A DNA stretch of 64,000 nucleotides from Nitrospirota bacterium (lineage in GTDB: Bacteria; Nitrospirota; UBA9217): contig CAVVUN010000009.1 of NCBI GenBank assembly GCA_963751455.1, positions 32,001-96,000 on the forward strand, read 5' to 3'. A program made the position numbers and the translations under genes. Of this stretch, positions 1 through 64,000 are shown piece by piece. How positions within the stretch are numbered: position 1 is the first letter of the stretch; each line of letters begins with the position of its first letter. The notes under the pieces were generated by a model. The model was not told the DNA's origin. It was given only the letters and a program-made list of their open reading frames with translations, and searched no databases.

Positions 1-1
1 G

Positions 2-673
2 AAGCCCTGCGACGATGCCCTGAGGGAAGCGCGGAAGATTGCTGACACAGAGCGGGCGCTCATCAAGACGGTCTGCGAAGAGGGGGAGGCCCACGAACGG
101 ATCGTTGACCTCGCAGATGCTGAAAACTGCGATCTGATCATTATGGGGCGAAGGGGGCGTCGCAAGGTTGAACGCATGCTCGTTGGACGGGTGACAGCGC
201 GCGTTATTGGCCATTCCCAGCGCGATGTGCTTGTCGTCCCGAACGGAACGAAAGTAGGCTGGAAAACAGTGGCTGTTGCTACCGATGGCTCAAAGTACAG
301 CGACACGGCAGCCGCACGGGCCATCGAGTTCGCGAAAGCGTACGGTGGAGAGATGAAGGTTCTTTCCGTTGTTGATGTACCCGCCGAGTTTTACGGGGAA
401 GCGCCCCAAGCTGTGGAGGACCTGGTTAAACAAGCAAAAGGCTTCGTCGCTGATGTAAAGAAAAAGGCAGAGGAGGCCGGAATCAGGGCAGATACCTTTG
501 TCGGCGAGGCAGAAGCCGACCAGGCAATAAATGCCATGGCCCGGGAACAGAAGGCCGATATGATCGTTATCGGTTCACATGGGCGGACCGGCTTGAGGCG
601 GCTGCTCATGGGAAGCGTTGCCGAAAAAGCGATCGGTTTCGCGACCTGCCCGGTGCTGGTCGTCAAATCATGA
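2..673 (+). CDS. Universal stress protein with tandem USP domains, 5'-partial
   Basis: Frame is open from the window start (KPCDDALREA...DLIIMGRRG). The second domain has VAVATDGS, IVIGSHGRTGLRRLLMGSVAE and CPVLVV. Confidence 0.92.
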   Translation, partial: KPCDDALREARKIADTERALIKTVCEEGEAHERIVDLADAENCDLIIMGRRGRRKVERMLVGRVTARVIGHSQRDVLVVPNGTKVGWKTVAVATDGSKYSDTAAARAIEFAKAYGGEMKVLSVVDVPAEFYGEAPQAVEDLVKQAKGFVADVKKKAEEAGIRADTFVGEAEADQAINAMAREQKADMIVIGSHGRTGLRRLLMGSVAEKAIGFATCPVLVVKS

Positions 674-813
674 TCCCGGCACACTGCTTATGAGAACCGG
701 GCTGTCGGCGACAAACTGCTTCTTTCTCTTGCATTTTTCCCCGAACTGTATTATTCTTTTCCTAACGCACAAATGCAAACCTCATTTTCCGCGTAAAGTT
801 CTCGTCTTATTGT

Positions 814-2628
814 ATGCCCGATAAAATCTCTCCATTCAAAGGAACGATCAAATCACTAGGCCTCGTCTTCGGCGATATCGGCACGAGCCCGATCTATACG
901 CTGACCGTGATTTTTCTGATCACGCCGCGCACGGAGCACAATGTAATAGGCGTGCTGTCGCTGATCTTCTGGACGCTGATCCTGTTAGTCACCGTCCAGT
1001 ACACGTGGCTGGCGATGAGTCTTGGAAAGCGCGGTGAAGGAGGCACTATCGTGCTTCGGGAGATCCTTGTACCGCTCCTGAAGTCAAGCAGGAATGTGGC
1101 CTTTGTCACGCTTCTGTCCTTCATCGGCATTTCGCTCATGGTCGGCGATGGTGTCATCACTCCCGCTATCAGTATTTTGAGCGCGGTCGAGGGCATCCTG
1201 CTGATTCCCGGGCTTGAAAAAACCAGCCAGGGAACACTGATTGTAATCGCGGGAATCATTGCGGTTATTCTTTTTTACTTCCAAAAGAAGGGGACGGACA
1301 AGGTATCAGGGGCCTTCGGACCCATCGTTCTTGTGTGGTTTGTGATACTGGCAGTATCCGGGATTGCCTCGATCATACAGGTGCCCGGTGTAATCAAGGC
1401 TGTAAATCCATTGAATGCCTTCCAATTTTTTCTGAACAACGGGTTATCCGGTTTCTTCGTCCTTTCCGAAGTGATTCTGTGCGCAACAGGCGGTGAGGCC
1501 CTGTACGCGGATATGGGACATCTGGGGAGGGCGCCTATTGTCAGAGCCTGGTCCGGCGTCTTCTGGGCCCTGGTATTAAACTATTTCGGGCAGGGGGCAT
1601 TCATTATCGCGCATCCGAATGCAAAAAACGTTCTTTTTGAGATGTTTTTCCATCAGGCCCGTATTCTTTACATACCGTTCCTCCTCCTTTCTATAATGGC
1701 CACAGTGATTGCTTCACAGGCGATGATAAGCGGTATGTTCTCGATTGTGTACCAGGGGATAACGACGCGCATCATGCCGATGTTCAAAGTCGATTACACG
1801 TCGACCGAGCGGCAATCTCAAATCTACATCGGGTTCGTGAACTGGTTCCTGCTCCTTCTCGTGATCTTCATTATGATAGAGTTTCGCGAGTCGAGCCGGC
1901 TTGCCGCAGCATACGGCCTGGCGGTGACAGGTACGATGACGCTGACAGGCGTCATGATGACCTGGATATACTTCCTACGAAGAAACTTCCTTCGGGCCTG
2001 CATCTCGTTCTTCGTAATGCTGGTTTCCGCAATTTACCTCATTTCGAATACGTACAAAATCCCGCACGGCGGCTACTGGTCGTTGATAATCGCCGCGATC
2101 CCGTTCTCGATCATCATGCTGTATCGCAGGGGCCAGCGGAAACTCTATAATGCGCTCCAACCGCTCCCGCTCGATGTGTTTCTGCTGAGCTACGATCAGA
2201 TCTACAAGTCAGTGAACAAAATCAATGGCACCGCGCTCTATTTTGCCAAGGACGCGAACGAGATGCCGCCCTATATCGTCCATACCATGTTTAAGAACAA
2301 CATCGTTTACCGGGACAACATCATCGTTTCGATTGTTCGCCGCGATGACCCGTTCGGAATTACCGGGTATTTCAAACAGGAGCTTGCGCCGGGGCTGCGG
2401 ACGTTCCAAATACAGGCCGGGTATATGGAAGTGCCCGACGTGGAAGAGATTCTGCGCGAAGCCGGGATCAGCGAGAAAACGATTTTCTACGGTGTCGAGG
2501 ACATAATCCCGTCAAACGTCATTTGGCACATGTTCTCGATCATAAAGCGGCTCACCCCGAACATCGTACAGTTCTACAAACTGCCCCCGAACAAGCTCCA
2601 CGGCGTAGTGACACGTATAGAGATGTAA
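814..2628 (+). CDS. kup: KUP/HAK/KT potassium transporter
   Basis: GLVFGDIGTSPIY, GEGGT, GDGVITPAISILSAVEG and TGGEALYADMGH motifs; many TM segments. Confidence 0.96.
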   Translation: MPDKISPFKGTIKSLGLVFGDIGTSPIYTLTVIFLITPRTEHNVIGVLSLIFWTLILLVTVQYTWLAMSLGKRGEGGTIVLREILVPLLKSSRNVAFVTLLSFIGISLMVGDGVITPAISILSAVEGILLIPGLEKTSQGTLIVIAGIIAVILFYFQKKGTDKVSGAFGPIVLVWFVILAVSGIASIIQVPGVIKAVNPLNAFQFFLNNGLSGFFVLSEVILCATGGEALYADMGHLGRAPIVRAWSGVFWALVLNYFGQGAFIIAHPNAKNVLFEMFFHQARILYIPFLLLSIMATVIASQAMISGMFSIVYQGITTRIMPMFKVDYTSTERQSQIYIGFVNWFLLLLVIFIMIEFRESSRLAAAYGLAVTGTMTLTGVMMTWIYFLRRNFLRACISFFVMLVSAIYLISNTYKIPHGGYWSLIIAAIPFSIIMLYRRGQRKLYNALQPLPLDVFLLSYDQIYKSVNKINGTALYFAKDANEMPPYIVHTMFKNNIVYRDNIIVSIVRRDDPFGITGYFKQELAPGLRTFQIQAGYMEVPDVEEILREAGISEKTIFYGVEDIIPSNVIWHMFSIIKRLTPNIVQFYKLPPNKLHGVVTRIEM

Positions 2629-2665
2629 GAAGGATGCGGTACTGAATAGTCTAAGTAACAGGCCT

Positions 2666-2710
2666 GAAGTCAAGATAATGCTTGACTTCCTGGTTCAGAA
2701 GGGGCATAGT
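2666..2710 (+). promoter_or_regulatory. Hairpin after kup overlapping a sigma70-like csp promoter
   Basis: GAAGTCAAG-ataatg-CTTGACTTC at 2666-2689; TTGACT (2682) - 17 nt - CATAGT (2705). Confidence 0.45.
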
Positions 2711-2822
2711 ACACCAGAAGTTCCGGATGTGCTTGCAGGGGAAACCGCAAAGACAAATCGACTTTGCGGCATTTTTTTGTTAATTTCCGTCGCTTCAATT
2801 CACAAGAAGGAGGTAGAACATC

Positions 2823-3023
2823 ATGGAGACAGGTACCGTAAAGTGGTTCAATGATTCCAAAGGTTTTGGATTCATTACCCGTGAAAAAGGCGGCGATGTG
2901 TTCGTTCATTTTGGCGACATTCAGGACAGCGGCTTTAAGTCGTTGGCTGAAGGTCAGCAAGTCGAATTCGACGTTGTTGATTCGCCCAAAGGCCCCAAGG
3001 CATCCAACGTTATAAAACTCTAA
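2823..3023 (+). CDS. csp: Cold-shock protein (CspA family)
   Basis: GTVKWFN..KGFGFI (RNP1) and DVFVHF (RNP2); RBS GGAGGT. Confidence 0.97.
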
Positions 3024-3043
3024 GCTAATCGCTTAAATCTTCG

Positions 3044-3074
3044 CAGGCCCTGGTCATTCAGGGCCTGTTTTTTT
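3044..3074 (+). terminator. Rho-independent terminator of csp
   Basis: CAGGCCCTG-gtcatt-CAGGGCCTG followed by T7. Confidence 0.9.
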
Positions 3075-3140
3075 ATTCTCTTTTTCCATACGGTGAATGG
3101 CCCGAGCGACTCGGAACTGCATAAGCTCGGAAGGTCTTTG

Positions 3141-3386
3141 TCACTGCACTGACGGTCTTTCACTATACGGCTGCTTCCGGCTTTCTTCCATTTTTCTTCG
3201 TATTCTTATCCACCATAAAACGCTTATTCCCGCAACCATACCGGCAACAAAGAAAAGCAGTGCTATGACGGCCAGCGACCCGTCGAAGCGCCAGAACAGG
3301 AATGAAATTGCGACGGGCATGGCGTTCTGGACTGAAAAAAAAGCAGTGAAGACTATTACAAGAGCAATAAGAATTATCGCAGCCAT
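3141..3386 (-). CDS. LapA/DUF1049 family small membrane protein
   Basis: FSVQNAMPVAISFLFWRFDGSLA with two TM helices; GGAGGA RBS before ATG 3386. Confidence 0.85.
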   Translation of the reverse strand: MAAIILIALVIVFTAFFSVQNAMPVAISFLFWRFDGSLAVIALLFFVAGMVAGISVLWWIRIRRKMEESRKQPYSERPSVQ

Positions 3387-3669
3387 AGGATCCTCCAAGG
3401 TGGAACATGTTGGTGCAAGGGACACGCTTGTATTGTCTACATTGCAGGAGCGGCTTTATGACCTGATTTCATTTTAGCTCATCAAGCGAGTAAACGGCCG
3501 TCGCTGCGTAATTCGGTAGCGTTTATATCGGGAAGTTGCATGAAAAGAAGGAGGAGTGGAGGATGGTTGCATGGGCAGTTTCCCGGTTTGTTAAAGAGAT
3601 TTGCTTCCAGAAAGCCGGCTGAATAAGAGGCGCGTCATCGGTCGCAGAAAGCGGTATTTTATCAGCCGA

Positions 3670-4062
3670 TTACTTGCCAATAAAGCTGTTTACGGAATGT
3701 ACCAGCTCCTTGCTGAATTGATTTAATCTAATACCTTTATGAACGAATCCGGTTGCGCCTGCTTCCCGCGCGGCAAGGACATCGCTTTCCAGTGTCGAGC
3801 CGGTTACAATAAGGACCGGGATTTCTTTCAACCGGTCATCGGCACGTATTCTGCGAACTGTCTCAAGGCCGCCCATTCCGGGCATTTTGAGATCCATTAA
3901 TATAATTGACGGCAACTCGGCAATCTTTCTCAAATGTTCAAGCGCTCGTTCGCCGCTGATAACGCTTTCGATCCGCAAATCAGCGGGGACCCCTTTCAAC
4001 GCCATTTCCGTCAACAGGACGTCATCCGGCCTGTCATCAACAATCAGTATAGTCCTAGTCAT
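3670..4062 (-). CDS. Single-domain response regulator (Rcp1-like receiver)
   Basis: ILIVDD, ILMDLKMPGMGG, VTGS and GFVHK receiver motifs; start moved to MTRTIL. Confidence 0.92.
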   Translation of the reverse strand: MTRTILIVDDRPDDVLLTEMALKGVPADLRIESVISGERALEHLRKIAELPSIILMDLKMPGMGGLETVRRIRADDRLKEIPVLIVTGSTLESDVLAAREAGATGFVHKGIRLNQFSKELVHSVNSFIGK

Positions 4063-4263
4063 CGTCGCTTTTACAAGCAATAAGCTTGAGAAGAAACGGG
4101 AACCCCCCTTCGTATAATGATGATGCAGTAAAATGCAGACCCGCACTTTAGCATAAAAATAATATCGTGTAAATAAATTATTATACGAATGTAAAAGAGA
4201 AATAACGCAGGCAAATAACCAAAGGGATCAAAAAGCGGCCCTGAGCAGGATGGCAGTATTGTG

Positions 4264-5394
4264 TTACAACGGCAGTTTTTTCGTTTCTTCGACAAGAGCC
4301 GCTTCTGCGCCGCTCAATGATTGAAGCCGGTCTCCGAATTTGATCAGACGCTTGTCCGCGTCCTCGTACTTCGTTTTCATGCTCGCCATATGTTTTCCCA
4401 TCAAATCGAAATCCGACCTGAACCGGTCGAAATCGCCGGAAAGCCGGGCAAGGCTTTTCAGGATATCCTGGGCCTGCTCCTCGATGTGCAGGCCCTTTAA
4501 CCCCAGCAGGATCGTCTGAAGGTAAGCGTAGAAACTATTCGGCGAGACGGGTATGACGCGTTTCGCAAAAGAGTAATTCATGAGTCCTTTATCCGTGTCG
4601 ACTGACTCGTCCTTGATGATGAGTTCGTAATAAACATTCTCGGCAGGGATGTACATAAGCGCGAAATCGAAGGTGCCTTCGTCGGGCAGAATATACTTGC
4701 AGGCAATGGCATCCACATGTTTCTTCACGTCCGCAAGAAACTTTCTTTTCGAGGACTTCTGCTCGTCTTCGGCTGTTGTTTCAACCATGCGCTTGAAGTT
4801 CTCGAGAGGGAATTTTGCGTCTACGGGCACCAGGTTATTGCCCAGCCTGATGACCGCGTCCACAGCCTCGCCGCTCTTGAACCGGTATTGGATCGTATAA
4901 TGCGCAGGCGGGAGTATCTGGGCCAGCAGATCGCCCAGAAAAAGCTCGCCGAGACCGCCGCGAAGCTTGGGAGAACGAAGGATTTCCTGGAGGCTGGCGA
5001 TGTCCTTGCCAACGAGAAAAACCTTCTGCGTCGCTTCGCTCAAGCCGCCGAGGCTTTTACTCACTTCCTGAACAACCCGGGCCGCGTTATCGAGCCTGGT
5101 ATTCAGGTCTCCGGTCGATTTTTGGAGCTGCTGAGCGACTTGGCCGAGTTGTGTATTTACCTGCGACGTTACCGATCCGAGCTGGTTATTTACCTGCGAG
5201 GTAATCTGTCCGAGCTGCTGGTTGACGCTTTCCTGGCTTCTTTGAACCGCCTCGGTCAACTGGCCGCGGAGCGACTGCACCTCCTGCTGGAGCATGGTAA
5301 CGCCCGGGTCAGCGGTCTTCGAGCGGGACTGGAAAATGTTCCAGACGAGAACGAGCAGCACGAGCGCGAGCAATATGAGGATGGCGATTTGCAT
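4264..5394 (-). CDS. rmuC: DNA recombination protein RmuC
   Basis: N-terminal TM and coiled coil; RGGLGE, VDAKFPLENF, FALMYIPAENVYYE, VSPNS. Confidence 0.94.
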   Translation of the reverse strand: MQIAILILLALVLLVLVWNIFQSRSKTADPGVTMLQQEVQSLRGQLTEAVQRSQESVNQQLGQITSQVNNQLGSVTSQVNTQLGQVAQQLQKSTGDLNTRLDNAARVVQEVSKSLGGLSEATQKVFLVGKDIASLQEILRSPKLRGGLGELFLGDLLAQILPPAHYTIQYRFKSGEAVDAVIRLGNNLVPVDAKFPLENFKRMVETTAEDEQKSSKRKFLADVKKHVDAIACKYILPDEGTFDFALMYIPAENVYYELIIKDESVDTDKGLMNYSFAKRVIPVSPNSFYAYLQTILLGLKGLHIEEQAQDILKSLARLSGDFDRFRSDFDLMGKHMASMKTKYEDADKRLIKFGDRLQSLSGAEAALVEETKKLPL

Positions 5395-5489
5395 AGTTAG
5401 TTCGGAGTTCGGGGTTCAGAGTTTGAAAAAAATGCTGGAGATTGGCGTCGTTTAGAGAATCAGAATTTTACTCCGCAATCCGCCATGAT

Positions 5490-6488
5490 TTATTTGATTT
5501 CCAGCATTCTGTCCAGCGCTCTCTTTGCCCTGGTTCGGATATCTTCAGGAACCGTGATGAGGTACTGCATTTTCTCCATCGCGGTCAGGACGCTTTGGAG
5601 CTTCGTTCGCTTCATGTTCGGACAAACCATCTCTTTATTGAGAACATAGAATTGTTTGTCCGGGCTGTCTTTTTTAAGACGGTGGAGAATGCCTTCCTCG
5701 GTCCCGATGATAAATTCCGCATTTTTCGATTCCTTGCAGTACCGGATCATGCCCGACGTGCTGGTAATATGATCAGCCATATCCTGTACTTCAGGAGGAC
5801 ACTCGGGATGGACAAGAAGAACGGCGTCGGGATGCTCTGCCTTTGCCCGCTTCACGTCATCAATATCGAGATGCGCCATATGCACATTACAGAAGCCGTC
5901 CCAGGAGATGATTTTTTTCTTTGTTCTCTTTGCCGCGTACGAGGATAGATTACGGTCCGGGATGCAGATGACGGTATCTTCTCTCAGGGATTCGACCACT
6001 TTGACCACATTCGCGGAAGTACAGCAGACATCGCTTTCGGCCTTCACTGCGGCGGAGGTATTGACATACGCGACGACCGGTACGCCGGGATGTTTTTTCT
6101 TCATGTCCAGGAGCGTAAATTCGTCTGCAAATTCAAAGCTAATGCCAAGAATGTCCGAATAATGCTCCCGTCTGGTCTTGCGGGGTCCTTTTACGGTAAC
6201 CATATCAGCCATCGGACAGCCGGCGCCGATTTCTGGCAGCAGGACCGTTTTTTGCGGAGAAAGAATCGCGGCGCTTTCAGCCATGAAGTGAACGCCGCAG
6301 AACACAATGACCCTGTGGTCGGTCTTTGCTGCAGCGCGGGAAAGTTCGAGGGAGTCGCCGGTAATATCAGCTATGTCCTGGACTTCGGGACGCTGATAAT
6401 TGTGGGCCAGGATAATTGCATTCAGTTCAGTCTTTAGTTTCAGGATTTTTTCGCTGATTGCCGTGATGTCAGTCTTATGTTTAGTCAT
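5490..6488 (-). CDS. nadA: Quinolinate synthase
   Basis: [46 protein letters not shown]. Confidence 0.97.
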
Positions 6489-6542
6489 AGTAGGTGATAA
6501 TACCGATAATAACGGCAGATTGTCAAATGGAAAGTAAATGCA

Positions 6543-6622
6543 CATAGGGCATGGCGCATAGCGTGGAGTACTGCGAAATTAGTGCGATCCTGAAGGCTGC
6601 GCTTTGCGCTATGCGCCATGCG
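6543..6622. repeat. Inverted heptamer-array palindrome between nadA and era
   Basis: catagggcatggcgcatagcg ... cgctttgcgctatgcgccatgcg (7-nt period, inverted arms). Confidence 0.65.
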
Positions 6623-6672
6623 GAAAGGGTTTTATGTTGCGCCGAATACCGATTTCGGGTATTCTACCGCTC

Positions 6673-7572
6673 ATGTCAGAAGAAAAGAACTTCAAATCCG
6701 GCTTCATCTCGATCATCGGCCGGCCGAATGTCGGCAAATCGACGCTCCTGAACACGCTTCTCGGTGAAAAAATAGCCATCATTTCCGACAAGCCGCAAAC
6801 TACACGTAACCGGATTCTGGGTGTGGTAAACATGCCCGGCATGCAGATGGTCTTCATGGACACACCCGGCATTCATAAACCCATGCACAAGATGAACGAG
6901 TTTATGGTCAAGACTGCGCTCTCCACGTACAACGAAGTCGACGTCATCCTGCTGCTTGTGGAGGCGACTGAAAAGCCCGGCGGCGGTGACAAATACATCA
7001 TTGAGACGCTGAAGCAGGTGAGGACCCCGGTTTTTCTCCTCATCAACAAGGTGGATCTCGTCGAAAAAGAAAGACTTCTGCCGCTCATCGGTGAATTCAA
7101 TACGCTTTATAACTTCGCTGAAATTATCCCGATTTCCGCGCTCCGGAATGACGTCGGCGGGCTGCTGGACGCGATCAGCAGGCGGCTGCCTGAGGGGCCG
7201 CAGTATTTTCCGGAAGACCAGCTGACCGATCAGCCCGAGAGGTTCATCGTATCCGAAATCATACGCGAGAAGGTTTTTGAGCTGACCAAGGAAGAGATCC
7301 CGTACTCCACGGCAGTAGCGATAGAGGAAATGAAGGAAGAGCCGGACATTACGAAGATCGAGGCGGTCATCTATGTCGAGCGCGAGTCGCAGAAGGGGAT
7401 ACTGATCGGCAAAGGCGGGACGATGCTGAAGAGAATCGGCACGCTTGCACGGGAAGACTCTGAAAAACTGCTCGGAACTAAAATATTTCTCAAACTCTGG
7501 GTCAAGGTGAAGAAAGGCTGGCGCGAGGACGAGAGGATGCTGAGGAACCTTGGACTCGTATCGGAAGAATGA
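6673..7572 (+). CDS. era: GTPase Era
   Basis: GRPNVGKSTL, PQTTR, DTPG, NKVD, EEIPYS and a KH domain (QKGILIGKGG). Confidence 0.98.
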   Translation: MSEEKNFKSGFISIIGRPNVGKSTLLNTLLGEKIAIISDKPQTTRNRILGVVNMPGMQMVFMDTPGIHKPMHKMNEFMVKTALSTYNEVDVILLLVEATEKPGGGDKYIIETLKQVRTPVFLLINKVDLVEKERLLPLIGEFNTLYNFAEIIPISALRNDVGGLLDAISRRLPEGPQYFPEDQLTDQPERFIVSEIIREKVFELTKEEIPYSTAVAIEEMKEEPDITKIEAVIYVERESQKGILIGKGGTMLKRIGTLAREDSEKLLGTKIFLKLWVKVKKGWREDERMLRNLGLVSEE

Positions 7573-7576
7573 AACG

Positions 7577-7726
7577 TTTATCCGCAGATTACGCAGATTC
7601 TATAGATTTCAAAGAACAGCAAATTACAGGAGGGGTAATGCTTTTAAAGCCCTTAAGCTATCAGTCTGCGTCATCTGCTTGTGCCCGGCGTTTTGGCAAC
7701 AGCAGGGTACGAAATCTGCAGATAGA
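7577..7726. repeat. Palindromic element with CGCAGATT arms; a degenerate 43-bp element is nested at ~7677-7709
   Basis: atccgcagattacgcagatt ... tctgcgtcatctgc[ttgtgcccggcg..gcagggtac]gaaatctgcagat. Confidence 0.7.
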
Positions 7727-7731
7727 ATTGG

Positions 7732-8349
7732 ATGGATAAAATCATGCATGAACTGGTGAACTGGCTGGTCCAGACCATAGGCGCTCTCGGATACCCGGGT
7801 ATCTTCCTTCTGATGGCCATGGAGAGCTCGGTCATCCCGATTCCGAGCGAACTGGTGATGCCGCCTGCCGGCTATCTCGCGCATGAGGGAAGGATGAACA
7901 TCTGGTTCGCCATTCTGAGCGGCACCGCGGGCAGCCTTGTTGGCGCGTACGCGAACTATTTTGCGGCCCATTATCTGGGACGGCCGCTTGTCCTGAAATA
8001 CGGCAAGTACGTCTGGATCACCGAAGAAAAATTCGGGAAGGTCGAAACGTTCTTCAGAGACCATGGAGAGATATCGACTTTTATCGGCCGGCTGCTTCCC
8101 GTAATCAGGCATCTGATCTCGCTGCCCGCAGGACTGGCGGGCATGAACCATCTGACGTTCTCGCTCTATACGCTGCTCGGCGCAGGGCTGTGGGTCACGA
8201 TTCTGACGTACATCGGCTATTTCATAGGCGCGAACCGCGAACTCATTATAAAGTACTCGAATCAGGCGCTGATCGGCGCAGTTGTATTCAGTATCGTCAT
8301 CATCGCGGTTTATGTGGGGCGCCACAGAAGAAAAAAAGAAATTATGTGA
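7732..8349 (+). CDS. DedA family membrane protein
   Basis: ESSVIPIPSELVMPPAG and GRLLPVIRHLISLPAG. Confidence 0.95.
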   Translation: MDKIMHELVNWLVQTIGALGYPGIFLLMAMESSVIPIPSELVMPPAGYLAHEGRMNIWFAILSGTAGSLVGAYANYFAAHYLGRPLVLKYGKYVWITEEKFGKVETFFRDHGEISTFIGRLLPVIRHLISLPAGLAGMNHLTFSLYTLLGAGLWVTILTYIGYFIGANRELIIKYSNQALIGAVVFSIVIIAVYVGRHRRKKEIM

Positions 8350-8355
8350 GACAAG

Positions 8356-8580
8356 TCAAGACCCGTTGCAGCCTTGCCTCCACGCCCGTCGCCTCTCGCT
8401 GTAGGGGCATTGATGTTCGCTGGTTTGATTTGTTGTCTTCCGTATCGGGTCAATGCCAACGAACACCCATCCGCTGCCCCGGCGAAACATCGCTATCTTG
8501 CCTGATTCGAGAGACTGATCAAGCAGCAAAGGCTTGATTAAATCGTATTTAAAATTCTGATACACTACGCGGATAAGCAT
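8356..8580 (-). CDS. GSU3473-family small protein
   Basis: MLIRVVYQ..YD...LLD...SGKI..FRR.SGWV.VG.DPIRK pattern, recognised from memory. Confidence 0.75.
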   Translation of the reverse strand: MLIRVVYQNFKYDLIKPLLLDQSLESGKIAMFRRGSGWVFVGIDPIRKTTNQTSEHQCPYSERRRAWRQGCNGS

Positions 8581-8657
8581 TTCAGCGCTCCATGGAAGTT
8601 ACGATCTTCTTAACCTTCAGGGGCAAAACAGGCTTGGCAATTTCTTCTCCAGGCCGC

Positions 8658-9407
8658 TTACTTCTTATGACAGGAGAGGCAAAGATTGCTGCCTCTGTCC
8701 ATGACCCATGTGAACTTCGAGCCTTCGTTCTGCGTATTGTGAACATCGTGGCAGGTCGTACATTCCATTCTGCCGTTCCAGAGAAGATCGTAAATCCTTA
8801 GCCCATACATATTATCACCGAGAAGAAGCGTGTCGGCAGGGTAGAGTTCACTGTTTACGTCGGCAACATCCTGGTAGACAAAGCCGACAGGGTGGTGATT
8901 TCGCAGGTCGCCGGTCCCTCCGCCGATCAGGATTCTGCCCGATGCCTTTGCGCCTTCAGTGTTACGCAGTGGTCTAGAGGGAATGAAGCCGTAGGCGCTG
9001 ATTCCTATGGAACCATCGTGACAGCTCAGGCAGAGCAAGGATGGGCCGTTTGGTTCGGTGGTGGGTTGCAAGTACAGTGAATTGTCATGAACCGAGCCCC
9101 AATAAGCGGTGCCGTTCGAATACATCGTAAATTCTGAAAGAGTGACCGAATGGTTCCAAAGAGGATAGTATGTGAGCCTTGCGAAGCCGGTAGTATCCTG
9201 CGCGGAATTGATTGCATGATGAGGAGCGTGGCAATAGATGCAGATCCGGTCCAGGTTGTCCCGGGTCCCTTCGAAATAGAAAGCCGACATTCCGCTGATG
9301 CTCAGATCATGTGATGTATGTTTAATACCCGATCCCGGCGTTACGTCTGCGCTTGCTGTAACAGCAAATGCCAACGCAAGTCCTAGTGCTGTGCCATATA
9401 TCTTCAT
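8658..9407 (-). CDS. Secreted tetraheme c-type cytochrome, OmcE-like
   Basis: Signal peptide ending ASA; four CXXCH (CIYCH, CLSCH, CTTCH, CLSCH); HDLS, PLWNH, DLRNHHPV and terminal GSNLCLSCHKK. Confidence 0.85.
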   Translation of the reverse strand: MKIYGTALGLALAFAVTASADVTPGSGIKHTSHDLSISGMSAFYFEGTRDNLDRICIYCHAPHHAINSAQDTTGFARLTYYPLWNHSVTLSEFTMYSNGTAYWGSVHDNSLYLQPTTEPNGPSLLCLSCHDGSIGISAYGFIPSRPLRNTEGAKASGRILIGGGTGDLRNHHPVGFVYQDVADVNSELYPADTLLLGDNMYGLRIYDLLWNGRMECTTCHDVHNTQNEGSKFTWVMDRGSNLCLSCHKK

Positions 9408-9772
9408 TATCGTTCTCCTTTCCTGCAGGGTGACAAACAAGATGTGGTCAGTCAGAAGAGCGAAGTAAAAATTGTTTGGTTATCCTCCGTCTTTCCCTGA
9501 GAAAAACATTTTTCGAGTCTGTACCTAACAAAATCCTACCATCCTGTTTCCTGTTGTCAAATACTCGCGGCTTGAAGTCGCAGATAGTATGGATTAAAAA
9601 ACAGAGGAGACCCGGCGAGATTTGCCTTATGCTGCAAATTCTAATGAAAAGGGTGAAGAAGGGGAGGGCATACGGGAATGAGCTATTGTTGATCTAACAC
9701 TTGTATCGCAGAAAGAAAAGTATTAAGGATCTGCGAAGGGGAAAAAAGAAAGAAGAAGGCGGATCAAAATGC

Positions 9773-11560
9773 CTATTCAAATGTCTTTAGGAAAACAGCG
9801 ACAAGCTCGGGATCGAACTGAGTGCCGGCATGCCGCAAGAGTTCGCTTTTCGCCGATTCAACGGTGAGCCCGTTTCGATAGGACCGCTGGGAGGTCATCG
9901 CGTCCCAGGCATCGGCTATTTTTATTATTCGCGCCTTGTACGGTATTTCCGTGCCTTTGAGCCCCAGAGGATAGCCGGTCCCGTCGAAGTTTTCATGGTG
10001 GTGACGGAGTGCGGACAGCGCGGGTTTGAGAAAGCGGATCGGCTCCAGGATCTGAGCGCCCTTGTCCGGATGGCTCCTGATCTCGGCCTCCTCCCGTGCG
10101 TCAAGGGCTTCCTGTTTTTGAAGAATTTCCTTGCTGATGCCTATTTTGCCGATGTCATGCAGGGTGGCCGCAAATCGGAGATATTCTTTTTCCTGCCATC
10201 CAAGGTTCAGTGTGTCCGCCATTTTTGCGCAGATTTCCGCAACACGCTCGCTGTGGCCGCGGGTATATTGATCCTTCGCTTCGACGGCGTTCGACAGGGC
10301 CGAGACCGTCTGAAGGTACGACGCCTCCATATCTTCATATATCCGTCCGTTGAGGATGCCTGCGGATATGACCTCGGCCAGGAGTTGGAAAAATTGCTTG
10401 TTATCGTCGCTGTATTGGATCGCCTGGTCTGAGGCGAGGTACAAGACTCCGATGATCTGGTCCTTTGCCTGAAGGGGCATGGCGATCTCTGTTGCGGCCT
10501 CCATCGGTATGCTGAAGGGATTCTTTTCGCCCTTGCCGATGATCGTATACCCGGTCAACAGCGCCTTGGTGATCGTTTCGTTATCGGGTTTCAACGGTTG
10601 CCTCAGAGAACTCGCGTCAGAGAGGCCCGATACCATCCGCGGGCTGAGCACAGTGCCTGCAAAAAAACTGCATGAGGCGCAGGTCTTCATTTTGTCGTCG
10701 AAGCTATCATGCGGCTTATAATAATGCTTGCGGCAAACCGTACCAGACAACCTCCAGCAGTTCGTTTCGGTCTTGTATGCAGGACAGTTGTGGGCGGTGC
10801 AGTGAAAATAATCGAAACAGCGCTGCGCCACATATTCCTCGAGCAGCAGCACGACGCCGACTTTCAATTTTGTGATGTTCAACACGACTTTGAGCGATTC
10901 GGACAGGATCTGTTCGATCTGGAGCGTAGAAGTCGTAAGACGGGAGGCGTCGAGCAGCGTTGTCAGTTTGACGTTGCTTATCTTCAGTTCCTCACGGCTA
11001 ACGTTCAGTCTTTTGCTCAGGTAGCTGACGAAGTAGGCGGTAAATCCGATCGTACAGATGAAAGCCATGCCGTAGCTGCCGGTTACTGCGAGGTCGCTGA
11101 AAATCATCGGTTCATTGCGGAAAATTCCGATATGAGGAAGAATACCTGCATGCTTCAGTCCCATGACCGCGGTTGGAAACAGAGCGGCGAGTATGGTGAA
11201 ACCGAACGTGTATCGCTGCGGCAGCAAAATCCCGCTTATGATGATATGGAATATGAAAAAATAAATGAAGGGACTGTCACACCCGCCCGAGTAGTACATC
11301 GCGAATGCCAGCGTAATCTGATCGAGAAAAATCTGAGAAACCGCCTGCCTGAGAAAATTATCATTCTGATTCCTCAGTCGATGGCTGAAGTAAATGTTAT
11401 AGAGCGCTGCAAAACCGGTAATCCCGTACACGGGAACCAGTGAAAAAGACAGAAACGCAATGGCTCTCACCGCGTGTGTGACCACGAGGACACCCACAAT
11501 GCCGATCCATCGCAGTTTGACGAGCCATTCCAGTCTTTCCTTCAGCTCTTCGCTTGGCAT
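9773..11560 (-). CDS. Membrane-bound GAF + HD-GYP phosphodiesterase with a Cys-rich (two-CW-like) insert
   Basis: About 6 TMs; KDQYTRGHSERV, LHDIGKIG, HHENFDGTGYP, ADAWDAMTS; insert CFDYFHC..CPAY..CWRLSGTVC..CASC. Confidence 0.9.
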   Translation of the reverse strand: MPSEELKERLEWLVKLRWIGIVGVLVVTHAVRAIAFLSFSLVPVYGITGFAALYNIYFSHRLRNQNDNFLRQAVSQIFLDQITLAFAMYYSGGCDSPFIYFFIFHIIISGILLPQRYTFGFTILAALFPTAVMGLKHAGILPHIGIFRNEPMIFSDLAVTGSYGMAFICTIGFTAYFVSYLSKRLNVSREELKISNVKLTTLLDASRLTTSTLQIEQILSESLKVVLNITKLKVGVVLLLEEYVAQRCFDYFHCTAHNCPAYKTETNCWRLSGTVCRKHYYKPHDSFDDKMKTCASCSFFAGTVLSPRMVSGLSDASSLRQPLKPDNETITKALLTGYTIIGKGEKNPFSIPMEAATEIAMPLQAKDQIIGVLYLASDQAIQYSDDNKQFFQLLAEVISAGILNGRIYEDMEASYLQTVSALSNAVEAKDQYTRGHSERVAEICAKMADTLNLGWQEKEYLRFAATLHDIGKIGISKEILQKQEALDAREEAEIRSHPDKGAQILEPIRFLKPALSALRHHHENFDGTGYPLGLKGTEIPYKARIIKIADAWDAMTSQRSYRNGLTVESAKSELLRHAGTQFDPELVAVFLKTFE

Positions 11561-11639
11561 ACTGTTCTCTCTACACTTTTCGAATCGATGTTTCTAAAAA
11601 TCGAAAGAAATTGAGGTCCCGAAATAATCAGGTTATATG

Positions 11640-11808
11640 GATAAACCTGAAAAAAGCAGTTGGACACGGATAAAATCTGATCAACACGGATTTATAGGAA
11701 GTTACGAACAGTAATGGATTCACCCAAAAGGCGAGATGGCTTTTTGCTCTATCACATTGTTTTGATCCGCTGTTTCCGTGTTCATCCGTGTTCAAATGCC
11801 GTTTTTAG
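11640..11808 (-). mobile_element. 169-bp palindromic non-autonomous element, copy 1
   Basis: Base-for-base reverse complement of 40621-40789; GATAAA at both junctions (11640-11645 and 11809-11814). Confidence 0.92.
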
Positions 11809-12024
11809 GATAAAATAGTCGCGCGCACGGCGCGAGTACCGGCATTATGAAAGCGCAGGCGCAAGACGGCAACTACGACGCCCAGTTCGGAGATTACAGG
11901 AAGTCTCAATAAATTGCAAGGGCTAAGCTGTATTGTGCCGGCAGTCTGTTGAAAGAGAATTAGCAGTCTTTGCGAGCATAGCGAATTATCTAGGTTTAAC
12001 AAATCAGTCGCTTCGCGATTGCAA

Positions 12025-12079
12025 TACCCCGAAAATACCCCATTAATTTTCTTGCAACGATGTGTCTATTTATTGTACT
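12025..12079 (+). promoter_or_regulatory. TACCC-N-AAAATACCCC motif with a downstream sigma70-like promoter
   Basis: taccccgaaaatacccc then TTGCAA..TGTACT; the same motif occurs at 15340 and 31606. Confidence 0.45.
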
Positions 12080-12230
12080 CTCTAAACGGGAGCGGGTACT
12101 TTTTACGATAGATTTATTGTGGCTGCAGGCGTATCCCTGATCTCTTTTTCCCCTGATTTTATTTTGAGTTTATCGGTTCTCCCGATAGACCGGCTTTCTG
12201 AGTGTCTTGTTTATTAAATCAATAAACATT

Positions 12231-13973
12231 ATGTTTACTTTTATTAAAAAGAAACTTGAGTTAAAGATCATCATGGCCGTCACGGTCGTAATTGGCTGCA
12301 TGATCGGAATCTTTGCGTACGTCGACATCCGTGACGTGCGGTTGGATTCCATCCGTACATCCGAACGGACACTGGGCGCGTTTGCTGAAGCGATCAAGGG
12401 CAGCGTGGTCGCGTCCATGAAAAAAGGACATCATGAAGACGTCCGCATGGTGCTCAAGGAAGTCAATACTCCGTACTTCATTGAGCGCGTCATGATCTAT
12501 GACGAAACCGGAAGGCCCCGGGACGGCATCGAAAAGCTCCACGACCAGGGGGGCCTGGATATGAGCCTTCCCCCGGGCGTTTTTGACAGCGTGGTCAACG
12601 GTGATTTGACTGACGTCACCAAGCAGGGCGACGGGCACTTCATATCATATTATTCTCCAATCAGGAACCGGAAGGAATGTGTTCGCTGCCATTATAAGAA
12701 CCCGCGTCTGAACGGCATCCTGCGCGTAGATTTCTCGCTGCGCGACCTTGATGATATTGTCATTGGACGGAGAAACCGGGTCCTTATTCGGAGCGTGCTC
12801 CTGATCGTACTCATGACCCTCGTTCTCGTTGCCCTGATGAGGAGAGTCATTTACCGCCCGGTCAAGGAACTTCGGGACGCAATGGTGAACGTCAGGGAGG
12901 GGCTGCCCCCGCTTGCACTGTCGACCACGGGCGAAGACGAACTGGCAGACCTCAAGAAGAGCTTCGTAAGCATGCTCGATCGGATTAACGGGCTTCACCG
13001 GACGAACCTCGAAAAGGAGAAGGAAATCGCGCGCAATCAGGAGGAGATGCGCTTCCGTGAGGAGCTCAGGACAATGTTCGACGCGATGCCGGACGGTGTG
13101 CTGCTGGTCGACAGAGACTTGAAAATCATTCAGAGCAATCCCCGGTTCTACGCGCTGGTACCTCCAGTGGAACCGGTCGGAGGACAAATCAAACCCGATT
13201 GTCTCCGGAAGGACTGCTGTCCTTTTCAAGGCATAGAACGGGCTCTGAAAGACGGTACGATAATTGAGACGCAGTGCACTTTCACCATGCCCGGCAAGGA
13301 GGCGCGTAACCTTCACAGCATCTGTGCGCCGATCGTGGAGGTTGGTCGTGTAGAATATATCGTCGTGGTCATTCGAGACATCACGGAGCGGATAAGGACG
13401 GAGCGGGAACTGGAAGAAAGGACGGCGCAGCTCATAGCAGCAAACCGGCTGCTTTCCCAGATCGCAGCCACCGACAGCCTGACCCAGGTCCACACTCGCC
13501 GTTATTTCGACGAGATCCTGAACAAGGAGATCAAGCGTTTTAACCGGCGAAAATATTCTCATCTTTCGCTCATGATGATCGACATCGACCATTTCAAACA
13601 ACTGAACGACCGTTACGGACATCTGGCGGGTGATACCGTCCTTCGGGAGATGGGCGCAGCGCTCAGGGAAAGCGTAAGGGAAACCGACACTGTTGCACGT
13701 TACGGCGGAGAGGAGTTTGCCGTCATCATGCCGGACACGCTTCTTGAAGGCGCGAAGTATCGGGCAGAGGCGCTCAGAAATAAAATAGAAACAAACACAT
13801 TCCCGGGCATGGACCAACCTATAACTGCGACCATCAGCATCGGTGTGGCTACGTATGTCGCCGGTCCCGCGGAGAATCTTGTCAGGCTCGCGGACGAGGC
13901 GCTCTACCAGGCAAAGAAGTCGGGCAGAAACAAGGTCGTTGTCAGCCCGCTCGAGACGGTGGATAAAGAGTAA
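12231..13973 (+). CDS. Diguanylate cyclase: periplasmic heme-c sensor, HAMP, PAS, GGDEF
   Basis: TM - periplasmic CVRCH - TM; HAMP (DELADL); PAS (DAMPDG..RDITE); DIDHFK, RETD I-site and GGEEF. Confidence 0.93.
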   Translation: MFTFIKKKLELKIIMAVTVVIGCMIGIFAYVDIRDVRLDSIRTSERTLGAFAEAIKGSVVASMKKGHHEDVRMVLKEVNTPYFIERVMIYDETGRPRDGIEKLHDQGGLDMSLPPGVFDSVVNGDLTDVTKQGDGHFISYYSPIRNRKECVRCHYKNPRLNGILRVDFSLRDLDDIVIGRRNRVLIRSVLLIVLMTLVLVALMRRVIYRPVKELRDAMVNVREGLPPLALSTTGEDELADLKKSFVSMLDRINGLHRTNLEKEKEIARNQEEMRFREELRTMFDAMPDGVLLVDRDLKIIQSNPRFYALVPPVEPVGGQIKPDCLRKDCCPFQGIERALKDGTIIETQCTFTMPGKEARNLHSICAPIVEVGRVEYIVVVIRDITERIRTERELEERTAQLIAANRLLSQIAATDSLTQVHTRRYFDEILNKEIKRFNRRKYSHLSLMMIDIDHFKQLNDRYGHLAGDTVLREMGAALRESVRETDTVARYGGEEFAVIMPDTLLEGAKYRAEALRNKIETNTFPGMDQPITATISIGVATYVAGPAENLVRLADEALYQAKKSGRNKVVVSPLETVDKE

Positions 13974-14080
13974 GCAGGAATTAACAGCAGGATGATTTGA
14001 CGTTGGCTTCAAATACCTCGCTATCAGCCCCTCATGCCGGTTCGGCAATCAAGAAAGTGGAATATCAAGCGAGTGATCCT

Positions 14081-14983
14081 TCACGCAGCCTTCTTTCGCT
14101 GTCTCTTCTTTAATCCTCTCAAATCGTTTTGCCTCATTGAGTGATAGGCTTCCCAGGCGTTCAGTAAAGGGGGTGCGAAAGAGCACGGGCTTCGTCTTGA
14201 AGTGTCTGTGAGTGCGGTTTTTATGTCCCGGGCAGTCGATCGCGGCAATACGGACCACAAGAGAGCTATAGCGCCGGTAACGAAAGGGACCGCGGTGCTC
14301 GTGCCGCAGAATTTCGCTGACTGACCGTTGCTTCCCAGGCTCGTTATTTTCTCCCCGGGCCCTCGCAGCCCGTTTCTACGGATTGAGTTCGCGATGTTCG
14401 AGTAAGCCGCAGGCCTGCCCCGCAGGTCGCAGGCAGCAACCGGTAAAACCCAGGGATGACGGGTAAGGGCCGAGCCGCTGATAATCCCCTGGTTGCCCGC
14501 AGCAGCAACTACGAGCACAGCTTTTTGAGCGGCAAAGTCAAGCGCGTCTTTAAGTTTACGGTCGCCCTCCGGTGAAGGTTCCTCCAGAGCTACACTCAAA
14601 TTCAGCACACGGGCGCCTTCCTGAATGCACTCGAAGATTGCGGATGCAAGCTCGACTGGAGTCGCTCCCGGCACTTCATCGGTACCCCGTGCGGGTTGTT
14701 CAAAAAAGACAGGCCGAATGAGAAGCGTGCAGCCGGGGCAGAGTGCGGGAGCTCTTGAGCTTCTTTTAGCTTTTAAAATACCGGCGATAAAAGTCCCATG
14801 CCTGCAGGCGGCATCGTCCGTGTCATTGCACGAAGCTCCTTCAGGGATAGTGCGGAGGTTTTCAGGATTAAGCTCCGGATGAGCTGTTGCAACCGGTCCG
14901 TCGATAAGCCCGATGACGACCTCCGGAATACCGCATGTCCGCTGCATCAACGGCGAAAGCCCGGTCAAGTTCAGTGCATTCAT
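14081..14983 (-). CDS. S8 subtilisin-like serine protease, PatA/PatG-like catalytic domain
   Basis: IGLIDGPV (Asp), HGTFIAG (His), AAAGNQG, GTSTAVP (Ser); no signal peptide. Confidence 0.88.
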   Translation of the reverse strand: MNALNLTGLSPLMQRTCGIPEVVIGLIDGPVATAHPELNPENLRTIPEGASCNDTDDAACRHGTFIAGILKAKRSSRAPALCPGCTLLIRPVFFEQPARGTDEVPGATPVELASAIFECIQEGARVLNLSVALEEPSPEGDRKLKDALDFAAQKAVLVVAAAGNQGIISGSALTRHPWVLPVAACDLRGRPAAYSNIANSIRRNGLRGPGEKITSLGSNGQSAKFCGTSTAVPFVTGAIALLWSVLPRSTARDIKTALTDTSRRSPCSFAPPLLNAWEAYHSMRQNDLRGLKKRQRKKAA

Positions 14984-15035
14984 ACGAATCCTGCCTTGAT
15001 TCCCGTCTCTGCGGTCATTGATCCCCGCCGCACGA

Positions 15036-15078
15036 CTTGCACCCAGCGCATACGAGTGCGCAGCGCGAGTGCAGGGCG
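15036..15078 (+). repeat. ~43-bp repeat element, intergenic copy
   Basis: cttgcacccagcgcatacgagtgcgcagcgcgagtgcagggcg matches the consensus of the cob-gene copies. Confidence 0.8.
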
Positions 15079-15339
15079 TTCTCAGTGCGATGGTCCACAA
15101 ACGGTCTAGTCGGTCCTTACTCAGCGAGACGGCACGATAATGAGGCCCTTGATTCCCGTCGACCGTGTCTAAACGCGATGGTACGACAACGGGGCTTGGT
15201 ATTGTGCGAATCGGGAGTGCATGGGTTACACAGAGTCATCGTATCCGAATCACACAGTACGGAAGTGACATGAAGACAATATTTCATGGATGTTCTGAAT
15301 ATAGCGCTGATCAACTCTAACAAGAGCCGTCTTCGGCAG

Positions 15340-15403
15340 TACCCTAAAAATACCCCGATTTTTTCCTTTATCTCACCATCTGAATTCGTTATACTTTGGT
15401 TGC
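15340..15403 (+). repeat. ~65-bp promoter-like direct repeat, copy A
   Basis: taccctaaaaataccccg...ttatactttggttg, shared with 31606-31670. Confidence 0.7.
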
Positions 15404-15489
15404 ATTTCCCGATTTCCTTTTCTTCTGCTCTTGCCGTTAGCGCGTAAATAAGACTTATCTGAAACAAATATAGTTCCTGGATTTTACTC

Positions 15490-16155
15490 TTGGGCGCTCT
15501 CATGCACCTTCTTTCAATACGGGTATTAATCGCTATCTTGATTATGTTATGTCCGTTCAGCCTTCGAGCAGAGGTGCGACCTTTGCCCGCTGATTGCACT
15601 TATGTTTTGCAGACCTGGAACGTGAACTCGAAGGCCAGCGTTAAGAGTCAAAAAGTGCGTCATCCCTATAAGGAGCTTACACCGGCTGAAATTGAACCCT
15701 TAACCGGATGTACGATCTGCAGCGAGGACCAGGAAACTATAAGCATACCGCCGCTTCCGCCTTTTTCCGTTTGTTTTAAACTGGCACCGAAAATACGGTC
15801 ATTGGCGGAGTATCTGGTCAAAAAGGGCGAACCACTTCAAACCGTGGTGGCGTATCACGTCATTAAATCACGAGGCCCGGTTGATGTAACAGGGAACAGG
15901 ACTGAGTTCAGCAACCATTCATTCGGAACAGCCATAGATATCAATCCAGAGCTGAACGGCCTGTACGATAACTGCATCAAGTTTGGCCCGGAATGCCGGT
16001 TGATCAGGGGCGGGGAGTGGCGTCCGGGCGTGCCCGGCACGCTCGAAAAAAACGGCGACATTGTCACGATGTTCAAGCAGGCGGGTTTTTTGTGGGGCGG
16101 CGAGATTGCAGGCAAGCAGAAGGACTTCATGCATTTTTCACTGACGGGGTATTAA
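15490..16155 (+). CDS. M15-family (VanY/endolysin-like) secreted metallopeptidase
   Basis: Signal peptide; SNHSFGTAIDIN, WGG, DFMHF; real start may be ATG 15502. Confidence 0.85.
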   Translation: MGALMHLLSIRVLIAILIMLCPFSLRAEVRPLPADCTYVLQTWNVNSKASVKSQKVRHPYKELTPAEIEPLTGCTICSEDQETISIPPLPPFSVCFKLAPKIRSLAEYLVKKGEPLQTVVAYHVIKSRGPVDVTGNRTEFSNHSFGTAIDINPELNGLYDNCIKFGPECRLIRGGEWRPGVPGTLEKNGDIVTMFKQAGFLWGGEIAGKQKDFMHFSLTGY

Positions 16156-16380
16156 CGAGTAAAGAAATTTATGAGGATCGCGTTGTATCGTTACTGAGAA
16201 GTCATTTATTTCGGAGGTAGACTTGTGAAGGCTATAGTTGCTCTGTTCAAAGCACTGCTCGGCACTCTTTCAAAGCTTTTCGGTTCGTTCTCCTGGTCTC
16301 CTCCTCCTTGGTTCCAGTTTCCTATGAATCTCTCCTCGTTAAATTTTTCATTTATTGATATATTTTCCGCACCAGGGAGG

Positions 16381-19300
16381 ATGTCCATGAAGGCGAACCA
16401 TCGGCTCCATTGCCCAGGGATATGCATCTTGTGTGCTCTTGTTCCTCTTCTCCTGTTGTGCGGTTTGTACCCTGCCGGCCTGCATGCTGCGTCCTTGGCT
16501 TCCCAGGCCGTTTTGAGCAAATTCGATCTTCCCGCCCAGGGCCGCCAGGAATCTATCCTCACGATCACGGCATTCGGCCGTTACGCTGTTACCGTTAAGA
16601 GCGACCAGGGCACGGCATTGCAGCTTATTGACCGTATGGCAGGGCCGGGGACGATTTCCGGCGTCGCAGGCGAACGGGACGGCAGGCTCGATCTCTTCCT
16701 GGAACGGGGCGACTACAAGATTGTCACCCACGGTCATGACAAGGCATCCGGGACTATTCGACTGGAAGCGCATCCCTTTTCGGAGAAGAATGCTCCACAG
16801 TCTCCCGCCCTCGTAGAATACAAACTGATCGAGACGGAAGTCAACGATTTCGAGCAGGTGTCCTACTGGCTCGATGTTAAAGAACGCAAACGTGTGGTTC
16901 TCGAAGCAGCGGGACGGAACCTGGCTGATCTGCGCTTATGGAAAGACGGCGCGTGGCTGGTCGATGCCGCACCGGTCATCGAAACGGTCCAACCGAAAAC
17001 TGGTCAGCCTCTGCGGGTTTGTCGTCTGGCACCGGAACTCGAACAGGGCCTGTATCTTCTCACTGCATACGGCGGTGTTGCCCTTCCCTGGGCCGAGGAT
17101 GGTGGTCATCCGTTCTATATGCGCTCCGGCATTCCCGAACTCGGTTCAGTTACCCGCAAACGATTCAAAATAAGCCCATTCGGAACGGACCGCTTCATCG
17201 TTCCCGGCTCAAGCACTTACTTCAGGACGGAACTCCCTGAAGCGCGAGAACTGTCACTTCAATCAGGATGGATTAACTTGAGTGATCCGTTCAGCAATAA
17301 CGGACAAATCAAGAATATCCAGAAAAATTCATTGCCTCCCGTTGCCGAGTTGTTCACCGAGGGGAAAACAAATGCCAAGCACATCGTGACTGTCACCGGG
17401 GAGCCGGGTATGCCCTATGTATTTCAGCACTTCGAATTGAAATATTCATATTCATTTCAAGGCAGCGGAGATTACTGGATATCGAGCGTTCACTCCGGTC
17501 ATCCGCAGGATTCCGTGGACGCAACGGCGATTATGGCATCGGGCAGCGATATGTACGGGATCCGGCCCATGATGGAGCAGACGATCGAGTTGGATCAGAC
17601 AACGGGCTATTCACGCCGTGCAAATCTTCTGGAAACCCTTACGCTTTTTCTCAAGATCAAGACGAAAGGTCGATACCAGATTATTGCGCAGGGCGTTGAG
17701 GCTCGTTTTCTCATCGAACCATTCCTCATATCGCGTCCCCGGGAGTATTCCAGACCGAAAGCGCAGCCGGCAGGATACACATGGGACCTCGATGCCGGCT
17801 ACTATACGCTGACGGTGGATCCCGAGAAGAAGGGAATAATGGATTTGATCATCCGACCTGCTTCCTGGGTCAGCTGGGTATGGGGAAAACTTGACCTCGA
17901 TAAAGGCAAGACCGTACAGCCGGTCAGTGCAGCAATTCGTTTTCCCCGGGTCTCTCTTAACCGGGATCAATGGTATACCGTGTACATGAACCGTCAGCCT
18001 GAAGTTAAAACAGGGTTCGTCGTTCGCCCCCTGCCTCTGGACCTGACGGATCCGCTGCCCGTCACGCAGCGGCCTGATGAATCCGTGATCGTTCCTTTTC
18101 AGGTATCGGAAGAGGGGATCGTCCGGGCGGAGGCCGAGGACGGCTCGCTCATGGATTTGTCCGTTGACAAAGGGCCCTGGCAAAAAACATTCAACGTGGG
18201 AGCAGGAAAGCACTCTGTTTCAGTTCGATTGACTGCAAAAAATACTATCAATTATGCGTTATATGTCGAGCCGCGCAGGCTAAGTGCAGAGACTGGTCTG
18301 CCGGCCATTTCACAAACAGCGCTTGACAGCCTCCCTAAATTCCCGGTCCTCGCAAATACCAAGCCTCTTTTTTTCGATTTAGACCGCAATTCTTCATCGA
18401 CCTTTAACGTACAGGCCGACAAATCGGCCCTTTTCCAAATCCAGTCCACAGGGCTCCTTGCGACGGAAGGCAATCTTCGCAGCAGGACCACGCCGCAATT
18501 TGTGCGGGAATCCGAGAACGGAAAAGGGAGGAACTTCTTTATCCGGCAGTACCTGCATGAAGGAGATTACCAGATAACGGTTGCGAGCAAGGGACAGTCA
18601 AAGGGACACCTGGGCTTGACTATGGAGAAGAGCGGTCTGATTCAAGGCGGGTACCTCACGAACCGCACGCCGGCGCGCCTTTCCCTTCCTGCAGGAAAAG
18701 CTGCAGCGTATCAATTCGTTGTTACGAAAGCAGGCGAATACCGTGTCCGGGCATTCGGTCTCGGAAGAAAGCTGAAGTGGCGGCTCGAGGACAAGGAGGG
18801 CTGGCCGGTTGTCACTCCCAACACAAAGGCGGATATAACCCGCATTTTTGAGAAGGGCACATACCGTTTGATCATTCTTCCCGAAAGCACGGATGCGAAG
18901 ATTGTAACCGTAATCGATCCGGTGAAGCGCGGCCGTCGGTTTAAAGGACATGGCCCTCACGTGTTGCCGTTGGCTCTTCCAGTTGATCATACATGGACCG
19001 AACCGATTTCGGGAAAAGCACGACAGCCAGACAAGTGGAAATTCGAACTTCCCGCCGATGGCGATATATCGATTGAGTTAACGGGAGAGATGCAGGCTGA
19101 CCTTTTAAAAATCAACTCCGACGGAACGGCAACACGGACTGCATTCATTCCGCCGGTACGGGGATGGCAGGGCACCCTGCAGGCCGGCTCCTACCGGATC
19201 GAAGCGGTCTCCATGCGTATCAATAACCAGGCTGCGTATCGATTGGTTGTCTCTCCCCGTTCTCTCATGACCGGTATGAGCCGTGATATCAGTGTCCCAT

Positions 19301-21822
19301 CCGTCGTCCCGATCGCAATCGGGCAGGCGGGAGTGGCTGAATTGTCGTCTTTCGGCGATGTTGACGTAAAGGCTCGTTTGATGATCGATGACGGCACCTT
19401 GATCGCTGAGAATGACGATCGCCCCGATGACTGGAATTTCCATATCGTCACGACTTTGAAACCGGGCAATTATCGATTATATGTCGATCAGTCAGGACCC
19501 GGCCACGGCACGTGCACGGTATCGCTGAGGGTACCGAAGGAAGAGGGGAAAAATGCACTCATCCTGCCGACCAGTGCGAAGATAAAACTAAGCGATGCAG
19601 TTCAAATTTTTCCGCTTACACTTCCTTCCAGGGGAGAGCTCCTGATGCTTTCTGCGCCGGCGAGGGAAAACGTCGGACTTGCAGTGGAAGTCTCCGACCA
19701 GGGGGGATGGAAAACCATCGGAACGACATCGGGCCGTAACACCCACCTTGAGATACCCCTTCTCAATACCCGGCCGTCGATCTCAAATGTCAGATATCGC
19801 CTGCGCATCTGGTCCATGGACTATCGCCATACGTCCGTTGAACTCTCAGCGCAGTTCATTTCGCCTCGCCAATTCAGTGAAAGCGATTTGAAAAAAGGCA
19901 TACACCTGCCGCTTGTCGAGGGATCCAAAACCCCGATTGCGGCTGCAGTCGTGCGGATCGAGCGAGGCGGTTTGCTGCGGATCCCTGAAGAATTCCAACA
20001 TTTGCGCTGGTCTGCAGAGGTGCTCCGTTCCTGCTCACAACCCGAAAATTATCTTCCCGTTCAACACGGCTTTATCTGGATCACCGGAGAAACAACAACG
20101 CGAGGCCCGGCACCTGAGGCAAGGGCAGAACGCGCGGGTTTGGGGTCGGGGGAGGACAAAGCGATCCAGGTCAGAATGAACGGCGGGGAAAATATGCTGT
20201 GCGATCTCGCGGGCGACTGGCGCGGTCCCGTTATGGCAATCGCTTCGTCGCGCATCGGGCGTCCAGCCGCTGAGCTTATAGAGCAGGAAAAAAACGAACC
20301 GGTGAATACCAACCGGCTTGTAGTGGGCGAGCATGGCTCTCTCAGCTTGTCTCTCCATCCGAAAAATCCTGCGGTAAAGCTCTGGGCCGCTTCTCCTGTA
20401 GATGAACCATTTGAAGTGCGACTTCTGCAGATAAGCTTTCCCGCGCCAGAGTCGGCCTCCGCCAAGGAAGGCCTGCACGGTGCAATCGCCGGGAAGAAAG
20501 CGCGGGTGTACGAACTTCCGAATGGGAAAAAACGTATGCGGATTTCTCTTAGCGAAGCCCTTGTTGCGGCACTGCAGAAGGACGATGCCGTCGCAAGCGT
20601 GCATTGGGCTGAGGGAAATGCATTTACGGAAACGTTCGAAACGGATGCAGATCGTCTGCTTCTGCTTCATATGCGGGAGGAAGAGGACCATTTTGCAATC
20701 GAACTATCCCCCCTGATTGCTGATGTTTCTACACGAGCCCTCGCTATCGGAGTTCCCTTCGAAGAGGTCATGCTGAATTCAGGAAGGTTGAGGTTATCCG
20801 TTGATGCAGGTGAAACACGTATCAAAAGAACACTTCATGTCCGGGGTGCAAAGAAGGCCCTCTTTACCGACAAGCTGGGCAATGTCATCCCAGGCAATGA
20901 CATGGATATCGACGAACGGAACGGCGTGCTTATCATCGATCACGGACCCGGTCCGTTGCTCGCCTGGCTTGACAGACCGGGAGAAGAAGCTGCCGACCTC
21001 TGGGCCCTAACCAAGAAGCCCGACAGGACATCCATAACGTTGCCTGCTCTACTGCCCCTGGACGGGAAATCCCACGCGTACCGAATCGACGCCGGCAAAC
21101 CCGTGATGCTCCATGTCCGCAGTGCCACGCCCCTCGCAACCTACCTGGACCGCGGGGACAAAACGCCGGATGTAGAGGTCCATTCCCGGGGGGTCATGCT
21201 CGATGCCTATCTGCCGAGAGGATCTGGAGAAGTTCGGCTGCGCGCCCTAAACGGGGGCCGCATGTCCGGGCAGGTTTCGATTTCCGGGTCTCCGGTCCTG
21301 CCCACTGATGAAGGATTGGGGCCCGAGGTCCTGCTCGCAGCAGGTGCTACGAGATTGTTTTCGTTCACGGTCCGCGAGGAAAGCATGATCGGCGCGGGAG
21401 TGAAGGCTGATTCCGATGCCGTTGATATGGAAATCTTGAACAGCGCTGGAGCGGTTCTTGGCAGGGGCGTCGCCCAGATGCTGCGCCTGAAGCCGGGCGT
21501 CTATTTGATGAAATTGCACGCGTTTGATACCGGGCGGCCGGTAAAAGCGCAGCCTGCACTTGTCGGCCTGAAGACCCCTGATACCGGTCCTCCTCCCGAC
21601 GAGATCACGAAATACCTTCATCCTGAAACAGAAATGCCTGCTGCCTATTCAAGCCGCAGAGGCAATGTGACGCAGGACAGAGCATACCAAAGCCCGAGTG
21701 AACCCGCGTATGAAAGTGACAACCCGGCGCCCGCTCCTGAATCTGAATACGGCGAAGGCATGACTGAGGAAGGCGAACAAACCGTTGATCCGGGAAGTGG
21801 TGAAGGAGAACGAGAACCATGA
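16381..21822 (+). CDS. Giant (~1810 aa) secreted protein with repeated PPC-like beta-sandwich domains and an acidic tail; function unknown
   Basis: GGGAGG RBS before ATG 16381; signal peptide ending GLHA; modules such as DVKARL..DGTLIAENDD..DWNF.I...LKPGNYRL; the ORF is open upstream to 16225. Confidence 0.8.
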   Translation: MSMKANHRLHCPGICILCALVPLLLLCGLYPAGLHAASLASQAVLSKFDLPAQGRQESILTITAFGRYAVTVKSDQGTALQLIDRMAGPGTISGVAGERDGRLDLFLERGDYKIVTHGHDKASGTIRLEAHPFSEKNAPQSPALVEYKLIETEVNDFEQVSYWLDVKERKRVVLEAAGRNLADLRLWKDGAWLVDAAPVIETVQPKTGQPLRVCRLAPELEQGLYLLTAYGGVALPWAEDGGHPFYMRSGIPELGSVTRKRFKISPFGTDRFIVPGSSTYFRTELPEARELSLQSGWINLSDPFSNNGQIKNIQKNSLPPVAELFTEGKTNAKHIVTVTGEPGMPYVFQHFELKYSYSFQGSGDYWISSVHSGHPQDSVDATAIMASGSDMYGIRPMMEQTIELDQTTGYSRRANLLETLTLFLKIKTKGRYQIIAQGVEARFLIEPFLISRPREYSRPKAQPAGYTWDLDAGYYTLTVDPEKKGIMDLIIRPASWVSWVWGKLDLDKGKTVQPVSAAIRFPRVSLNRDQWYTVYMNRQPEVKTGFVVRPLPLDLTDPLPVTQRPDESVIVPFQVSEEGIVRAEAEDGSLMDLSVDKGPWQKTFNVGAGKHSVSVRLTAKNTINYALYVEPRRLSAETGLPAISQTALDSLPKFPVLANTKPLFFDLDRNSSSTFNVQADKSALFQIQSTGLLATEGNLRSRTTPQFVRESENGKGRNFFIRQYLHEGDYQITVASKGQSKGHLGLTMEKSGLIQGGYLTNRTPARLSLPAGKAAAYQFVVTKAGEYRVRAFGLGRKLKWRLEDKEGWPVVTPNTKADITRIFEKGTYRLIILPESTDAKIVTVIDPVKRGRRFKGHGPHVLPLALPVDHTWTEPISGKARQPDKWKFELPADGDISIELTGEMQADLLKINSDGTATRTAFIPPVRGWQGTLQAGSYRIEAVSMRINNQAAYRLVVSPRSLMTGMSRDISVPSVVPIAIGQAGVAELSSFGDVDVKARLMIDDGTLIAENDDRPDDWNFHIVTTLKPGNYRLYVDQSGPGHGTCTVSLRVPKEEGKNALILPTSAKIKLSDAVQIFPLTLPSRGELLMLSAPARENVGLAVEVSDQGGWKTIGTTSGRNTHLEIPLLNTRPSISNVRYRLRIWSMDYRHTSVELSAQFISPRQFSESDLKKGIHLPLVEGSKTPIAAAVVRIERGGLLRIPEEFQHLRWSAEVLRSCSQPENYLPVQHGFIWITGETTTRGPAPEARAERAGLGSGEDKAIQVRMNGGENMLCDLAGDWRGPVMAIASSRIGRPAAELIEQEKNEPVNTNRLVVGEHGSLSLSLHPKNPAVKLWAASPVDEPFEVRLLQISFPAPESASAKEGLHGAIAGKKARVYELPNGKKRMRISLSEALVAALQKDDAVASVHWAEGNAFTETFETDADRLLLLHMREEEDHFAIELSPLIADVSTRALAIGVPFEEVMLNSGRLRLSVDAGETRIKRTLHVRGAKKALFTDKLGNVIPGNDMDIDERNGVLIIDHGPGPLLAWLDRPGEEAADLWALTKKPDRTSITLPALLPLDGKSHAYRIDAGKPVMLHVRSATPLATYLDRGDKTPDVEVHSRGVMLDAYLPRGSGEVRLRALNGGRMSGQVSISGSPVLPTDEGLGPEVLLAAGATRLFSFTVREESMIGAGVKADSDAVDMEILNSAGAVLGRGVAQMLRLKPGVYLMKLHAFDTGRPVKAQPALVGLKTPDTGPPPDEITKYLHPETEMPAAYSSRRGNVTQDRAYQSPSEPAYESDNPAPAPESEYGEGMTEEGEQTVDPGSGEGEREP

Positions 21823-21971
21823 GCCGGCTTGTCATGAGGAGCGAATATACCGAATCGCATTCATCACTCAGAATAGATGCGGGAAGTGATACGAGCGTTG
21901 AAAGACGCCGGGAACCGGTATCGAGCACGATTCATAATCTGCGATATACAGCATTACCAAGGAGAGCAAAC

Positions 21972-24900
21972 ATGCAAAACCGTTTTTCAGGAATGCTTCT
22001 GGCCATGTTGATTCTCGTCACGCCCGTTGTCGTCCGGGGTGAATCCAGGCAGGCAGCGGCGATTATTCGACCGGAATTTGTCACAGAAACCACGATTATC
22101 CCGGAGCATTTTCTTCGGCGTTGGGATCCGGTAACGATTTTCTTTACCCGGGAACGGGGACCGAAGAACGGCGGTCCCGAAGACCATCCGGACAAATACG
22201 TTACCGTGGATACGGATCACCCCGGAGCTTATCGGTGGCTCGACGACAGGACGCTTCAGTTTCAACCTTCCGAACCCTGGCCTTCGCTGTCACGCTTTAT
22301 CTGGACCGTCGACAAAAAAGCCACGGCTCTCTTCACATTGATGGAAGCGCCGGTCACAATGAACCCGGCTGACAAGACGGAGGGACTGGAGCAGGTGAAG
22401 AATATAGCGCTCACCTTTGCAGAGCCGCTCGATCCCCAGGCTTTGGCAAGCATGGTCTCGCTCGAACTGCGGCCTTTGCCCGGCGCAGGATCTGATAAAT
22501 CCCGCTGGCTTACCAAAAACGATTTTACGATCAAAGTCATGGAGCGGCGGTCCCGCTCGGACAAAGCTTCCTACGTGCTCACTCTGAAGGAGCCGATCTC
22601 CCACGGGATCAAGACGATCGTGCATATGCGCCTGGCGCTGGATGACAAGGTTACAGAATCATTTAGAGAGTTTTCTTTTTCCACTGCCGAGCCCTTCCGG
22701 GTCGTGGCCCTCGGAACAAGAGAACGAAGATATCCTGTTACTCCCGAAGGTTCTCATTATTCCCGGGAACAGGCCATTCGCGGCGAATCCTCGGAACGGA
22801 GCGTTATAGTTGATTTTTCGTCTCCGCCGGACCTTGCTGACGACTCCCTGACATTGTCGGGAAGAAACCTTGTCGGATTCGCTCCTGCTGTCCCCCGGCT
22901 TACGTATCGGCTCGAAGGAAGCCAACTGGTCATCGCGGGCGACTTCGCTCGCGACACGCTTTACCGGGTTTCGCTTTCACCGGTCCCGGTCAGCGACAAG
23001 CAGGGAAAGCACCTTGAAATGAAAGGCGCGAGCGACCTGTTCGTGTATTTTCCCCGCAGCCAATCCTACGTCCGGCTGAGAGCCGGGCAGGGCATTGTTG
23101 AACGGTTCGGAAAGCAGTTGATCCCGGTGGAAGGCAGAGGAGAAGAGCGCATAGACCTTCGCATCTATCCAGTGCAGCCGCTAGACCGGTCGTTCTGGCC
23201 TTTTCCCGGCTATCCGCTCGAAACAGATGATGGCAGTCGGCCGCCTGGACCTGGTGAAGAGCCCGAACCGTTTACTGCGCCTGACCAGTCAGCCCGAGCA
23301 GACGAATTAGTCCGCCAGATTTCGATCCTGGGATCGCCGCCTGTCTCGGCACTCGTTGCGCTGCCTCTCAAAAAGGAAGGCGGATCGGCTTCCTTTGGTC
23401 TTGATCTTACGCCGCATCTTGCAAAGCTTTCCGGAAAAGATCAACCCGGCTCATATTTGATCGGTTTGCGAGATCTTGCTGTGGGGAGCAGACGCACATG
23501 GATCCGGCTTCAGGTTACTGACCTTTCACTTACTACGATTGAAGAGCCGGATGCAGTCAAATATATCGTCACATCCCTTCACTCGGCTGAGCCCGTCTCC
23601 AAGGCACGTATACACATCGAAGGCACTCTTTATGATCGCGGTAAACCGTCGTGGATGACGCTTGCAGAGGGGATCACTGACGGGGATGGTATATTCCGCT
23701 GGCGCGCTCCCGGCCGGACCCGCTCAGGCGAGCAGAAAACGGTGCGGCGGATTATAGTGGAGAAGGACAAGGATCTCCTCGTCTTCGATCCCGCAAATCC
23801 GCCTGATGTGTATTTCGACAATCAATGGTCGGTCGACCGGTCACCGTGGCTGCAATGGACCCATGAATCACTTGAAGGGCGCGGAGCGCAGCCGCAAATG
23901 GTGAGCCACATTTTCACGGACCGTCCCGTATATCGCCCAGAAGAGGAAGTTCATATCAAAGGATATCTCCGCAAACGGGAGAAAGGACATCTTCAGCCGG
24001 TCAAGACGGGCGGCTGGCTGATCGTCGAGGGCCCGGGTGATGTTTCCTGGAAATATCCGGCGACCCTGACCGACGTGGGCAGCTTCTACCATGCTTTTTC
24101 TGAAAAAGATCTTCCCACGGGAACGTACTCGGCGCACCTCGAAAACCAGGACCGTACAGAAACGTATGGTCGGGTTACCTTCCAGATGGAGGCGTATCGA
24201 CTCCCGCTTTTCGAGGTCAATCTGCACGCCGCGGACCAGGTTTCGCTGGACAAAGAATTCGAGGTGAAACTTGCAGCCTCCTATTATGCGGGCGGCAAAG
24301 TAGGCGGCCGGCCCGTGGAATGGCGCGTAACCCAGTATCCTTTTGCATGGACTCCCAGGAAACGGGAGGGGTTCCTTTATTCATCAGACGGCCGTTTTTC
24401 CCGGACTGAACGGTTTCAGGCGTCGCCCCGTCTCGAAAAACAGGATACGACGGACGAAAACGGTTCCGCGTCGATCATGCTCAATCCTGCCCTGGAACTG
24501 ACTGCGCAGCCCCGGACCTACATGGTCGAAGCGACGGTCACGGGAGCGGACGATCAGACAGTGACAGCTTCAAAATCGATTTCCGCACTTCCTGCATTTG
24601 TTCTCGGACTGAAGGTGCCTCGTTATATCGAGAAGGCAAAAGAGATCGCACCGGAGATCATTGTCGTGGGACCGGATGACTCGCTGCTCAAGGACAAAGA
24701 AGTGACGGTCCGGCTTCTGCGGCGGGAGTGGCACTCGGCGCTCAAGGCGAGCGACTTTTCTGACGGCGTTGCCCGATATGTAACCGACGTGGTTGATGAA
24801 AAGATTTCTGAAAAGACGATCAGAAGCGGAGCGGAGCCCGTCAAAACAACGTTCCCGGTTCCGAAAGCCGGGGTATACATTGTCGAACTGGAAGCGCACG

Positions 24901-27794
24901 ATAAATTGGACCGCGCGCAAGTCGTGCGCGTCGATCTGTACGCAGGCGGTGATGAGCGTGTTGCCTGGCCCAAACCGATTACGCGCATATTCACCGTTAC
25001 GCCGGACAAGGCCAAATACGATCCGGGCATGACAGCGAAGATCATTTTGCAGAGCCCGTTCCAGAAAGCCCGTGCCCTTGCCATTGTTGAAACGCCTGAC
25101 GGCAACAAGTATCACTGGCTCGATGTCGAAGGAGCCACGGCCGTCTTTTCCCTTCCTATTGAAGGTAATTATGCACCTCGCTTGCCGGTTCACTTCATCC
25201 TCATGAGAGGCCGGTTGGCCGGCACGGGACCTTCTCCTGCAGGCGGCATGGATATGGGAAAACCGGAAACCATGGCTGCTACAGCCTGGATCGACGTCAA
25301 TCCCGTTGCTCACCAGATGAAGGTGGAGCTCGAATATCCTCCCGTGGCGCGTCCTGGAGAAAAAATCAAGGTCGGCGTTTCGCTCAAAGATCCTTCAGGC
25401 AAACCTCTTTCCGGCGAGGTTACGCTCTGGCTTGTTGACCAGGCGGTGCTGTCTTTGGGCAAAGAGCAGCATCTTGATCCCGTGCCTGATTTTATCCGGC
25501 AGGTCCACTCCTTTATCAAGGTCCATGATTCCCGCAACCTGGCGTTCGGCAACCTGCCTTTTGCAGAGAACCCGGGCGGCGACGAGGGCAGTGAAGAGTC
25601 GCTCCTTGAGAAGGTCACAGTGCGGAAGAATTTCAAGACGGTGCCGTACTATAATCCTCTCATCATGGTCGGTCCCGATGGAAAGGCCGTCGTGGAGATC
25701 ACGCTCTCCGATGACCTGACGAACTTTAAACTGCGGGCGAAGGCCGCATCAGGAGCCGAGCGTTTCGGTTTTGGAGTGGGGCACCTGGCCGTGAGACTGC
25801 CGCTGATCGTGCAGCCGGCCCTTCCACGCTTCGTCCGTCCAGGAGATTCATTTACGGCAAAAGCGATAAGCAGGATCGTGGAAGGAAAGGACGGGCCGGG
25901 TCAAGCGGAGTACAAGGTGCAGGGAGCGAAGATCACCGGTCCGGCGAAACAGGAGTTACAGTGGACCGGCAGCAACCCGCTTGCTATCGAATTCCCGGTG
26001 GAAGTGGCTTCTCCAGTCTACACCACCGAGGGCAAACCATCGATCCAGAACGTGACGTTTACGGTCGGTGTACGGAGGAATTCGGACAACGCAAAGGACG
26101 CGTTTGAGGTCAAGCTGCCGTTCCGAGAGGATCGGGGCAGGGTATCTAAGCGAAAAATTGCGGAGCTGAAGCCTTCTGAGCCTTTTATTATTGAGGCAGT
26201 TAACGAAAAGGTGCGGCCCGGTACACTGACCCGCTCGGTTCTGCTCTCAGACCAACCCGGTCTCATCAAAATGGCGGCGGGTCTGGACTTCTTCATGCAC
26301 TACCCCTACGGGTGCACCGAGCAGCAGCTCAGCCGAGCCCGCGTCTATATGGCTTTGCGTAAATTCCGAACGCTGTTGAAACAGGAAGGTTCGGACAAAG
26401 AAATGAAACGGGCCGTGAGCGAGGTCATGAATTTGATCCCGACCGTTATCGACGGAAACGGCCAGGTCGCATTCTGGCCGGGTTCCAGGGGATACGTCAG
26501 CCTGACTGCCTGGACGGTGCAGTTTTTTATAGAGGCAAAAGAGGCGGGGTTCACGATCGATGAAAAAATTCTTACCCAACTGATGAACTCTCTTGAACAG
26601 GCCCTGCGTTCCGATTACAGCCACTTTATAGACGGAGAATCGTTTGCCGAACGGGTATGGGCGCATCTTGCCCTGACACGAGCAGGCAAATACAACGCAG
26701 CATACGCTGCAGAGCTGTCGAGAAAAGCCGAGTTCCTGAACCTTGAAAGCATTGCGGCGATCCTCTATTCCTTCTCACTAGCAGAGCAAAACTCGTCAAC
26801 GGCAACACAGCTCGAAAAGGCGCTCTGGGACGGCATTGTGGTGCGTTTGTATCAGGGACGTGAAATGTACGGAGGCCTGCAGGAAAAAAACACTACACGG
26901 AACAATTTGATCCTTCCGACAGAAACACGCACGCTCGCGGAGATGACCCGCGCTGTTGCCCGCTACGACGGTAAGAATCAACGGCTTCCGCTCCTCGTCG
27001 ATTCACTGGTAACGCTCGGCCGCGACGACGGGTGGGGAACCACAAACGCAAATGCCGAGGCGCTTCTTGCCTTGTCGGAAATACTGAAACCTCCTTATTC
27101 GGGTGCAAAAGCGGCCCAGGTCCGTGTTAAGCTTGACGGAAAAGAGCAGACAATTAATCTGGGATCCGACCTCCCGCTGGGTTTTGTCTCAGGAAACGGC
27201 TTGAGTGCCGGGGAAGCGCTTCTTCAAAGCAAAACAGGATCGAAGCCTGTAGCTGTCCGTGTGGACACATCATACGTGCCTGCTGAAGACGGCAGCAAGG
27301 TGGCGGCGGAGAGCAACGGATTCGTTGTGACCCGTGAATTGCTGCTGATCCAGAAAGACGGCCCCCCGAAGAAAATCGCCTTGACCCAGGCAGGCACGAC
27401 GCAGACTTTTGCGGTCGGAGATGTCATTGAAGAGCATGTGCAGGTCGTGAATCCCAAAGAACGCCACTATGTCGCCGTGACCGCGCCGCTCGCGGCCGGC
27501 ATGGAACCGCTGAATCCGAAGCTCCAGACAGCGCCGCCCGAGGCCGCTCCTAACGGAAATACAACGCTTAACCCGACGTATATAGCCTATCAGGACGATC
27601 AGGCAGCGTTCTATTACAACGTGCTCCCTGCAGGGACCTATGATTTTTATTTCCGGACAAGAGCAACAGTTGTCGGGACATTTATCCAGCCCGCTGCTAA
27701 GGCAGAGACGATGTACGATGGCGCGGTGTTTGGCCTTTCGAACGGGGCGAAGATCGTTGTCAATGAAAAAGAGGAGAATCATGGAGAGCGCTAA
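21972..27794 (+). CDS. Bacterial alpha-2-macroglobulin
   Basis: IFTDRPVYRP, AYRLPLFEV, VTLWLVDQAVLSL, VRKNF, LPRFVRPGD, thioester YPYGCTEQ, GWGTTNANA, PLAAGME; AGGAG RBS. Confidence 0.95.
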   Translation: MQNRFSGMLLAMLILVTPVVVRGESRQAAAIIRPEFVTETTIIPEHFLRRWDPVTIFFTRERGPKNGGPEDHPDKYVTVDTDHPGAYRWLDDRTLQFQPSEPWPSLSRFIWTVDKKATALFTLMEAPVTMNPADKTEGLEQVKNIALTFAEPLDPQALASMVSLELRPLPGAGSDKSRWLTKNDFTIKVMERRSRSDKASYVLTLKEPISHGIKTIVHMRLALDDKVTESFREFSFSTAEPFRVVALGTRERRYPVTPEGSHYSREQAIRGESSERSVIVDFSSPPDLADDSLTLSGRNLVGFAPAVPRLTYRLEGSQLVIAGDFARDTLYRVSLSPVPVSDKQGKHLEMKGASDLFVYFPRSQSYVRLRAGQGIVERFGKQLIPVEGRGEERIDLRIYPVQPLDRSFWPFPGYPLETDDGSRPPGPGEEPEPFTAPDQSARADELVRQISILGSPPVSALVALPLKKEGGSASFGLDLTPHLAKLSGKDQPGSYLIGLRDLAVGSRRTWIRLQVTDLSLTTIEEPDAVKYIVTSLHSAEPVSKARIHIEGTLYDRGKPSWMTLAEGITDGDGIFRWRAPGRTRSGEQKTVRRIIVEKDKDLLVFDPANPPDVYFDNQWSVDRSPWLQWTHESLEGRGAQPQMVSHIFTDRPVYRPEEEVHIKGYLRKREKGHLQPVKTGGWLIVEGPGDVSWKYPATLTDVGSFYHAFSEKDLPTGTYSAHLENQDRTETYGRVTFQMEAYRLPLFEVNLHAADQVSLDKEFEVKLAASYYAGGKVGGRPVEWRVTQYPFAWTPRKREGFLYSSDGRFSRTERFQASPRLEKQDTTDENGSASIMLNPALELTAQPRTYMVEATVTGADDQTVTASKSISALPAFVLGLKVPRYIEKAKEIAPEIIVVGPDDSLLKDKEVTVRLLRREWHSALKASDFSDGVARYVTDVVDEKISEKTIRSGAEPVKTTFPVPKAGVYIVELEAHDKLDRAQVVRVDLYAGGDERVAWPKPITRIFTVTPDKAKYDPGMTAKIILQSPFQKARALAIVETPDGNKYHWLDVEGATAVFSLPIEGNYAPRLPVHFILMRGRLAGTGPSPAGGMDMGKPETMAATAWIDVNPVAHQMKVELEYPPVARPGEKIKVGVSLKDPSGKPLSGEVTLWLVDQAVLSLGKEQHLDPVPDFIRQVHSFIKVHDSRNLAFGNLPFAENPGGDEGSEESLLEKVTVRKNFKTVPYYNPLIMVGPDGKAVVEITLSDDLTNFKLRAKAASGAERFGFGVGHLAVRLPLIVQPALPRFVRPGDSFTAKAISRIVEGKDGPGQAEYKVQGAKITGPAKQELQWTGSNPLAIEFPVEVASPVYTTEGKPSIQNVTFTVGVRRNSDNAKDAFEVKLPFREDRGRVSKRKIAELKPSEPFIIEAVNEKVRPGTLTRSVLLSDQPGLIKMAAGLDFFMHYPYGCTEQQLSRARVYMALRKFRTLLKQEGSDKEMKRAVSEVMNLIPTVIDGNGQVAFWPGSRGYVSLTAWTVQFFIEAKEAGFTIDEKILTQLMNSLEQALRSDYSHFIDGESFAERVWAHLALTRAGKYNAAYAAELSRKAEFLNLESIAAILYSFSLAEQNSSTATQLEKALWDGIVVRLYQGREMYGGLQEKNTTRNNLILPTETRTLAEMTRAVARYDGKNQRLPLLVDSLVTLGRDDGWGTTNANAEALLALSEILKPPYSGAKAAQVRVKLDGKEQTINLGSDLPLGFVSGNGLSAGEALLQSKTGSKPVAVRVDTSYVPAEDGSKVAAESNGFVVTRELLLIQKDGPPKKIALTQAGTTQTFAVGDVIEEHVQVVNPKERHYVAVTAPLAAGMEPLNPKLQTAPPEAAPNGNTTLNPTYIAYQDDQAAFYYNVLPAGTYDFYFRTRATVVGTFIQPAAKAETMYDGAVFGLSNGAKIVVNEKEENHGER

Positions 27795-27890
27795 CAAGGT
27801 GCAGCAGATGTAAAATCGATCTTGCCTATACGCCGGAGAGAAGTCATAAATAGAGAGCCACGGAGATAGGCCTAAATAAGGAGGAATCAT

Positions 27891-29120
27891 ATGAAAAGAG
27901 GATTGTTCGTTGCGATTGCCGTATTCGTTCTATTTGCCGGTATTTCCTTTGCCGACGACTGGAACCTGGTAAAGAATGTGAAACGGCTGGAGCGTGTATC
28001 TCCCGATTATCCGGACGATAAGGACATCGACAAGAAGTTTCTTGACGTTCTCGATCTAACAGAGAAGACGAAGACCAACCCCGAAGTGTATCAGGCGCTA
28101 AAAAAGATTGCATCAATGCCTTCTTTGTCACAGAGCAAATACATGGATTCCTTTCTGTACTTCATGCTCGTCAAGTCATCATCGCTGTACAAGACGGGAA
28201 CAAGTGAGCCCGACTTCTGGCTGGGCCTTCTCAATTCTTATGACAAAAGCCCTCATCTCCTTGCTGCGCATCTTGTACGGATGAAACTCGCGGCGAAAAA
28301 TTCGTCTGACGTCCGCAGGGAGGCGCAGATCATTGCGGACTGGGTCAAAGCGCAAAAAAACGAGATGAAGGTCCGCGCGCCGGAATACACCGGCAACGTT
28401 CTGCTCGGTTACAAACCCCGTGTTTCTTTTGCTGAAGGAGAGTACCTCAAACTCTATAAACTCTCTTATTATATAGAGACTGTTACTCCTCCAGCCGGAT
28501 TTCTCGAAGACGACACGTATGTTTCCGTTCTTTCAAAGATTAAGGAAGGCCGCGAGGACATCTTGACCGAGATGGCGGCCATTTACCGCAAGATGGGAAA
28601 GCGAAAGGAAGCATCGGATATCCTTTTTCAGCATGCTATGCTGAAAGCGAATGCTAAGGATTTCCAACGGGCAAAGACACTCCTTGATGACGCTGTCAGG
28701 TTCAACCCGGAAAACGCCGCCGCGAAGAAGGAACGGGACAGGATAAAGCTTGAATTGACTTATCAATCGCTTGAACCAGCGGTCCCGGCTGCCGCGTCGG
28801 CGTCCGAGTCCGTTCAGGAAAAACAGGCAGAACCGGCCGCTGTCCCTGACCAATTGAAAAACGTGAATGGGTATCTGATTCCGGCCGATCGCATAATAGC
28901 CGAATCCGAGCTTCTGGGGAAAAGCAGAGCGGAACTTCGGGTAATGCGGAATGAAATTTTTGCCCGTCATGGAAAGATCTTTGAATCCGCGGACCTCAAC
29001 GATTATTTTTCTCAGAAGTCATGGTATACTCAAAATCCGAACTACTCGGACACTCTTTTGTCCGATATTGATAAAGAAAATATCAGAATCATTCGGGAAA
29101 CTGAGAACAGAGCACAATGA
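27891..29120 (+). CDS. Secreted TPR + YARHG domain protein
   Basis: Signal peptide ending SFA; TPR-like helices (DAVRFNPENA); LRVMRNEIFARHG..YF..KSWY. Confidence 0.88.
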   Translation: MKRGLFVAIAVFVLFAGISFADDWNLVKNVKRLERVSPDYPDDKDIDKKFLDVLDLTEKTKTNPEVYQALKKIASMPSLSQSKYMDSFLYFMLVKSSSLYKTGTSEPDFWLGLLNSYDKSPHLLAAHLVRMKLAAKNSSDVRREAQIIADWVKAQKNEMKVRAPEYTGNVLLGYKPRVSFAEGEYLKLYKLSYYIETVTPPAGFLEDDTYVSVLSKIKEGREDILTEMAAIYRKMGKRKEASDILFQHAMLKANAKDFQRAKTLLDDAVRFNPENAAAKKERDRIKLELTYQSLEPAVPAAASASESVQEKQAEPAAVPDQLKNVNGYLIPADRIIAESELLGKSRAELRVMRNEIFARHGKIFESADLNDYFSQKSWYTQNPNYSDTLLSDIDKENIRIIRETENRAQ

Positions 29121-29183
29121 AATTCAAAATCGGCCTTGGGATAAAATCAACAACAGCTTCTTAAATACGAGAGTCCGAGCACT

Positions 29184-31598
29184 ATGCTATGTCGATTGAT
29201 TCATTTTGAAAAAAAGCAGACCGCTCTACTAGCTTTAGCAGGAGTTTTTTTCCTCGCGTTGCTGCTCGTGCTTACCGGCATTGCGTACCACCGCGCCCAC
29301 TTGACATCACCTGACCCTACCTATTTCCTGCGCGACCGGCATGGCGCGTTCCTTGGCGAGGTTGGTGCCCCTGTTGACGGTGAGTACGGCTATTGGGAGC
29401 TGGAAACCATGCCGCCGCGCGTGGCAGCGGCAACCCTCGCCGTCGAAGACCGGAGGTTCTGGAACCATCCCGGGGTCGATGTACTTGCTGTTGCCAGGGC
29501 CTTGTATCAGAATACCATTCGCCTGAAACGGTCTTCCGGCGCATCGACGATCGCCATGCAGGTGACGCGCATGCAGAATCCAGGCTCCCGAAGCTATCTC
29601 AGGAAAGCAGTGGAAGCAATGACGGCGTTCTTTATTACGGCCCGGTTCAACCGCGAGGATATTCTGAAACACTATCTTTGCATCGTCCCGTATGGAAACC
29701 GGATCCACGGCATAGCGTACGCCGCACGCCGCTATTTTGACAAGCCGGTGGATGATCTCAGCTGGGCTGAAACTGCTTTTCTGACCGCAATTCCTCAAGC
29801 CCCGAAACGCTTGAATCCTTTTACGGAACAGGGGAAGAAGCGCGCGGCCCTCAGGGGAAAACGCATCCTGGACCTGCTATATCGTGACAAAGCGCTGAAC
29901 AGGGAAGAGTACGAACTCGCCTGTCTCCAAATTGAGGATCTTGCGGTTCCGCGACCGGGCATCAGGCCTGAACAGGCCATGCATGCGTTGCTCAGGATGG
30001 AGAGCATGCTGAAAGACAAGTCAGTGCAGCTTCAACCCCAGACGGGTCGGCTGGTCACGACCACACTTGACCTGGACTTGCAAAATGAAATGAGCCGACT
30101 CGTGTACGAGACAATAAGAAAATGGGATGCTGCGGGCGCACGAAATGCTGCAGCCATTATCGTGGATCGTGAAAGCAACGAGATCCTGTCGTGGATCGGG
30201 TCTACCGATTATTTTAACGAGTCCCATTCGGGAGCAATCGATTACGGGGATGTTCCACGGTCACCGGGCAGCGCGCTAAAACCGTTCTTCTATGCTCTTG
30301 CTCTTGAATCGCGCGACATAACGCCCTCAACGATTCTGAACGATCTGCAGCGGGGTCCGGGTGGGATCGTGAATGCCGACGCATTATTCATGGGACCCGT
30401 TCTGCCTCGCGTTGCTCTTGCTAATTCCCGAAATGTACCTGCAGCGGCGCTCCTGGAACAAATCGGCATTGAAAAGGGATATGATTTTCTTCGCGTTCTC
30501 GGCCTGCACCATGGCGAAGAGCCTGCGAGCCGGTACGGCGTGGGCATGTCGATCGGAAATTTTCCGGTTACGCTCGAAAAACTCGTACGCGCGTATTCCG
30601 TATTGTCGCGAGAAGGCCGTCTCGACGATCTGGTATGGTTCAAGGGGCAGACGAAAACGGCATCGCGACGCGTTCTGTCAGAAGACACAACCAGGCAAAT
30701 TGCACTCTTTCTTTCCGATCCGCTTGCGCGGATGCCCGGATTTTCGCGCATGAGTGCGCTCGAGTTTCCTTTTCCTGTTGCAATTAAAACCGGCACTTCA
30801 TCGCGCTTTCGGGACGCGTGGGCCTTGGCATTTTCCGTCCGCTATCTCGTAGGCGTATGGGTAGGGGACCCGGATTTCCAGCCCATGAACCATCTTACCG
30901 GCTCGACATCTGCTGCGGAACTTGTTAAAAATATATTGACCACCCTGCACGCTGATCAGCAGACCGGATTAAATGATCTGTCCTTCCCGCCGCCCCGAGG
31001 CTTCAAAGCGGCGCGAGTGTGTGCCCTGACAGGGAACCTGGCAACTGATGCCTGCGATCGGGTGCTCCTCGAATGGTTCAGGCCATCGGAATACCCGGTC
31101 AATCACTGCTCGGTACATGTCCGGATCGCGATTGACGGTCGAACCGGCATCCCGGCGTTGTCGACGACACCTCGTGAGTTCATAACCGTCAGGACGTTTG
31201 TCGATCTCCCTCCACGATATGCCGACTGGGCTGCGGCAGCCGGGCTCAGTATGCCGCCCAAAAGGCCGGTTGACAATGCACTGTTCAAACCGGGTTCAGA
31301 GGAAGCGCTGCTTTCCCTTCGCGATAAAAAGGTTCTTGTAAATATCGTTTCCCCGGAAAACGGCCTGCGCCTGATTCGCGACCCTGAAACGCCAGAAGAC
31401 CAGGCAACACTGGCATTAAGGGCTGTTGTTGATCCCGTTGTTCCGCAACTGGTGTGGTATGTGGACGGGAAACCCTTCCAGGTTGCGGACTATCCCTACA
31501 CAGCGCGTCTTGCGCTCACTCCCGGGGAGCACACGATACAGGCAGGTTTTCCTGATGCGCCTTTTTCTTCAAGACGGGTCACAATAATTGTCCAGTAA
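29184..31598 (+). CDS. pbpC: Penicillin-binding protein 1C
   Basis: EDRRFWNHPGVD, GASTIAMQ, RSPGSALKPF (SxxK), SRN, KTGTS and a C-terminal Ig-like domain; lies downstream of A2M. Confidence 0.93.
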   Translation: MLCRLIHFEKKQTALLALAGVFFLALLLVLTGIAYHRAHLTSPDPTYFLRDRHGAFLGEVGAPVDGEYGYWELETMPPRVAAATLAVEDRRFWNHPGVDVLAVARALYQNTIRLKRSSGASTIAMQVTRMQNPGSRSYLRKAVEAMTAFFITARFNREDILKHYLCIVPYGNRIHGIAYAARRYFDKPVDDLSWAETAFLTAIPQAPKRLNPFTEQGKKRAALRGKRILDLLYRDKALNREEYELACLQIEDLAVPRPGIRPEQAMHALLRMESMLKDKSVQLQPQTGRLVTTTLDLDLQNEMSRLVYETIRKWDAAGARNAAAIIVDRESNEILSWIGSTDYFNESHSGAIDYGDVPRSPGSALKPFFYALALESRDITPSTILNDLQRGPGGIVNADALFMGPVLPRVALANSRNVPAAALLEQIGIEKGYDFLRVLGLHHGEEPASRYGVGMSIGNFPVTLEKLVRAYSVLSREGRLDDLVWFKGQTKTASRRVLSEDTTRQIALFLSDPLARMPGFSRMSALEFPFPVAIKTGTSSRFRDAWALAFSVRYLVGVWVGDPDFQPMNHLTGSTSAAELVKNILTTLHADQQTGLNDLSFPPPRGFKAARVCALTGNLATDACDRVLLEWFRPSEYPVNHCSVHVRIAIDGRTGIPALSTTPREFITVRTFVDLPPRYADWAAAAGLSMPPKRPVDNALFKPGSEEALLSLRDKKVLVNIVSPENGLRLIRDPETPEDQATLALRAVVDPVVPQLVWYVDGKPFQVADYPYTARLALTPGEHTIQAGFPDAPFSSRRVTIIVQ

Positions 31599-31605
31599 GA
31601 CTGCA

Positions 31606-31670
31606 TACCCTAAAAAATACCCCGTTTTATTTTCTTTATATCAATTATCAATTCTATTATACTTTGGTTG
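31606..31670 (+). repeat. ~65-bp promoter-like direct repeat, copy B
   Basis: taccctaaaaaataccccg...ttatactttggttg. Confidence 0.7.
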
Positions 31671-31864
31671 TAATTCTTTGATCTTCCATATTCGCGCCTA
31701 TTTGTTTTACGGACTGCAAATCTGAAGACTTTTTTTTCAAAAATATTAGTTGCTGGTGGCTTATGTAGATGGATGTTTTTTATGAATCATGCGGAGAGGA
31801 TGCAAGATAGCGGACGTAGTAGCGAAAGATTTTGATATTACTGAACTGAACAGGAGGTGTTGTC

Positions 31865-32443
31865 ATGAGTACTATAGGCGAGGGGATGAGCGGTCTGGAG
31901 ATGTTCTTTCTGATATGCGCTCTTATCGGCGGGGGACTCTTTGTAGTCAGGTTCGTGATCCAGCTCTTTGGCGGCAGCCACACCGACGGTGACATGGATA
32001 TCCAGGTAGGTCATGCCGATGTGGACCATGTGGATGCTGATGTCAGTTTCAAGCTGCTCACTCTCCAGGGGTTGACCGCTTTTTTTATGATGTTCGGCCT
32101 CGTTGGTTTTGCAATGCTGCGGGAAAGCCGAACCGGCAGCGGGGTTGCCCTGGTCAGCGCCCTTGCTGCCGGGCTGGGAACGGTATGGCTCATCGGCAAG
32201 ATATTTACCTCGGTCAAGAAGCTCCAGTCCAGCGGGACCATTGACAACGCTGATGCGATCGGCGAACACGGAACAGTGTCTCTTACGATCCATGCAAAAG
32301 GGACAGGGAAGGTGCTTGTCACGATGAAAGACCGGCCCCGCGAGTTCGAGGCTGTGGCGAAGAACGGCGAAGAGATCAAGACCGGCGAACGGGTCAAGGT
32401 CCTGGAAGTCAACGGGAGCATGGTAATTGTCGGAAAGATATAA
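31865..32443 (+). CDS. NfeD-like membrane protein (flotillin partner)
   Basis: TMs plus a C-terminal OB-like region (IGEHGTVSLTI..G.GKV..EIKTGERVKVLEV); adjacent to an SPFH gene. Confidence 0.85.
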   Translation: MSTIGEGMSGLEMFFLICALIGGGLFVVRFVIQLFGGSHTDGDMDIQVGHADVDHVDADVSFKLLTLQGLTAFFMMFGLVGFAMLRESRTGSGVALVSALAAGLGTVWLIGKIFTSVKKLQSSGTIDNADAIGEHGTVSLTIHAKGTGKVLVTMKDRPREFEAVAKNGEEIKTGERVKVLEVNGSMVIVGKI

Positions 32444-32510
32444 AAGAGGAAACACCGGAAACAAAATTTAAATCCGAGCGAGCAAAAGAACGGTAACTAA
32501 CAGGGTTTTC

Positions 32511-32715
32511 CCTAACCCGGACAAGCCGGAACTAAAACCTTGGAACCGCGAAGGCGCGAAGGTCGCGAAGAAAACCTTGCAAGTCTTGAATTAAAACAAA
32601 ATCTTTGTTTTGATGTCCTTCGCGTTCGCTTGTGCCCAGCGCATGTGAGTGCTTGCCGCGAATGCAGGGCATCGCGCCTTCGCGGTAAATATTCTTCCCA
32701 TTTTGAGAAGGATTT
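32511..32715 (+). repeat. Composite palindromic element with conserved outer ends, CGCGAAGG arms and a nested 43-bp element (32628-32671)
   Basis: cctaacccggacaagccggaactaaaacctt...ttcttcccattttgagaag; both ends are shared with 44091-44256. Confidence 0.8.
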
Positions 32716-32753
32716 GATTTGTAACAGACTAAACAGATATTAAAGGAGGTCTT

Positions 32754-34307
32754 ATGTTCAACATGGGTTTATGGGTCCTGCCGATCGCGGCACTGATCAT
32801 ACTTGTAGTATCAACGGTTGTGTTCCTGGCATCGCGGTACAAACGGTGTCCCTCGGACATGATCCTCGTGGTGTACGGAAAGGTTGGGGAAGGGCAGTCG
32901 GCCCGGTGCATCCACGGCGGAGGCGCCCTGGTTTGGCCGCTGATCCAGGACTCGGCGTACATGAGCCTCACCCCGATCACCATCAGCATCCCGCTCCAGA
33001 ACGCGCTTTCGCTCCAGAACATCCGCATTAACGTCCCGAGCACCTTCACCGTCGGCATCAGCGTTGATAAGAGCACCATGAACAACGCTGCTGAACGGCT
33101 CCTGAACCTTCCGCCCCAGCGCATTGAGGACATGGCCAAGGAGATCATCTTCGGCCAGTTGCGCCTGACCGTGGCATCGCTTACGATCGAGCAGATCAAC
33201 CAGGACCGGGAAAGCTTTCTCGAGTCCATCAGGAAGAACGTGGAGCCGGAACTGAACAAGATCGGCCTGTACCTCATCAACGTGAACATCACGGACATTA
33301 CCGACGAATCTGACTACATTCAGAGCATCGGGAAGAAGGCGGCCTCGGAAGCCATTAACCGCGCCCGCGTCGATGTCGCGGAGCAGGACAAGATGGGCGC
33401 GATCGGCCAGGCCGTGGCCAACCGGGACAAGGAGATCAAGGTCGCCGAGAATACGGCAGAGTCGGAAAAGGGAAAGAAGCGGGCCGATGCGGACCGCCGC
33501 GTATTCGTACAACAGCAGGAGACTGCGGCATCGATCGGCGAAGCGGACGCCAACCGGGAGAAGGAGATCCGGATCGCCGAGAACGTGGCCATGTCCGAAA
33601 AGGGAAAGAAAAAAGCTGAAGCTGACCGCCGCGTGTATGTGCAGGCGCAGGAAGCGGAAGCAGTCACGGGCGAGAACAAGGCCAAGGCTGATATCGCGGC
33701 AACCAATGCCGAACTCGCCATGCGTCAGGCAGAAGCGCTCCAGAAGGGCGAGGTCGCCCGGCGCGAGGCTGAGGTCGAAATCCAGAAAGCCCAGTACCGC
33801 GCGGAACAGGAACGCCTGAACGCAGAGGAAGTGGTAAAGCAAGAGATAGGCAAAAAGAAGATTGAGATTGCAGCAGAGGCAGAGGCAGAGAAGACGCGCA
33901 GAGAAGCAAAGGGTGTAGCGGACGGCATCCTGCTCAAGTACGAAGCAGAGGCCAAGGGTATCAGGCAGGTGCTCGAGAGCAAGGCCGCAGGGTATCAGAA
34001 CCTGGTCAAGAGCTGCAACGGCGACGCCAGGGCGGTGGCAACGCTGCTCATGACCGAGAAGATCGAGCAGATCGTGGCCATGCAGGTGGAGGCTATCAAG
34101 AACATCAAAATCGACAAGGTCACGGTCTGGGATTCAGCAGGCGGCCATGGCGACGGCAGTTCCTCAACGTCGAGCTTCCTTTCGAGCCTCGTGCGAAGCA
34201 TCCCGCCGCTCCAGGATGTGGCCAGGATGGCGGGAGTCGAACTTCCGAGTTATCTTGGGGCGATGACGGAGAAGACAGAAGGGGAGAAGGAAGGCAAGAC
34301 AAATTGA
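32754..34307 (+). CDS. Flotillin/SPFH domain protein
   Basis: N-terminal TM, RYKRCPSD, GQLRLTVASLTIEQIN, AEA-rich coiled coil, IKIDKVTVWD. Confidence 0.95.
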   Translation: MFNMGLWVLPIAALIILVVSTVVFLASRYKRCPSDMILVVYGKVGEGQSARCIHGGGALVWPLIQDSAYMSLTPITISIPLQNALSLQNIRINVPSTFTVGISVDKSTMNNAAERLLNLPPQRIEDMAKEIIFGQLRLTVASLTIEQINQDRESFLESIRKNVEPELNKIGLYLINVNITDITDESDYIQSIGKKAASEAINRARVDVAEQDKMGAIGQAVANRDKEIKVAENTAESEKGKKRADADRRVFVQQQETAASIGEADANREKEIRIAENVAMSEKGKKKAEADRRVYVQAQEAEAVTGENKAKADIAATNAELAMRQAEALQKGEVARREAEVEIQKAQYRAEQERLNAEEVVKQEIGKKKIEIAAEAEAEKTRREAKGVADGILLKYEAEAKGIRQVLESKAAGYQNLVKSCNGDARAVATLLMTEKIEQIVAMQVEAIKNIKIDKVTVWDSAGGHGDGSSSTSSFLSSLVRSIPPLQDVARMAGVELPSYLGAMTEKTEGEKEGKTN

Positions 34308-34523
34308 TATGACAGGGAGACTGTTTTCGTCGATGTCAGGGAGGACCGTGTAGTTCTATTCGGCAGCGTAGGCCAGGACAGGCGAAGTAACAGCGGAATT
34401 CGGTTATGAGTGATGCCCCAAAATGGCATTTTACCTTGCCTTTTCAGTGTATTTGTAATAATCTTATGAGTGAGAATGTGCTGCGGCCAAATATGGATTT
34501 TCTGATGGTCGCTGAGGGAAACC

Positions 34524-34784
34524 GTGCCGGAACTAAGCAGATTTTTTGGCATCATTATAGCCATGTTTTACGATGATCATAACCCTCCGCACTTTCACGC
34601 CCGCTATGGCGGCTATAAAGCTTCAATCAGCATCAATGACTTTGCCGTACTCGATGGTTTTCTGCCTCCCCGGGCATTGGGGCTTGTAATGGAATGGGCG
34701 GATATTCACAAGGATGAACTCATGGCCGCTTGGAACCTGGCAAGGGAGAATAAACCTCCGGCCCCGATTGAGCCGCTGAAGTAA
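34524..34784 (+). CDS. DUF4160 family protein (putative toxin-antitoxin component)
   Basis: MPELSRFFGIIIAMFYDDHNPPHFHARY..LPPRALGLVMEW. Confidence 0.9.
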   Translation: MPELSRFFGIIIAMFYDDHNPPHFHARYGGYKASISINDFAVLDGFLPPRALGLVMEWADIHKDELMAAWNLARENKPPAPIEPLK

Positions 34785-34794
34785 GGAGTGTGTT

Positions 34795-35085
34795 ATGTAT
34801 GACCTCATCGAAGCAAAATATATAGACGGATACGTGTTGGAGTTGGTTTTTGAAAACGGCAAGAAGGGCATGTTTGATTTTTCGAGTTATGTGAAAAAGG
34901 GCGGCGTGTTCGGCAGGTTTTCTGATCTTGCCTACTTCAAGAACTTCTTCGTAAACAAAGAATTAGGCGTTTTGTGCTGGCCGGATGGATTGGATATAGC
35001 GCCGGAAACGCTCTATCATAAGGCAACAGGGGAACCGCTTCCCGCATGGATGACAGTAGGAAAGCAGCCGCGGGTGAAGGGATAG
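34795..35085 (+). CDS. DUF2442 family protein (partner of DUF4160)
   Basis: LELVFENG..FDF..WPDGLDIAPETLY. Confidence 0.9.
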   Translation: MYDLIEAKYIDGYVLELVFENGKKGMFDFSSYVKKGGVFGRFSDLAYFKNFFVNKELGVLCWPDGLDIAPETLYHKATGEPLPAWMTVGKQPRVKG

Positions 35086-35138
35086 TGTTTTAGAGAGACG
35101 GACGTAGGGAATGGAGCGATAGCGTAAATATCAGCACG

Positions 35139-35187
35139 AAGCCGGTTGGAAATGAGGAAATTCATCATTAACCGGCTTTTTCTTTTC
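35139..35187 (+). terminator. Hairpin plus T-tract, repeated at 36009-36054
   Basis: aagccggtt...aaccggcttttt. Confidence 0.7.
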
Positions 35188-35271
35188 AATCGACTGGAAT
35201 AAGTTTCGCTTGTCATCACAGTTCGGTTTCTTGTATACTTGCTTCAATCTTAGCCCTACCAGGAGCCTGCT

Positions 35272-35970
35272 ATGGAAGAAAAAGACTTTCAACGGATTGA
35301 GCAATTGATCGGCAGGGCTGTAAGCTCCGAAGTTGGCAAGGCAGTAAAGGCTGAAATCGGAAGTGTTAGAGAAGAGATAAAGGCTGTCAGGGGTGAAGTA
35401 GCGGGCGTCGCAGAGGGTCTTAACACCGTAAAGGCTCAAGTCGGGAGTCTGGCAGAGGAACTTAATACTGTAAAAGCTAAAGTCGGGAGCGTTGCAGAAG
35501 AACTTAATACCGTAAAAGTTCAAGTCGGTAGCGTAGCAGAAGAACTTAATACAGTAAAAATTCAAGTCGGTAGTGTGGCAGAAGAACTTAATACTGTAAA
35601 AGCTCAAGTCGGTAGCGTAGGAGAAGAACTTAATACCGTAAAAATTCAAGTCGGTAGTGTAGCAGAAGAACTAAATACCGTAAAAGCTCATGTCGGGAAC
35701 GTAACAGAAGAAATACATACAGTGAAGTCGCAGCTTGTCAGTTTTAAGGATGAAATAAAAGAAGATTTCCGTGTACAAATCGGCATTCTTTCTGAAGATT
35801 TTCAACAAAAGCTGCAACTGGTCGCGGAAGGGCATCAAATGCTGTCTGAAAAAATGGACAGGATGCACGATGATTTGACCGGGAAGATCGATGCCGTCAC
35901 CGGGGACCTGGCCGCACATCGGGCTGACACTGAAGGCCACAAACGAGGATACATGATAAAGGAACCGTAA
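35272..35970 (+). CDS. Coiled-coil protein with 14-aa (42-bp) tandem repeats
   Basis: About 8 copies of VGSVAEELNTVKAQ; AGGAG RBS. Confidence 0.8.
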   Translation: MEEKDFQRIEQLIGRAVSSEVGKAVKAEIGSVREEIKAVRGEVAGVAEGLNTVKAQVGSLAEELNTVKAKVGSVAEELNTVKVQVGSVAEELNTVKIQVGSVAEELNTVKAQVGSVGEELNTVKIQVGSVAEELNTVKAHVGNVTEEIHTVKSQLVSFKDEIKEDFRVQIGILSEDFQQKLQLVAEGHQMLSEKMDRMHDDLTGKIDAVTGDLAAHRADTEGHKRGYMIKEP

Positions 35971-36008
35971 TTGATCGAAGACGCCTGATTATTGAAAAAA
36001 AGAACACA

Positions 36009-36054
36009 AAGCCGGTTGGAAGTGAAGGAATTCATCTTTGACCGGTTTTTTTTC
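36009..36054 (+). terminator. Second copy of the hairpin/T-tract
   Basis: aagccggttggaagtgaaggaattcatctttgaccggttttttttt. Confidence 0.7.
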
Positions 36055-36290
36055 TGGCTGGGAGGTCTTACTTCGCGCTCTATGTTTATGGCCGCGACTT
36101 GGCAATAGCTTTTTGAATCAAAACCTGAATTAATTTTCGAGGCAAAAGCCACAAAATAAATCTTAATTTTGAATCTGGAATTTCTTCGTGTCTTCGTGGC
36201 TTCGTGTGAGGCAGATTCAAAGGTCTTGATTTTGGTTTATTGTTCTGAGGTGCTGCCTCGTTAAGCATTTAAAGTCTTCGGAGGTTAACG

Positions 36291-36670
36291 ATGGGAACAA
36301 AAGAATGCCGCCACTGTAAACAGCCGATACACCATGATGCGCGCCGCTGCCAGCATTGCCAGGGCATGCAGTCATGGATCGCCGACCAGAAAGATCCTCG
36401 GATGGTGGCGCTGGTCTTCATCCCGCTTGTGCTCATCCTCGGTGGATTTATGATAATGGCCCGCACAATCTCGAAACCTTTGGAATAAAAAGAATTTCAC
36501 CTCCATCCTTGTCCGTTAAAAATGTGGTCTATCGCTTCGGAAACGGCGGCAAAATATTCGTATCCGGCCAGATTTCGAACACATCCGACACTGATGCCGG
36601 GAAAACCTGCTTTCGCGTCAATCTTTATTGTCCAATCTGCCACTACTACCGGCGTCCGATGCGGACTTGA
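36291..36670 (+). pseudogene. Zinc-ribbon + TM + FxLYD-like protein, frameshifted and truncated
   Basis: CRHC..CQHC and a TM end at stop 36488; another frame continues VSGQISNTSD..FRVNLY. Confidence 0.5.
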
Positions 36671-36705
36671 CATTGTATATATAAGACGTTAATATTGTAT
36701 ATACA
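36667..36705 (+). promoter_or_regulatory. sigma70 promoter with palindromic operators (vapBC autoregulation)
   Basis: TTGACA - 17 nt - TAATAT; TGTATATATA and TGTATATACA boxes overlap it. Confidence 0.75.
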
Positions 36706-36730
36706 TTAAAAGAGGGGAGGCAATGGTAGA

Positions 36731-36925
36731 ATGAAGTCTTCTGTTAAAATGACAACCATACGGCTTGATATGAAGCTTGCGAACGAGGCGGTGAAAACGC
36801 TCGGAGCAAAGAACAAGAGCGAAGCGGTTCATATGGCGTTAAGAGAGGTGGTGGAGCTCAAGAAGTTCAAGAACTTGATGGCGGCATACGGTGGGAAACT
36901 GAAATTCGAGGCCCATGGCAGGTAG
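36731..36925 (+). CDS. vapB: VapB-type antitoxin
   Basis: TTIRLD..LANEA...GAKNKSEAVHMALRE, RHH-like; overlaps the PIN gene. Confidence 0.85.
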   Translation: MKSSVKMTTIRLDMKLANEAVKTLGAKNKSEAVHMALREVVELKKFKNLMAAYGGKLKFEAHGR

Positions 36926-37325
36926 GATCGTTATTTTCGATACGTCCGTCTTTATTGACCATTTGCGGACGAACAAGTACAGAGAAGAGTTCTCCGTAGT
37001 GAGCGGCCTTATCCGGAACTCGGCGGTCGTGCTCGCGGAACTTCGGCGGGGCGCGACCCGGCAAGATGAGCTCTCTTTTATCAATACCCTGATGCAAAAT
37101 CACCCGATACTGACGCCGACGGAAAAGAACTGGGTTGAATCAGGAGAAATTCTGAGCAAGCTGCATCGCGAGCAAGGTTATAGCCCGGAAAAACTCCGGG
37201 ATTTGCATTTCGATGTTCTTATCGCACTAACCGCACGCAATTTCGGCGCTACTGTCGTTACCTCCAATACCTCGGATTTCGAGTTGATACGGCGCTGTAA
37301 GTCGTTCACGCTGGAGGTCTGGTAA
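36915..37325 (+). CDS. vapC: PIN-domain VapC toxin
   Basis: IFDTSVFID, VLAEL..G, FDVLIA.TA, VVTSN..DF. Confidence 0.92.
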   Translation: MAGRIVIFDTSVFIDHLRTNKYREEFSVVSGLIRNSAVVLAELRRGATRQDELSFINTLMQNHPILTPTEKNWVESGEILSKLHREQGYSPEKLRDLHFDVLIALTARNFGATVVTSNTSDFELIRRCKSFTLEVW

Positions 37326-37554
37326 TCCGGTACGCTTTTTCTTGAGCCTCGTTTATCCGATTTTATCAAAAAACGCGCTGAAGACCACGGGCGTAAGCCC
37401 GTGGATGAAAGCGTACCAGCCGTAGGCTGGTAATGTTTTAATGTGATACAATGGCGGCATGGAAATTAGACATAGTGCTCATGGTGCCTATCATCACCAG
37501 TATCACATAGTATGGATTCCCAAATATCGGAAACGGATTTTAAAAGGGGAGTTA

Positions 37555-38662
37555 TTAACGGTCCCATAATAGAAACAACATTAAACCGCGTACTTGGTTG
37601 TTTCGTTATTGAAGTAAGCCCGCACACGGTCGGGTGATTTCTGGATAAATCGCAGGTGGCTTATTACCGCCCCATGCATTTGATCGCGCGAGGTAATAAC
37701 CTGTTGGCCGATTGCGTTATTCTTCAGATCGTTCCAGACCCGCTCGTCGGGGTTCAACTCAGGTGAATAGGGCGGTAGAAAAAACAGTCGAAAGCGCTTC
37801 TTAATGGATTCAACAAATTTCGAAACCTTTTTGGCCTTATGGGCAGGATGCCCATCGACAATCAGAAAAATCATTCGATCAGTGCCATGAATCAATCGTT
37901 TGATAAACTCAATAAATTGCTGCGCTCCTACCCGCCCCTTGACGACCATGAAGCGGAATTCTCCTTGTGCGCTTACCGCCGAGATCATATTCAGACTAAA
38001 GCGCGCTCCTGTGCTGCTCACAACGGGAGTCTTGCCTTTTACTGCCCAGGTGGTGCCTGCATGATGATCAGAGCGAACACCAGCTTCATCTCCAAAGAAT
38101 ATTTGCGCCTTTTCTTTGCGTGCAAGGCTGCGAATCTTCGGATATTCTTTCTCCAGCCAGCGCTGAACTTCCTCCGGTTTTTGCTGATAGGCCCGCCAGA
38201 CAGGACGCTGCGGCGTCAGTCCCAGTTGCGCCAACAAGCGGCACACAGAAGACTTGCTCAATCGCACACCGAATCTCTGATAGATTATCTGGCCGATCAT
38301 CTTTGCCGTCCACAAGGCGTAGGTAAACTTCATCTGAAGAGGGTTCTTCATCGTCACGGTGCGATAGATCCATTGCATGGCTTTAGCGTCCAATTTCGTA
38401 GGGCGTCCGCCGCGCTTGCTTGCGTCCAGAGCGCCCCAGCCGCCGTTGCGGTATCGAGACAGCCATCCATAGATGGTTACCCGGTGAATACTCAGTGCTT
38501 TGGCTACAAGCTCAGGGCTTTGACCTTCCTGCACACTGGCTACCGCACGTTTTCTCAGTTCTGTCAGAGTCTTGTGATCAAGTCGTCTCGCATCTGTCTT
38601 TTTCATGCGAAACAGCATAGCATAAGTGCGTAATTATGTAAACACTATTTTGAGACAGTTAA
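37555..38662 (-). mobile_element. IS630-family insertion sequence (1108 bp)
   Basis: TIRs ttaacggtcccataatag / ctattttgagacagttaa; TA duplication at 37553-37554 and 38663-38664. Confidence 0.93.
37581..38618 (-). CDS. IS630 DDE transposase, intact
   Basis: HTH; FGDEAG, IVDGHPAH, LPPYSPELNPDERVW. Confidence 0.95.
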   Translation of the reverse strand: MLFRMKKTDARRLDHKTLTELRKRAVASVQEGQSPELVAKALSIHRVTIYGWLSRYRNGGWGALDASKRGGRPTKLDAKAMQWIYRTVTMKNPLQMKFTYALWTAKMIGQIIYQRFGVRLSKSSVCRLLAQLGLTPQRPVWRAYQQKPEEVQRWLEKEYPKIRSLARKEKAQIFFGDEAGVRSDHHAGTTWAVKGKTPVVSSTGARFSLNMISAVSAQGEFRFMVVKGRVGAQQFIEFIKRLIHGTDRMIFLIVDGHPAHKAKKVSKFVESIKKRFRLFFLPPYSPELNPDERVWNDLKNNAIGQQVITSRDQMHGAVISHLRFIQKSPDRVRAYFNNETTKYAV

Positions 38663-39150
38663 TAAAGCAGTTTGTAGAGAAGCGATTGCACGATATTGAT
38701 ACGTATCATCCGGAAGTAGAAATTGAGCGGTACAGCATTCAGGAGGATCATGTACATCTGATAATCATCATTCCGCCAAAATATGCAGTGTCGGCGATCG
38801 TCGGAAAGATCAAGGCAAATACGAGTAGGGAAATAAGAAAACATTTCGATTGGATCAAGAGAGTATATTGGAGAAATGAGTTTTGGTCCCCTGGGTTCTT
38901 TTCTTCAACGGTAGGAATAAACGAAGAGGTAATCAAGAGGTACGTGGAGTTTCAAGAAAAGGTTGATAAAGGGCAGTTGAAGTTTGGGTTTTAAAAATAA
39001 GTGCCACGGGCGTAAGCCCGTGGGTATCTACTTGCGTCCAAGCTCTTTTTAAGATGATTAATGGTTTAAACATCTAAGGCGCATCGGCGGTTTTGTTCTT
39101 GAAAACCTCGTCCTTATAAGATATTATCTTACTATAGCTATATCCCTTGA

Positions 39151-39393
<243 letters not shown>

Positions 39394-40087
39394 AGCTTTG
39401 GATCGTCGAAAGCGGTCGTATTCGTATTCATCAAAGTGAAGAGACTGAAGAATAACAAATCGCCGGCACACCTCGCCCGTATCGTAGTTCCCGTAATCAC
39501 AGTCCTCCTTCTTTTTCGGTTCCTCTCGCCACCTCTCAGGGACACCGTCAGTTTCTCCCAGGCGATCTATGACCGGAGCGGAAAGCTGCTTCGTCTGACG
39601 CTCTCCCGGGATGATAAGTACCGCCTCTGGCTACCGCTTAAATCGATATCTCCTGTCCTGGTCAAAGCGACGCTCTTGCACGAAGACAAATGGTTCCGAT
39701 TTCATCCGGGTGTGAGTCCAATCTCTCTTGCCCGTGCTGTCTGGCATACCTACATCAAGAAGGACCGGAAAATCGGCGGGTCAACGATCACGATGCAGCT
39801 TGCTCGTATCCGCTATGAAATTAACTCGCGAACGATCACAGGCAAGGCGGCGCAGATATTTGCTGCTCTCTGGTTGGAGCTTCTTTATTCCAAGAATGAT
39901 ATCCTCGAAGCTTATCTCAACCTTGTGCCGTATGGCTTGAATATCGAAGGGGCAGGGGCGGCAAGCCTTATTTACTTTTATAAGAACGCAGACAAGCTTA
40001 TTCTGTCTAACGCGATTACCTTGAGCGTGATTCCGCAGAGCCCGGCTCGCAGAATTCCTACTTATCTGGAAGTAAGTAATCGGAAAG

Positions 40088-40197
40088 AAAATCCTCCTCA
40101 ATCCCCCTTTTCGAAAGGGGGAGAAAACAATACCCCCCTTCATTCCCCCCTTGCCAAGAGGGGAAGAGGGGTAACAACGGGGGGAGAGGGGGGATTT
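40088..40197. repeat. In-frame CCCCCTT/AAGGGGG nested hairpin in pbpC2
   Basis: Encodes NPPQSPFSKGGE...PLAKRGRG..GGEGGF; inverted arms aaatcc.../...ggattt. Confidence 0.8.
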
Positions 40198-40620
40198 GCA
40201 GGTAAAGACCTTCAGGCTGCCTGCGTCGCACTTTTCGCGAAATGGATCGAGAAAAATCCGAAGGACGGGGACCAAAAGGCTTTCATGGACATGCCCGTTG
40301 TTCTCAAACGTCCTTCTGACCTGCCGTTCCTGGCTCCGCACTTTGTGAACGAGGTGCGTAAGCTCAATCCCTTTGACCCCGTGCTTCATACCACGCTCGA
40401 TCTTAAACTGCAGAAACTTATTGAGCGGCATGTCCGCAGCTACGTTGATGGGAACAGGCAGAAGGGAATCAATAATGCTGCCGTGCTTCTTGCCGACGCT
40501 CGTACAATGGAAGTTAGGTCCCTGATCGGGTCGGCAAATTTCTTTGATCCCAGGATCGACGGACAGGTGAATGGCGCCTAGGCTAAACGTTCGCCCGGCT
40601 CTGCACTCAAGCCTTTTATC

Positions 40621-40789
40621 CTAAAAACGGCATTTGAACACGGATGAACACGGAAACAGCGGATCAAAACAATGTGATAGAGCAAAAAGCCATCTCGCCT
40701 TTTGGGTGAATCCATTACTGTTCGTAACTTCCTATAAATCCGTGTTGATCAGATTTTATCCGTGTCCAACTGCTTTTTTCAGGTTTATC
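40621..40789 (+). mobile_element. 169-bp palindromic non-autonomous element, copy 2
   Basis: Removing it restores AAG CCT TTT ATC TAC GGT (KPFIYG); TTTATC at both junctions; identical to 11640-11808. Confidence 0.93.
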
Positions 40790-41176
40790 TACGGTTTAGG
40801 CATAGACCAGGGGATTATCCATCCTCTCACCATGCTGAAGGATGCGCCCATGAGCTTCGGTGCCTATAATCCTGAGAACTTTGATAATGATTTTGCCGGA
40901 CCGATCAAGGCATGGGATGCCCTGGTTAAAAGCAGGAATGTTCCGGCCGTTTATATCGTATCGCGTCTTTCTCCGCCTGGATTGCACGGATTTCTGCTCA
41001 AGGCCGGGATTACGCGCATGAAGGACGAATCCTTTTACGGGATGTCTCTGGCTTTAGGAAGTTCGGAAGTGACCATGGAGGAGCTGGTAAAACTCTATGC
41101 CATGCTTGCGAATGGGGGAGTTCTAAAGCCGCTCAAATTTTTCAGTGCATCTTTCTCTATCAGTAAAGTCTCGCAC

Positions 41177-41227
41177 CGTCATTCCGGGCTTGACCCGGAA
41201 TCCAGTGATAATCTTGACAAGACGCTG
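41177..41227. repeat. REP/RPE-like palindrome, left half (right half at 43133-43157); target of the intron
   Basis: cgtcattccgggcttgacccggaatcca...ctg|gattcccgctttcgcgggaatgacg; the joined frame reads RHSGLDPES...LDSRFRGND. Confidence 0.85.
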
Positions 41228-43132
41228 ATAGGGGTAGGGACGACGCATTGATTTGCGCCGCCCCTCCCTCCGAACCGGACTGGCGGATTTCCCGCATCCG
41301 GCTCTCCAGTTGGTGGTTTTACCTTACCAAGGACTGACGTAGCTGCGACAAGGGCGTCTTCAAGGCTGAACAGCCCATGTGCATGAAAGAATTTGTTTGG
41401 CCAGCGCATATGATCGTATCCAAGGCTTATTCCCTGCCGCTTGCTGCGTTTGCGCAGTATGCTCCGCAAGCGCCTTCTTACCCAGCCGTCGAGCGGCGGA
41501 AAGGTCCATTTGTCGGCTATGTTTGAAATATTCAAACCAGCCCCGCAGGGTGTGGTTGACCTTCTTCGATGATTTCAGCCAGGCTCTTCCCGTTGCTGCG
41601 TTTCGTCTTCTCTCGTATGGCGTCTTTGAGTTTCTTCAGGCTCTTCTGGCGAGGGCAACCGCATTCCCTGCTCGAAGTGGTAGCCGAGAAAGTCAAATCC
41701 GCCTTCCGGCGTCGTCGTATCCACCAGCCGCGTTTTGTCGGGGTGCAGCGTCAGTCCCCGTTCCGTCAGCATCGTGCGCACTTTCTCCATTGCGGAGCTT
41801 GCTTCCTCCCGGCTGCGGCACAGGATCACGAAGTCGTCCGCGTAGCGGATCATCTGATACCCCGCCTGCGCCATGGCGACATCCACCGGATGGAGATAGA
41901 GGTTTGCAAGCAACGGGCTGATCACTGCTCCCTGCGGCGTCCCGGCTTCGGGCGTCCACAGCTTCAGTTCTTCCAGGATTTCCTGCTTCAGGAATGCCTC
42001 GATCAGCTCCAATACGCGCCCGTCGGCGATATACTTGCGTACCTCGGCCATGAGCGGTTCGTGGGGGATGCTGTCGAAGTATGCCTTGATGTCCGCATCC
42101 ACCACATGCGTATAGCCCGCCTCCAAGAGTTGATCCACTTCCCGCAAGGCGTCTTTGCATCCGCGTTTCGGACGGAATCCATAGCTGTGTTCGACGAACT
42201 CCTTCTCAAGATGGGCTCGATCACCATGCGCACCGCCGTCTGTGTTACGCGGTCCCGGACCGTCGGTATGCCCAACGGTCTCTTTTCCTTGCTGCCCGGC
42301 TTGTCGATATACGTCCGCCGGATGGGGCGGGGACAGTGGCTGTCCGTGCGTATTTCCTCTTCCAAGCGCGCAAGATTCGTCGCGTAGTTGCTCTCAAACG
42401 CCTCGATGCTTTGATGGTCCGAGCCGGCCGCCCCTTTGTTCGCCCTGACTTTAAGCCAGGCCGCTTCCAGGGTGGTCGGTCTGTATACCTTATCGATCAG
42501 GCTGAACCAAACGCCTCCTTTCACCCCTCGTTCGAGGGCCTCCAGCATGCGGTCCGTCCACACCGATCGTTCCACCCAGTCCCATCGTCTGGGGCCGGCT
42601 TCTCCCGTTTGTTTAGTCCCGCCGATGCGGGACACTGCCGCGGGTTGTGCTTCGTTCGGCGCGGCCTTCACGCATCCACCTTCCTGCACCCCTTGGCTCC
42701 ACGGGCATTACCCCGCTTCTTCGCTACTATGGGGCTCTGACTCCTGCCCAACTGACTCTTTCAGGGCAATGAACACTCCTTGCGCCGGGCAGGTCTCCCT
42801 GGTTCACCTCGCGCAACCTTCCATGCATTCCGTCACCAACCACCCGGCGCGCCCTGTCCTCGCTTTCTCCTGTCCGCCCAGCGTGACAGGCTTCCTGGGT
42901 CGTGCCGCCCGCCGGGGCTGCCGCACTTGCCAGGTCTGGACTTCGCCATGAATCGCAGGCTCGTCGCTACGCACGGCCGAATCGTGTTCGTCGTTATCCT
43001 ACGGACTGCATGTTCGCCTCCGGTTGCTCTCCACCCCGCCTCGCGGCGACGCAGTTACCTTCGGCTACCGGGAGTGGGCATCTCCCGGGAGAGGACTTTC
43101 ACCTCTCCGATCGCGCCTGCTCCCAGGCGCAC
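41228..43132 (-). mobile_element. Group II intron (~1905 nt)
   Basis: 5' GTGCGCC at 43132; domain V/VI GAGCCGGATGCGGGAAATCCGCCAGTCCGGTTCGGAGGGAGGGG..CCTACCCCTAT ending at 41228; the flanks rejoin in frame. Confidence 0.93.
41318..42689 (-). pseudogene. ltrA: Intron-encoded reverse transcriptase/maturase with four apparent frameshifts and no En domain
   Basis: RPLGIPTVRDRV, SYGFRP, DADIKAYFD, GTPQGAVISP, RYADDF, FDFLGY, LRGWFEYF; single-base indels near 42207, 41655, 41561 and 41515; ends approximate. Confidence 0.88.
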
Positions 43133-44090
43133 GATTCCCGCTTTCGCGGGAATGACGAACAAGATAATACGCGACTTCTCAGCAAGGAAGCCTCATACCT
43201 CGTGCTGGACATGCTCGCAACGAACCCGCCTCCCTATCAGGGATTCCGCAATGAATGGTTGCGAGATTCGACTAAGGTTCCATGGAAAACAGGCACTTCC
43301 TTCGGTTTCCGTGACGCGTGGTCAATCGGAATCGTCGGTCCTTATGTGCTTGCGGTCTGGATTGGGAACTTCGACGGGGAAGGCAACCCTGCATTCATAG
43401 GACGGGAGGCTGCTGCTCCATTGTTTTTTGAGATCATTGACTCCCTGAAATCACAGGATTCCGAGATAGGTAATTTCTCGGGTCACGGTCTCGCTGACTT
43501 GAACCTGTCCAAAGTGGAGGTCTGTGCTCTATCCGGCGGTCTTCCGGGACCCGACTGCGCTAACCGGGTCTCCACCTGGTTCATTCCAGGCAAGTCGCCC
43601 ATTGTGAAATGTGATGTTCACAGAAGAATATACATTAATACGCGAACTGGCCTGCGAGCCTGCATTGACGGCGCGCCGGGGACCAGGTCCGCGGTATATG
43701 AGTTCTGGTCCTCAGATCTTCTGGCGATCTTCCTTCAGAGCGGCATTACGCGTCGCGTGCCTCCGCCTTATGAACCGGGATGCAGCATGGAGAAAACATC
43801 GACAAAGGGGGCCGGCCCTCAAATCACCTCTCCCCGGGAAGGGGTGGTCTACAGCCTAAGGGCGGCATCGCTGAAGGACGAGCGGGTACCGCTGACCGCA
43901 GTTACTGATGCGGATACGCGTATTGTGCATTGGTTTGCAAATGAAGAGTATCTGGGCTATTCCGAGAGCGGAAAGACGTTCTTCTGGACGCCCAGGTCAG
44001 GGAAGTTCGCGATGCGCGCTGTTGACGACCAGGGCCGATCAGCTGTGAGGGATGTGGTCACAAGGATCGTAGATTAGTTACTAAAAAGTA

Positions 44091-44256
44091 AAATTCTTCT
44101 CAAGATGGCAAGAAAATTCAGCCACAGAGGTCACAGAGCACACAGAGAACGGCTTGAAACAATTTCATAAATCCAGGCTTTGCTTTATATTTCTCCTCTG
44201 TGAACTCTGTGTGCTCTGTGGCAAAAAGGTTTTGGTTCCGGCTTGTCCGGGTTAGG
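44091..44256 (-). repeat. Composite palindromic element with CACAGAG arms and the same outer ends as 32511-32715
   Basis: cttctcaagatggcaagaa..gccacagaggtcacagag..ctctgtgtgctctgtggc..ttttggttccggcttgtccgggttagg. Confidence 0.8.
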
Positions 44257-44482
44257 CAGGATGGCAATATTCTTCAAAGTATGAAATGAAAAAACAGAGG
44301 CGGGTTTTTATGCTGCGCCCTAGCATTAAATTAGTGTTTTCGCTGAATAGTATGCCTCCATGGTTTTATTCCTTCTTTTCTCTCTTCTCCCAATCGTGTA
44401 TAATTGGGTGAAGCAGCAAATAACAGCGTTCAGCAATCAGCAGTCAGTGTCAAACTGTCAGAGAGAAATCTTTAAGCATAGC

Positions 44483-45250
44483 ATGAAATCCAAGACCGAA
44501 ACGATCATCATCAGCAGCATGAACCTGGGCGAGGCTGACAAGCTCGTTAGCTTCTTCTCGCTCGACCGGGGCATGTTGAAGGGCGTGGCAAAGAACGCCA
44601 GGAAATCCTTCAAGCGCTTTGGCGCGGGGCTGGAGTCGTTCACCTATTGCCGGCTGCACCTGTTTGAACGCGAGCACCAGGAACTGATCCGGATCGAGTC
44701 CGCGGACATCATTGAGCAGCATTCATCGATCGGGGCAGATCTAAGCAGAAGCGCTGCAGGGGCCGTCATGCTAGAAATGGTGCGGGAAATGTCGCCCCTT
44801 GGAGAGCGCAACGCCTCTGCCTTCCTGCTTCTCTCGCATACACTCGATCTGCTGAACGACGGTGCGGACCCGTTCTTCCTGCTCAGGATATTCGAGATCA
44901 AGTTTCTTTCACTCCTCGGATACCAGCCAAAGCTTGATCACTGCCTTTCATGCGGAGCCCAGCCGAAAGGGGACATGATCTTCGAGGCCATGAAAGGCGG
45001 CATACTATGCTCTGATTGCGTGGTCTCTTCCGGAGATCAGCAGGTAAGGCTCACGCCCGGCTCAGTCGGGTTTTATTACCACGCGCTCAGAATGGACATG
45101 GACAAGGTGTGCCGGCTCAAACCCTCACCTGTCATGATGCAGGAGCTGGACAATGCCTTTTCAGCTCATCTCCTGAATATTATGGGGAAACGGCTCAAGT
45201 CGATCGAGTTCCTGCGGACCGTCAGGTCGGTGGAACCACACAAAGATTGA
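44483..45250 (+). CDS. recO: DNA repair protein RecO
   Basis: GEADKLV, VAKNARKSFKRFGAGLE, FEIKFLSLLGYQP and a CxxC..CxxC zinc finger. Confidence 0.95.
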   Translation: MKSKTETIIISSMNLGEADKLVSFFSLDRGMLKGVAKNARKSFKRFGAGLESFTYCRLHLFEREHQELIRIESADIIEQHSSIGADLSRSAAGAVMLEMVREMSPLGERNASAFLLLSHTLDLLNDGADPFFLLRIFEIKFLSLLGYQPKLDHCLSCGAQPKGDMIFEAMKGGILCSDCVVSSGDQQVRLTPGSVGFYYHALRMDMDKVCRLKPSPVMMQELDNAFSAHLLNIMGKRLKSIEFLRTVRSVEPHKD

Positions 45251-45251
45251 T

Positions 45252-45442
45252 TTGGCCACGGAGATTCACGGATCGACACGGATCAAAGATAAAGACGTTT
45301 TGCCGCGAATGAACGCAAATAAATGCTCATAGTTTTAAAGACAAGTGTGAAGAGAGCATAGTCGAGTGAATACTATTTAGCAAGACGTTTGTCATCGACG
45401 TGTTCTCTAATTCGGAATAATTCGCATATATTCGCGGCCAAT
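45252..45442. repeat. Stacked palindromic arms (CACGGAT and CGCGAAT types)
   Basis: ggccacggagattcacggatcgacacggat; gccgcgaatgaacgcaaat...attcgcatatattcgcggc. Confidence 0.65.
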
Positions 45443-45507
45443 ATTGTCTTTTTTCTCTTTGACTTTGATTTGCCTCTATGCTATAAAACGTTACAAATAC
45501 ATCGATC

Positions 45508-45663
45508 ACATCCAGGCGAAGGGAATCCCGTGTAAATCGGGAGCGGACCCGCCGCTGTAATCCCGGCCCGAAAGGGCCTTATATCTCTGCTGAAGCAAGC
45601 CACTGATCAATCTGATTGGGAAGGCAGGCAGGGATGGGAGAGCCAGAAGACCTGCTTGGATGT
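45508..45663 (+). ncRNA. Cobalamin riboswitch 1
   Basis: AGGGAATCCCG-TGTAAAT-CGGG, CCCGCCGCTGTAA, GCCACTG, GGGAAGGC, B12 box AGCCAGAAGACCTGC; P1 acatccaggc/gcttggatgt. Confidence 0.92.
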
Positions 45664-45716
45664 TCTCGCACAGTCTTCGGCGTTAAGATCCTGTGTGGGT
45701 TAATACCACGTTATTA

Positions 45717-45751
45717 ATCCCCAGTCTTCAGAAGACTGGGGATTTTTTTTT
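45717..45751 (+). terminator. Intrinsic terminator (expression platform of riboswitch 1)
   Basis: AATCCCCAGTCTTC-a-GAAGACTGGGGATT plus a T-run. Confidence 0.9.
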
Positions 45752-45790
45752 GGTCCATTCGAAACCACGTGATGAAGGTAAACAAGATTT

Positions 45791-45899
45791 GAACCACGGG
45801 TTCGCTTCGCGAACACACAGTGAAGCGGGATAAAAAATGGGAAGTACCCAAGTTAATCTGTGTTTATCCGTGTGTCGCGATTCATTGCGACCTGTGGTT
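45791..45899. repeat. Palindromic element between the riboswitches; each arm is interrupted by a mini-hairpin
   Basis: aaccacgg[gttcgcttcgcgaac]acacag...ctgtgtttatccgtgt[gtcgcgattcattgcgac]ctgtggtt. Confidence 0.7.
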
Positions 45900-45917
45900 A
45901 CAAAAGAATACAAACAG

Positions 45918-46102
45918 GAATAAGAAACGGAAAGGGGTGCGATTCCCCTGCTGTCGCGCAACTGTAATGGAAGCGAAAGCCGATCATGCCACTGGAAGCG
46001 CCGTTCAAGCCGATTGAACCGTTTAAGCGGTTTAAACAGTTTGAACCATTGTTCTGGGAAGGCCGGCGAGTAGATTGTCCAGAGCCAGGAGACGTCTTAT
46101 TC
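45918..46102 (+). ncRNA. Cobalamin riboswitch 2
   Basis: CGGAAAGGGG-TGCGATT-CCCCT, CGCGCAACTGTAA, GCCACTGG, CTGGGAAGGC, AGCCAGGAGAC; P1 gaataaga/tcttattc. Confidence 0.9.
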
Positions 46103-46224
46103 AAATTTTCCCGCACAAGGAGATATGCATGATCAGGACAAAACCGCCTCTGTTGGCATAAAGGGACCTATGCTGTTCGGGAAGTTGGTTCGACAATCAA
46201 AATAAAAACAGAGGAGATTACACA

Positions 46225-47271
46225 ATGGATCATATTCTCAGCAGGATATCAGCGGTAAACGGAGCACTGGCTGAAGAAGCACAAAAGCGTCTTGATAATC
46301 TTACAAAGCCGCTCGGCAGTCTTGGCAGGCTCGAGGAGTTCGCGAAAAGGGTCGTGTGTATGACCGGGAACACAATGCCTGTGCTCGATAAAAAGGTGAT
46401 GTTCACGTTTGCAGGCGACCACGGTATTGCAAACGAAGGCGTTTCTGCTTACCCCAAAGAGGTCACGCCCCAGATGGTGCTCAATTTTGTTCGCGGCGGC
46501 GCTGGAATTAACGTACTTGCGCGGCATGCGGGCGCGGATGTGGTTGTCGTGGACATCGGAGTAAATTATGATTTCGGCGACGTGCCCGGTCTCCTTTCCA
46601 GGAAAGTCATGCGCGGGACTGCAAACATGTACAAGGGGCCTGCTATGACAAGAGAGCAGGCCAAGCAATGCCTCCAGGTAGGCATCGACCTTGCCCGGGA
46701 GTATGCAAAGAAGGGCTATCGCATTTACGGCACCGGAGATATGGGTATCGGAAATACCACACCTTCAAGCGCGATTGCATCCGTACTCACCGGAACTCCT
46801 GTTTCCGACGTGACCGGCAGAGGGACGGGGATAAACGATGAATCGTTCAAAAAGAAGATCGCGATCATTGAGAAATGCATTGCCCAAAACCGGCCGGACC
46901 CGAAGGACCCGATCGATGTTCTCGCAAAAGTAGGCGGCGCCGAAATCGGCGGTATTGCAGGGCTCATCCTGGGTGCGGCCTCCGAACGCATTCCGGTCAT
47001 CGTCGACGGATTCATCTCAACTGCGGGTGCGTTGATCGCATATGAGCTCGAGCCGAAAACCGCGGACTACATGTTCGCCGGACATTCCTCGGTAGAGATA
47101 GGCCAAAAGGCGATGCTAAAGAAAATGGGCCTTTCTCCGATCCTGGATTTCAACCTGAGACTCGGCGAAGGCACCGGAGCCGCTCTCGCAATGATCATGA
47201 TAGAGGCAGGGGTAAAGATTTACCGCGAGATGGCCACGTTCGGCGAAGCCGGGGTGTCGGAAAAAGCGTAG
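46225..47271 (+). CDS. cobT: Nicotinate-nucleotide--benzimidazole phosphoribosyltransferase
   Basis: [42 protein letters not shown]. Confidence 0.97.
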
Positions 47272-47287
47272 CAACCGCGGGGACTCA

Positions 47288-47443
47288 TTCCAAAACTGCT
47301 TTTGGACACTGATGATCACGGAAACAACGGATAACAACAGGAACGGTTGGCTGAATGGATACGGTTCATAAGATCAAAACGCGTGGTTATTTTTAAAATC
47401 CGTGACGATTCGTTTTTCATCCGTGTCCTTATGCTCTTTCAGG
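47288..47443 (+). repeat. Diverged relative of the 169-bp element
   Basis: ccaaaactgcttttggacactgatgatcacggaaacaacggat...aatccgtg..catccgtgtcc..tgctctttcagg; both ends align to 40621-40783. Confidence 0.75.
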
Positions 47444-47459
47444 ACCATACGGAGAATGC

Positions 47460-48770
47460 ATGACCACACAAATAGAAAACGCCCGCAAAGGGCTTGTTAC
47501 TGATCAGATGAAGACGGTTGCCGTTGCTGAAAACGTATCAATCGACTACATCAGAAAAATGGTGGCGGAGGGGAAGATCGTGATCCCGTGGAACACGATC
47601 AGAAGGCCGAAAGCCGTCGGGATCGGCAAAGGGCTTGCGACAAAAGTCAATGCTTCGATCGGCACGTCGTCGGACATCATTGATTACGCGGCGGAGATCG
47701 GTAAAGCAAAAACTGCTGCCGCGGCCGGCGCGGACACGCTCATGGAGCTTTCCGTGGGAGGCGATCTGGACCGCGTTCGGTGCGAAGTGGTTGCAGCCGT
47801 CGATATCCCGGTCGGGAATGTTCCGTTGTATCAGGCTTTTTGCGAGGCAGGAAGGAAGTACGGCAACCCGAACAAATTAGACGAGGAAATGCTGTTCGAT
47901 CTGATCGAGAAGCAGTGTGAGGACGGAATTGCCTTCATGGCGATCCACTGTGGCATCAACCTCTACACCATCGAGCGTCTGAGAAAACAGGGGTACCGGT
48001 ACGGCGGGTTGGTGAGCAAGGGCGGGGTCAGCATGGTTGCCTGGATGATCGCCAACGAACGGGAAAATCCGCTGTATGAGAAATTCGACCGCGTCGTCTC
48101 TATTCTGAAAAAATACGATGTGGTTCTCTCGCTTGGTAATGGTTTACGGGCAGGAGCGATCCATGACTCTTCGGACCGGGCGCAGATACAGGAATTGATC
48201 ATCAACTGTGAGTTGGCTGAAATAGGCAGGGAAATGGGTTGCCAGATGCTGGTCGAGGGGCCGGGACACGTGCCGCTCGACGAGATCGAAGGGAACATCC
48301 AGCTGCAAAAACGGATGAGCGGAGGCGCTCCCTACTATATGCTTGGGCCGATATCCACCGACGTAGCGCCGGGTTTCGATCATATTACCGCGGCCATCGG
48401 CGCAGCGCAGTCGAGCCGCTTTGGCGCGGACTTGATCTGCTATATCACTCCTGCTGAACACCTCGCATTGCCGAATGAGGACGATGTGCGCCAGGGCGTG
48501 CAGGCAGCCAAGATCGCGGCTTACATCGGGGACATGAACAAATATCCTGAAAAGGGAAGAACGCGCGATATGGAAATGAGCAAAGCGCGCCGCGACCTCC
48601 ATTGGGAGAACCAGTTCAAGCTGGCGCTGTATCCGGCAGAAGCAATGGCAATTCGCAAAAGCCGCATGCCGGAGCATGAAGATTCCTGTACCATGTGCGG
48701 GAGTTTTTGTGCCGCGAAGGGGGCTAACAAACTTTTCGCTGATGACTTGAAGCAGAGTGTGAAATTGTAA
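47460..48770 (+). CDS. bzaF: ThiC-family radical SAM enzyme, most likely 5-hydroxybenzimidazole synthase BzaF
   Basis: TKVNASIGTS, MELSVGGD, EGPGH, CYITPAEHL, CTMCGSFC; next to cobT under B12 riboswitches; resembles Geobacter BzaF as recalled. Confidence 0.82.
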   Translation: MTTQIENARKGLVTDQMKTVAVAENVSIDYIRKMVAEGKIVIPWNTIRRPKAVGIGKGLATKVNASIGTSSDIIDYAAEIGKAKTAAAAGADTLMELSVGGDLDRVRCEVVAAVDIPVGNVPLYQAFCEAGRKYGNPNKLDEEMLFDLIEKQCEDGIAFMAIHCGINLYTIERLRKQGYRYGGLVSKGGVSMVAWMIANERENPLYEKFDRVVSILKKYDVVLSLGNGLRAGAIHDSSDRAQIQELIINCELAEIGREMGCQMLVEGPGHVPLDEIEGNIQLQKRMSGGAPYYMLGPISTDVAPGFDHITAAIGAAQSSRFGADLICYITPAEHLALPNEDDVRQGVQAAKIAAYIGDMNKYPEKGRTRDMEMSKARRDLHWENQFKLALYPAEAMAIRKSRMPEHEDSCTMCGSFCAAKGANKLFADDLKQSVKL

Positions 48771-48786
48771 AACCGATACAAAGGCA

Positions 48787-48888
48787 TTTTTCTCGCAAAG
48801 ACGCAAAGGGCGCAAAGAAATTTAAGAACTCTCTGTTTTTAAACCTTTGCGTTCTTTGCGAGCTTTGCGTGAGACGCTTTTGGTTCCG
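48787..48888. repeat. Palindromic element with CGCAAAG arms
   Basis: tctcgcaaagacgcaaagggcgcaaag...ctttgcgttctttgcgagctttgcgtgaga, then ttttggttccg. Confidence 0.8.
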
Positions 48889-48906
48889 AGTGATAAGGAG
48901 CAGTGA

Positions 48907-50430
48907 TTGGCTAAAGCAGTAATGATACAAGGGACCGGATCGGGCGCAGGCAAGAGCCTGATTACTGCAGCGCTCTGCAGGATCTTCTCGGACAAGGGTA
49001 TGCGGGTCGCTCCGTTCAAGGCCCAGAACATGGCGCTCAACTCCTTCATCACGCTAGAGGGCGGAGAGATCGGCAGTGCCCAGGCTCTGCAGGCTGAAGC
49101 GGCGCGAGTTCAGCCGAGCGTTGATATGAACCCCGTTCTGCTCAAAGCGTCAGGGGATATGGGTTCGCAGGTCATCATCCACGGCAAGGCCTTTCGGCAC
49201 ATGAAGGCAACGGAATATTATGCCTTTCGCAAGGAAGCCTGGAGGGCTGTTACATCATCCTATCGCAGACTTGCAAAAAAGCATGACGTCATAGTTCTGG
49301 AAGGCGCGGGCAGTCCGGCAGAAATCAACCTTATGGACGTCGACATAGTGAACATGGCTGCGGCGAAGCTGGCAAAAGCGCCGGTATTTCTTGTCGGTGA
49401 CATTGACAAGGGAGGCGTGTTTGCTTCACTCTACGGAACGGTGAAGCTTCTCGGCAGGGACGGCTCCCGCATAAAAGGGTTCATCATCAACAAATTTCGC
49501 GGAGACCCGGCAATCCTGCAGCCGGGGCTTGATATGATTTCAGAGAAAACAGGCAAGCGAGTCATCGGCGTTCTGCCCCATGTCGCGGACCTGGGACTTC
49601 CTGAAGAGGATGGGCTGGCGCTTACACAGAAGTCAGAAGCAGGAAGTCAGAAGTCAGAAGGAGAACTGTTAAGAATAGTCGTAGTCCGGTTGAAGTACAT
49701 ATCGAACTTCACTGATTTCGACGCCTTTTCACAAGAACCTGATGTAGAGCTTTTGTATTCGAGTAATCCATCGGACATCGAGAATGCGGACTTGGTCATC
49801 ATTCCCGGTTCCAAGAACACGGTCAAGGACCTCTTGTTTCTGAAGGAGCGGGGCCTCGATGAAACCATTCGGAGAACGTACGCTAAAAGCATCGAGATCA
49901 TGGGAATGTGCGGCGGATACCAGATGCTCGGGAAACGGATACTCGATCCTCACGGCGTCGAGAGCGAACATAGAGAAGTTGACGGCCTGGGGCTTCTCGA
50001 TATTGAAACGTTGTTCGATAAGGAAAAAACCACGTGCCAGGCGCATGCTGAAGTAGTTCAGAGTTCTGGGTTCAGAGTTGGGAGTGTAAAGGACGAGTCG
50101 GTACAATTAAAAGGTTATGAGATCCATATGGGGAGCAGCACAGGTAATATCGGCTTGTTCCGGCTCCGAAGGCTCGGCGATAATCACCCTGCTGATGTTC
50201 TTGATGGTTCCCGGAATAGGAACTGCTGGGGCACGTATCTGCACGGCATCTTTGATAATAATGAATTCAGACGATGTATTCTGAACGGAATCAGAGAGCA
50301 GAAGGGTCTAAAGGCACTGACCACGGGTGTTGATTACCGGGCCATGAAAGAAAAAGCCATCGACAACCTCGCCGACCTGGTCCGTAAGCATCTTGATATC
50401 GATTACATCATGAGGAGCATGGAGCGATGA
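48907..50430 (+). CDS. cobQ: Cobyric acid synthase (CbiP/CobQ)
   Basis: QGTGSGAGKS, PFKAQNMALNS, EGAGSPAEIN, ISNFTDFD, CGGYQMLG, GTYLHG. Confidence 0.97.
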   Translation: MAKAVMIQGTGSGAGKSLITAALCRIFSDKGMRVAPFKAQNMALNSFITLEGGEIGSAQALQAEAARVQPSVDMNPVLLKASGDMGSQVIIHGKAFRHMKATEYYAFRKEAWRAVTSSYRRLAKKHDVIVLEGAGSPAEINLMDVDIVNMAAAKLAKAPVFLVGDIDKGGVFASLYGTVKLLGRDGSRIKGFIINKFRGDPAILQPGLDMISEKTGKRVIGVLPHVADLGLPEEDGLALTQKSEAGSQKSEGELLRIVVVRLKYISNFTDFDAFSQEPDVELLYSSNPSDIENADLVIIPGSKNTVKDLLFLKERGLDETIRRTYAKSIEIMGMCGGYQMLGKRILDPHGVESEHREVDGLGLLDIETLFDKEKTTCQAHAEVVQSSGFRVGSVKDESVQLKGYEIHMGSSTGNIGLFRLRRLGDNHPADVLDGSRNRNCWGTYLHGIFDNNEFRRCILNGIREQKGLKALTTGVDYRAMKEKAIDNLADLVRKHLDIDYIMRSMER

Positions 50431-51425
50431 TCGGACCGTTCGAGATCATGTATGCTTTTTTTCTGGATCTCGCGATCGGCGATCCGCTCTGGCTGCCGCA
50501 TCCCGTGAGGCTTATCGGCAAGTCCATAAACGGGCTGGAACGCCTTCTGAGAAAAGTCTTTACAGCTGCGACAGGTGAACGATTGGGAGGCATTCTCCTG
50601 GTCCTGTTCCTGGTACTGCCTGTATATTTCATCACGGATCGTATCGTAACCCTGCTCTACCAGGCTTCGGGCCGCCTTTCCACGATACTCGGGACAGTGA
50701 TCGTGGTCTATCTTACGGCAACAACCATCGCGACTCGGGAACTCATACGTTCCGCGCAGCTCGTGATTGCATCAATCAGGAATGGGGATCTTGTTTCTGC
50801 AAGACAGCAGGTAAGCATGATCGTGGGCCGGGATACTCAGGAGCTTTCGGACAAGGGTGTACTCAAGGCAACGATAGAAACACTCGCGGAAAATCTTTCT
50901 GACGGCGTTATTGCTCCGCTTTTCTATCTTGCAGTCGGCGGGCTTCCGCTTGCCATGACCTATAAAGCCGTCAACACGCTCGACTCCATGGTCGGCTATA
51001 AAAACGAGAAGTATCGCTATTTCGGATGGGCAGCCGCGAGGCTCGACGATCTTGCGAATTATCTGCCTGCTCGGATAACCGGGCTTATTATTGTTCTGTC
51101 GCTCTTCACAGTCCTCCTTGTCCGTAACGCACGGAAGTCAGTGTCCGCGGTACGTCGGTGCCTGTTCATTATGCTTCGTGACGGCAGGAAACATCCGAGC
51201 CCGAATAGCGGCATTCCTGAGGCGGCCATGGCAGGGGCGCTCGGTATCAGGCTCGGGGGACCGTCTACATATGGAGGCGTACTGAGCGACAAGCCTCATA
51301 TCGGAGAAGAAGAAACTGATGATTATTTATCGGCATCGTACTATGCAATGACACTGGTAAAGGTCTCTTCCGGAATGGCCGCTATGCTTGCAGTATCGGC
51401 GTCGGCTGCAAGGGGACTGCTATGA
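50427..51425 (+). CDS. cbiB: Adenosylcobinamide-phosphate synthase
   Basis: GDP..LPHPV, IVGRDT, AENLSDG, VNTLDSMVGY, SPNSG.PEAAMAGAL. Confidence 0.96.
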   Translation: MIGPFEIMYAFFLDLAIGDPLWLPHPVRLIGKSINGLERLLRKVFTAATGERLGGILLVLFLVLPVYFITDRIVTLLYQASGRLSTILGTVIVVYLTATTIATRELIRSAQLVIASIRNGDLVSARQQVSMIVGRDTQELSDKGVLKATIETLAENLSDGVIAPLFYLAVGGLPLAMTYKAVNTLDSMVGYKNEKYRYFGWAAARLDDLANYLPARITGLIIVLSLFTVLLVRNARKSVSAVRRCLFIMLRDGRKHPSPNSGIPEAAMAGALGIRLGGPSTYGGVLSDKPHIGEEETDDYLSASYYAMTLVKVSSGMAAMLAVSASAARGLL

Positions 51426-52480
51426 TGGAACACGGCGGGGATATCTACCTGGCTTCGCGTGAAACCGGCATCCCGGTGAGCGGGATCATAGACTTCAGCG
51501 CCTCGATCAATCCGCTCGGCATACCCGAGACCGTTGCTGAAGCATTGCGGGAAAACATACAATATCTTCCCCATTATCCGGAGCCTTTTGCGGATCACGT
51601 TACGATGCATCTCGGGACAAACCTCGATATAGATCCCGGGACGATCCTGTGCGGCAACGGCAGCACTGAGCTGATTTACCTTGTTGCCAGGGCACTGGCG
51701 CCGCGGAGGGTGTTGATTCCGGCGCCGACTTTTTCCGAATATGAAAGAGCGTGCCGCATGCGGCCTGAAACATCCTGTCAGCGATATTCATTGTCACGAT
51801 CCAATAACTTTGATATCGACGTCGATTCATTTATTAACGCCATGACCGGCTGTAATATGGCCTTCCTTTGCAATCCGAACAATCCGACAGGACGAATTCT
51901 CAAAAGGGATGCCGTTCTTGCGATAGCAGAGGCGGCACAGCGAATGTCCTGCTATCTTGTCGTGGACGAGGCCTTTATCGATTTCACGCCTGGACACTCG
52001 GTCGTAGACCGGGTCCCAGGCAATCCTTATCTCATTGTCCTGAGATCGCTTACGAAATTCTACGCCCTTTCCGGGCTCCGTATCGGTTATGGCGTTTTTC
52101 CGAAAGCTTTGGCAGCGTCGATAAAACACTGTAAAGAGCCCTGGACCGTAAACAGTCTTGCACAGATCGCGGGGATTACGGCAATCAATGACACAGCATA
52201 CCAGGGAAGAACCGTATCCGCGATTCAAGACGGAAAAAAATTTATGGAACAAGGGTTCAAGGACCTCGGGATCGATTACGTTCCATCCATGGCGAATTAT
52301 TACCTGTTCAGGCTTGAGAACGCGCAGGACATGATCGGCTTTCTCCGGAAGAAGGGCATTCTGGTCCGTGATTGCACGAGTTTTTCGGGTCTCGACCCAA
52401 CGTATATCCGTGTTGCGGTCCGGACACGTGAAGAAAACGGGGCATTGCTGAAGGAGCTTGTGAGATCATGCGCGGTATAG
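51422..52480 (+). CDS. cobD: L-threonine-O-3-phosphate decarboxylase
   Basis: HGGD, DFSASINPLG, CNPNNPTG, DEAFIDF, RSLTKFYALSGLRIGY. Confidence 0.94.
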   Translation: MMEHGGDIYLASRETGIPVSGIIDFSASINPLGIPETVAEALRENIQYLPHYPEPFADHVTMHLGTNLDIDPGTILCGNGSTELIYLVARALAPRRVLIPAPTFSEYERACRMRPETSCQRYSLSRSNNFDIDVDSFINAMTGCNMAFLCNPNNPTGRILKRDAVLAIAEAAQRMSCYLVVDEAFIDFTPGHSVVDRVPGNPYLIVLRSLTKFYALSGLRIGYGVFPKALAASIKHCKEPWTVNSLAQIAGITAINDTAYQGRTVSAIQDGKKFMEQGFKDLGIDYVPSMANYYLFRLENAQDMIGFLRKKGILVRDCTSFSGLDPTYIRVAVRTREENGALLKELVRSCAV

Positions 52481-53922
52481 TCATAACAGGCACGCACAGC
52501 GGATGCGGAAAGACCACGGTGACCCTCGGTATTCTTGCCGCCCTTAAAAAGAAGGGTTTTACAGTACAACCCTTTAAGACCGGTCCTGATTTTATCGACG
52601 CGGGTCTCCATCGGCTTGTTGTTGACAGGCCTTCCCGAAACCTGGATCAGTGGATGTGCGGCAGCGACTATGTTATCGATTGCTTCAATAAGCATTCGGC
52701 AAATGCCGACATCGCTGTGATCGAAGGCGTGATGGGAATGTATGACGGAGAATTCAGCACTGCTCATCTCGCGGGCCTGCTCGGCGTTCCCGTAGTTCTT
52801 GTCGTGGATGCGTACGGTATGGCTGAAAGCGCGGGAGCGGTGGTTAAAGGATTTTCCGAGTTTCGAGTTCAGAATTCAAAGTTTGCAGTAAAGCAACCGC
52901 GTTTAGCTGGGATTATATTCAACCGCGTTGCTTCCGAGAACCATTACAAAAGGCTTAAAGACAGTGTGCAGGACATACCTGTTCTCGGCTATGTCCCGAG
53001 AGAACTGAACTTCGAGATTCCTCATCGTCATCTTGGCTTGACCGTGGCGGAGGAGAATCCGCTGAGGCCCGAAAATGTCGAAGGGCTTGCGGATACGGTA
53101 TTAAAACATATTGATATTGATGAGATCGTAAGGAGTGCGGCACTTACAAAAGAGCAAAGCTATCACCGCGAAGGCGCGAAGGTCGCAAAGGAAACCAGAA
53201 CGTTTAAAGTTGCGGTCGCCTATGACAAGGCCTTCTCCTTCTATTATGAAGACAACCTTGACCTGCTTCGGGAAGCTGGCGCTGAAATTATCCGGTTCAG
53301 CCCGATTGAAGACAATGCGGTACCTGATACTGCTGATGCTCTATATATAGGCGGAGGTTATCCTGAATTACATGCGGACGCGCTGTCCCGCAATTCCTCT
53401 ATGCTTGGATCCCTACGGGCATGGAGTGATGCCGGAAAACCGGTCTATGCCGAGTGCGGCGGATTGATGTACCTTTCACAGGGCATCCGTGATTTTGATA
53501 ATGCCTTTTTCGCGATGGCCGGTGTGCTTCCATTCAAAACACGGATGATAAAAAAGCCGATGCTGGCTTACCGGAAAATCGTTCTGAATGAGAACTGCAT
53601 CCTCGGGGTTCAGGGTGACAGGTGCCGGGGGCATGAGTTCCATTATTCGGAGATGATAGAACAAAGTAGTCAGGAGGACTTCGGCGAGACTTCGGCGAGC
53701 TCAGTCGAGTCGTTCAGTCGAGCCGCAGGAGTCAGGAGCAAGGAGCCGGACAACACAGTACAAAGAATATATGCTGTAAAAAATAAAGCAGGAGAACAGT
53801 TCTTGACGGAAGGATTTCGGATCAAAAACACTCTCGCGAGCTACATCCATGTTCACTTCGGCAGCAATCTGCATATCGCGGAACGGTTCGCAGGTTTTGT
53901 AAAAGGAGATCTAAAGGCATGA
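52468..53922 (+). CDS. cbiA: Cobyrinate a,c-diamide synthase
   Basis: GTHSGCGKTT, FKTGPDFID, EGVMG, RHLGL, GGGYPEL, AECGGLMY, GHEFHYS. Confidence 0.96.
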   Translation: MRGIVITGTHSGCGKTTVTLGILAALKKKGFTVQPFKTGPDFIDAGLHRLVVDRPSRNLDQWMCGSDYVIDCFNKHSANADIAVIEGVMGMYDGEFSTAHLAGLLGVPVVLVVDAYGMAESAGAVVKGFSEFRVQNSKFAVKQPRLAGIIFNRVASENHYKRLKDSVQDIPVLGYVPRELNFEIPHRHLGLTVAEENPLRPENVEGLADTVLKHIDIDEIVRSAALTKEQSYHREGAKVAKETRTFKVAVAYDKAFSFYYEDNLDLLREAGAEIIRFSPIEDNAVPDTADALYIGGGYPELHADALSRNSSMLGSLRAWSDAGKPVYAECGGLMYLSQGIRDFDNAFFAMAGVLPFKTRMIKKPMLAYRKIVLNENCILGVQGDRCRGHEFHYSEMIEQSSQEDFGETSASSVESFSRAAGVRSKEPDNTVQRIYAVKNKAGEQFLTEGFRIKNTLASYIHVHFGSNLHIAERFAGFVKGDLKA

Positions 53923-54965
53923 AGGAAAGCATTCTGCTGCTCGGACATGGAAGCCCTAAAAAAGACGCAAACAATCTCGAGCAGCTCGCGAAGATGCTGC
54001 ACGGTATGCTGCATGCCGGATGCGCGGAAGACTGCGTCAAGGTGGCGTACCTGCAGTTTGCGGAGCCCGGTATCCCGGATACGATCAAAGAGTGTGTGCA
54101 GCAGGGCGCGAAGAAGATCATCCTTCACCCGTTCTTTCTCACCGCTGGGATGCACGTGACAAAAGACATCCCGGAGATGATCCGAGATGCGCAGAAGTTG
54201 TATACTGGTGTGGAATTCGTGTATACCGAGCCGCTCGGCATTCACGAAAAGCTGGCTCATATCGTGCTGGAACGCATCAGTGCCGCGGAACAGCTTGCGC
54301 CTGAGGACATCGAAAAGAGGAGTTTCGATATTCTTTCAGCAGAAGCCGGCCTGGGCAGTGTTCCCCCGGATCGTTTGCCGATCGTACAGCGCGTTATTCA
54401 TGCAACCGCTGATTTTGACTTTAAGAACACACTTACGTTCCACCCGGATGCCGTAATAAAGGGGATCGAGGCGATTAGAGCCGGGAAGGATATCCTGACC
54501 GATGTCGAAATGGTGCGGACGGGCATCAATAAAAAGTGGCTTTCAAGGTGGGGCGGAAAAGTTGTCTGCGGGATTCAGGATGCGCGATCCACCCTGCACT
54601 CGCGCGAGCACTCGTCAACGCTGGGCCCAGGCACGATGCAGGATCACGACAAGAGAACGAGATCGGAGATCGGGATCGAGACCGCATTGCGGGAGAACGG
54701 CAACATCGGGATCATAGCCATCGGAAACGCGCCTACAGCGCTTATCAGAACGATTGGCCTTCTCGAAGACTCCGAACTCCCGATTCGGAACTCCGAACTG
54801 CTGATAATCGGTGTTCCCGTGGGCTTTGTTAAAGCTGTTGAATCAAAGGCCCTCCTTGCGGCCCAGCGGTTTCCTTTCATCACGGCTTTGGGCAGAAAAG
54901 GCGGCACGCCGGTAGCAGTAGCAATCGTTAACGCGTTATTGAAAATGGCAGGAGAGGGTAAGTGA
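53919..54965 (+). CDS. cbiX-cbiC: CbiX cobaltochelatase fused to CbiC methylmutase
   Basis: LLGHGS and AGMHV..DIP (CbiX); IEKRSF, RVIHATAD, IGNAPTAL, GVPVGFV, GRKGGT (CbiC). Confidence 0.93.
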   Translation: MKESILLLGHGSPKKDANNLEQLAKMLHGMLHAGCAEDCVKVAYLQFAEPGIPDTIKECVQQGAKKIILHPFFLTAGMHVTKDIPEMIRDAQKLYTGVEFVYTEPLGIHEKLAHIVLERISAAEQLAPEDIEKRSFDILSAEAGLGSVPPDRLPIVQRVIHATADFDFKNTLTFHPDAVIKGIEAIRAGKDILTDVEMVRTGINKKWLSRWGGKVVCGIQDARSTLHSREHSSTLGPGTMQDHDKRTRSEIGIETALRENGNIGIIAIGNAPTALIRTIGLLEDSELPIRNSELLIIGVPVGFVKAVESKALLAAQRFPFITALGRKGGTPVAVAIVNALLKMAGEGK

Positions 54966-55798
54966 GGATTCAAAGTTCAAAGTTCAAGGTTCAAATTAAC
55001 GTAGTGTTTTCTCTCACGCTTACTGCATTCTGCCTGTTGCTTGCATCAACAGATGCGCACGCGATGCACATCTCCGAGGGAATCCTGCCTTTTAACTGGG
55101 CGGTGTTATGGTTTGCCGTGTCAGTGCCGTTTGTAGGATACGGACTATACCGTTTGAGGAAGATGTCGGAAATCGATCTCTCTTTCAAGCCGCTCGTGGG
55201 ACTGATGACAGCGGTGATATTTATCATTTCCTGCATGCCCGTACCGGTACCGACTGCGGGCACCTGCTCTCATCCCTGCGGAACGGGGATATCGGGAATA
55301 TTGCTCGGCCCTGCGATCAGCGTACTGATCACCGCAGCTGCTCTCCTGATACAGGCGCTTTTCCTTGCCCATGGCGGATTAAGCACCTGGGGTGCTGACG
55401 TTGTTTCCATGGGTGTTGTAGGTTCTTTCGCGGGATATGGTACCTTTAAGCTATTACGCTCAATGAAGGTAAAGATAGCGGCTGCAGGCTTCGCAGCTGG
55501 TTTGATAGCTGACTGGGCCACTTACCTTGCCACATCCGTAGAGCTTGCATCAGGCATAAGGGGCGACTCGGCCTTTCTGCCGCTGTTCACGAAAATTGTT
55601 ATTGCCTTCATTCCTACTCAGCTCCCGTTGGGGTTCCTGGAAGGAGCCATGACCGCAGGAATGATATCCCTGCTTTCCAGGAAGAGACCGGATCTTCTGG
55701 TAAAGATGGGAGTGGTGAAAAGTCAGGAGTTAGGAGTCAGGAATCAGGGGGGGTATTGTGAAAAGTCAGGAGTCAGGAGTCAGAAGTCAGGAGTATAG
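54962..55798 (+). CDS. cbiM: Cobalt ECF transporter substrate component
   Basis: Signal peptide ending AHA then MHISEGILP; SHPCG, AHGGLST. Confidence 0.95.
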   Translation: MRIQSSKFKVQINVVFSLTLTAFCLLLASTDAHAMHISEGILPFNWAVLWFAVSVPFVGYGLYRLRKMSEIDLSFKPLVGLMTAVIFIISCMPVPVPTAGTCSHPCGTGISGILLGPAISVLITAAALLIQALFLAHGGLSTWGADVVSMGVVGSFAGYGTFKLLRSMKVKIAAAGFAAGLIADWATYLATSVELASGIRGDSAFLPLFTKIVIAFIPTQLPLGFLEGAMTAGMISLLSRKRPDLLVKMGVVKSQELGVRNQGGYCEKSGVRSQKSGV

Positions 55799-56084
55799 GG
55801 GAATAATTTTAATATTATTATTTCTCCTTTCTTTTCACTTTTCACTCTTCACTGTTGCTTCTGCTGCTGAGAAATGGACTGGCGTGGATGAAACGGTCAT
55901 TGAAAAAATTGCCAAGGAGCATGGCAGGCAGGCGCGGGAGCCGTTTGTCAACACCGACAAGGGGGACCTTCTTCTCTTCGTCTTTCTCCTTGCGGGCGCA
56001 ATCGGCGGTTTTGCAGCAGGGTATTCGTGGCGAAAGCTCATAGAGCCGAAGCAGAAAGATAATAAAAATGGAAATACTGTCTGA
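55758..56084 (+). CDS. CbiN-like cobalt transport subunit
   Basis: W.GVDETVIEK.A..GR..EP..NTD.GDLLLF.FLLAG; lies between cbiM and cbiQ. Confidence 0.78.
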   Translation: MKSQESGVRSQEYRGIILILLFLLSFHFSLFTVASAAEKWTGVDETVIEKIAKEHGRQAREPFVNTDKGDLLLFVFLLAGAIGGFAAGYSWRKLIEPKQKDNKNGNTV

Positions 56085-56820
56085 ATATCATAAAAAAGAT
56101 CATGTGATGACAAGGATCGATGCGCGGGTAAAATTGATCAGTGCCCTGGTCCTTTTGGCAATGGTCCTGAGTTACCGTGGATTCGTATTCCCGCTGGCAA
56201 ACACGGTCCTCTGCCTGTCTTTGTGCATAACGATGCGGGTTCCCTTGCGTGTTTTTATTGTGAGATTTTCAGAACCCCTGTTCCTTGCAGCAGTCATCCT
56301 CCTTCTGAAATTCTTTTTCTCGGGAAGGGATGTCATGTTTTCGATTCATGTTCTCGGCATGGACGTAATTGGACACAGGGATGGGCTACTGGAGGGCCTG
56401 ATGGTAGGAAACAGGATCATAGCCGCTGTCTCTATCGTAGCGCTCATGGGATTTTCCACGCCGTTTACCGAATTCATGGCCGGCCTTTCCTGGCTCAGGG
56501 TCCCCAAGGGCTTTGTCGATATATTGATGTTCGCATACCGGTATATCTTTGTCCTTCTCGATGACGCTGAGGTGATTTACAGCGCTCAGAAGAACAGACT
56601 GGGTTATTCTACGATAAAGAGGGGCTTAAACTCATTCGGCGTTCTTGCCGGTTCGTTGACTCTTAAAGCTTTCGATCACAGCCATAATACGACCGTGGCT
56701 ATGGTCCAGAGAGGGTATGATGGCAATATGCCGTTGTTGAAACATAAAACCTTTAAGTTGTCCGAGGTCGCAGCCTCGGTTGTTTTCATGACCGGAATGG
56801 GATTTTTATGGAAAATGTAA
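56068..56820 (+). CDS. cbiQ: Cobalt ECF transporter T component
   Basis: DARVK, YRYIFVL, AQKNRLG, AMVQRGY. Confidence 0.93.
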   Translation: MEILSEYHKKDHVMTRIDARVKLISALVLLAMVLSYRGFVFPLANTVLCLSLCITMRVPLRVFIVRFSEPLFLAAVILLLKFFFSGRDVMFSIHVLGMDVIGHRDGLLEGLMVGNRIIAAVSIVALMGFSTPFTEFMAGLSWLRVPKGFVDILMFAYRYIFVLLDDAEVIYSAQKNRLGYSTIKRGLNSFGVLAGSLTLKAFDHSHNTTVAMVQRGYDGNMPLLKHKTFKLSEVAASVVFMTGMGFLWKM

Positions 56821-57668
56821 GGAGAACGCAAACGGAGCAGGTCCGCCTTTCTGTTGACATACGATCCTTTATATATCCCGATGGGACGCAGGCGCTGGCC
56901 GACATAACCCTTGAAATCAAAAAGGGCGATTTCGTCGGTCTTCTGGGGTCCAACGGTTCGGGAAAGACAACGCTTCTGAAAGCCATGGACGGGCTGATGA
57001 AGGAGTACCAGGGCAGTGTTCATCTCGATAATGCGGACATCAGGAAACTATCTCCGAAGGAGATTTATAGAAAAGTCGGCCTCGTGTTCCAGAATCCGGA
57101 TGACCAGCTGTTTGCGCCGACCGTGTTTGAGGATGTCGCATTCGGGCCTCTCAATATGGGATTTGCCGGAGAGGAGCTTGCCCGCCGTGTAAACACGGCG
57201 CTCAATGATGTTGAAATGGAAGGGGCTGCGAGGAAGTCTATTCACCATCTGAGTTTCGGTCAGAAGAAAAGAATCTGCATTGCAGGGCTCCTGGCCATGG
57301 GACACGAGATCCTGCTGCTGGATGAGCCGACCGCGGGATTGGACCCGATGGGTGAATATAAAATGATGGGCCTCCTGACGCGGCTTAACAGGGAACGTGG
57401 CGTAACAATCGTCATGGCAACCCACAGCGTTGATCTTGTTCCTCTCTTCCTTGACAGGCTGTATATTCTGAGTAAAGGCCGCATTGCCCGGGGAGGTGCG
57501 CCCGAAGAGGTCTTTACGGCGCCGGAAGAGATGTCCCAGGTAAAGCTTCGTCTTCCCCAGATTGCAGAATTGATTTACCGGCTCAAGCACGATGATGGAA
57601 TGCCGTTCGAGAAAATTCCGCTTACCATCGGAGAGGCGCGGAGAGAGATCCTGAAAATTGCAAAATGA
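56808..57668 (+). CDS. cbiO: Cobalt ECF transporter ATPase
   Basis: GSNGSGKTT, FQNPDDQLF, LSFGQKKR, LDEPTAGLD. Confidence 0.95.
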   Translation: MENVRRTQTEQVRLSVDIRSFIYPDGTQALADITLEIKKGDFVGLLGSNGSGKTTLLKAMDGLMKEYQGSVHLDNADIRKLSPKEIYRKVGLVFQNPDDQLFAPTVFEDVAFGPLNMGFAGEELARRVNTALNDVEMEGAARKSIHHLSFGQKKRICIAGLLAMGHEILLLDEPTAGLDPMGEYKMMGLLTRLNRERGVTIVMATHSVDLVPLFLDRLYILSKGRIARGGAPEEVFTAPEEMSQVKLRLPQIAELIYRLKHDDGMPFEKIPLTIGEARREILKIAK

Positions 57669-57704
57669 TATGCAAGTTTATAATTAACCTTCGAGCGAAA
57701 CGAC

Positions 57705-58223
57705 ATGCGTAAAGGATATGTTCAGGTTTATACGGGCAATGGAAAAGGCAAGACTACGGCTGCACTGGGGTTGGCCCTGCGCGCTGCAGGAGCGGGCCTC
57801 AGAACGTATATCGCCCAATTCATAAAAAAAAGAAAATGCAGCGAACATGTCGTGCTCGAAGAGCTTCAAGACAGGATCGTGATAAAACAATACGGCAACG
57901 GCTTTCTTCTGAAGAAAAAACCGGCTTTGGCAGATATCAAAGCTGCGCAGGCAGGATACGCAGAAGTAAAAGAAATTATTCAGTCCAGGGAATACGATAT
58001 AGTGGTTCTGGATGAAGCGAATGTCGCTGTCCATTACGGGTTGATCCCGGTACAGGACCTGCTCGAGCTTATTCAACAGAAACCGAAAAGCGTCGAGCTC
58101 GTGATAACCGGCAGGTATGCGGATGAGAAAGTGATTCAGGCGGCGGACCTCGTCACCGAGATGCGCGAGATCAAGCATTACCGGGAAAAGGGAGTAGAGG
58201 CGCGGCGTGGCATTGAAAAATAA
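57705..58223 (+). CDS. cobO: Cob(I)yrinic acid a,c-diamide adenosyltransferase (CobO/BtuR)
   Basis: YTGNGKGKTTAA, QFIK, LDE, ITGR, DLVTEM..IKH. Confidence 0.96.
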   Translation: MRKGYVQVYTGNGKGKTTAALGLALRAAGAGLRTYIAQFIKKRKCSEHVVLEELQDRIVIKQYGNGFLLKKKPALADIKAAQAGYAEVKEIIQSREYDIVVLDEANVAVHYGLIPVQDLLELIQQKPKSVELVITGRYADEKVIQAADLVTEMREIKHYREKGVEARRGIEK

Positions 58224-59523
58224 AAAGCTGCGGTCCGGCTATACAACCGGCGCGTGTGCTGCTGCTGCGGCAAAGGCGGCGACAGTACTGCTAATGCGGA
58301 GCGCGGAGTGCGGGGACTTGCACCCAGTGCTAACGAGTGCGAATGCGCGAGTGCAGGGTGTGCGTAGTGAAGAGGAAATCCAGGAGGTATCAATTCCTTT
58401 TCCTGATGGGAGCAGAGTACAATTTGCTGTTCGTAACTCCTCACTCCGAACTCATAACTCCGAACTGATTTCATCGGCCTCAGTGATTAAAGACGCTGGA
58501 GATGATCCGGATGTGACGCATGGTGCGGAGATTATAGCTACAGTCCGGTTTGTGGAGTCGGGACTAAAAAATGAAGAATGTCCGCAAATCGTAATAAAAG
58601 GCGGTAAAGGTGTCGGCAGGGTAACCAAGCCCGGCCTGGCAATCCCAGTTGGCGAACCGGCGATCAATCCCGTGCCGAGGAAGATGATCCGGGAAGCAGT
58701 GATGGAAGCAATAACGGAATCCGTAAATCAACCCATCCCCCTCCCAACCTCCCCCTTGAAAGGGGAGGAACTCAATAAATTCCCTCCCCTTCAAGGGGAG
58801 GGTAAGGGTGGGGATGGGTTGGCTGCCACTCCGCACTTGGAAGTCACCATCTCCGTGCCTGCGGGTGAGGAACTAGCAAAAAAGACACTGAACCATCGCC
58901 TCGGCATTGTCGGGGGAATATCGATCCTCGGCACTACCGGTATCGTCCGTCCCGTATCCAGGGAAGCATATACGGCAACCATTACCGCGGGGATGGATGT
59001 CGCAAAGGCCATGGGTCATAGTGTCGTGGTCCTTTCGTCTGGGAGGACTTCCGAGAAAGCGCACATGAAGAAGTTTGCTTTTCCTGACGAATCCTATGTT
59101 ATGATGGGTGACTATCTCGAATTTTCGCTCATTGACGCGAAGAACCACGGCTTTAGCTCTATCCATCTGTGCGCGCAATGGGCAAAGATGATAAAGACGG
59201 CAATGTCCACACCCCAGACTCATGTCCGGCACGGAGCGATTGAGGCGACGAATGCGGCTGCTTTTCTGAGGTTCCTTGGCGTGGATGTGCCGCCGGCAAA
59301 AGAGTTCAATACGGCCCGGGAAATCTTTGATTACATAAACGCCGCATCATCCAAGCCGCTTGCGCCCAGCGTTGACGAGTGCTTGCGCGAGTGCAGGGTG
59401 CATACCGCGCTTGCCGCGGTTTGCGCAGCGGCAAAACAATACGCTGAGCGGATCACATCAGGCATCCCGGTCATCGTTCATCTCGTGTCTTATGAGGGAA
59501 AAATCATTGCAGCCAGCGAATAA
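58207..59523 (+). CDS. cbiD: Cobalt-precorrin-5B C1-methyltransferase with four in-frame repeat insertions
   Basis: LRSGYTTGACAAAA, KDAGDDPDVTHG, AINPVPR, GGISILGTTGIV. Confidence 0.95.
   Translation: MALKNKKLRSGYTTGACAAAAAKAATVLLMRSAECGDLHPVLTSANARVQGVRSEEEIQEVSIPFPDGSRVQFAVRNSSLRTHNSELISSASVIKDAGDDPDVTHGAEIIATVRFVESGLKNEECPQIVIKGGKGVGRVTKPGLAIPVGEPAINPVPRKMIREAVMEAITESVNQPIPLPTSPLKGEELNKFPPLQGEGKGGDGLAATPHLEVTISVPAGEELAKKTLNHRLGIVGGISILGTTGIVRPVSREAYTATITAGMDVAKAMGHSVVVLSSGRTSEKAHMKKFAFPDESYVMMGDYLEFSLIDAKNHGFSSIHLCAQWAKMIKTAMSTPQTHVRHGAIEATNAAAFLRFLGVDVPPAKEFNTAREIFDYINAASSKPLAPSVDECLRECRVHTALAAVCAAAKQYAERITSGIPVIVHLVSYEGKIIAASE
58730..58820. repeat. In-frame double-hairpin palindrome in cbiD
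   Basis: aacccatcccc..cctccccttgaaaggggagg..ctccccttcaaggggag..ggggatgggtt, encoding PIPLPTSPLKGEE..PPLQGEGKGGDG. Confidence 0.85.
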
Positions 59524-60841
59524 ACTTTCTGTGATAGGCATCGGGTACCGGCCGCTCTGTAAGCGCGCGCAAGAGCTTCTTCTCGGCGCCGAGGTCATTC
59601 TTGCTTCAACACGGCTGCTTGATGTGTTTACCCGTTATGCTGAATATGAAGCCGTTAAACACCGGATCAAGGTCATAAACAAGGTGCCTGATACGATCGA
59701 GTTTATTAAAGAACGCTTTTCTCATTCAGGATCGCAACCCGTAGCTCTCCTCGCGTCCGGAGACCCGCTGTTCTTCGGCATTGGAAGGAAGATACGGGAA
59801 GAGTTCGGGAAGGAAGCGGTTGAGATCCTGCCGGATCTCTCGAGCGTTCAGGAGGCGTTTGCCCGGATTTATGAACCCTGGGATGATGCATTTTTCATAA
59901 GCCTGCACGGCGGCCCGGACATCTCGAAGAGACGCAAGCTGCCCTATGAGGCCGCGGACATCCCCGGGCTGCTCCAGCGATACGGCAAGCTTGGAATACT
60001 TACCGATTCGGAAAACAATCCGGTTCTTATAGCAAAGGTTCTCGAATCTGCAATTCACAGTCCGCAATCCGCAATTGTGATGTCCGTCTGCGAAAGGCTC
60101 GGCTATCCGGATGAAAAGATCACCCAAGGGACTCCTGAAGAGATCGCGGCTAAATCTTTTTCAGACCCAAATGTGGTTATAGCGCAGGAGTCAGGAGTCA
60201 CCCTGCACTCGCGCAAGCACTCGTCAACGCTGGGTGCAGGCAGGAGTTACCCTGCGCTCGCGCAGGAGACAGGAATTATATTCGGATTGCGGGAAGATGA
60301 GATCGATCATGATCGCGGGCTGATCACCAAAGACGAGGTGAGGGCAGTCACGCTTCATAAACTTTACCTTCCGGAACATGGAGTTCTCTGGGACATCGGG
60401 GCGGGATCAGGCTCCGTATCGCTCGAGGCGGCGCGTCTTTGTCCTGGAATGCAGATCTTTGCCATAGAAAAAGAACAGCATCGGATCGATACAATAAATG
60501 CAAATTTGCAGAAGTTCGGCATTCGGAATGTATCAATCATCCAGGGAAGTGCGCCTGATGTTCTTCAGAACATTCCTGCTCCGGATCGCGTTTTCATCGG
60601 CGGGAGCGGCGGAAGTCTCGATTCCATCATAGATCTGGTGAAAGAGAAAATGCATGAAGGTATTGTTGTTATAAACGCAGTAACCCTCGATACACTCAAT
60701 AAGGCGGTCCCGGCCCTGGAAAAGGCCGGGTTCTCAGTGGATGTTACGGAGATATCCGTATCGAGATCAAGGACAGTGGCAGGCAAGCGGCATATGAGCG
60801 CGTTAAACCCTGTGTTTATCGTGAAGGGCAAACGGAGTTAA
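59492..60841 (+). CDS. cbiET: CbiE/CbiT fusion methyltransferase
   Basis: VIGIG, ASGDPLFFGIG, SLHG, CERLG, ITKDEVR, WDIGAGSGS, FIGGSGG; start is 59492 or 59507. Confidence 0.94.
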   Translation: MREKSLQPANKLSVIGIGYRPLCKRAQELLLGAEVILASTRLLDVFTRYAEYEAVKHRIKVINKVPDTIEFIKERFSHSGSQPVALLASGDPLFFGIGRKIREEFGKEAVEILPDLSSVQEAFARIYEPWDDAFFISLHGGPDISKRRKLPYEAADIPGLLQRYGKLGILTDSENNPVLIAKVLESAIHSPQSAIVMSVCERLGYPDEKITQGTPEEIAAKSFSDPNVVIAQESGVTLHSRKHSSTLGAGRSYPALAQETGIIFGLREDEIDHDRGLITKDEVRAVTLHKLYLPEHGVLWDIGAGSGSVSLEAARLCPGMQIFAIEKEQHRIDTINANLQKFGIRNVSIIQGSAPDVLQNIPAPDRVFIGGSGGSLDSIIDLVKEKMHEGIVVINAVTLDTLNKAVPALEKAGFSVDVTEISVSRSRTVAGKRHMSALNPVFIVKGKRS

Positions 60842-60846
60842 AATAT

Positions 60847-61650
60847 ATGGATGGAAAACTCTACGTTATTGGAATAGGGCCCGGCGATCCCGAACTCATG
60901 ACGGTAAAGGCAGTAAGACTGCTGAAGCAAGCGCCGTGCATCTTTGTTCCTAAAGGACGCGAAGAAGGGAGCAGTCTCGCGCTCTCGATCGTCCAGAAAG
61001 CTATTGCACTCGACGGCAAAGAGATTGTCGAGGCGTACTTCCCGATGATGAAAACCGCCCCTCACGCCCCGCACTCGCGCTCCGCACTCGTAACGCCGGG
61101 TGCAAGCCCCGGCCCTCTCCCAGGAGGGAGGGAGATGTCGACGCGAAGTGCGGACGCGAACGAACTCAATGCCAGCTGGAACGAAACGGTCGAGGCTGTT
61201 CTCAACAGGCTGGACAGGGGCATCGATGTCGCGTTCATTACGATCGGAGATCCGGGAATATACAGCACGTTTTTCTATCTCTATGACCGACTGCTCGAGC
61301 AAAAGCCCTCACTTGCAGTTGAGATTATCCCAGGGATATCGTCGATCAATGCTGCAGCTGCACGGGCAGGGTTGTACCTGGGGCTCGGCAACGACCGGAT
61401 TGCCATACTTCCGGCGAATTACCTGGACAGCCTCCAGGAGACCCTGGAGAAGTTCGATACCGTGGTTTTGATGAAGGTGAACAAGGTGTTCGATACGGTT
61501 AAGGACATGCTTGTGAAGATGAACCTGGTGGAGAACGCCGTTTATGTTGCCCGTACCGGGATGGATGACGAGCGGGTGTGTAACGATATCCGGAAGGTGA
61601 CGCAGGAAGAATTGAACTATTTCTCTCTGGTTATAGTGAGGAAGCGATGA
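60847..61650 (+). CDS. cbiL: Cobalt-precorrin-2 C20-methyltransferase
   Basis: GIGPGDPELMTVKA, FPM, IGDPGIYSTF, IPGISS, VLMK, YFSL. Confidence 0.94.
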   Translation: MDGKLYVIGIGPGDPELMTVKAVRLLKQAPCIFVPKGREEGSSLALSIVQKAIALDGKEIVEAYFPMMKTAPHAPHSRSALVTPGASPGPLPGGREMSTRSADANELNASWNETVEAVLNRLDRGIDVAFITIGDPGIYSTFFYLYDRLLEQKPSLAVEIIPGISSINAAAARAGLYLGLGNDRIAILPANYLDSLQETLEKFDTVVLMKVNKVFDTVKDMLVKMNLVENAVYVARTGMDDERVCNDIRKVTQEELNYFSLVIVRKR

Positions 61651-62405
61651 AAGCAAAGGTCATATTCATAGGCGCAGGACCCGGAGACCCGGAATTGATA
61701 ACCGTGAAAGGCAGAAAGCTTCTCGATTCTGCTGACGTTGTGATCTATGCGGGAAGTCTCGTGAATCCCGCGCTGCTGAACGGCATCAAGGCCAGGATCT
61801 TTGATTCAGCTCACATGGACCTGGACGAGATCGTCGCAATAATGAAAAAAACTGCGGAAGACAACAGGATGCTCGTGCGTCTTCACACTGGGGATACCTC
61901 GTTCTACAGTGCAATTTCCGAGCAGATAGAACGGCTCCGCGAACTCGATATTCCGTACGAGGTCGTACCCGGAGTATCATCAGCCATGGCCGGGGCGGCC
62001 ATACTCGGCCAGGAACTGACAATTCCCGAGATCAGCCAGACCGTGATCTTTACCAGGATGGAAGGGCGAACCCCGGTGCCGGCTTCCGAACGACTCGGTT
62101 CACTCGCTTTTCATCGTGCTACCATGGCGATCTTCCTGAGCGTCGGCATGATTGAAAAGGTCCGTGATGAACTGCTCCAGGGCTATCCAGAAAATACGCC
62201 CGTTGTGATCATCGAGAAGGCAACATGGCCCGATCAGAAGGTCATACGGGGAACATTAAAGGAAATTGTGTCCCTGGTTACGAACGCAGGCATCATGAAG
62301 ACGGCGCTTATCTACGTGGGTGAATCCCTTCGAGCATCGGAAAAATCCATGGGAAAAGAATCGAAGCTTTATCATAAGGATTTTAAACATGGATATCGGG
62401 AATGA
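61647..62405 (+). CDS. cbiF: Cobalt-precorrin-4 C11-methyltransferase
   Basis: GAGPGDPELITVKG, YAGSLV, RLHTGD, ELTIPEISQT, SKLY..F.H.YR. Confidence 0.96.
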   Translation: MKAKVIFIGAGPGDPELITVKGRKLLDSADVVIYAGSLVNPALLNGIKARIFDSAHMDLDEIVAIMKKTAEDNRMLVRLHTGDTSFYSAISEQIERLRELDIPYEVVPGVSSAMAGAAILGQELTIPEISQTVIFTRMEGRTPVPASERLGSLAFHRATMAIFLSVGMIEKVRDELLQGYPENTPVVIIEKATWPDQKVIRGTLKEIVSLVTNAGIMKTALIYVGESLRASEKSMGKESKLYHKDFKHGYRE

Positions 62406-62453
62406 CGTGGTATGGAGCGAGCCAAACGCGTTGGCGTGTAAAATCACGGCGAC

Positions 62454-63515
62454 ATGGTCGTCTTGATCCAAAAAAGAATGAAAAAATCTGCGATCCTGTA
62501 TATAACTGAGAACGGCCGGACGTTGGCAGAGCGCCTGAAGGATCTGTACTCTGATGCCGACATTATAAAGTTTGTCCCCGGTGTTGTCATGGATTTGTGG
62601 GGCAAGTATGAACGCTTTGTGTTCATTATGGCGGCGGGCATTGTTGTCCGGACCATAGCTCCGCTGCTTAAGGATAAGAGGTCGGATCCCTCGGTAGTAG
62701 TGCTGGACGAACAGGGAAAATTCGCGATTAGCCTCGTGAGCGGGCACCTGGGCGGAGCGAACGAGCTGGCAAAGGAGATTGCCGGTTTCCTTGGAGGTGA
62801 AGCAGTCATTACGACGGCGTCAGATGTAAACGAGTTGCCGCCGGTAGACCTCTGGGCCAGGGACAACAACCTTATCATTGAGAACTGGGAGGCGCTTCCG
62901 CAGGTCGGTACGCGTTATGTGAATAACGGAGGTTTAAGGGTCTATAGCGATGTCCCTCTGAAATTTCCCGACCAATTTCTCAGAGTTGCGGATCCCCGGT
63001 TCGCTGATGTTATCATTACAGCGCGGCTCGACGTATACGCCGGCGCCCCGAGATGCACGATAACAGGAGAAGGATGCTCCACCGGTTCATGCCGGGTGAA
63101 GGGACAAATCTATCTGCGGCCTGTTAATCTTGTCCTCGGAATCGGCTGCAACAGCGGCACGTCCGGGGATGAGATTCGGAATGCCGTGCACCGCGTGCTT
63201 GCAGAACATAATCTCGCCTTTGCCTCCGTTCACTCCGTTTCGACCATTGAGATCAAAGGCAGTGAGCCGGGACTCAAAATGTTTATTCAGGAAAATGACT
63301 TTTCTCTGCGTACTTTCAGCATCCACGAGCTGAACAGTGTGGAAGGGATAGAAAAATCGGAAGCAGTGTTCAAGGCCACCGGAGCCTACGCTGTTGCAGA
63401 ACCGGCGGCAATGCTTGCCGCAGGAACGGACAGTGTGCTCGTGCCGAAACAAAAAAAGGGAAACGTGACAGTGGCAGTTGCGGAAATACATAATGTGGAA
63501 GCGAGTGAAGAATGA
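62454..63515 (+). CDS. cbiG: Cobalt-precorrin-5A hydrolase
   Basis: MAAGIVVRTIAP..DK.SDP, SGHLGGAN, ITTASD, LGIGC, VAEPAA; start may be 62478. Confidence 0.94.
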   Translation: MVVLIQKRMKKSAILYITENGRTLAERLKDLYSDADIIKFVPGVVMDLWGKYERFVFIMAAGIVVRTIAPLLKDKRSDPSVVVLDEQGKFAISLVSGHLGGANELAKEIAGFLGGEAVITTASDVNELPPVDLWARDNNLIIENWEALPQVGTRYVNNGGLRVYSDVPLKFPDQFLRVADPRFADVIITARLDVYAGAPRCTITGEGCSTGSCRVKGQIYLRPVNLVLGIGCNSGTSGDEIRNAVHRVLAEHNLAFASVHSVSTIEIKGSEPGLKMFIQENDFSLRTFSIHELNSVEGIEKSEAVFKATGAYAVAEPAAMLAAGTDSVLVPKQKKGNVTVAVAEIHNVEASEE

Positions 63516-64000
63516 AAATACAAAATTCATCGGCCAAAGGTACTGTATACATCGTCGGCACCGGGCCGGGAAGTCTTGACCATATTACGCCCGCAGCCCG
63601 AAAGGCGATCAGCAAATCGGATGTTATTGTCGGGTACGGGACCTATCTCGACCTGATTCGTGAGCTTCTGCAGGACAAGGAGGTCCTCTCCACGGGAATG
63701 ACCCAGGAGGTAGACCGGTGTCGCAAAGCAGTCGAGCTTGCACAAGGGGGCAAGACAGTTGCAGTCATCAGCGGCGGTGACCCGGGAGTCTACGCCATGG
63801 CGGGGCTCGTATTTGAGATTCTCAGGAGTCAGGAGTCAGGAGACACCCATCACTCGCGCGAGCACTCGTCAACGCTGGGCGCAGACAGGAGTCAGGAGTC
63901 AGTAGGGAAAAACTTCACACTCCGCCCGCGCCCAGCGACTGCGAGTTCTTGCGCGAGCGCAGGGTGCAATCGGCAATTGCCTCTCGTCGAAGTTATTCCC
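63512..64000 (+). CDS. cbiH: Cobalt-precorrin-3 C17-methyltransferase, 3'-partial
   Basis: VGTGPG, VGYGTY, GMTQEVDR, SGGDPGVYAMAG, then a ~50-aa repeat-derived insert before VEVIP; not in the ORF track because it runs off the window end. Confidence 0.93.
   Translation, partial: MKIQNSSAKGTVYIVGTGPGSLDHITPAARKAISKSDVIVGYGTYLDLIRELLQDKEVLSTGMTQEVDRCRKAVELAQGGKTVAVISGGDPGVYAMAGLVFEILRSQESGDTHHSREHSSTLGADRSQESVGKNFTLRPRPATASSCASAGCNRQLPLVEVIP

Follow-up and report, generated by a model that had tools for sequence, protein, structure and literature searches.

Within the window (the whole 64,000-nucleotide stretch of DNA that was analysed), seven open reading frames on the + strand occupy positions 15490..34307 in a single orientation, each at the place where an earlier note on this DNA had located it (Table 1). 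Pfam searches of the run returned Peptidase_M15_4, the bacterial alpha-2-macroglobulin (A2M) domain set, YARHG, Transgly/Transpeptidase/BiPBP_C and Band_7, in agreement with the proposed labels M15 peptidase, A2M, YARHG protein, PBP1C and flotillin, whereas three further labels stayed below the Pfam cut-offs: NfeD fell slightly short (27.3 bits against 29.1), and both the TPR match in the YARHG protein (17.6 against 25) and the PPC match (PF04151) in the giant protein (19.3 against 25.9) were weak. The PPC score was also below the cut-off in all 26 giant homologues tested, but a PPC-like fold of the giant is backed by the structure models described below.

Table 1. Features of the A2M locus, in positions of the window.
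Feature	Position	Strand	Remarks
M15 peptidase, outside module	15490..16155	+	
5' stub of second A2M gene	16225..16340	+	FSWSPPPW N-terminus, own GGAGG site, in frame with giant
Giant protein, core	16387..21822	+	1,811 aa; ATG 16381 possible alternative start
Giant protein features			Signal-peptide-like N-terminus, ~17 predicted PPC/collagen-binding-domain-like beta-sandwiches, acidic tail
Thioester A2M, core	21972..27794	+	1,940 aa from likely start; long, non-lipidated
Bait-containing span of A2M	25476..25682	+	69 aa; counterpart is E. coli YfhM 913-981
CTEQ thioester motif	26313..26324	+	YPYG immediately before
YARHG protein, local add-on	27891..29120	+	
PBP1C (pbpC), core	29184..31598	+	EDRRF, SxxK, SRN and KTG motifs intact; N-terminal membrane anchor
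NfeD-flotillin pair, outside module	31865..34307	+	
Broken second pbpC	39436..44077	+	In-frame stop 40579-40581, group II intron insertion

The A2M and its bait region

The open frame of the A2M runs from 21819 and overlaps the stop of the giant gene, but translation most likely starts at the ATG at 21972, which is preceded by an AAGGAG site, and not at 21819. The Pfam domains bMG10, A2M_BRD, MG2, A2M and bMG6 all scored above their cut-offs, and a profile match runs collinear with residues 759-1287 of E. coli YfhM (E 2e-37); with phmmer, the protein was too distant to retrieve solved A2M structures. Elsewhere in the genome, bMG10 has a second match (C12), below the cut-off and within a different repeat protein. 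The thioester motif is intact, as the earlier note had read it, within HYPYGCTEQ (26298-26324), and ETMY matches the C-terminal EXMY motif. CxEQ is kept in 106 of 109 giant-linked A2Ms; the thioester is lost and the giant retained at L037, L042 and L115, and CxEQ is also absent in L118 and L131. A signal sequence without a lipobox Cys was likewise confirmed, with no evident lipobox among the 45 homologues shown and a lipobox-like pattern in 1 of 120 A2M homologues. A missing lipid anchor does not alone demand a giant partner, since long A2Ms encoded beside pbpC at L138-L142 lack both the lipobox and the giant.

The segment GNLPFAENPGGDEGSEESLLEK before VRKNF is present and acidic, but the bait is not very short: measured between fixed anchors, the bait span has the same length, 69 aa, in the window and in E. 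coli YfhM, and ranges from 66 to 77 aa across all 51 A2Ms aligned. The description of this A2M as bait-poor thus fails, and the role of the giant as a trigger for such an A2M therefore becomes baseless. A reading in which an A2M short of bait relies on the giant as its trigger, for instance through the acidic tail of the giant serving as bait in trans, could draw on the E/G/A/D-rich variable part of the bait and on the acidic tracts of many giants (tail only in 102 of 240, internal only in 13, both in none); it is nevertheless very improbable, given the ordinary span, the Lys, Arg, Phe and Leu that the bait holds besides acidic residues, and the 125 of 240 giants that lack an acidic tract by the same test.

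A three-gene module and its surroundings

The linkage of giant and A2M, on which the case of the earlier note depended, is strongly supported. The giant is encoded immediately before this A2M family across several phyla, the module is carried by a named cultured genus, Dongia (L028), and a metagenome scan with a single-protein query gave four close loci. The A2M gene lies directly 3' of the giant in all 56 loci (of 71) whose sequence continues for more than 45 bases past the giant, and pbpC follows the A2M in 43 of the 50 loci reaching past it (in the other seven it is absent from the fetched flank) and is present in 37 of 40 further loci. Across 485 genomes of three groups, the same 67 carry both the A2M clade and the giant, a two-way match with no orphan in any group (15 of 151, 42 of 251 and 10 of 83 genomes), counts that include related genomes and are hence non-independent; the giant is absent from 38 and 4 genomes having only other A2M types. 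In a FastTree phylogeny, all 31 A2Ms linked to a giant fall into a single clade (support 1.0), separate from 20 others. With heuristic start choice, the stop-to-start gap between giant and A2M is at most 30 nt in 24 of 38 loci. In addition, the pairwise distances of the two proteins correlate with r 0.97 over 33 triplets (0.94-0.97 in length-matched blocks), and the correlation of either protein with PBP1C is weaker (0.89 and 0.92). The conserved unit consists of three genes only: giant, A2M and pbpC.

Assembly of all seven genes into one envelope defence complex, on flotillin microdomains, is highly unlikely, and the run as a conserved unit is largely refuted. The genes are co-oriented and envelope-related, and YARHG and M15 genes are found repeatedly in the vicinity of A2M loci, but among 111 giant-bearing loci (some genomes are counted twice, and only 33 loci extend past pbpC far enough to reveal NfeD) M15 occurs in one, YARHG in two, and NfeD and flotillin in none, which leaves the seven-gene complex of the earlier note unsupported. 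In relatives, these four genes lie beside other A2M types or apart from any A2M. For example, in G005 and G022 the YARHG gene is directly 3' of an A2M of another type, the M15 peptidase is upstream of a second A2M type in L079 and G023 (L082, L152), and the stretches fetched around the NfeD-flotillin pair in G023, G005 and G022 contain no A2M or pbpC. The three relatives having this flotillin lack the giant, and a promoter-like site at 31635-31663, of a kind whose matches are near chance level, sits between pbpC and nfeD.

The M15, YARHG, NfeD and flotillin genes are outside the conserved module, and the rest of the run is a local patchwork. The stub in front of the giant matches the beginnings of the second-type A2M genes of L079, L082 and L091 at 76-83% DNA identity, and no full copy of this second A2M gene was found in the genome. 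The broken second pbpC is followed by recO, as in G023, whose gene order (M15, second A2M, second pbpC, recO) frames the module in the window. The M15 gene and the 5' stub fused to the giant open reading frame derive from a second, mostly deleted A2M locus, and the broken second pbpC is a leftover of that locus. Annotation should treat the bait as ordinary and leave the flanking genes out of the system.

Architecture and proposed role of the giant

The giant is a 190 kDa partner from an unnamed family, whose members, fragments counted, fall into 757 clusters at 50% identity with E values up to 1e-30. Nothing was retrieved for it from PADLOC or NCBIfam, sequence searches against solved structures gave no genuine match, and literature searches on A2M or LprI context turned up no description of such a partner. 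The protein is predicted to be exported via a cleaved signal peptide and to form an array of ~17 PPC-like jelly-roll (beta-sandwich) domains, in which no enzyme domain and no peptidase domain was found. Two models of the giant are all beta (pLDDT 91.8 and 88.9, pTM 0.81 and 0.77), and single domains match the collagen-binding/PPC domains of collagenases with, for example, Z 13.2 (rmsd 1.9, 98 aligned) and Z 12.4 (rmsd 2.0, 97 aligned); several predicted domains show this fold at Z 12-13, and other domains are barely covered. No known structure matches the giant as a whole (best TM-score 0.15). The homologue survey shows a fixed, conserved length and order of domains, and a search of proteins of 3,174-5,000 aa, which is a weak test, revealed no fusion of giant and A2M. 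Three candidate views of the protein were rejected: Foldseek matches of the giant models to A2M and complement C5 are repeat-domain artefacts (TM-scores 0.05-0.10, rmsd ~30 or above), descent as an expanded YfaP (DUF2135) has no support (hhalign probability below 2% on YfaP), and the acidic tail is not an essential element, being absent in the 125 giants noted above. Since it has no lipobox and, by hydropathy, no mature transmembrane segment, the giant is not itself a membrane anchor.

Single domains of the giant also match the periplasmic lysozyme inhibitor PliG (Z 12.1, rmsd 2.1, 95 aligned; and Z 10.9), and an N-terminal LprI domain occurs in 4 of 26 giant homologues picked for extra length. 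Together with the pbpC linkage, which suggests the cell wall, these matches are consistent with a giant that does not bind the A2M but works next to it, as a multivalent inhibitor of, or decoy for, enzymes that degrade the wall (lysozymes and endopeptidases), so that the module would combine a hydrolase decoy, a protease trap and a repair synthase. We consider this unlikely. PliG equals the PPC/collagen-binding domains in one model comparison and ranks below them in the other, so the fold does not single out PliG, and the LprI domain has no demonstrated inhibitor activity, which PMC7933661 credits to the MliC domain. Moreover, an independent inhibitor is expected to occur sometimes without this A2M clade, and not one such case was seen in the 485 genomes.

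Secreted proteases use PPC and collagen-binding domains as modules for substrate binding. The fold matches of the giant to such domains, and the lack of a membrane anchor in either protein (2 of 240 giants and the 1 of 120 A2Ms have a lipobox-like pattern, with hydropathy in agreement), could point to a secreted or surface-exposed, complement-like pair whose PPC/CUB-like array would recognise a target surface or protein, so that the A2M thioester is delivered there and tags it covalently. This seems quite unlikely, however, because the giant is kept at the loci where the thioester or CxEQ is lost, its length and domain order are conserved rather than hypervariable, its neighbourhoods contain no recurrent secretion or outer-membrane gene, and linkage to the inner-membrane PBP1C favours the periplasm. 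A bolder proposal, which we regard as doubtful, is that giant and A2M make up a complement-like two-component machine of ~400 kDa, whose rigid ~17-domain array would capture attacking enzymes or surfaces and present them to the thioester; the pair would then be a third bacterial macroglobulin class, one that has a recognition subunit of its own and has moved between phyla as a whole.

We favour, with a probability of about one half, a giant that binds and scaffolds its A2M clade as the Mag proteins do for MagD of P. aeruginosa; of the roles suggested in the earlier note, scaffold is still the best inference from genomic context, and trigger is not, given the normal bait. Each of the proteins MagA, MagB and MagF forms a 1:1 complex with MagD and makes it more stable (PMC5764988), and this precedent is an analogy only, since the giant has no detectable homology to YfaP, YfaQ, YfaT or YfaA of E. 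coli (domain profiles at most 2.4 bits). By that analogy, giant and A2M would form a 1:1 complex of ~400 kDa in the periplasm, in which the predicted exported, non-catalytic array of ~17 domains would bind its own A2M clade and keep it stable and positioned as a larger protease trap. As with the E. coli and Salmonella A2Ms, cleavage of the bait by a protease would change the shape of the A2M and allow the thioester to capture the protease, while PBP1C would repair the wall. The case for partnership comes from genomic context, and non-touching proteins of one pathway would give the same pattern. Complex prediction for A2M 412-925 with giant 648-1056, segments picked from clade-specific conservation and covering less than one third of each protein, gave scores of 0.12 and 0.00, where the mark is 0.32, and speaks neither for nor against binding. 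Covariation (MI-APC) over 109 pairs, 31 of which join partners solely by the equal size of their DNA pieces, was uninformative because a few clade-splitting columns dominated within and between the proteins.

Comparison with known A2M systems

Bacterial A2Ms were reportedly first described by Budd et al. in 2004. The literature divides them into a thioester form with PBP1C, for which a defence role is a hypothesis, and a form that has no thioester and is part of a multi-gene complex. In type I (E. coli YfhM/ECAM-PbpC and Salmonella Sa-A2M), the motifs described in PMC4498604 are the CxEQ thioester, flanking tyrosines and a C-terminal EXMY. The A2M of the window shares with this type CxEQ after YPYG, an EXMY-type motif, the same MG/bait/TED/C-terminal MG domain set, an equal bait span and a downstream pbpC, here one gene removed by the YARHG gene. 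On these sequence features it would be a type I A2M, with trapping predicted, although it lacks the lipobox of ECAM; the lipobox marks ECAM and not the whole of type I, because other pbpC-linked A2Ms also lack it. It differs from type I in being ~290 aa longer, in forming a separate clade and in always having the giant gene upstream, a gene absent from the type I literature examined.

Type II systems (magABCDEF of P. aeruginosa and yfaA-yfaT-yfaS-yfaQ-yfaP of E. coli) likewise co-encode an A2M with exported partners, which bind 1:1 and stabilise it, MagB tying the A2M to the inner membrane (PMC5764988). They have neither thioester nor pbpC, whereas CxEQ is found in 106 of the 109 members of the present clade; their partners are of 26-60 kDa, none of the partner domains DUF2135, DUF2300, DUF1175 and DUF2138 matched in the run, and the giant has no transmembrane helix. 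Single domains of the giant superpose on PPC/collagenase collagen-binding domains and related jelly rolls (PliG, GOLD and CUB) with Z 11-13 and rmsd ~2, but its ~17 domains stand alone as one protein, in which no peptidase domain was found. In the present module, a thioester and PBP1C are joined by an obligate partner of 190 kDa. This strictly linked protein, the third of the set, gives a direct way of testing how free-living bacteria hold, localise or aim the trap.

Linkage of the giant protein to one A2M clade

Scoring of 7,992 candidates gave 396 homologues of the giant, a predicted exported protein of ~1,800 residues (1,811 aa from ATG 16387); the top 120 are 1,731-1,926 aa long and 41-77% identical to it, and a profile of its first half matched 757 clusters at E <=1e-30. 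Of 71 giant loci, 15 have no more than 45 bases beyond the match to the giant, and in the other 56/56 the next gene encodes an alpha-2-macroglobulin (A2M) of a single clade, which bears out the linkage proposed in the earlier note. The PBP1C gene, pbpC, is present in 43 of the 50 loci reaching beyond the A2M, and record titles assign giant loci to Nitrospirae, Elusimicrobia, Acidobacteria, alpha-, beta-, gamma- and deltaproteobacteria and Myxococcota. The order giant then A2M was kept in 40 fetched regions (pbpC seen in 37), which overlap in part with the genomes of the 71-locus set, and the two genes overlap or lie <=30 nt apart in 24 of 38 loci.

For the reverse test, clade membership was assigned in three genome samples by identity alone (>=35%; other A2Ms, 24-32%). 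Clade A2M and giant occurred in identical genomes (15/151, 42/251 and 10/83), with no orphan of either kind in the three samples, although these counts are not independent trials because the sampled genomes are related and often incomplete. When the C-terminal 1,330 residues were used to build an A2M tree rooted on E. coli YfhM, all 31 giant-linked A2Ms formed one clade (support 1.0) separate from 20 other A2Ms. Pairwise distances of giant and A2M correlated at 0.97, compared with 0.89 and 0.92 for the pairings with PBP1C, an excess also seen in length-matched blocks; PBP1C catalytic motifs are retained in 33/33 aligned copies.

Composition and origin of the locus

All seven co-oriented ORFs reported previously were found, and their names agree with Pfam/NCBIfam, except that the PPC, TPR and NfeD assignments score below cut-offs. 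Membership of all seven in one complex, as then proposed, is very improbable: across 111 giant loci, M15 recurs once, YARHG twice, and NfeD with flotillin never, only 33 of the 111 running far enough beyond pbpC to reveal NfeD.

Features of the window (forward-strand coordinates)
Feature	Position	Strand	Basis or remark
S8 subtilase	14081-15100	-	divergent from M15 gene; no evident signal peptide
M15 peptidase	15490-16155	+	ORF, Pfam/NCBIfam
Stub of second A2M type	16225-16386		GGAGG site, GTG; in frame with giant
Giant	ends 21822	+	ORF; PPC match below cut-off
A2M	ends 27794	+	ORF, Pfam/NCBIfam
YARHG	27891-29120	+	ORF; TPR match below cut-off
PBP1C	29184-31598	+	ORF, Pfam/NCBIfam
NfeD	31865-32443	+	ORF; NfeD match below cut-off
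Flotillin	32754-34307	+	ORF, Pfam/NCBIfam
Coiled-coil protein	35272-35970		232 aa; ~7 near-identical 14-residue repeats; no Pfam family above cut-off
PIN-domain gene, IS630-type and IS200-type transposases	36915-38994		between flotillin and broken pbpC
Second pbpC	39436-44077		pseudogene; in-frame TAG 40579-40581, insertion near 40624-40770
Apparent inserted palindromic repeat	40070-40200		inside second pbpC; in-frame, C-rich and G-rich runs (by eye)
Group II intron (Rfam match)	41228-41306	-	in second pbpC; reverse transcriptase split over two frames
Two tandem cobalamin riboswitches	45497-46114		5' of long cobalamin synthesis operon

The S8 subtilase may resemble the cyanobactin PatA/PatG proteases. 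Starting at GTG 16225, 52 codons in frame with the giant and 5' of it correspond to the N-terminus of another A2M type at 76-83% DNA identity, and in loci L079 and L082 the match extends back into an M15 gene. Were GTG 16225 used, the giant would gain a 54-residue extension ahead of its signal; the close homologues compared lack it. The relative G023 has the order M15, second A2M type, second pbpC, recO, and the window has M15, stub, the giant-A2M-pbpC module with add-ons, broken second pbpC, recO. We infer that the module lies within an older A2M-pbpC locus that lost its A2M by deletion. YARHG lies 3' of a third A2M type in the relatives G005 and G022, and NfeD-flotillin has no A2M gene close by in the regions retrieved for all three relatives. 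In close relatives (L009 1147-24557, L079 and L006) two A2M systems are clustered side by side; in L009, pilin-like genes separate the giant from the second A2M.

Predicted structure and possible role of the giant

Modelled with AlphaFold2, residues 40-960 and 905-1755 are all beta at high confidence (pLDDT 91.8 and 88.9; pTM 0.81 and 0.77), with ~17 domains estimated by counting strand groups; the high pTM suggests that the modelled domains are held in a fixed arrangement rather than as loose beads. By hhalign (probability 90-97%), nine domains each have one or more relatives within the giant, whereas several others have none. Structural comparison, which tested part of each model well, ranked collagenase collagen-binding and PPC domains highest, followed closely by PliG, GOLD and SID1 domains. 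Four longer homologues (P0266, P0333, P0336, P0358) carry an N-terminal LprI (PF07007) domain, the inhibitor role of which is unproven (PMC7933661). No catalytic domain was found in the giant by Pfam, NCBIfam or fold search. That it is a hydrolase decoy acting in parallel with the A2M is conceivable but unlikely, and a complement-like surface receptor seems somewhat less likely still. The giant has no transmembrane segment beyond its signal, and 2 of 240 homologues have a lipobox-like pattern. Of those 240, 102 carry an acidic low-complexity tail and 13 such a tract as an internal insert, with no overlap between the two groups; 125 have neither. Comparison with E. coli YfaP, YfaQ, YfaT and YfaA revealed no homology.

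By analogy, we favor, at a probability of about one half, a binding scaffold that, next to PBP1C in the periplasm, would stabilize, position or enlarge the clade A2M trap. The chemistry of this protease trap would be that of E. coli A2M (PMC4498604 and PMC3328433). The partner role of the giant is modelled on the P. aeruginosa Mag proteins, where MagA, MagB and MagF each bind MagD 1:1 and MagD stability and membrane location require MagB (PMC5764988). Two findings constrain this view. Long lipobox-less A2Ms also adjoin pbpC without a giant, so the giant does not just stand in for an anchor. Five clade A2Ms (L037, L042, L115, L118, L131) have lost CxEQ yet retain giant and pbpC, so the role of the giant is independent of covalent capture.

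The A2M, its bait region and known systems

The likely A2M start is ATG 21972, preceded by an AAGGAG site. Its N-terminus is signal-like and without a lipobox, as in homologues (signals were assessed by eye, pattern and hydropathy), and its CTEQ thioester motif lies within HYPYGCTEQ; the lipobox-less signal and CTEQ both agree with the earlier note. No other A2M was found in the source genome. Elsewhere in that genome (G000:C12:547440-559626), a 2,277-codon repeat-rich ORF precedes a 1,702-codon ORF with OmpA-like motifs (by eye); considered as a second A2M, this region gave a weak bMG10 match and is not an A2M.

The earlier note had called the segment before VRKNF very short and acidic, and the A2M bait-poor. 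A profile of 46 clade members is collinear with YfhM through the bait region, and the span between anchors DP and G is 69 residues in both the window and YfhM (913-981, which takes in the disordered bait residues 923-963 given in PMC4498604). The bait thus aligns at normal length, an outcome that the note itself had named as contrary. The span is 69-77 across 109 giant-linked A2Ms and 66-77 across all 51 A2Ms of several types; its variable part is acidic and Gly/Ala-rich, the whole also containing Lys, Arg, Phe and Leu. With a bait of this length in the A2M, provision of bait in trans by the giant is highly doubtful.

No published description of the giant partner was found in the openly accessible literature searched. 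By the features compared, the window A2M is of type I with a giant partner undescribed in that literature: it shares the type I bacterial features except for the lipobox of E. coli A2M (ECAM), whereas those of type II A2Ms are lacking.

Follow-up and report, generated by a model that had tools for sequence, protein, structure and literature searches.

The cyanobacterial small dispersed repeats SDR1–8 of the Nostocaceae appear to be the closest known counterpart of the element analysed here, in a comparison made by description rather than with SDR sequences or folds. The SDRs described by Elhai and co-workers in 2008 are reportedly 21–27 nt long, embedded in heptamer tandem repeats and mini-transposons and nested in themselves, and their structure is said to be backed by compensatory changes. 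We know of no mobiliser of SDRs, and the way in which elements only a few dozen bases long move has been a standing question since the SDRs were described. According to part of one paper, SDRs are confined to Nostocaceae (PMC5861425), and passages of SDR-citing papers state that SDR5 inserts precisely into HIP1 (PMC5861425, PMC4390886, PMC3116915, PMC2884548).

The window, i.e. the whole stretch of 64,000 nt of Nitrospirota DNA that was analysed, contains a non-coding element of 42–45 nt, here called element A. It is a real, larger SDR-like element in another phylum, set beside the SDRs by description. It is almost certainly mobile; the earlier proposal of a tiny mobile unit is supported by empty alleles in relatives, by enrichment in other repeats and by a frame bias. 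Like the SDRs, element A is very small, inserts precisely, shows compensatory changes, uses heptamer arrays as hosts and nests in itself.

Copies in the window and in the genome

The original prediction listed about ten sites in the window, and all ten were found to carry element A. The features are as follows.

7678..7709, plus strand: element A short subfamily, 32 nt, intergenic, in an ATCTGCG-type repeat
14994..15200 (limits approximate), plus strand: nest of units of partner hairpin B (58-nt family) hosting the 15036 copy
15036..15078, plus strand: 43-nt copy of element A within the loop of a partner hairpin B; the gene caller used places it between genes (subtilase start put at 14983)
32629..32671, plus strand: 43-nt intergenic copy of element A within a 9-mer TTCGCGCC-type repeat
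53678..53725, minus strand: nested pair of 24-nt units of sister micro-element C, in frame in cobB and within a CAGGAGT array
54590..54631, minus strand: 42-nt copy of element A (TTGA-bulge variant), antisense and in frame in cbiX-cbiC, hosted by a decayed CAGGATG-type heptamer loop
58316..58360, plus strand: 45-nt copy of element A (one additional base at the 5' end), in frame in cbiD and within a GCGGAGT heptamer array
59359..59400, plus strand: 42-nt copy of element A (TTGA-bulge variant), in frame in cbiD, without intact host repeat
60199..60240, minus strand: 42-nt copy of element A (TTGA-bulge variant), in frame in the cbiE-cbiT linker (cbiET) and within a CAGGAGT array
60248..60262, minus strand: right-end remnant of element A, 15 nt, in frame, in the same CAGGAGT array as the 60199 copy
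61065..61106, minus strand: 42-nt copy of element A, in frame in cbiL and within an arm of a CCCTCAC..CCCGGCCCTCTCCC hairpin
63844..63885, minus strand: 42-nt copy of element A (TTGA-bulge variant), in frame in cbiH and within a CAGGAGT array
63925..63966, plus strand: 42-nt copy of element A, in frame in cbiH and within an ACTCCGC/AATCGGC heptamer remnant

Gene identities were taken from NCBIfam, and that of cbiH from alignment with the neighbours' genes. The 43-mer consensus first proposed describes the element apart from its first G, which belongs to the target and leaves a 42-nt unit in those copies. It had three matches at ≤3 mismatches, compared with none in 100 shuffles. The copy at 7677, which had been called degenerate, is instead a 32-nt member of a separate short subfamily of 31–32 nt, in which the foot and outer stem are like those of element A and the interior is different.

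All seven copies in cbiC, cbiD, cbiET, cbiL and cbiH are 42 or 45 nt long and in frame, as predicted, and the expected empty alleles were found, since orthologues lack the inserts at the cbi sites. At the cbiC site (54590), orthologues G006 and G023 are 42 nt shorter. The cbiD copy at 58316 contributes residues 37–51 and is matched by an orthologue exactly 45 nt shorter (G018); orthologue comparison also showed its extra left-junction base to be part of the insert. The cbiD copy at 59359 contributes residues 385–398 (G005 is 42 nt shorter), and G036 has the CAGGAGT array of the cbiET site without element A. The CbiL loop holding the insert has 34 residues here and 2 in the solved CbiL 2qbu. 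Element A sits in loops of intact enzymes, as judged from orthologue and structure comparison; the single-sequence predicted fold of CbiD was uninformative (pLDDT 37). The frame was kept by 10 of 12 copies inside genes versus 52 of 124 outside (p = 0.012).

The genome contains about 165–235 copies of element A: 164 matches were obtained at E ≤ 1e-3 and 237 at E ≤ 1, and none at either threshold in the reversed genome. The cbi operon is the densest 10-kb bin (6 copies). The suggested tie to cobalamin enzymes is nevertheless no more than this local cluster, since 124 of 136 clean-ended copies genome-wide are intergenic. The element is carried by 17 of 36 same-family Nitrospirota genomes. Among the genome loci listed, 78 of 80 are labelled Nitrospirota, Nitrospirae or Nitrospiria and none is cyanobacterial; all these hosts are known from assemblies only. 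No record in the plasmid and phage collections covered 80% of element A, and no Rfam family reached its gathering score over any copy (best: twister-sister, 23.6 bits vs a cut-off of 34). Literature searches, with subscription journals largely outside their coverage, found no paper on the element. A generic end pattern gave 60 matches in viral contigs, mostly due to chance as judged by eye, and a strict generic scan for other foot-plus-hairpin inserts returned the short subfamily only.

Copies appear to hop to nearby sites. Ten pairs of near-identical copies lie within 20 kb of each other, compared with 0.95 expected, and the TTGA variant was found in the cbi operon (4/4) and in none of 113 copies in other genomes. 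Within this operon the same variant occurs in different hosts and in both orientations. Seven close pairs lie outside it, and since most of these have a common host, they may have moved as composites.

Ends, fold and landing sites

Element A inserts 3' of a G without target duplication. A G was found at position −1 in 129 of 166 full-length copies; beyond it the target signal is weak, with C/T at −4 and C at −3, a pattern that may stem from the composition of the hosts. Excision from foot to end recreates junctions present elsewhere in the genome and in orthologues. The last base of element A covaries with internal base 5, and in copies ending in A the preceding base is still G in 19 of 30 cases; the −1 G is therefore target, and a one-base target duplication was rejected. 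The foot, with consensus C(C/T)TG, lies directly 5' of a bulged hairpin; among 224 sequences it reads CCTG in 171, CTTG in 36, CTCG in 8, CCCG in 6 and TCTG in 3.

The complete fold consists of the 4-base foot, a 5-bp end stem, a purine mismatch, a 3-bp stem, a 4-base bulge, tandem G.A pairs and a variable loop. In the covariation set of 224 unique sequences, in which kin are not independent, 12 of 13 predicted pairs showed double changes (146 cells, 94% paired), compared with 8 and 12 cells when the pairing was slid by 1 or 2. The pairs with the highest corrected mutual information are stem pairs. Single copies folded no better than shuffles (z −0.13) and mean folding energy did not differ between the strands, so that covariation is the sole basis of the fold. 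The folded strand is on the C-rich strand in 68 of 115 cases (p = 0.06), which gives no support for a lagging-template rule. The inner motif is pyrimidine-GA-purine facing pyrimidine-GA-purine, with 109 matches in the genome versus 26 in the reversed control, and sister element C (24 nt) has the tandem G.A hairpin motif in common with element A.

The claim that copies lie mostly in other repeats holds as an enrichment (67 of 124 intergenic copies vs 456 of 3000 random intergenic G sites), which is also seen for tandem-repeat context (24/124 vs 62/3000 control sites). It does not hold for the 59359 copy, whose surroundings are a decayed heptamer array at best. Dozens of unrelated host repeats follow a single junction rule, and one host junction serves different variants of element A. 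Predicted folds of empty sites were only slightly shifted towards a stem that begins where element A inserts; the idea that G.T mismatches in host hairpins are the targets was not supported, no such signal being seen in these folds.

Element A is also nested in copies of itself. Partner B, a 58-nt hairpin, hosts element A and in turn inserts into it, with 25 of 48 partner-B matches at one site inside element A. Element A tolerates cargo in its middle, as 18 elements of 100–109 nt retain both of its ends. An 87-nt nest (43 + 44) lies in frame in a nitrogenase-scaffold-like gene, neither part being a multiple of three. A longer parent split around a gene was considered and discarded: the split forms contain element B or A and no ORF.

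Possible routes of movement

Element A very probably moves as a folded single strand. It is plausible that this strand is DNA, cut and pasted by an HUH-type enzyme resembling the REP/IS200 transposases and encoded elsewhere. The two ends pair with each other, and the enzyme would read the foot, end stem, mismatch, 3-bp stem, bulge, tandem G.A pairs and variable loop. Other repeats may be chosen for exposing single-stranded or hairpin DNA, copies would jump to neighbouring sites and, inside genes, the survivors would be only multiples of three in tolerant loops. According to part of PMC6006769, HUH TnpA enzymes read a tetranucleotide 5' of a bulged hairpin; element A has this design, which we counted in favour of the route. 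Wobbles that favour one strand and head-to-tail copies, both detailed below, also count for it. Strand transfer by such an enzyme is proposed tentatively, and the enzyme class is a guess, the best one available. Some observations run counter to it: the foot is not GTAG, GTGG or CGTC, and the target is weakly more than a G. Moreover, 38 of 241 copies have no G at −1, many of them with one extra base, which clean strand transfer does not predict. The strand distribution of the folded strand, the folding energies of single copies, the slight shift in the folds of empty sites and the common hosts of most close pairs outside the cbi operon count against it as well.

The mobiliser had been placed outside the window. 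None indeed adjoins the copies there, but none was found beside copies genome-wide or in 115 loci either. No transposase, reverse transcriptase (RT) or nuclease was found adjoining element A or following its presence across genomes. Gene families within 250 bp of 237 copies included no mobiliser, although the gene caller may miss small genes, nor did ORF clusters at the 115 loci from relatives and phages or genes beside tandem arrays of B and beside A dimers. Distances to DUF559, GxxExxY, four-helix-bundle, RT, IS110, GIY-YIG and Y1 matches likewise pointed to none, the nearest (350 bp) being a group II RT gene and the nearest Y1 gene lying 503 bp from a copy. GIY-YIG matches occur in 35 of 36 genomes and are hence uninformative as a presence profile. 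Y2 is absent from this genome. A-like ends were seen at none of the genome's Y1 genes (23 distinct loci of 31, inspected by eye), and Y1 presence (13 of 17 carriers vs 18 of 19 non-carriers) does not track element A; both observations speak against an HUH enzyme.

Movement through RNA seems unlikely. A small structured RNA from a transcript would be reverse-transcribed into a nicked target, whose 3' G would pair with the template end, and the extra base at the left junction of a minority of copies would be an untemplated addition. RNA intermediates were reportedly proposed for SDRs by Elhai and co-workers. The wobbles in variable columns, which favour one strand (47 G.T vs 21 A.C), would fit this route, as would the head-to-tail units, found for element A in 4 of 4 metagenome loci and also for partner B, the six RT matches in the genome and the right-end-only remnant at 60248. 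However, a microhomology deletion can account for this remnant, most copies are precise at either end and one position of the 5-bp end stem is A.C in 55 of 224 sequences. The folded strand is opposite to the flanking genes in 61 of 97 cases, and group II maturases are rarer in carriers (5/17) than in non-carriers (15/19), where kin are not independent.

It is similarly doubtful that a single undescribed strand-transfer system has A, its short form, B and C as its cargo and is driven by an enzyme class new to DNA mobilisation. Such a system would read only the 4-base foot and the tandem-G.A hairpin and would insert up to 100 bases or more behind a G of exposed DNA, leaving no scar. If true, this would supply the mechanism that has long been missing for SDR-type elements.

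That element A is the derived, gene-less end of a GIY-YIG (or GxxExxY, DUF559) cassette appears quite improbable. The nuclease would nick repeat hairpins and host repair would paste the folded piece. The inner motif of element A does recur in REP-like arms of this genome (four families with 24, 17, 10 and 6 copies), an arm of this kind is located immediately downstream of a GIY-YIG gene of G049 (L159), and many host repeats are presumably those that accompany such nuclease genes. Yet no A-bounded cassette was found in the genome (end search to 150 nt) or in the 115 loci, 1 of 20 GIY-YIG regions of carriers had an arm and none had A ends (by eye), and a nuclease alone does not account for precise ends.

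A process with no targeting and no dedicated enzyme, i.e. recombination between host repeats or survival in repeat-marked neutral DNA, is very improbable: 57 of 124 intergenic copies fail the host-repeat test, some host-plus-A composites recur as units and orthologous loops hold other inserts at the same places, which suggests permissive sites, but the unrelated hosts with one junction rule and several variants per host position, the occurrence of an identical variant within different host repeats of the cbi operon and in both orientations, and the covarying end stem, argue against it, and the control sites were intergenic too.

Element A among known systems

The GTAG- and CGTC-tagged REPs and REPINs with TnpA(REP)/RAYT, as presented in parts of PMC3733652 and PMC6006769, share with element A a tetranucleotide 5' of a bulged hairpin and copies inside genes or other palindromes. 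The foot of element A is C(C/T)TG instead of GTAG, GTGG or CGTC, its copies are single or nested and not inverted dimers as in REPINs, and no TnpA gene flanked by it was found in the genome. MITEs have terminal inverted repeats of 15–30 bp and a target duplication, whereas element A has a 5-bp end stem offset by the foot and no duplication. Non-autonomous IS200/IS605 derivatives insert 3' of a fixed tetranucleotide without target duplication; in element A there is no duplication, but only the G at −1 is strong, and in the by-eye inspection of Y1 loci its ends matched no TnpA-encoding element of the genome. According to part of PMC3184786, IS621, IS1594 and IS1397 target REPs; element A similarly uses other repeats as landing sites, but these elements have their own transposase and one host family, whereas element A is gene-less and has many hosts.

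Rickettsia palindromic elements, originally suggested as the analogue, are about 105–146 bp long according to part of PMC3184786. They also occur in frame in enzyme genes in either orientation, as loops leaving the fold intact. Element A is a third of their size, mostly intergenic and lands in other repeats, and the cyanobacterial SDRs are closer to it.

Element A offers precisely defined ends, a rule for its target, a fold anchored by more than 200 natural variants and cargo-tolerant positions, and its matched carrier and non-carrier genomes help in finding the enzyme. It also illustrates how core enzymes can acquire loops of 14–15 residues, with seven such cases in a single operon. In contrast to SDRs of 21–27 nt, element A has 42–45 nt and its short form 31–32 nt, whereas sister C with 24 nt fits their range. 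Element A further differs from the SDRs in its occurrence in Nitrospirota, in carrying cargo with its ends intact and in its defined foot and G rule.

Boundaries, frame and fold of element A

Element A, a bulged hairpin of 42–45 nt, is a real, precisely bounded and mobile DNA element. The 43-mer of the original prediction matched the window (bases 32001–96000 of contig C9) three times at ≤3 mismatches, against no match in 100 shuffles. All ten predicted copies were confirmed, nine by a profile built from seven window copies and the tenth (7678–7709) as a member of a short subfamily of 31–32 nt. In the whole genome (5.72 Mb, 15 contigs), the iterated profile gave 164 matches at E≤1e-3, rising to 177 at E≤0.01 and 237 at E≤1; the reversed genome gave none at any of these thresholds. 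Both ends were clean in 136 of 166 full-length matches.

The proposed in-frame insertion was also borne out. All seven coding copies in the window (gene names assigned with NCBIfam) are 42 or 45 nt long, and a 15-nt remnant (60248–60262) is likewise in frame. According to our own gene caller, which assigned 79% of the genome as coding, 12 of the 136 clean-ended copies lie within genes and 124 outside; the clean-end filter excluded the cbiC copy, and a late start call placed the copy at cbiD 58316 outside its gene. The length was a multiple of three in 10/12 genic copies versus 52/124 others (p=0.012). There were two exceptions: a copy in a weak ORF of 54 codons, and a copy that belongs to an 87-nt double-A nest (C15:1053757–1053843) in a 988-aa nitrogenase component-1-type gene. 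This nest is in frame only as a whole, neither part alone keeping the frame. Hosts besides the cbi genes include nitrogenase-scaffold-like, TPP-enzyme, radical-SAM and deacetylase genes.

The base before A is G in 129/166 copies, the remaining flank positions being weak. When A is excised from foot to last base, most of 125 copies, as judged by eye, leave words that recur elsewhere in the genome. Base 5 is the covarying pairing partner of the last base, and G still precedes 19 of the 30 copies ending in adenine, so the target is not duplicated. G is missing at −1 in 38 of 241 parsed copies; in many of these the G stands at −2, separated from A by an additional base.

A fixed anatomy was parsed in 241 of 284 full-length copies from this genome and its relatives (224 unique sequences): a foot C(C/T)TG, a 5-bp end stem, an A.A mismatch and a 3-bp stem, followed inwards by a bulge of mostly 4 bases, a single pair, tandem G.A pairs, a 4-bp stem and a terminal loop of 0–5 nt with 94 different sequences. 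Double changes occurred at 12/13 pairs (146 cells, 94% paired; 8 and 12 cells with columns slid by one or two), a figure which overstates certainty because the structure was derived from the same related sequences, although the changes arose at many separate positions. Folding energy was uninformative (z −0.13 versus shuffles, equal strand means); of the wobble pairs, 47 favoured the strand as written and 21 the other. Since the short subfamily retains the foot and outer stems around a different interior, the ends seem to be the decisive part.

Empty sites and distribution

The empty alleles expected in relatives were found. Among the matches listed, the cbi orthologues of six genomes (G005, G006, G016, G018, G023 and G036) carried no A. 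The DNA is shorter by exactly 45 nt at cbiD 58316 (G018), and by 42 nt at cbiD 59359 (G005) and at the cbiC site (G006 and G023), and cbiET of G036 retains its CAGGAGT array with A missing from it. Both CbiD insert positions correspond to empty or near-empty columns in 109/109 homologues, none of which contains a peptide resembling either insert. In the AlphaFold model using this alignment (pLDDT 88, core intact), residues 37–51 form a loop of low confidence, and residues 385–398 a loop continuing into a helix (pLDDT about 70). In CbiL, the inserted region stands in place of a two-residue link in the solved structure 2qbu.

In the cbi operon of G006 (L035), the same cbiC, cbiD and cbiL loops hold a different small hairpin insert, with peptides such as PPIKTFEGRL and SPDRVIRGQA. 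Within cbiD (58727–58823), a long, perfectly paired CCCTCCC..GGGAGGG-type hairpin adds in frame ~30 residues of low fold confidence.

A degenerate pattern of A was present in 17/36 same-family genomes and in 0/24 genomes from other families of the phylum. The species collection held at least 102 loci; among the 80 matches listed, 78 were labelled Nitrospirota and two came from a single bin labelled Betaproteobacteria. A was found on two viral contigs, and no record in the plasmid and phage collections covered 80% of it.

Host repeats and the route of movement

The predicted enrichment within other repeats held for intergenic copies (67/124 versus 456/3000 random intergenic G sites) and was seen in genic ones (6/12 versus 232/3000 control sites). 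A fixed junction within a given host repeat is occupied by different A variants. A is nested in A at three positions and is also inserted in the 58-nt hairpin element B, and a single site inside A holds 25/48 B matches. Both A ends are intact in eighteen elements of 100–109 nt, and A copies stand head-to-tail at 4/4 metagenome loci. Between genes, B forms tandem arrays of 2–6 head-to-tail units; no gene for an enzyme lies near these arrays. Similar A copies within 20 kb formed 10 pairs (0.95 expected); all four copies of one bulge variant lie in the cbi operon, where they occupy different host repeats and both orientations occur, and other genomes gave 0/113. Target sites of A gave no G.T-mismatch signal.

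Repeats and other features (window coordinates unless a contig is named)
14994–15200: nest of 58-nt hairpin B, an element that nests in itself and in A
C15:1572030–1572330, C15:1354200–1354540 and C15 between rplN and rplX: further B arrays
53678–53725: two nested units of the 24-nt sister element, in frame in cobB, within a heptamer array
about 41228–43135 (−): group II intron with frameshifted RT gene, at a CGTC-type REP hairpin in a broken second pbp1C
about 40620–40790: 170-nt repeat-bounded element interrupting the same pbp1C; family of ~60 genome copies
37581–38618: IS630 transposase, adjoining a broken IS200-type fragment (about 38617–38955)
45497–45673 and 45899–46114: tandem cobalamin riboswitches upstream of cobT and a bzaB/thiC-like gene
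16225–27794: two giant ORFs (~1865 and ~1991 aa) upstream of intact pbp1C; no NCBIfam match, perhaps alpha-2-macroglobulin-like from context

The genome also contains two CRISPR-like repeat families (167 and 87 seed-word copies) and many mini-transposon families built from repeats.

No mobile-enzyme family recurs beside A copies, either in the genome or in loci of relatives. We tentatively favour single-strand DNA transfer, in which A would be moved by an HUH-type enzyme, because A has a foot plus bulged hairpin, does not duplicate its target and lies 3' of a short motif, all of which match the HUH TnpA design described in PMC6006769. The genomic tests (Y1 ends, neighbours, presence profiles) gave no support for such a mobiliser: the Y1 genes of this genome are bounded by ends unlike those of A, Y1 occurs in 13/17 carriers versus 18/19 non-carriers of A, and Y2 in 2/17 versus 3/19 and not in this genome. 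Movement by an RNA route is somewhat less probable; group II maturases are rarer in carriers (5/17 versus 15/19), for which kinship or assembly may account. Movement with a nuclease cassette is likewise somewhat less probable. GIY-YIG genes occur in 17/17 carriers and 18/19 non-carriers, and downstream of one such gene, in G049, lies a tandem-G.A arm.

The tandem G.A motif is common to A, the 24-nt sister and several REP-like arms. In this genome the sister has 24 motif copies; of 150 others in the phylum, nine contain it letter-for-letter, two of these belonging to other families. The strand that carries its boundary G is opposite to that in A, so an enzyme common to the two would be conjectural. 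At three loci (L043, L160 and L162), CGTC-type REPs enclose a 27-nt element whose foot is CCTG and whose right end resembles that of A; two of the three lie beside GIY-YIG genes.

Relation to known small repeats

As to whether A is already catalogued, no REP, MITE, Rickettsia palindromic element or Rfam identity was found: a GTAG/CGTC-type REP was rejected by comparison with the part of PMC3733652 consulted, A is neither a MITE nor a Rickettsia element (for the latter, PMC3184786), and no Rfam family was matched. The consulted text of PMC12306157 does not describe A. The literature search, of main texts, found no publication on it; supplements might list related repeats.

The small dispersed repeats (SDRs) of Nostocaceae, as Elhai is said to have described them in 2008, measure 21–27 nt, nest and use heptamer arrays as hosts. 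Set beside that description, A behaves like them, but its size (42–45 nt) and its range (Nitrospirota) lie outside theirs. Consulted parts of the literature (among PMC5861425, PMC4390886, PMC3116915 and PMC2884548) confirm their name and show SDR5 to be inserted precisely in HIP1; their confinement to Nostocaceae is confirmed as well (PMC5861425). In its behaviour, A is an element of the SDR kind in Nitrospirota, differing in size and host range, and its anatomy is unusually complete.
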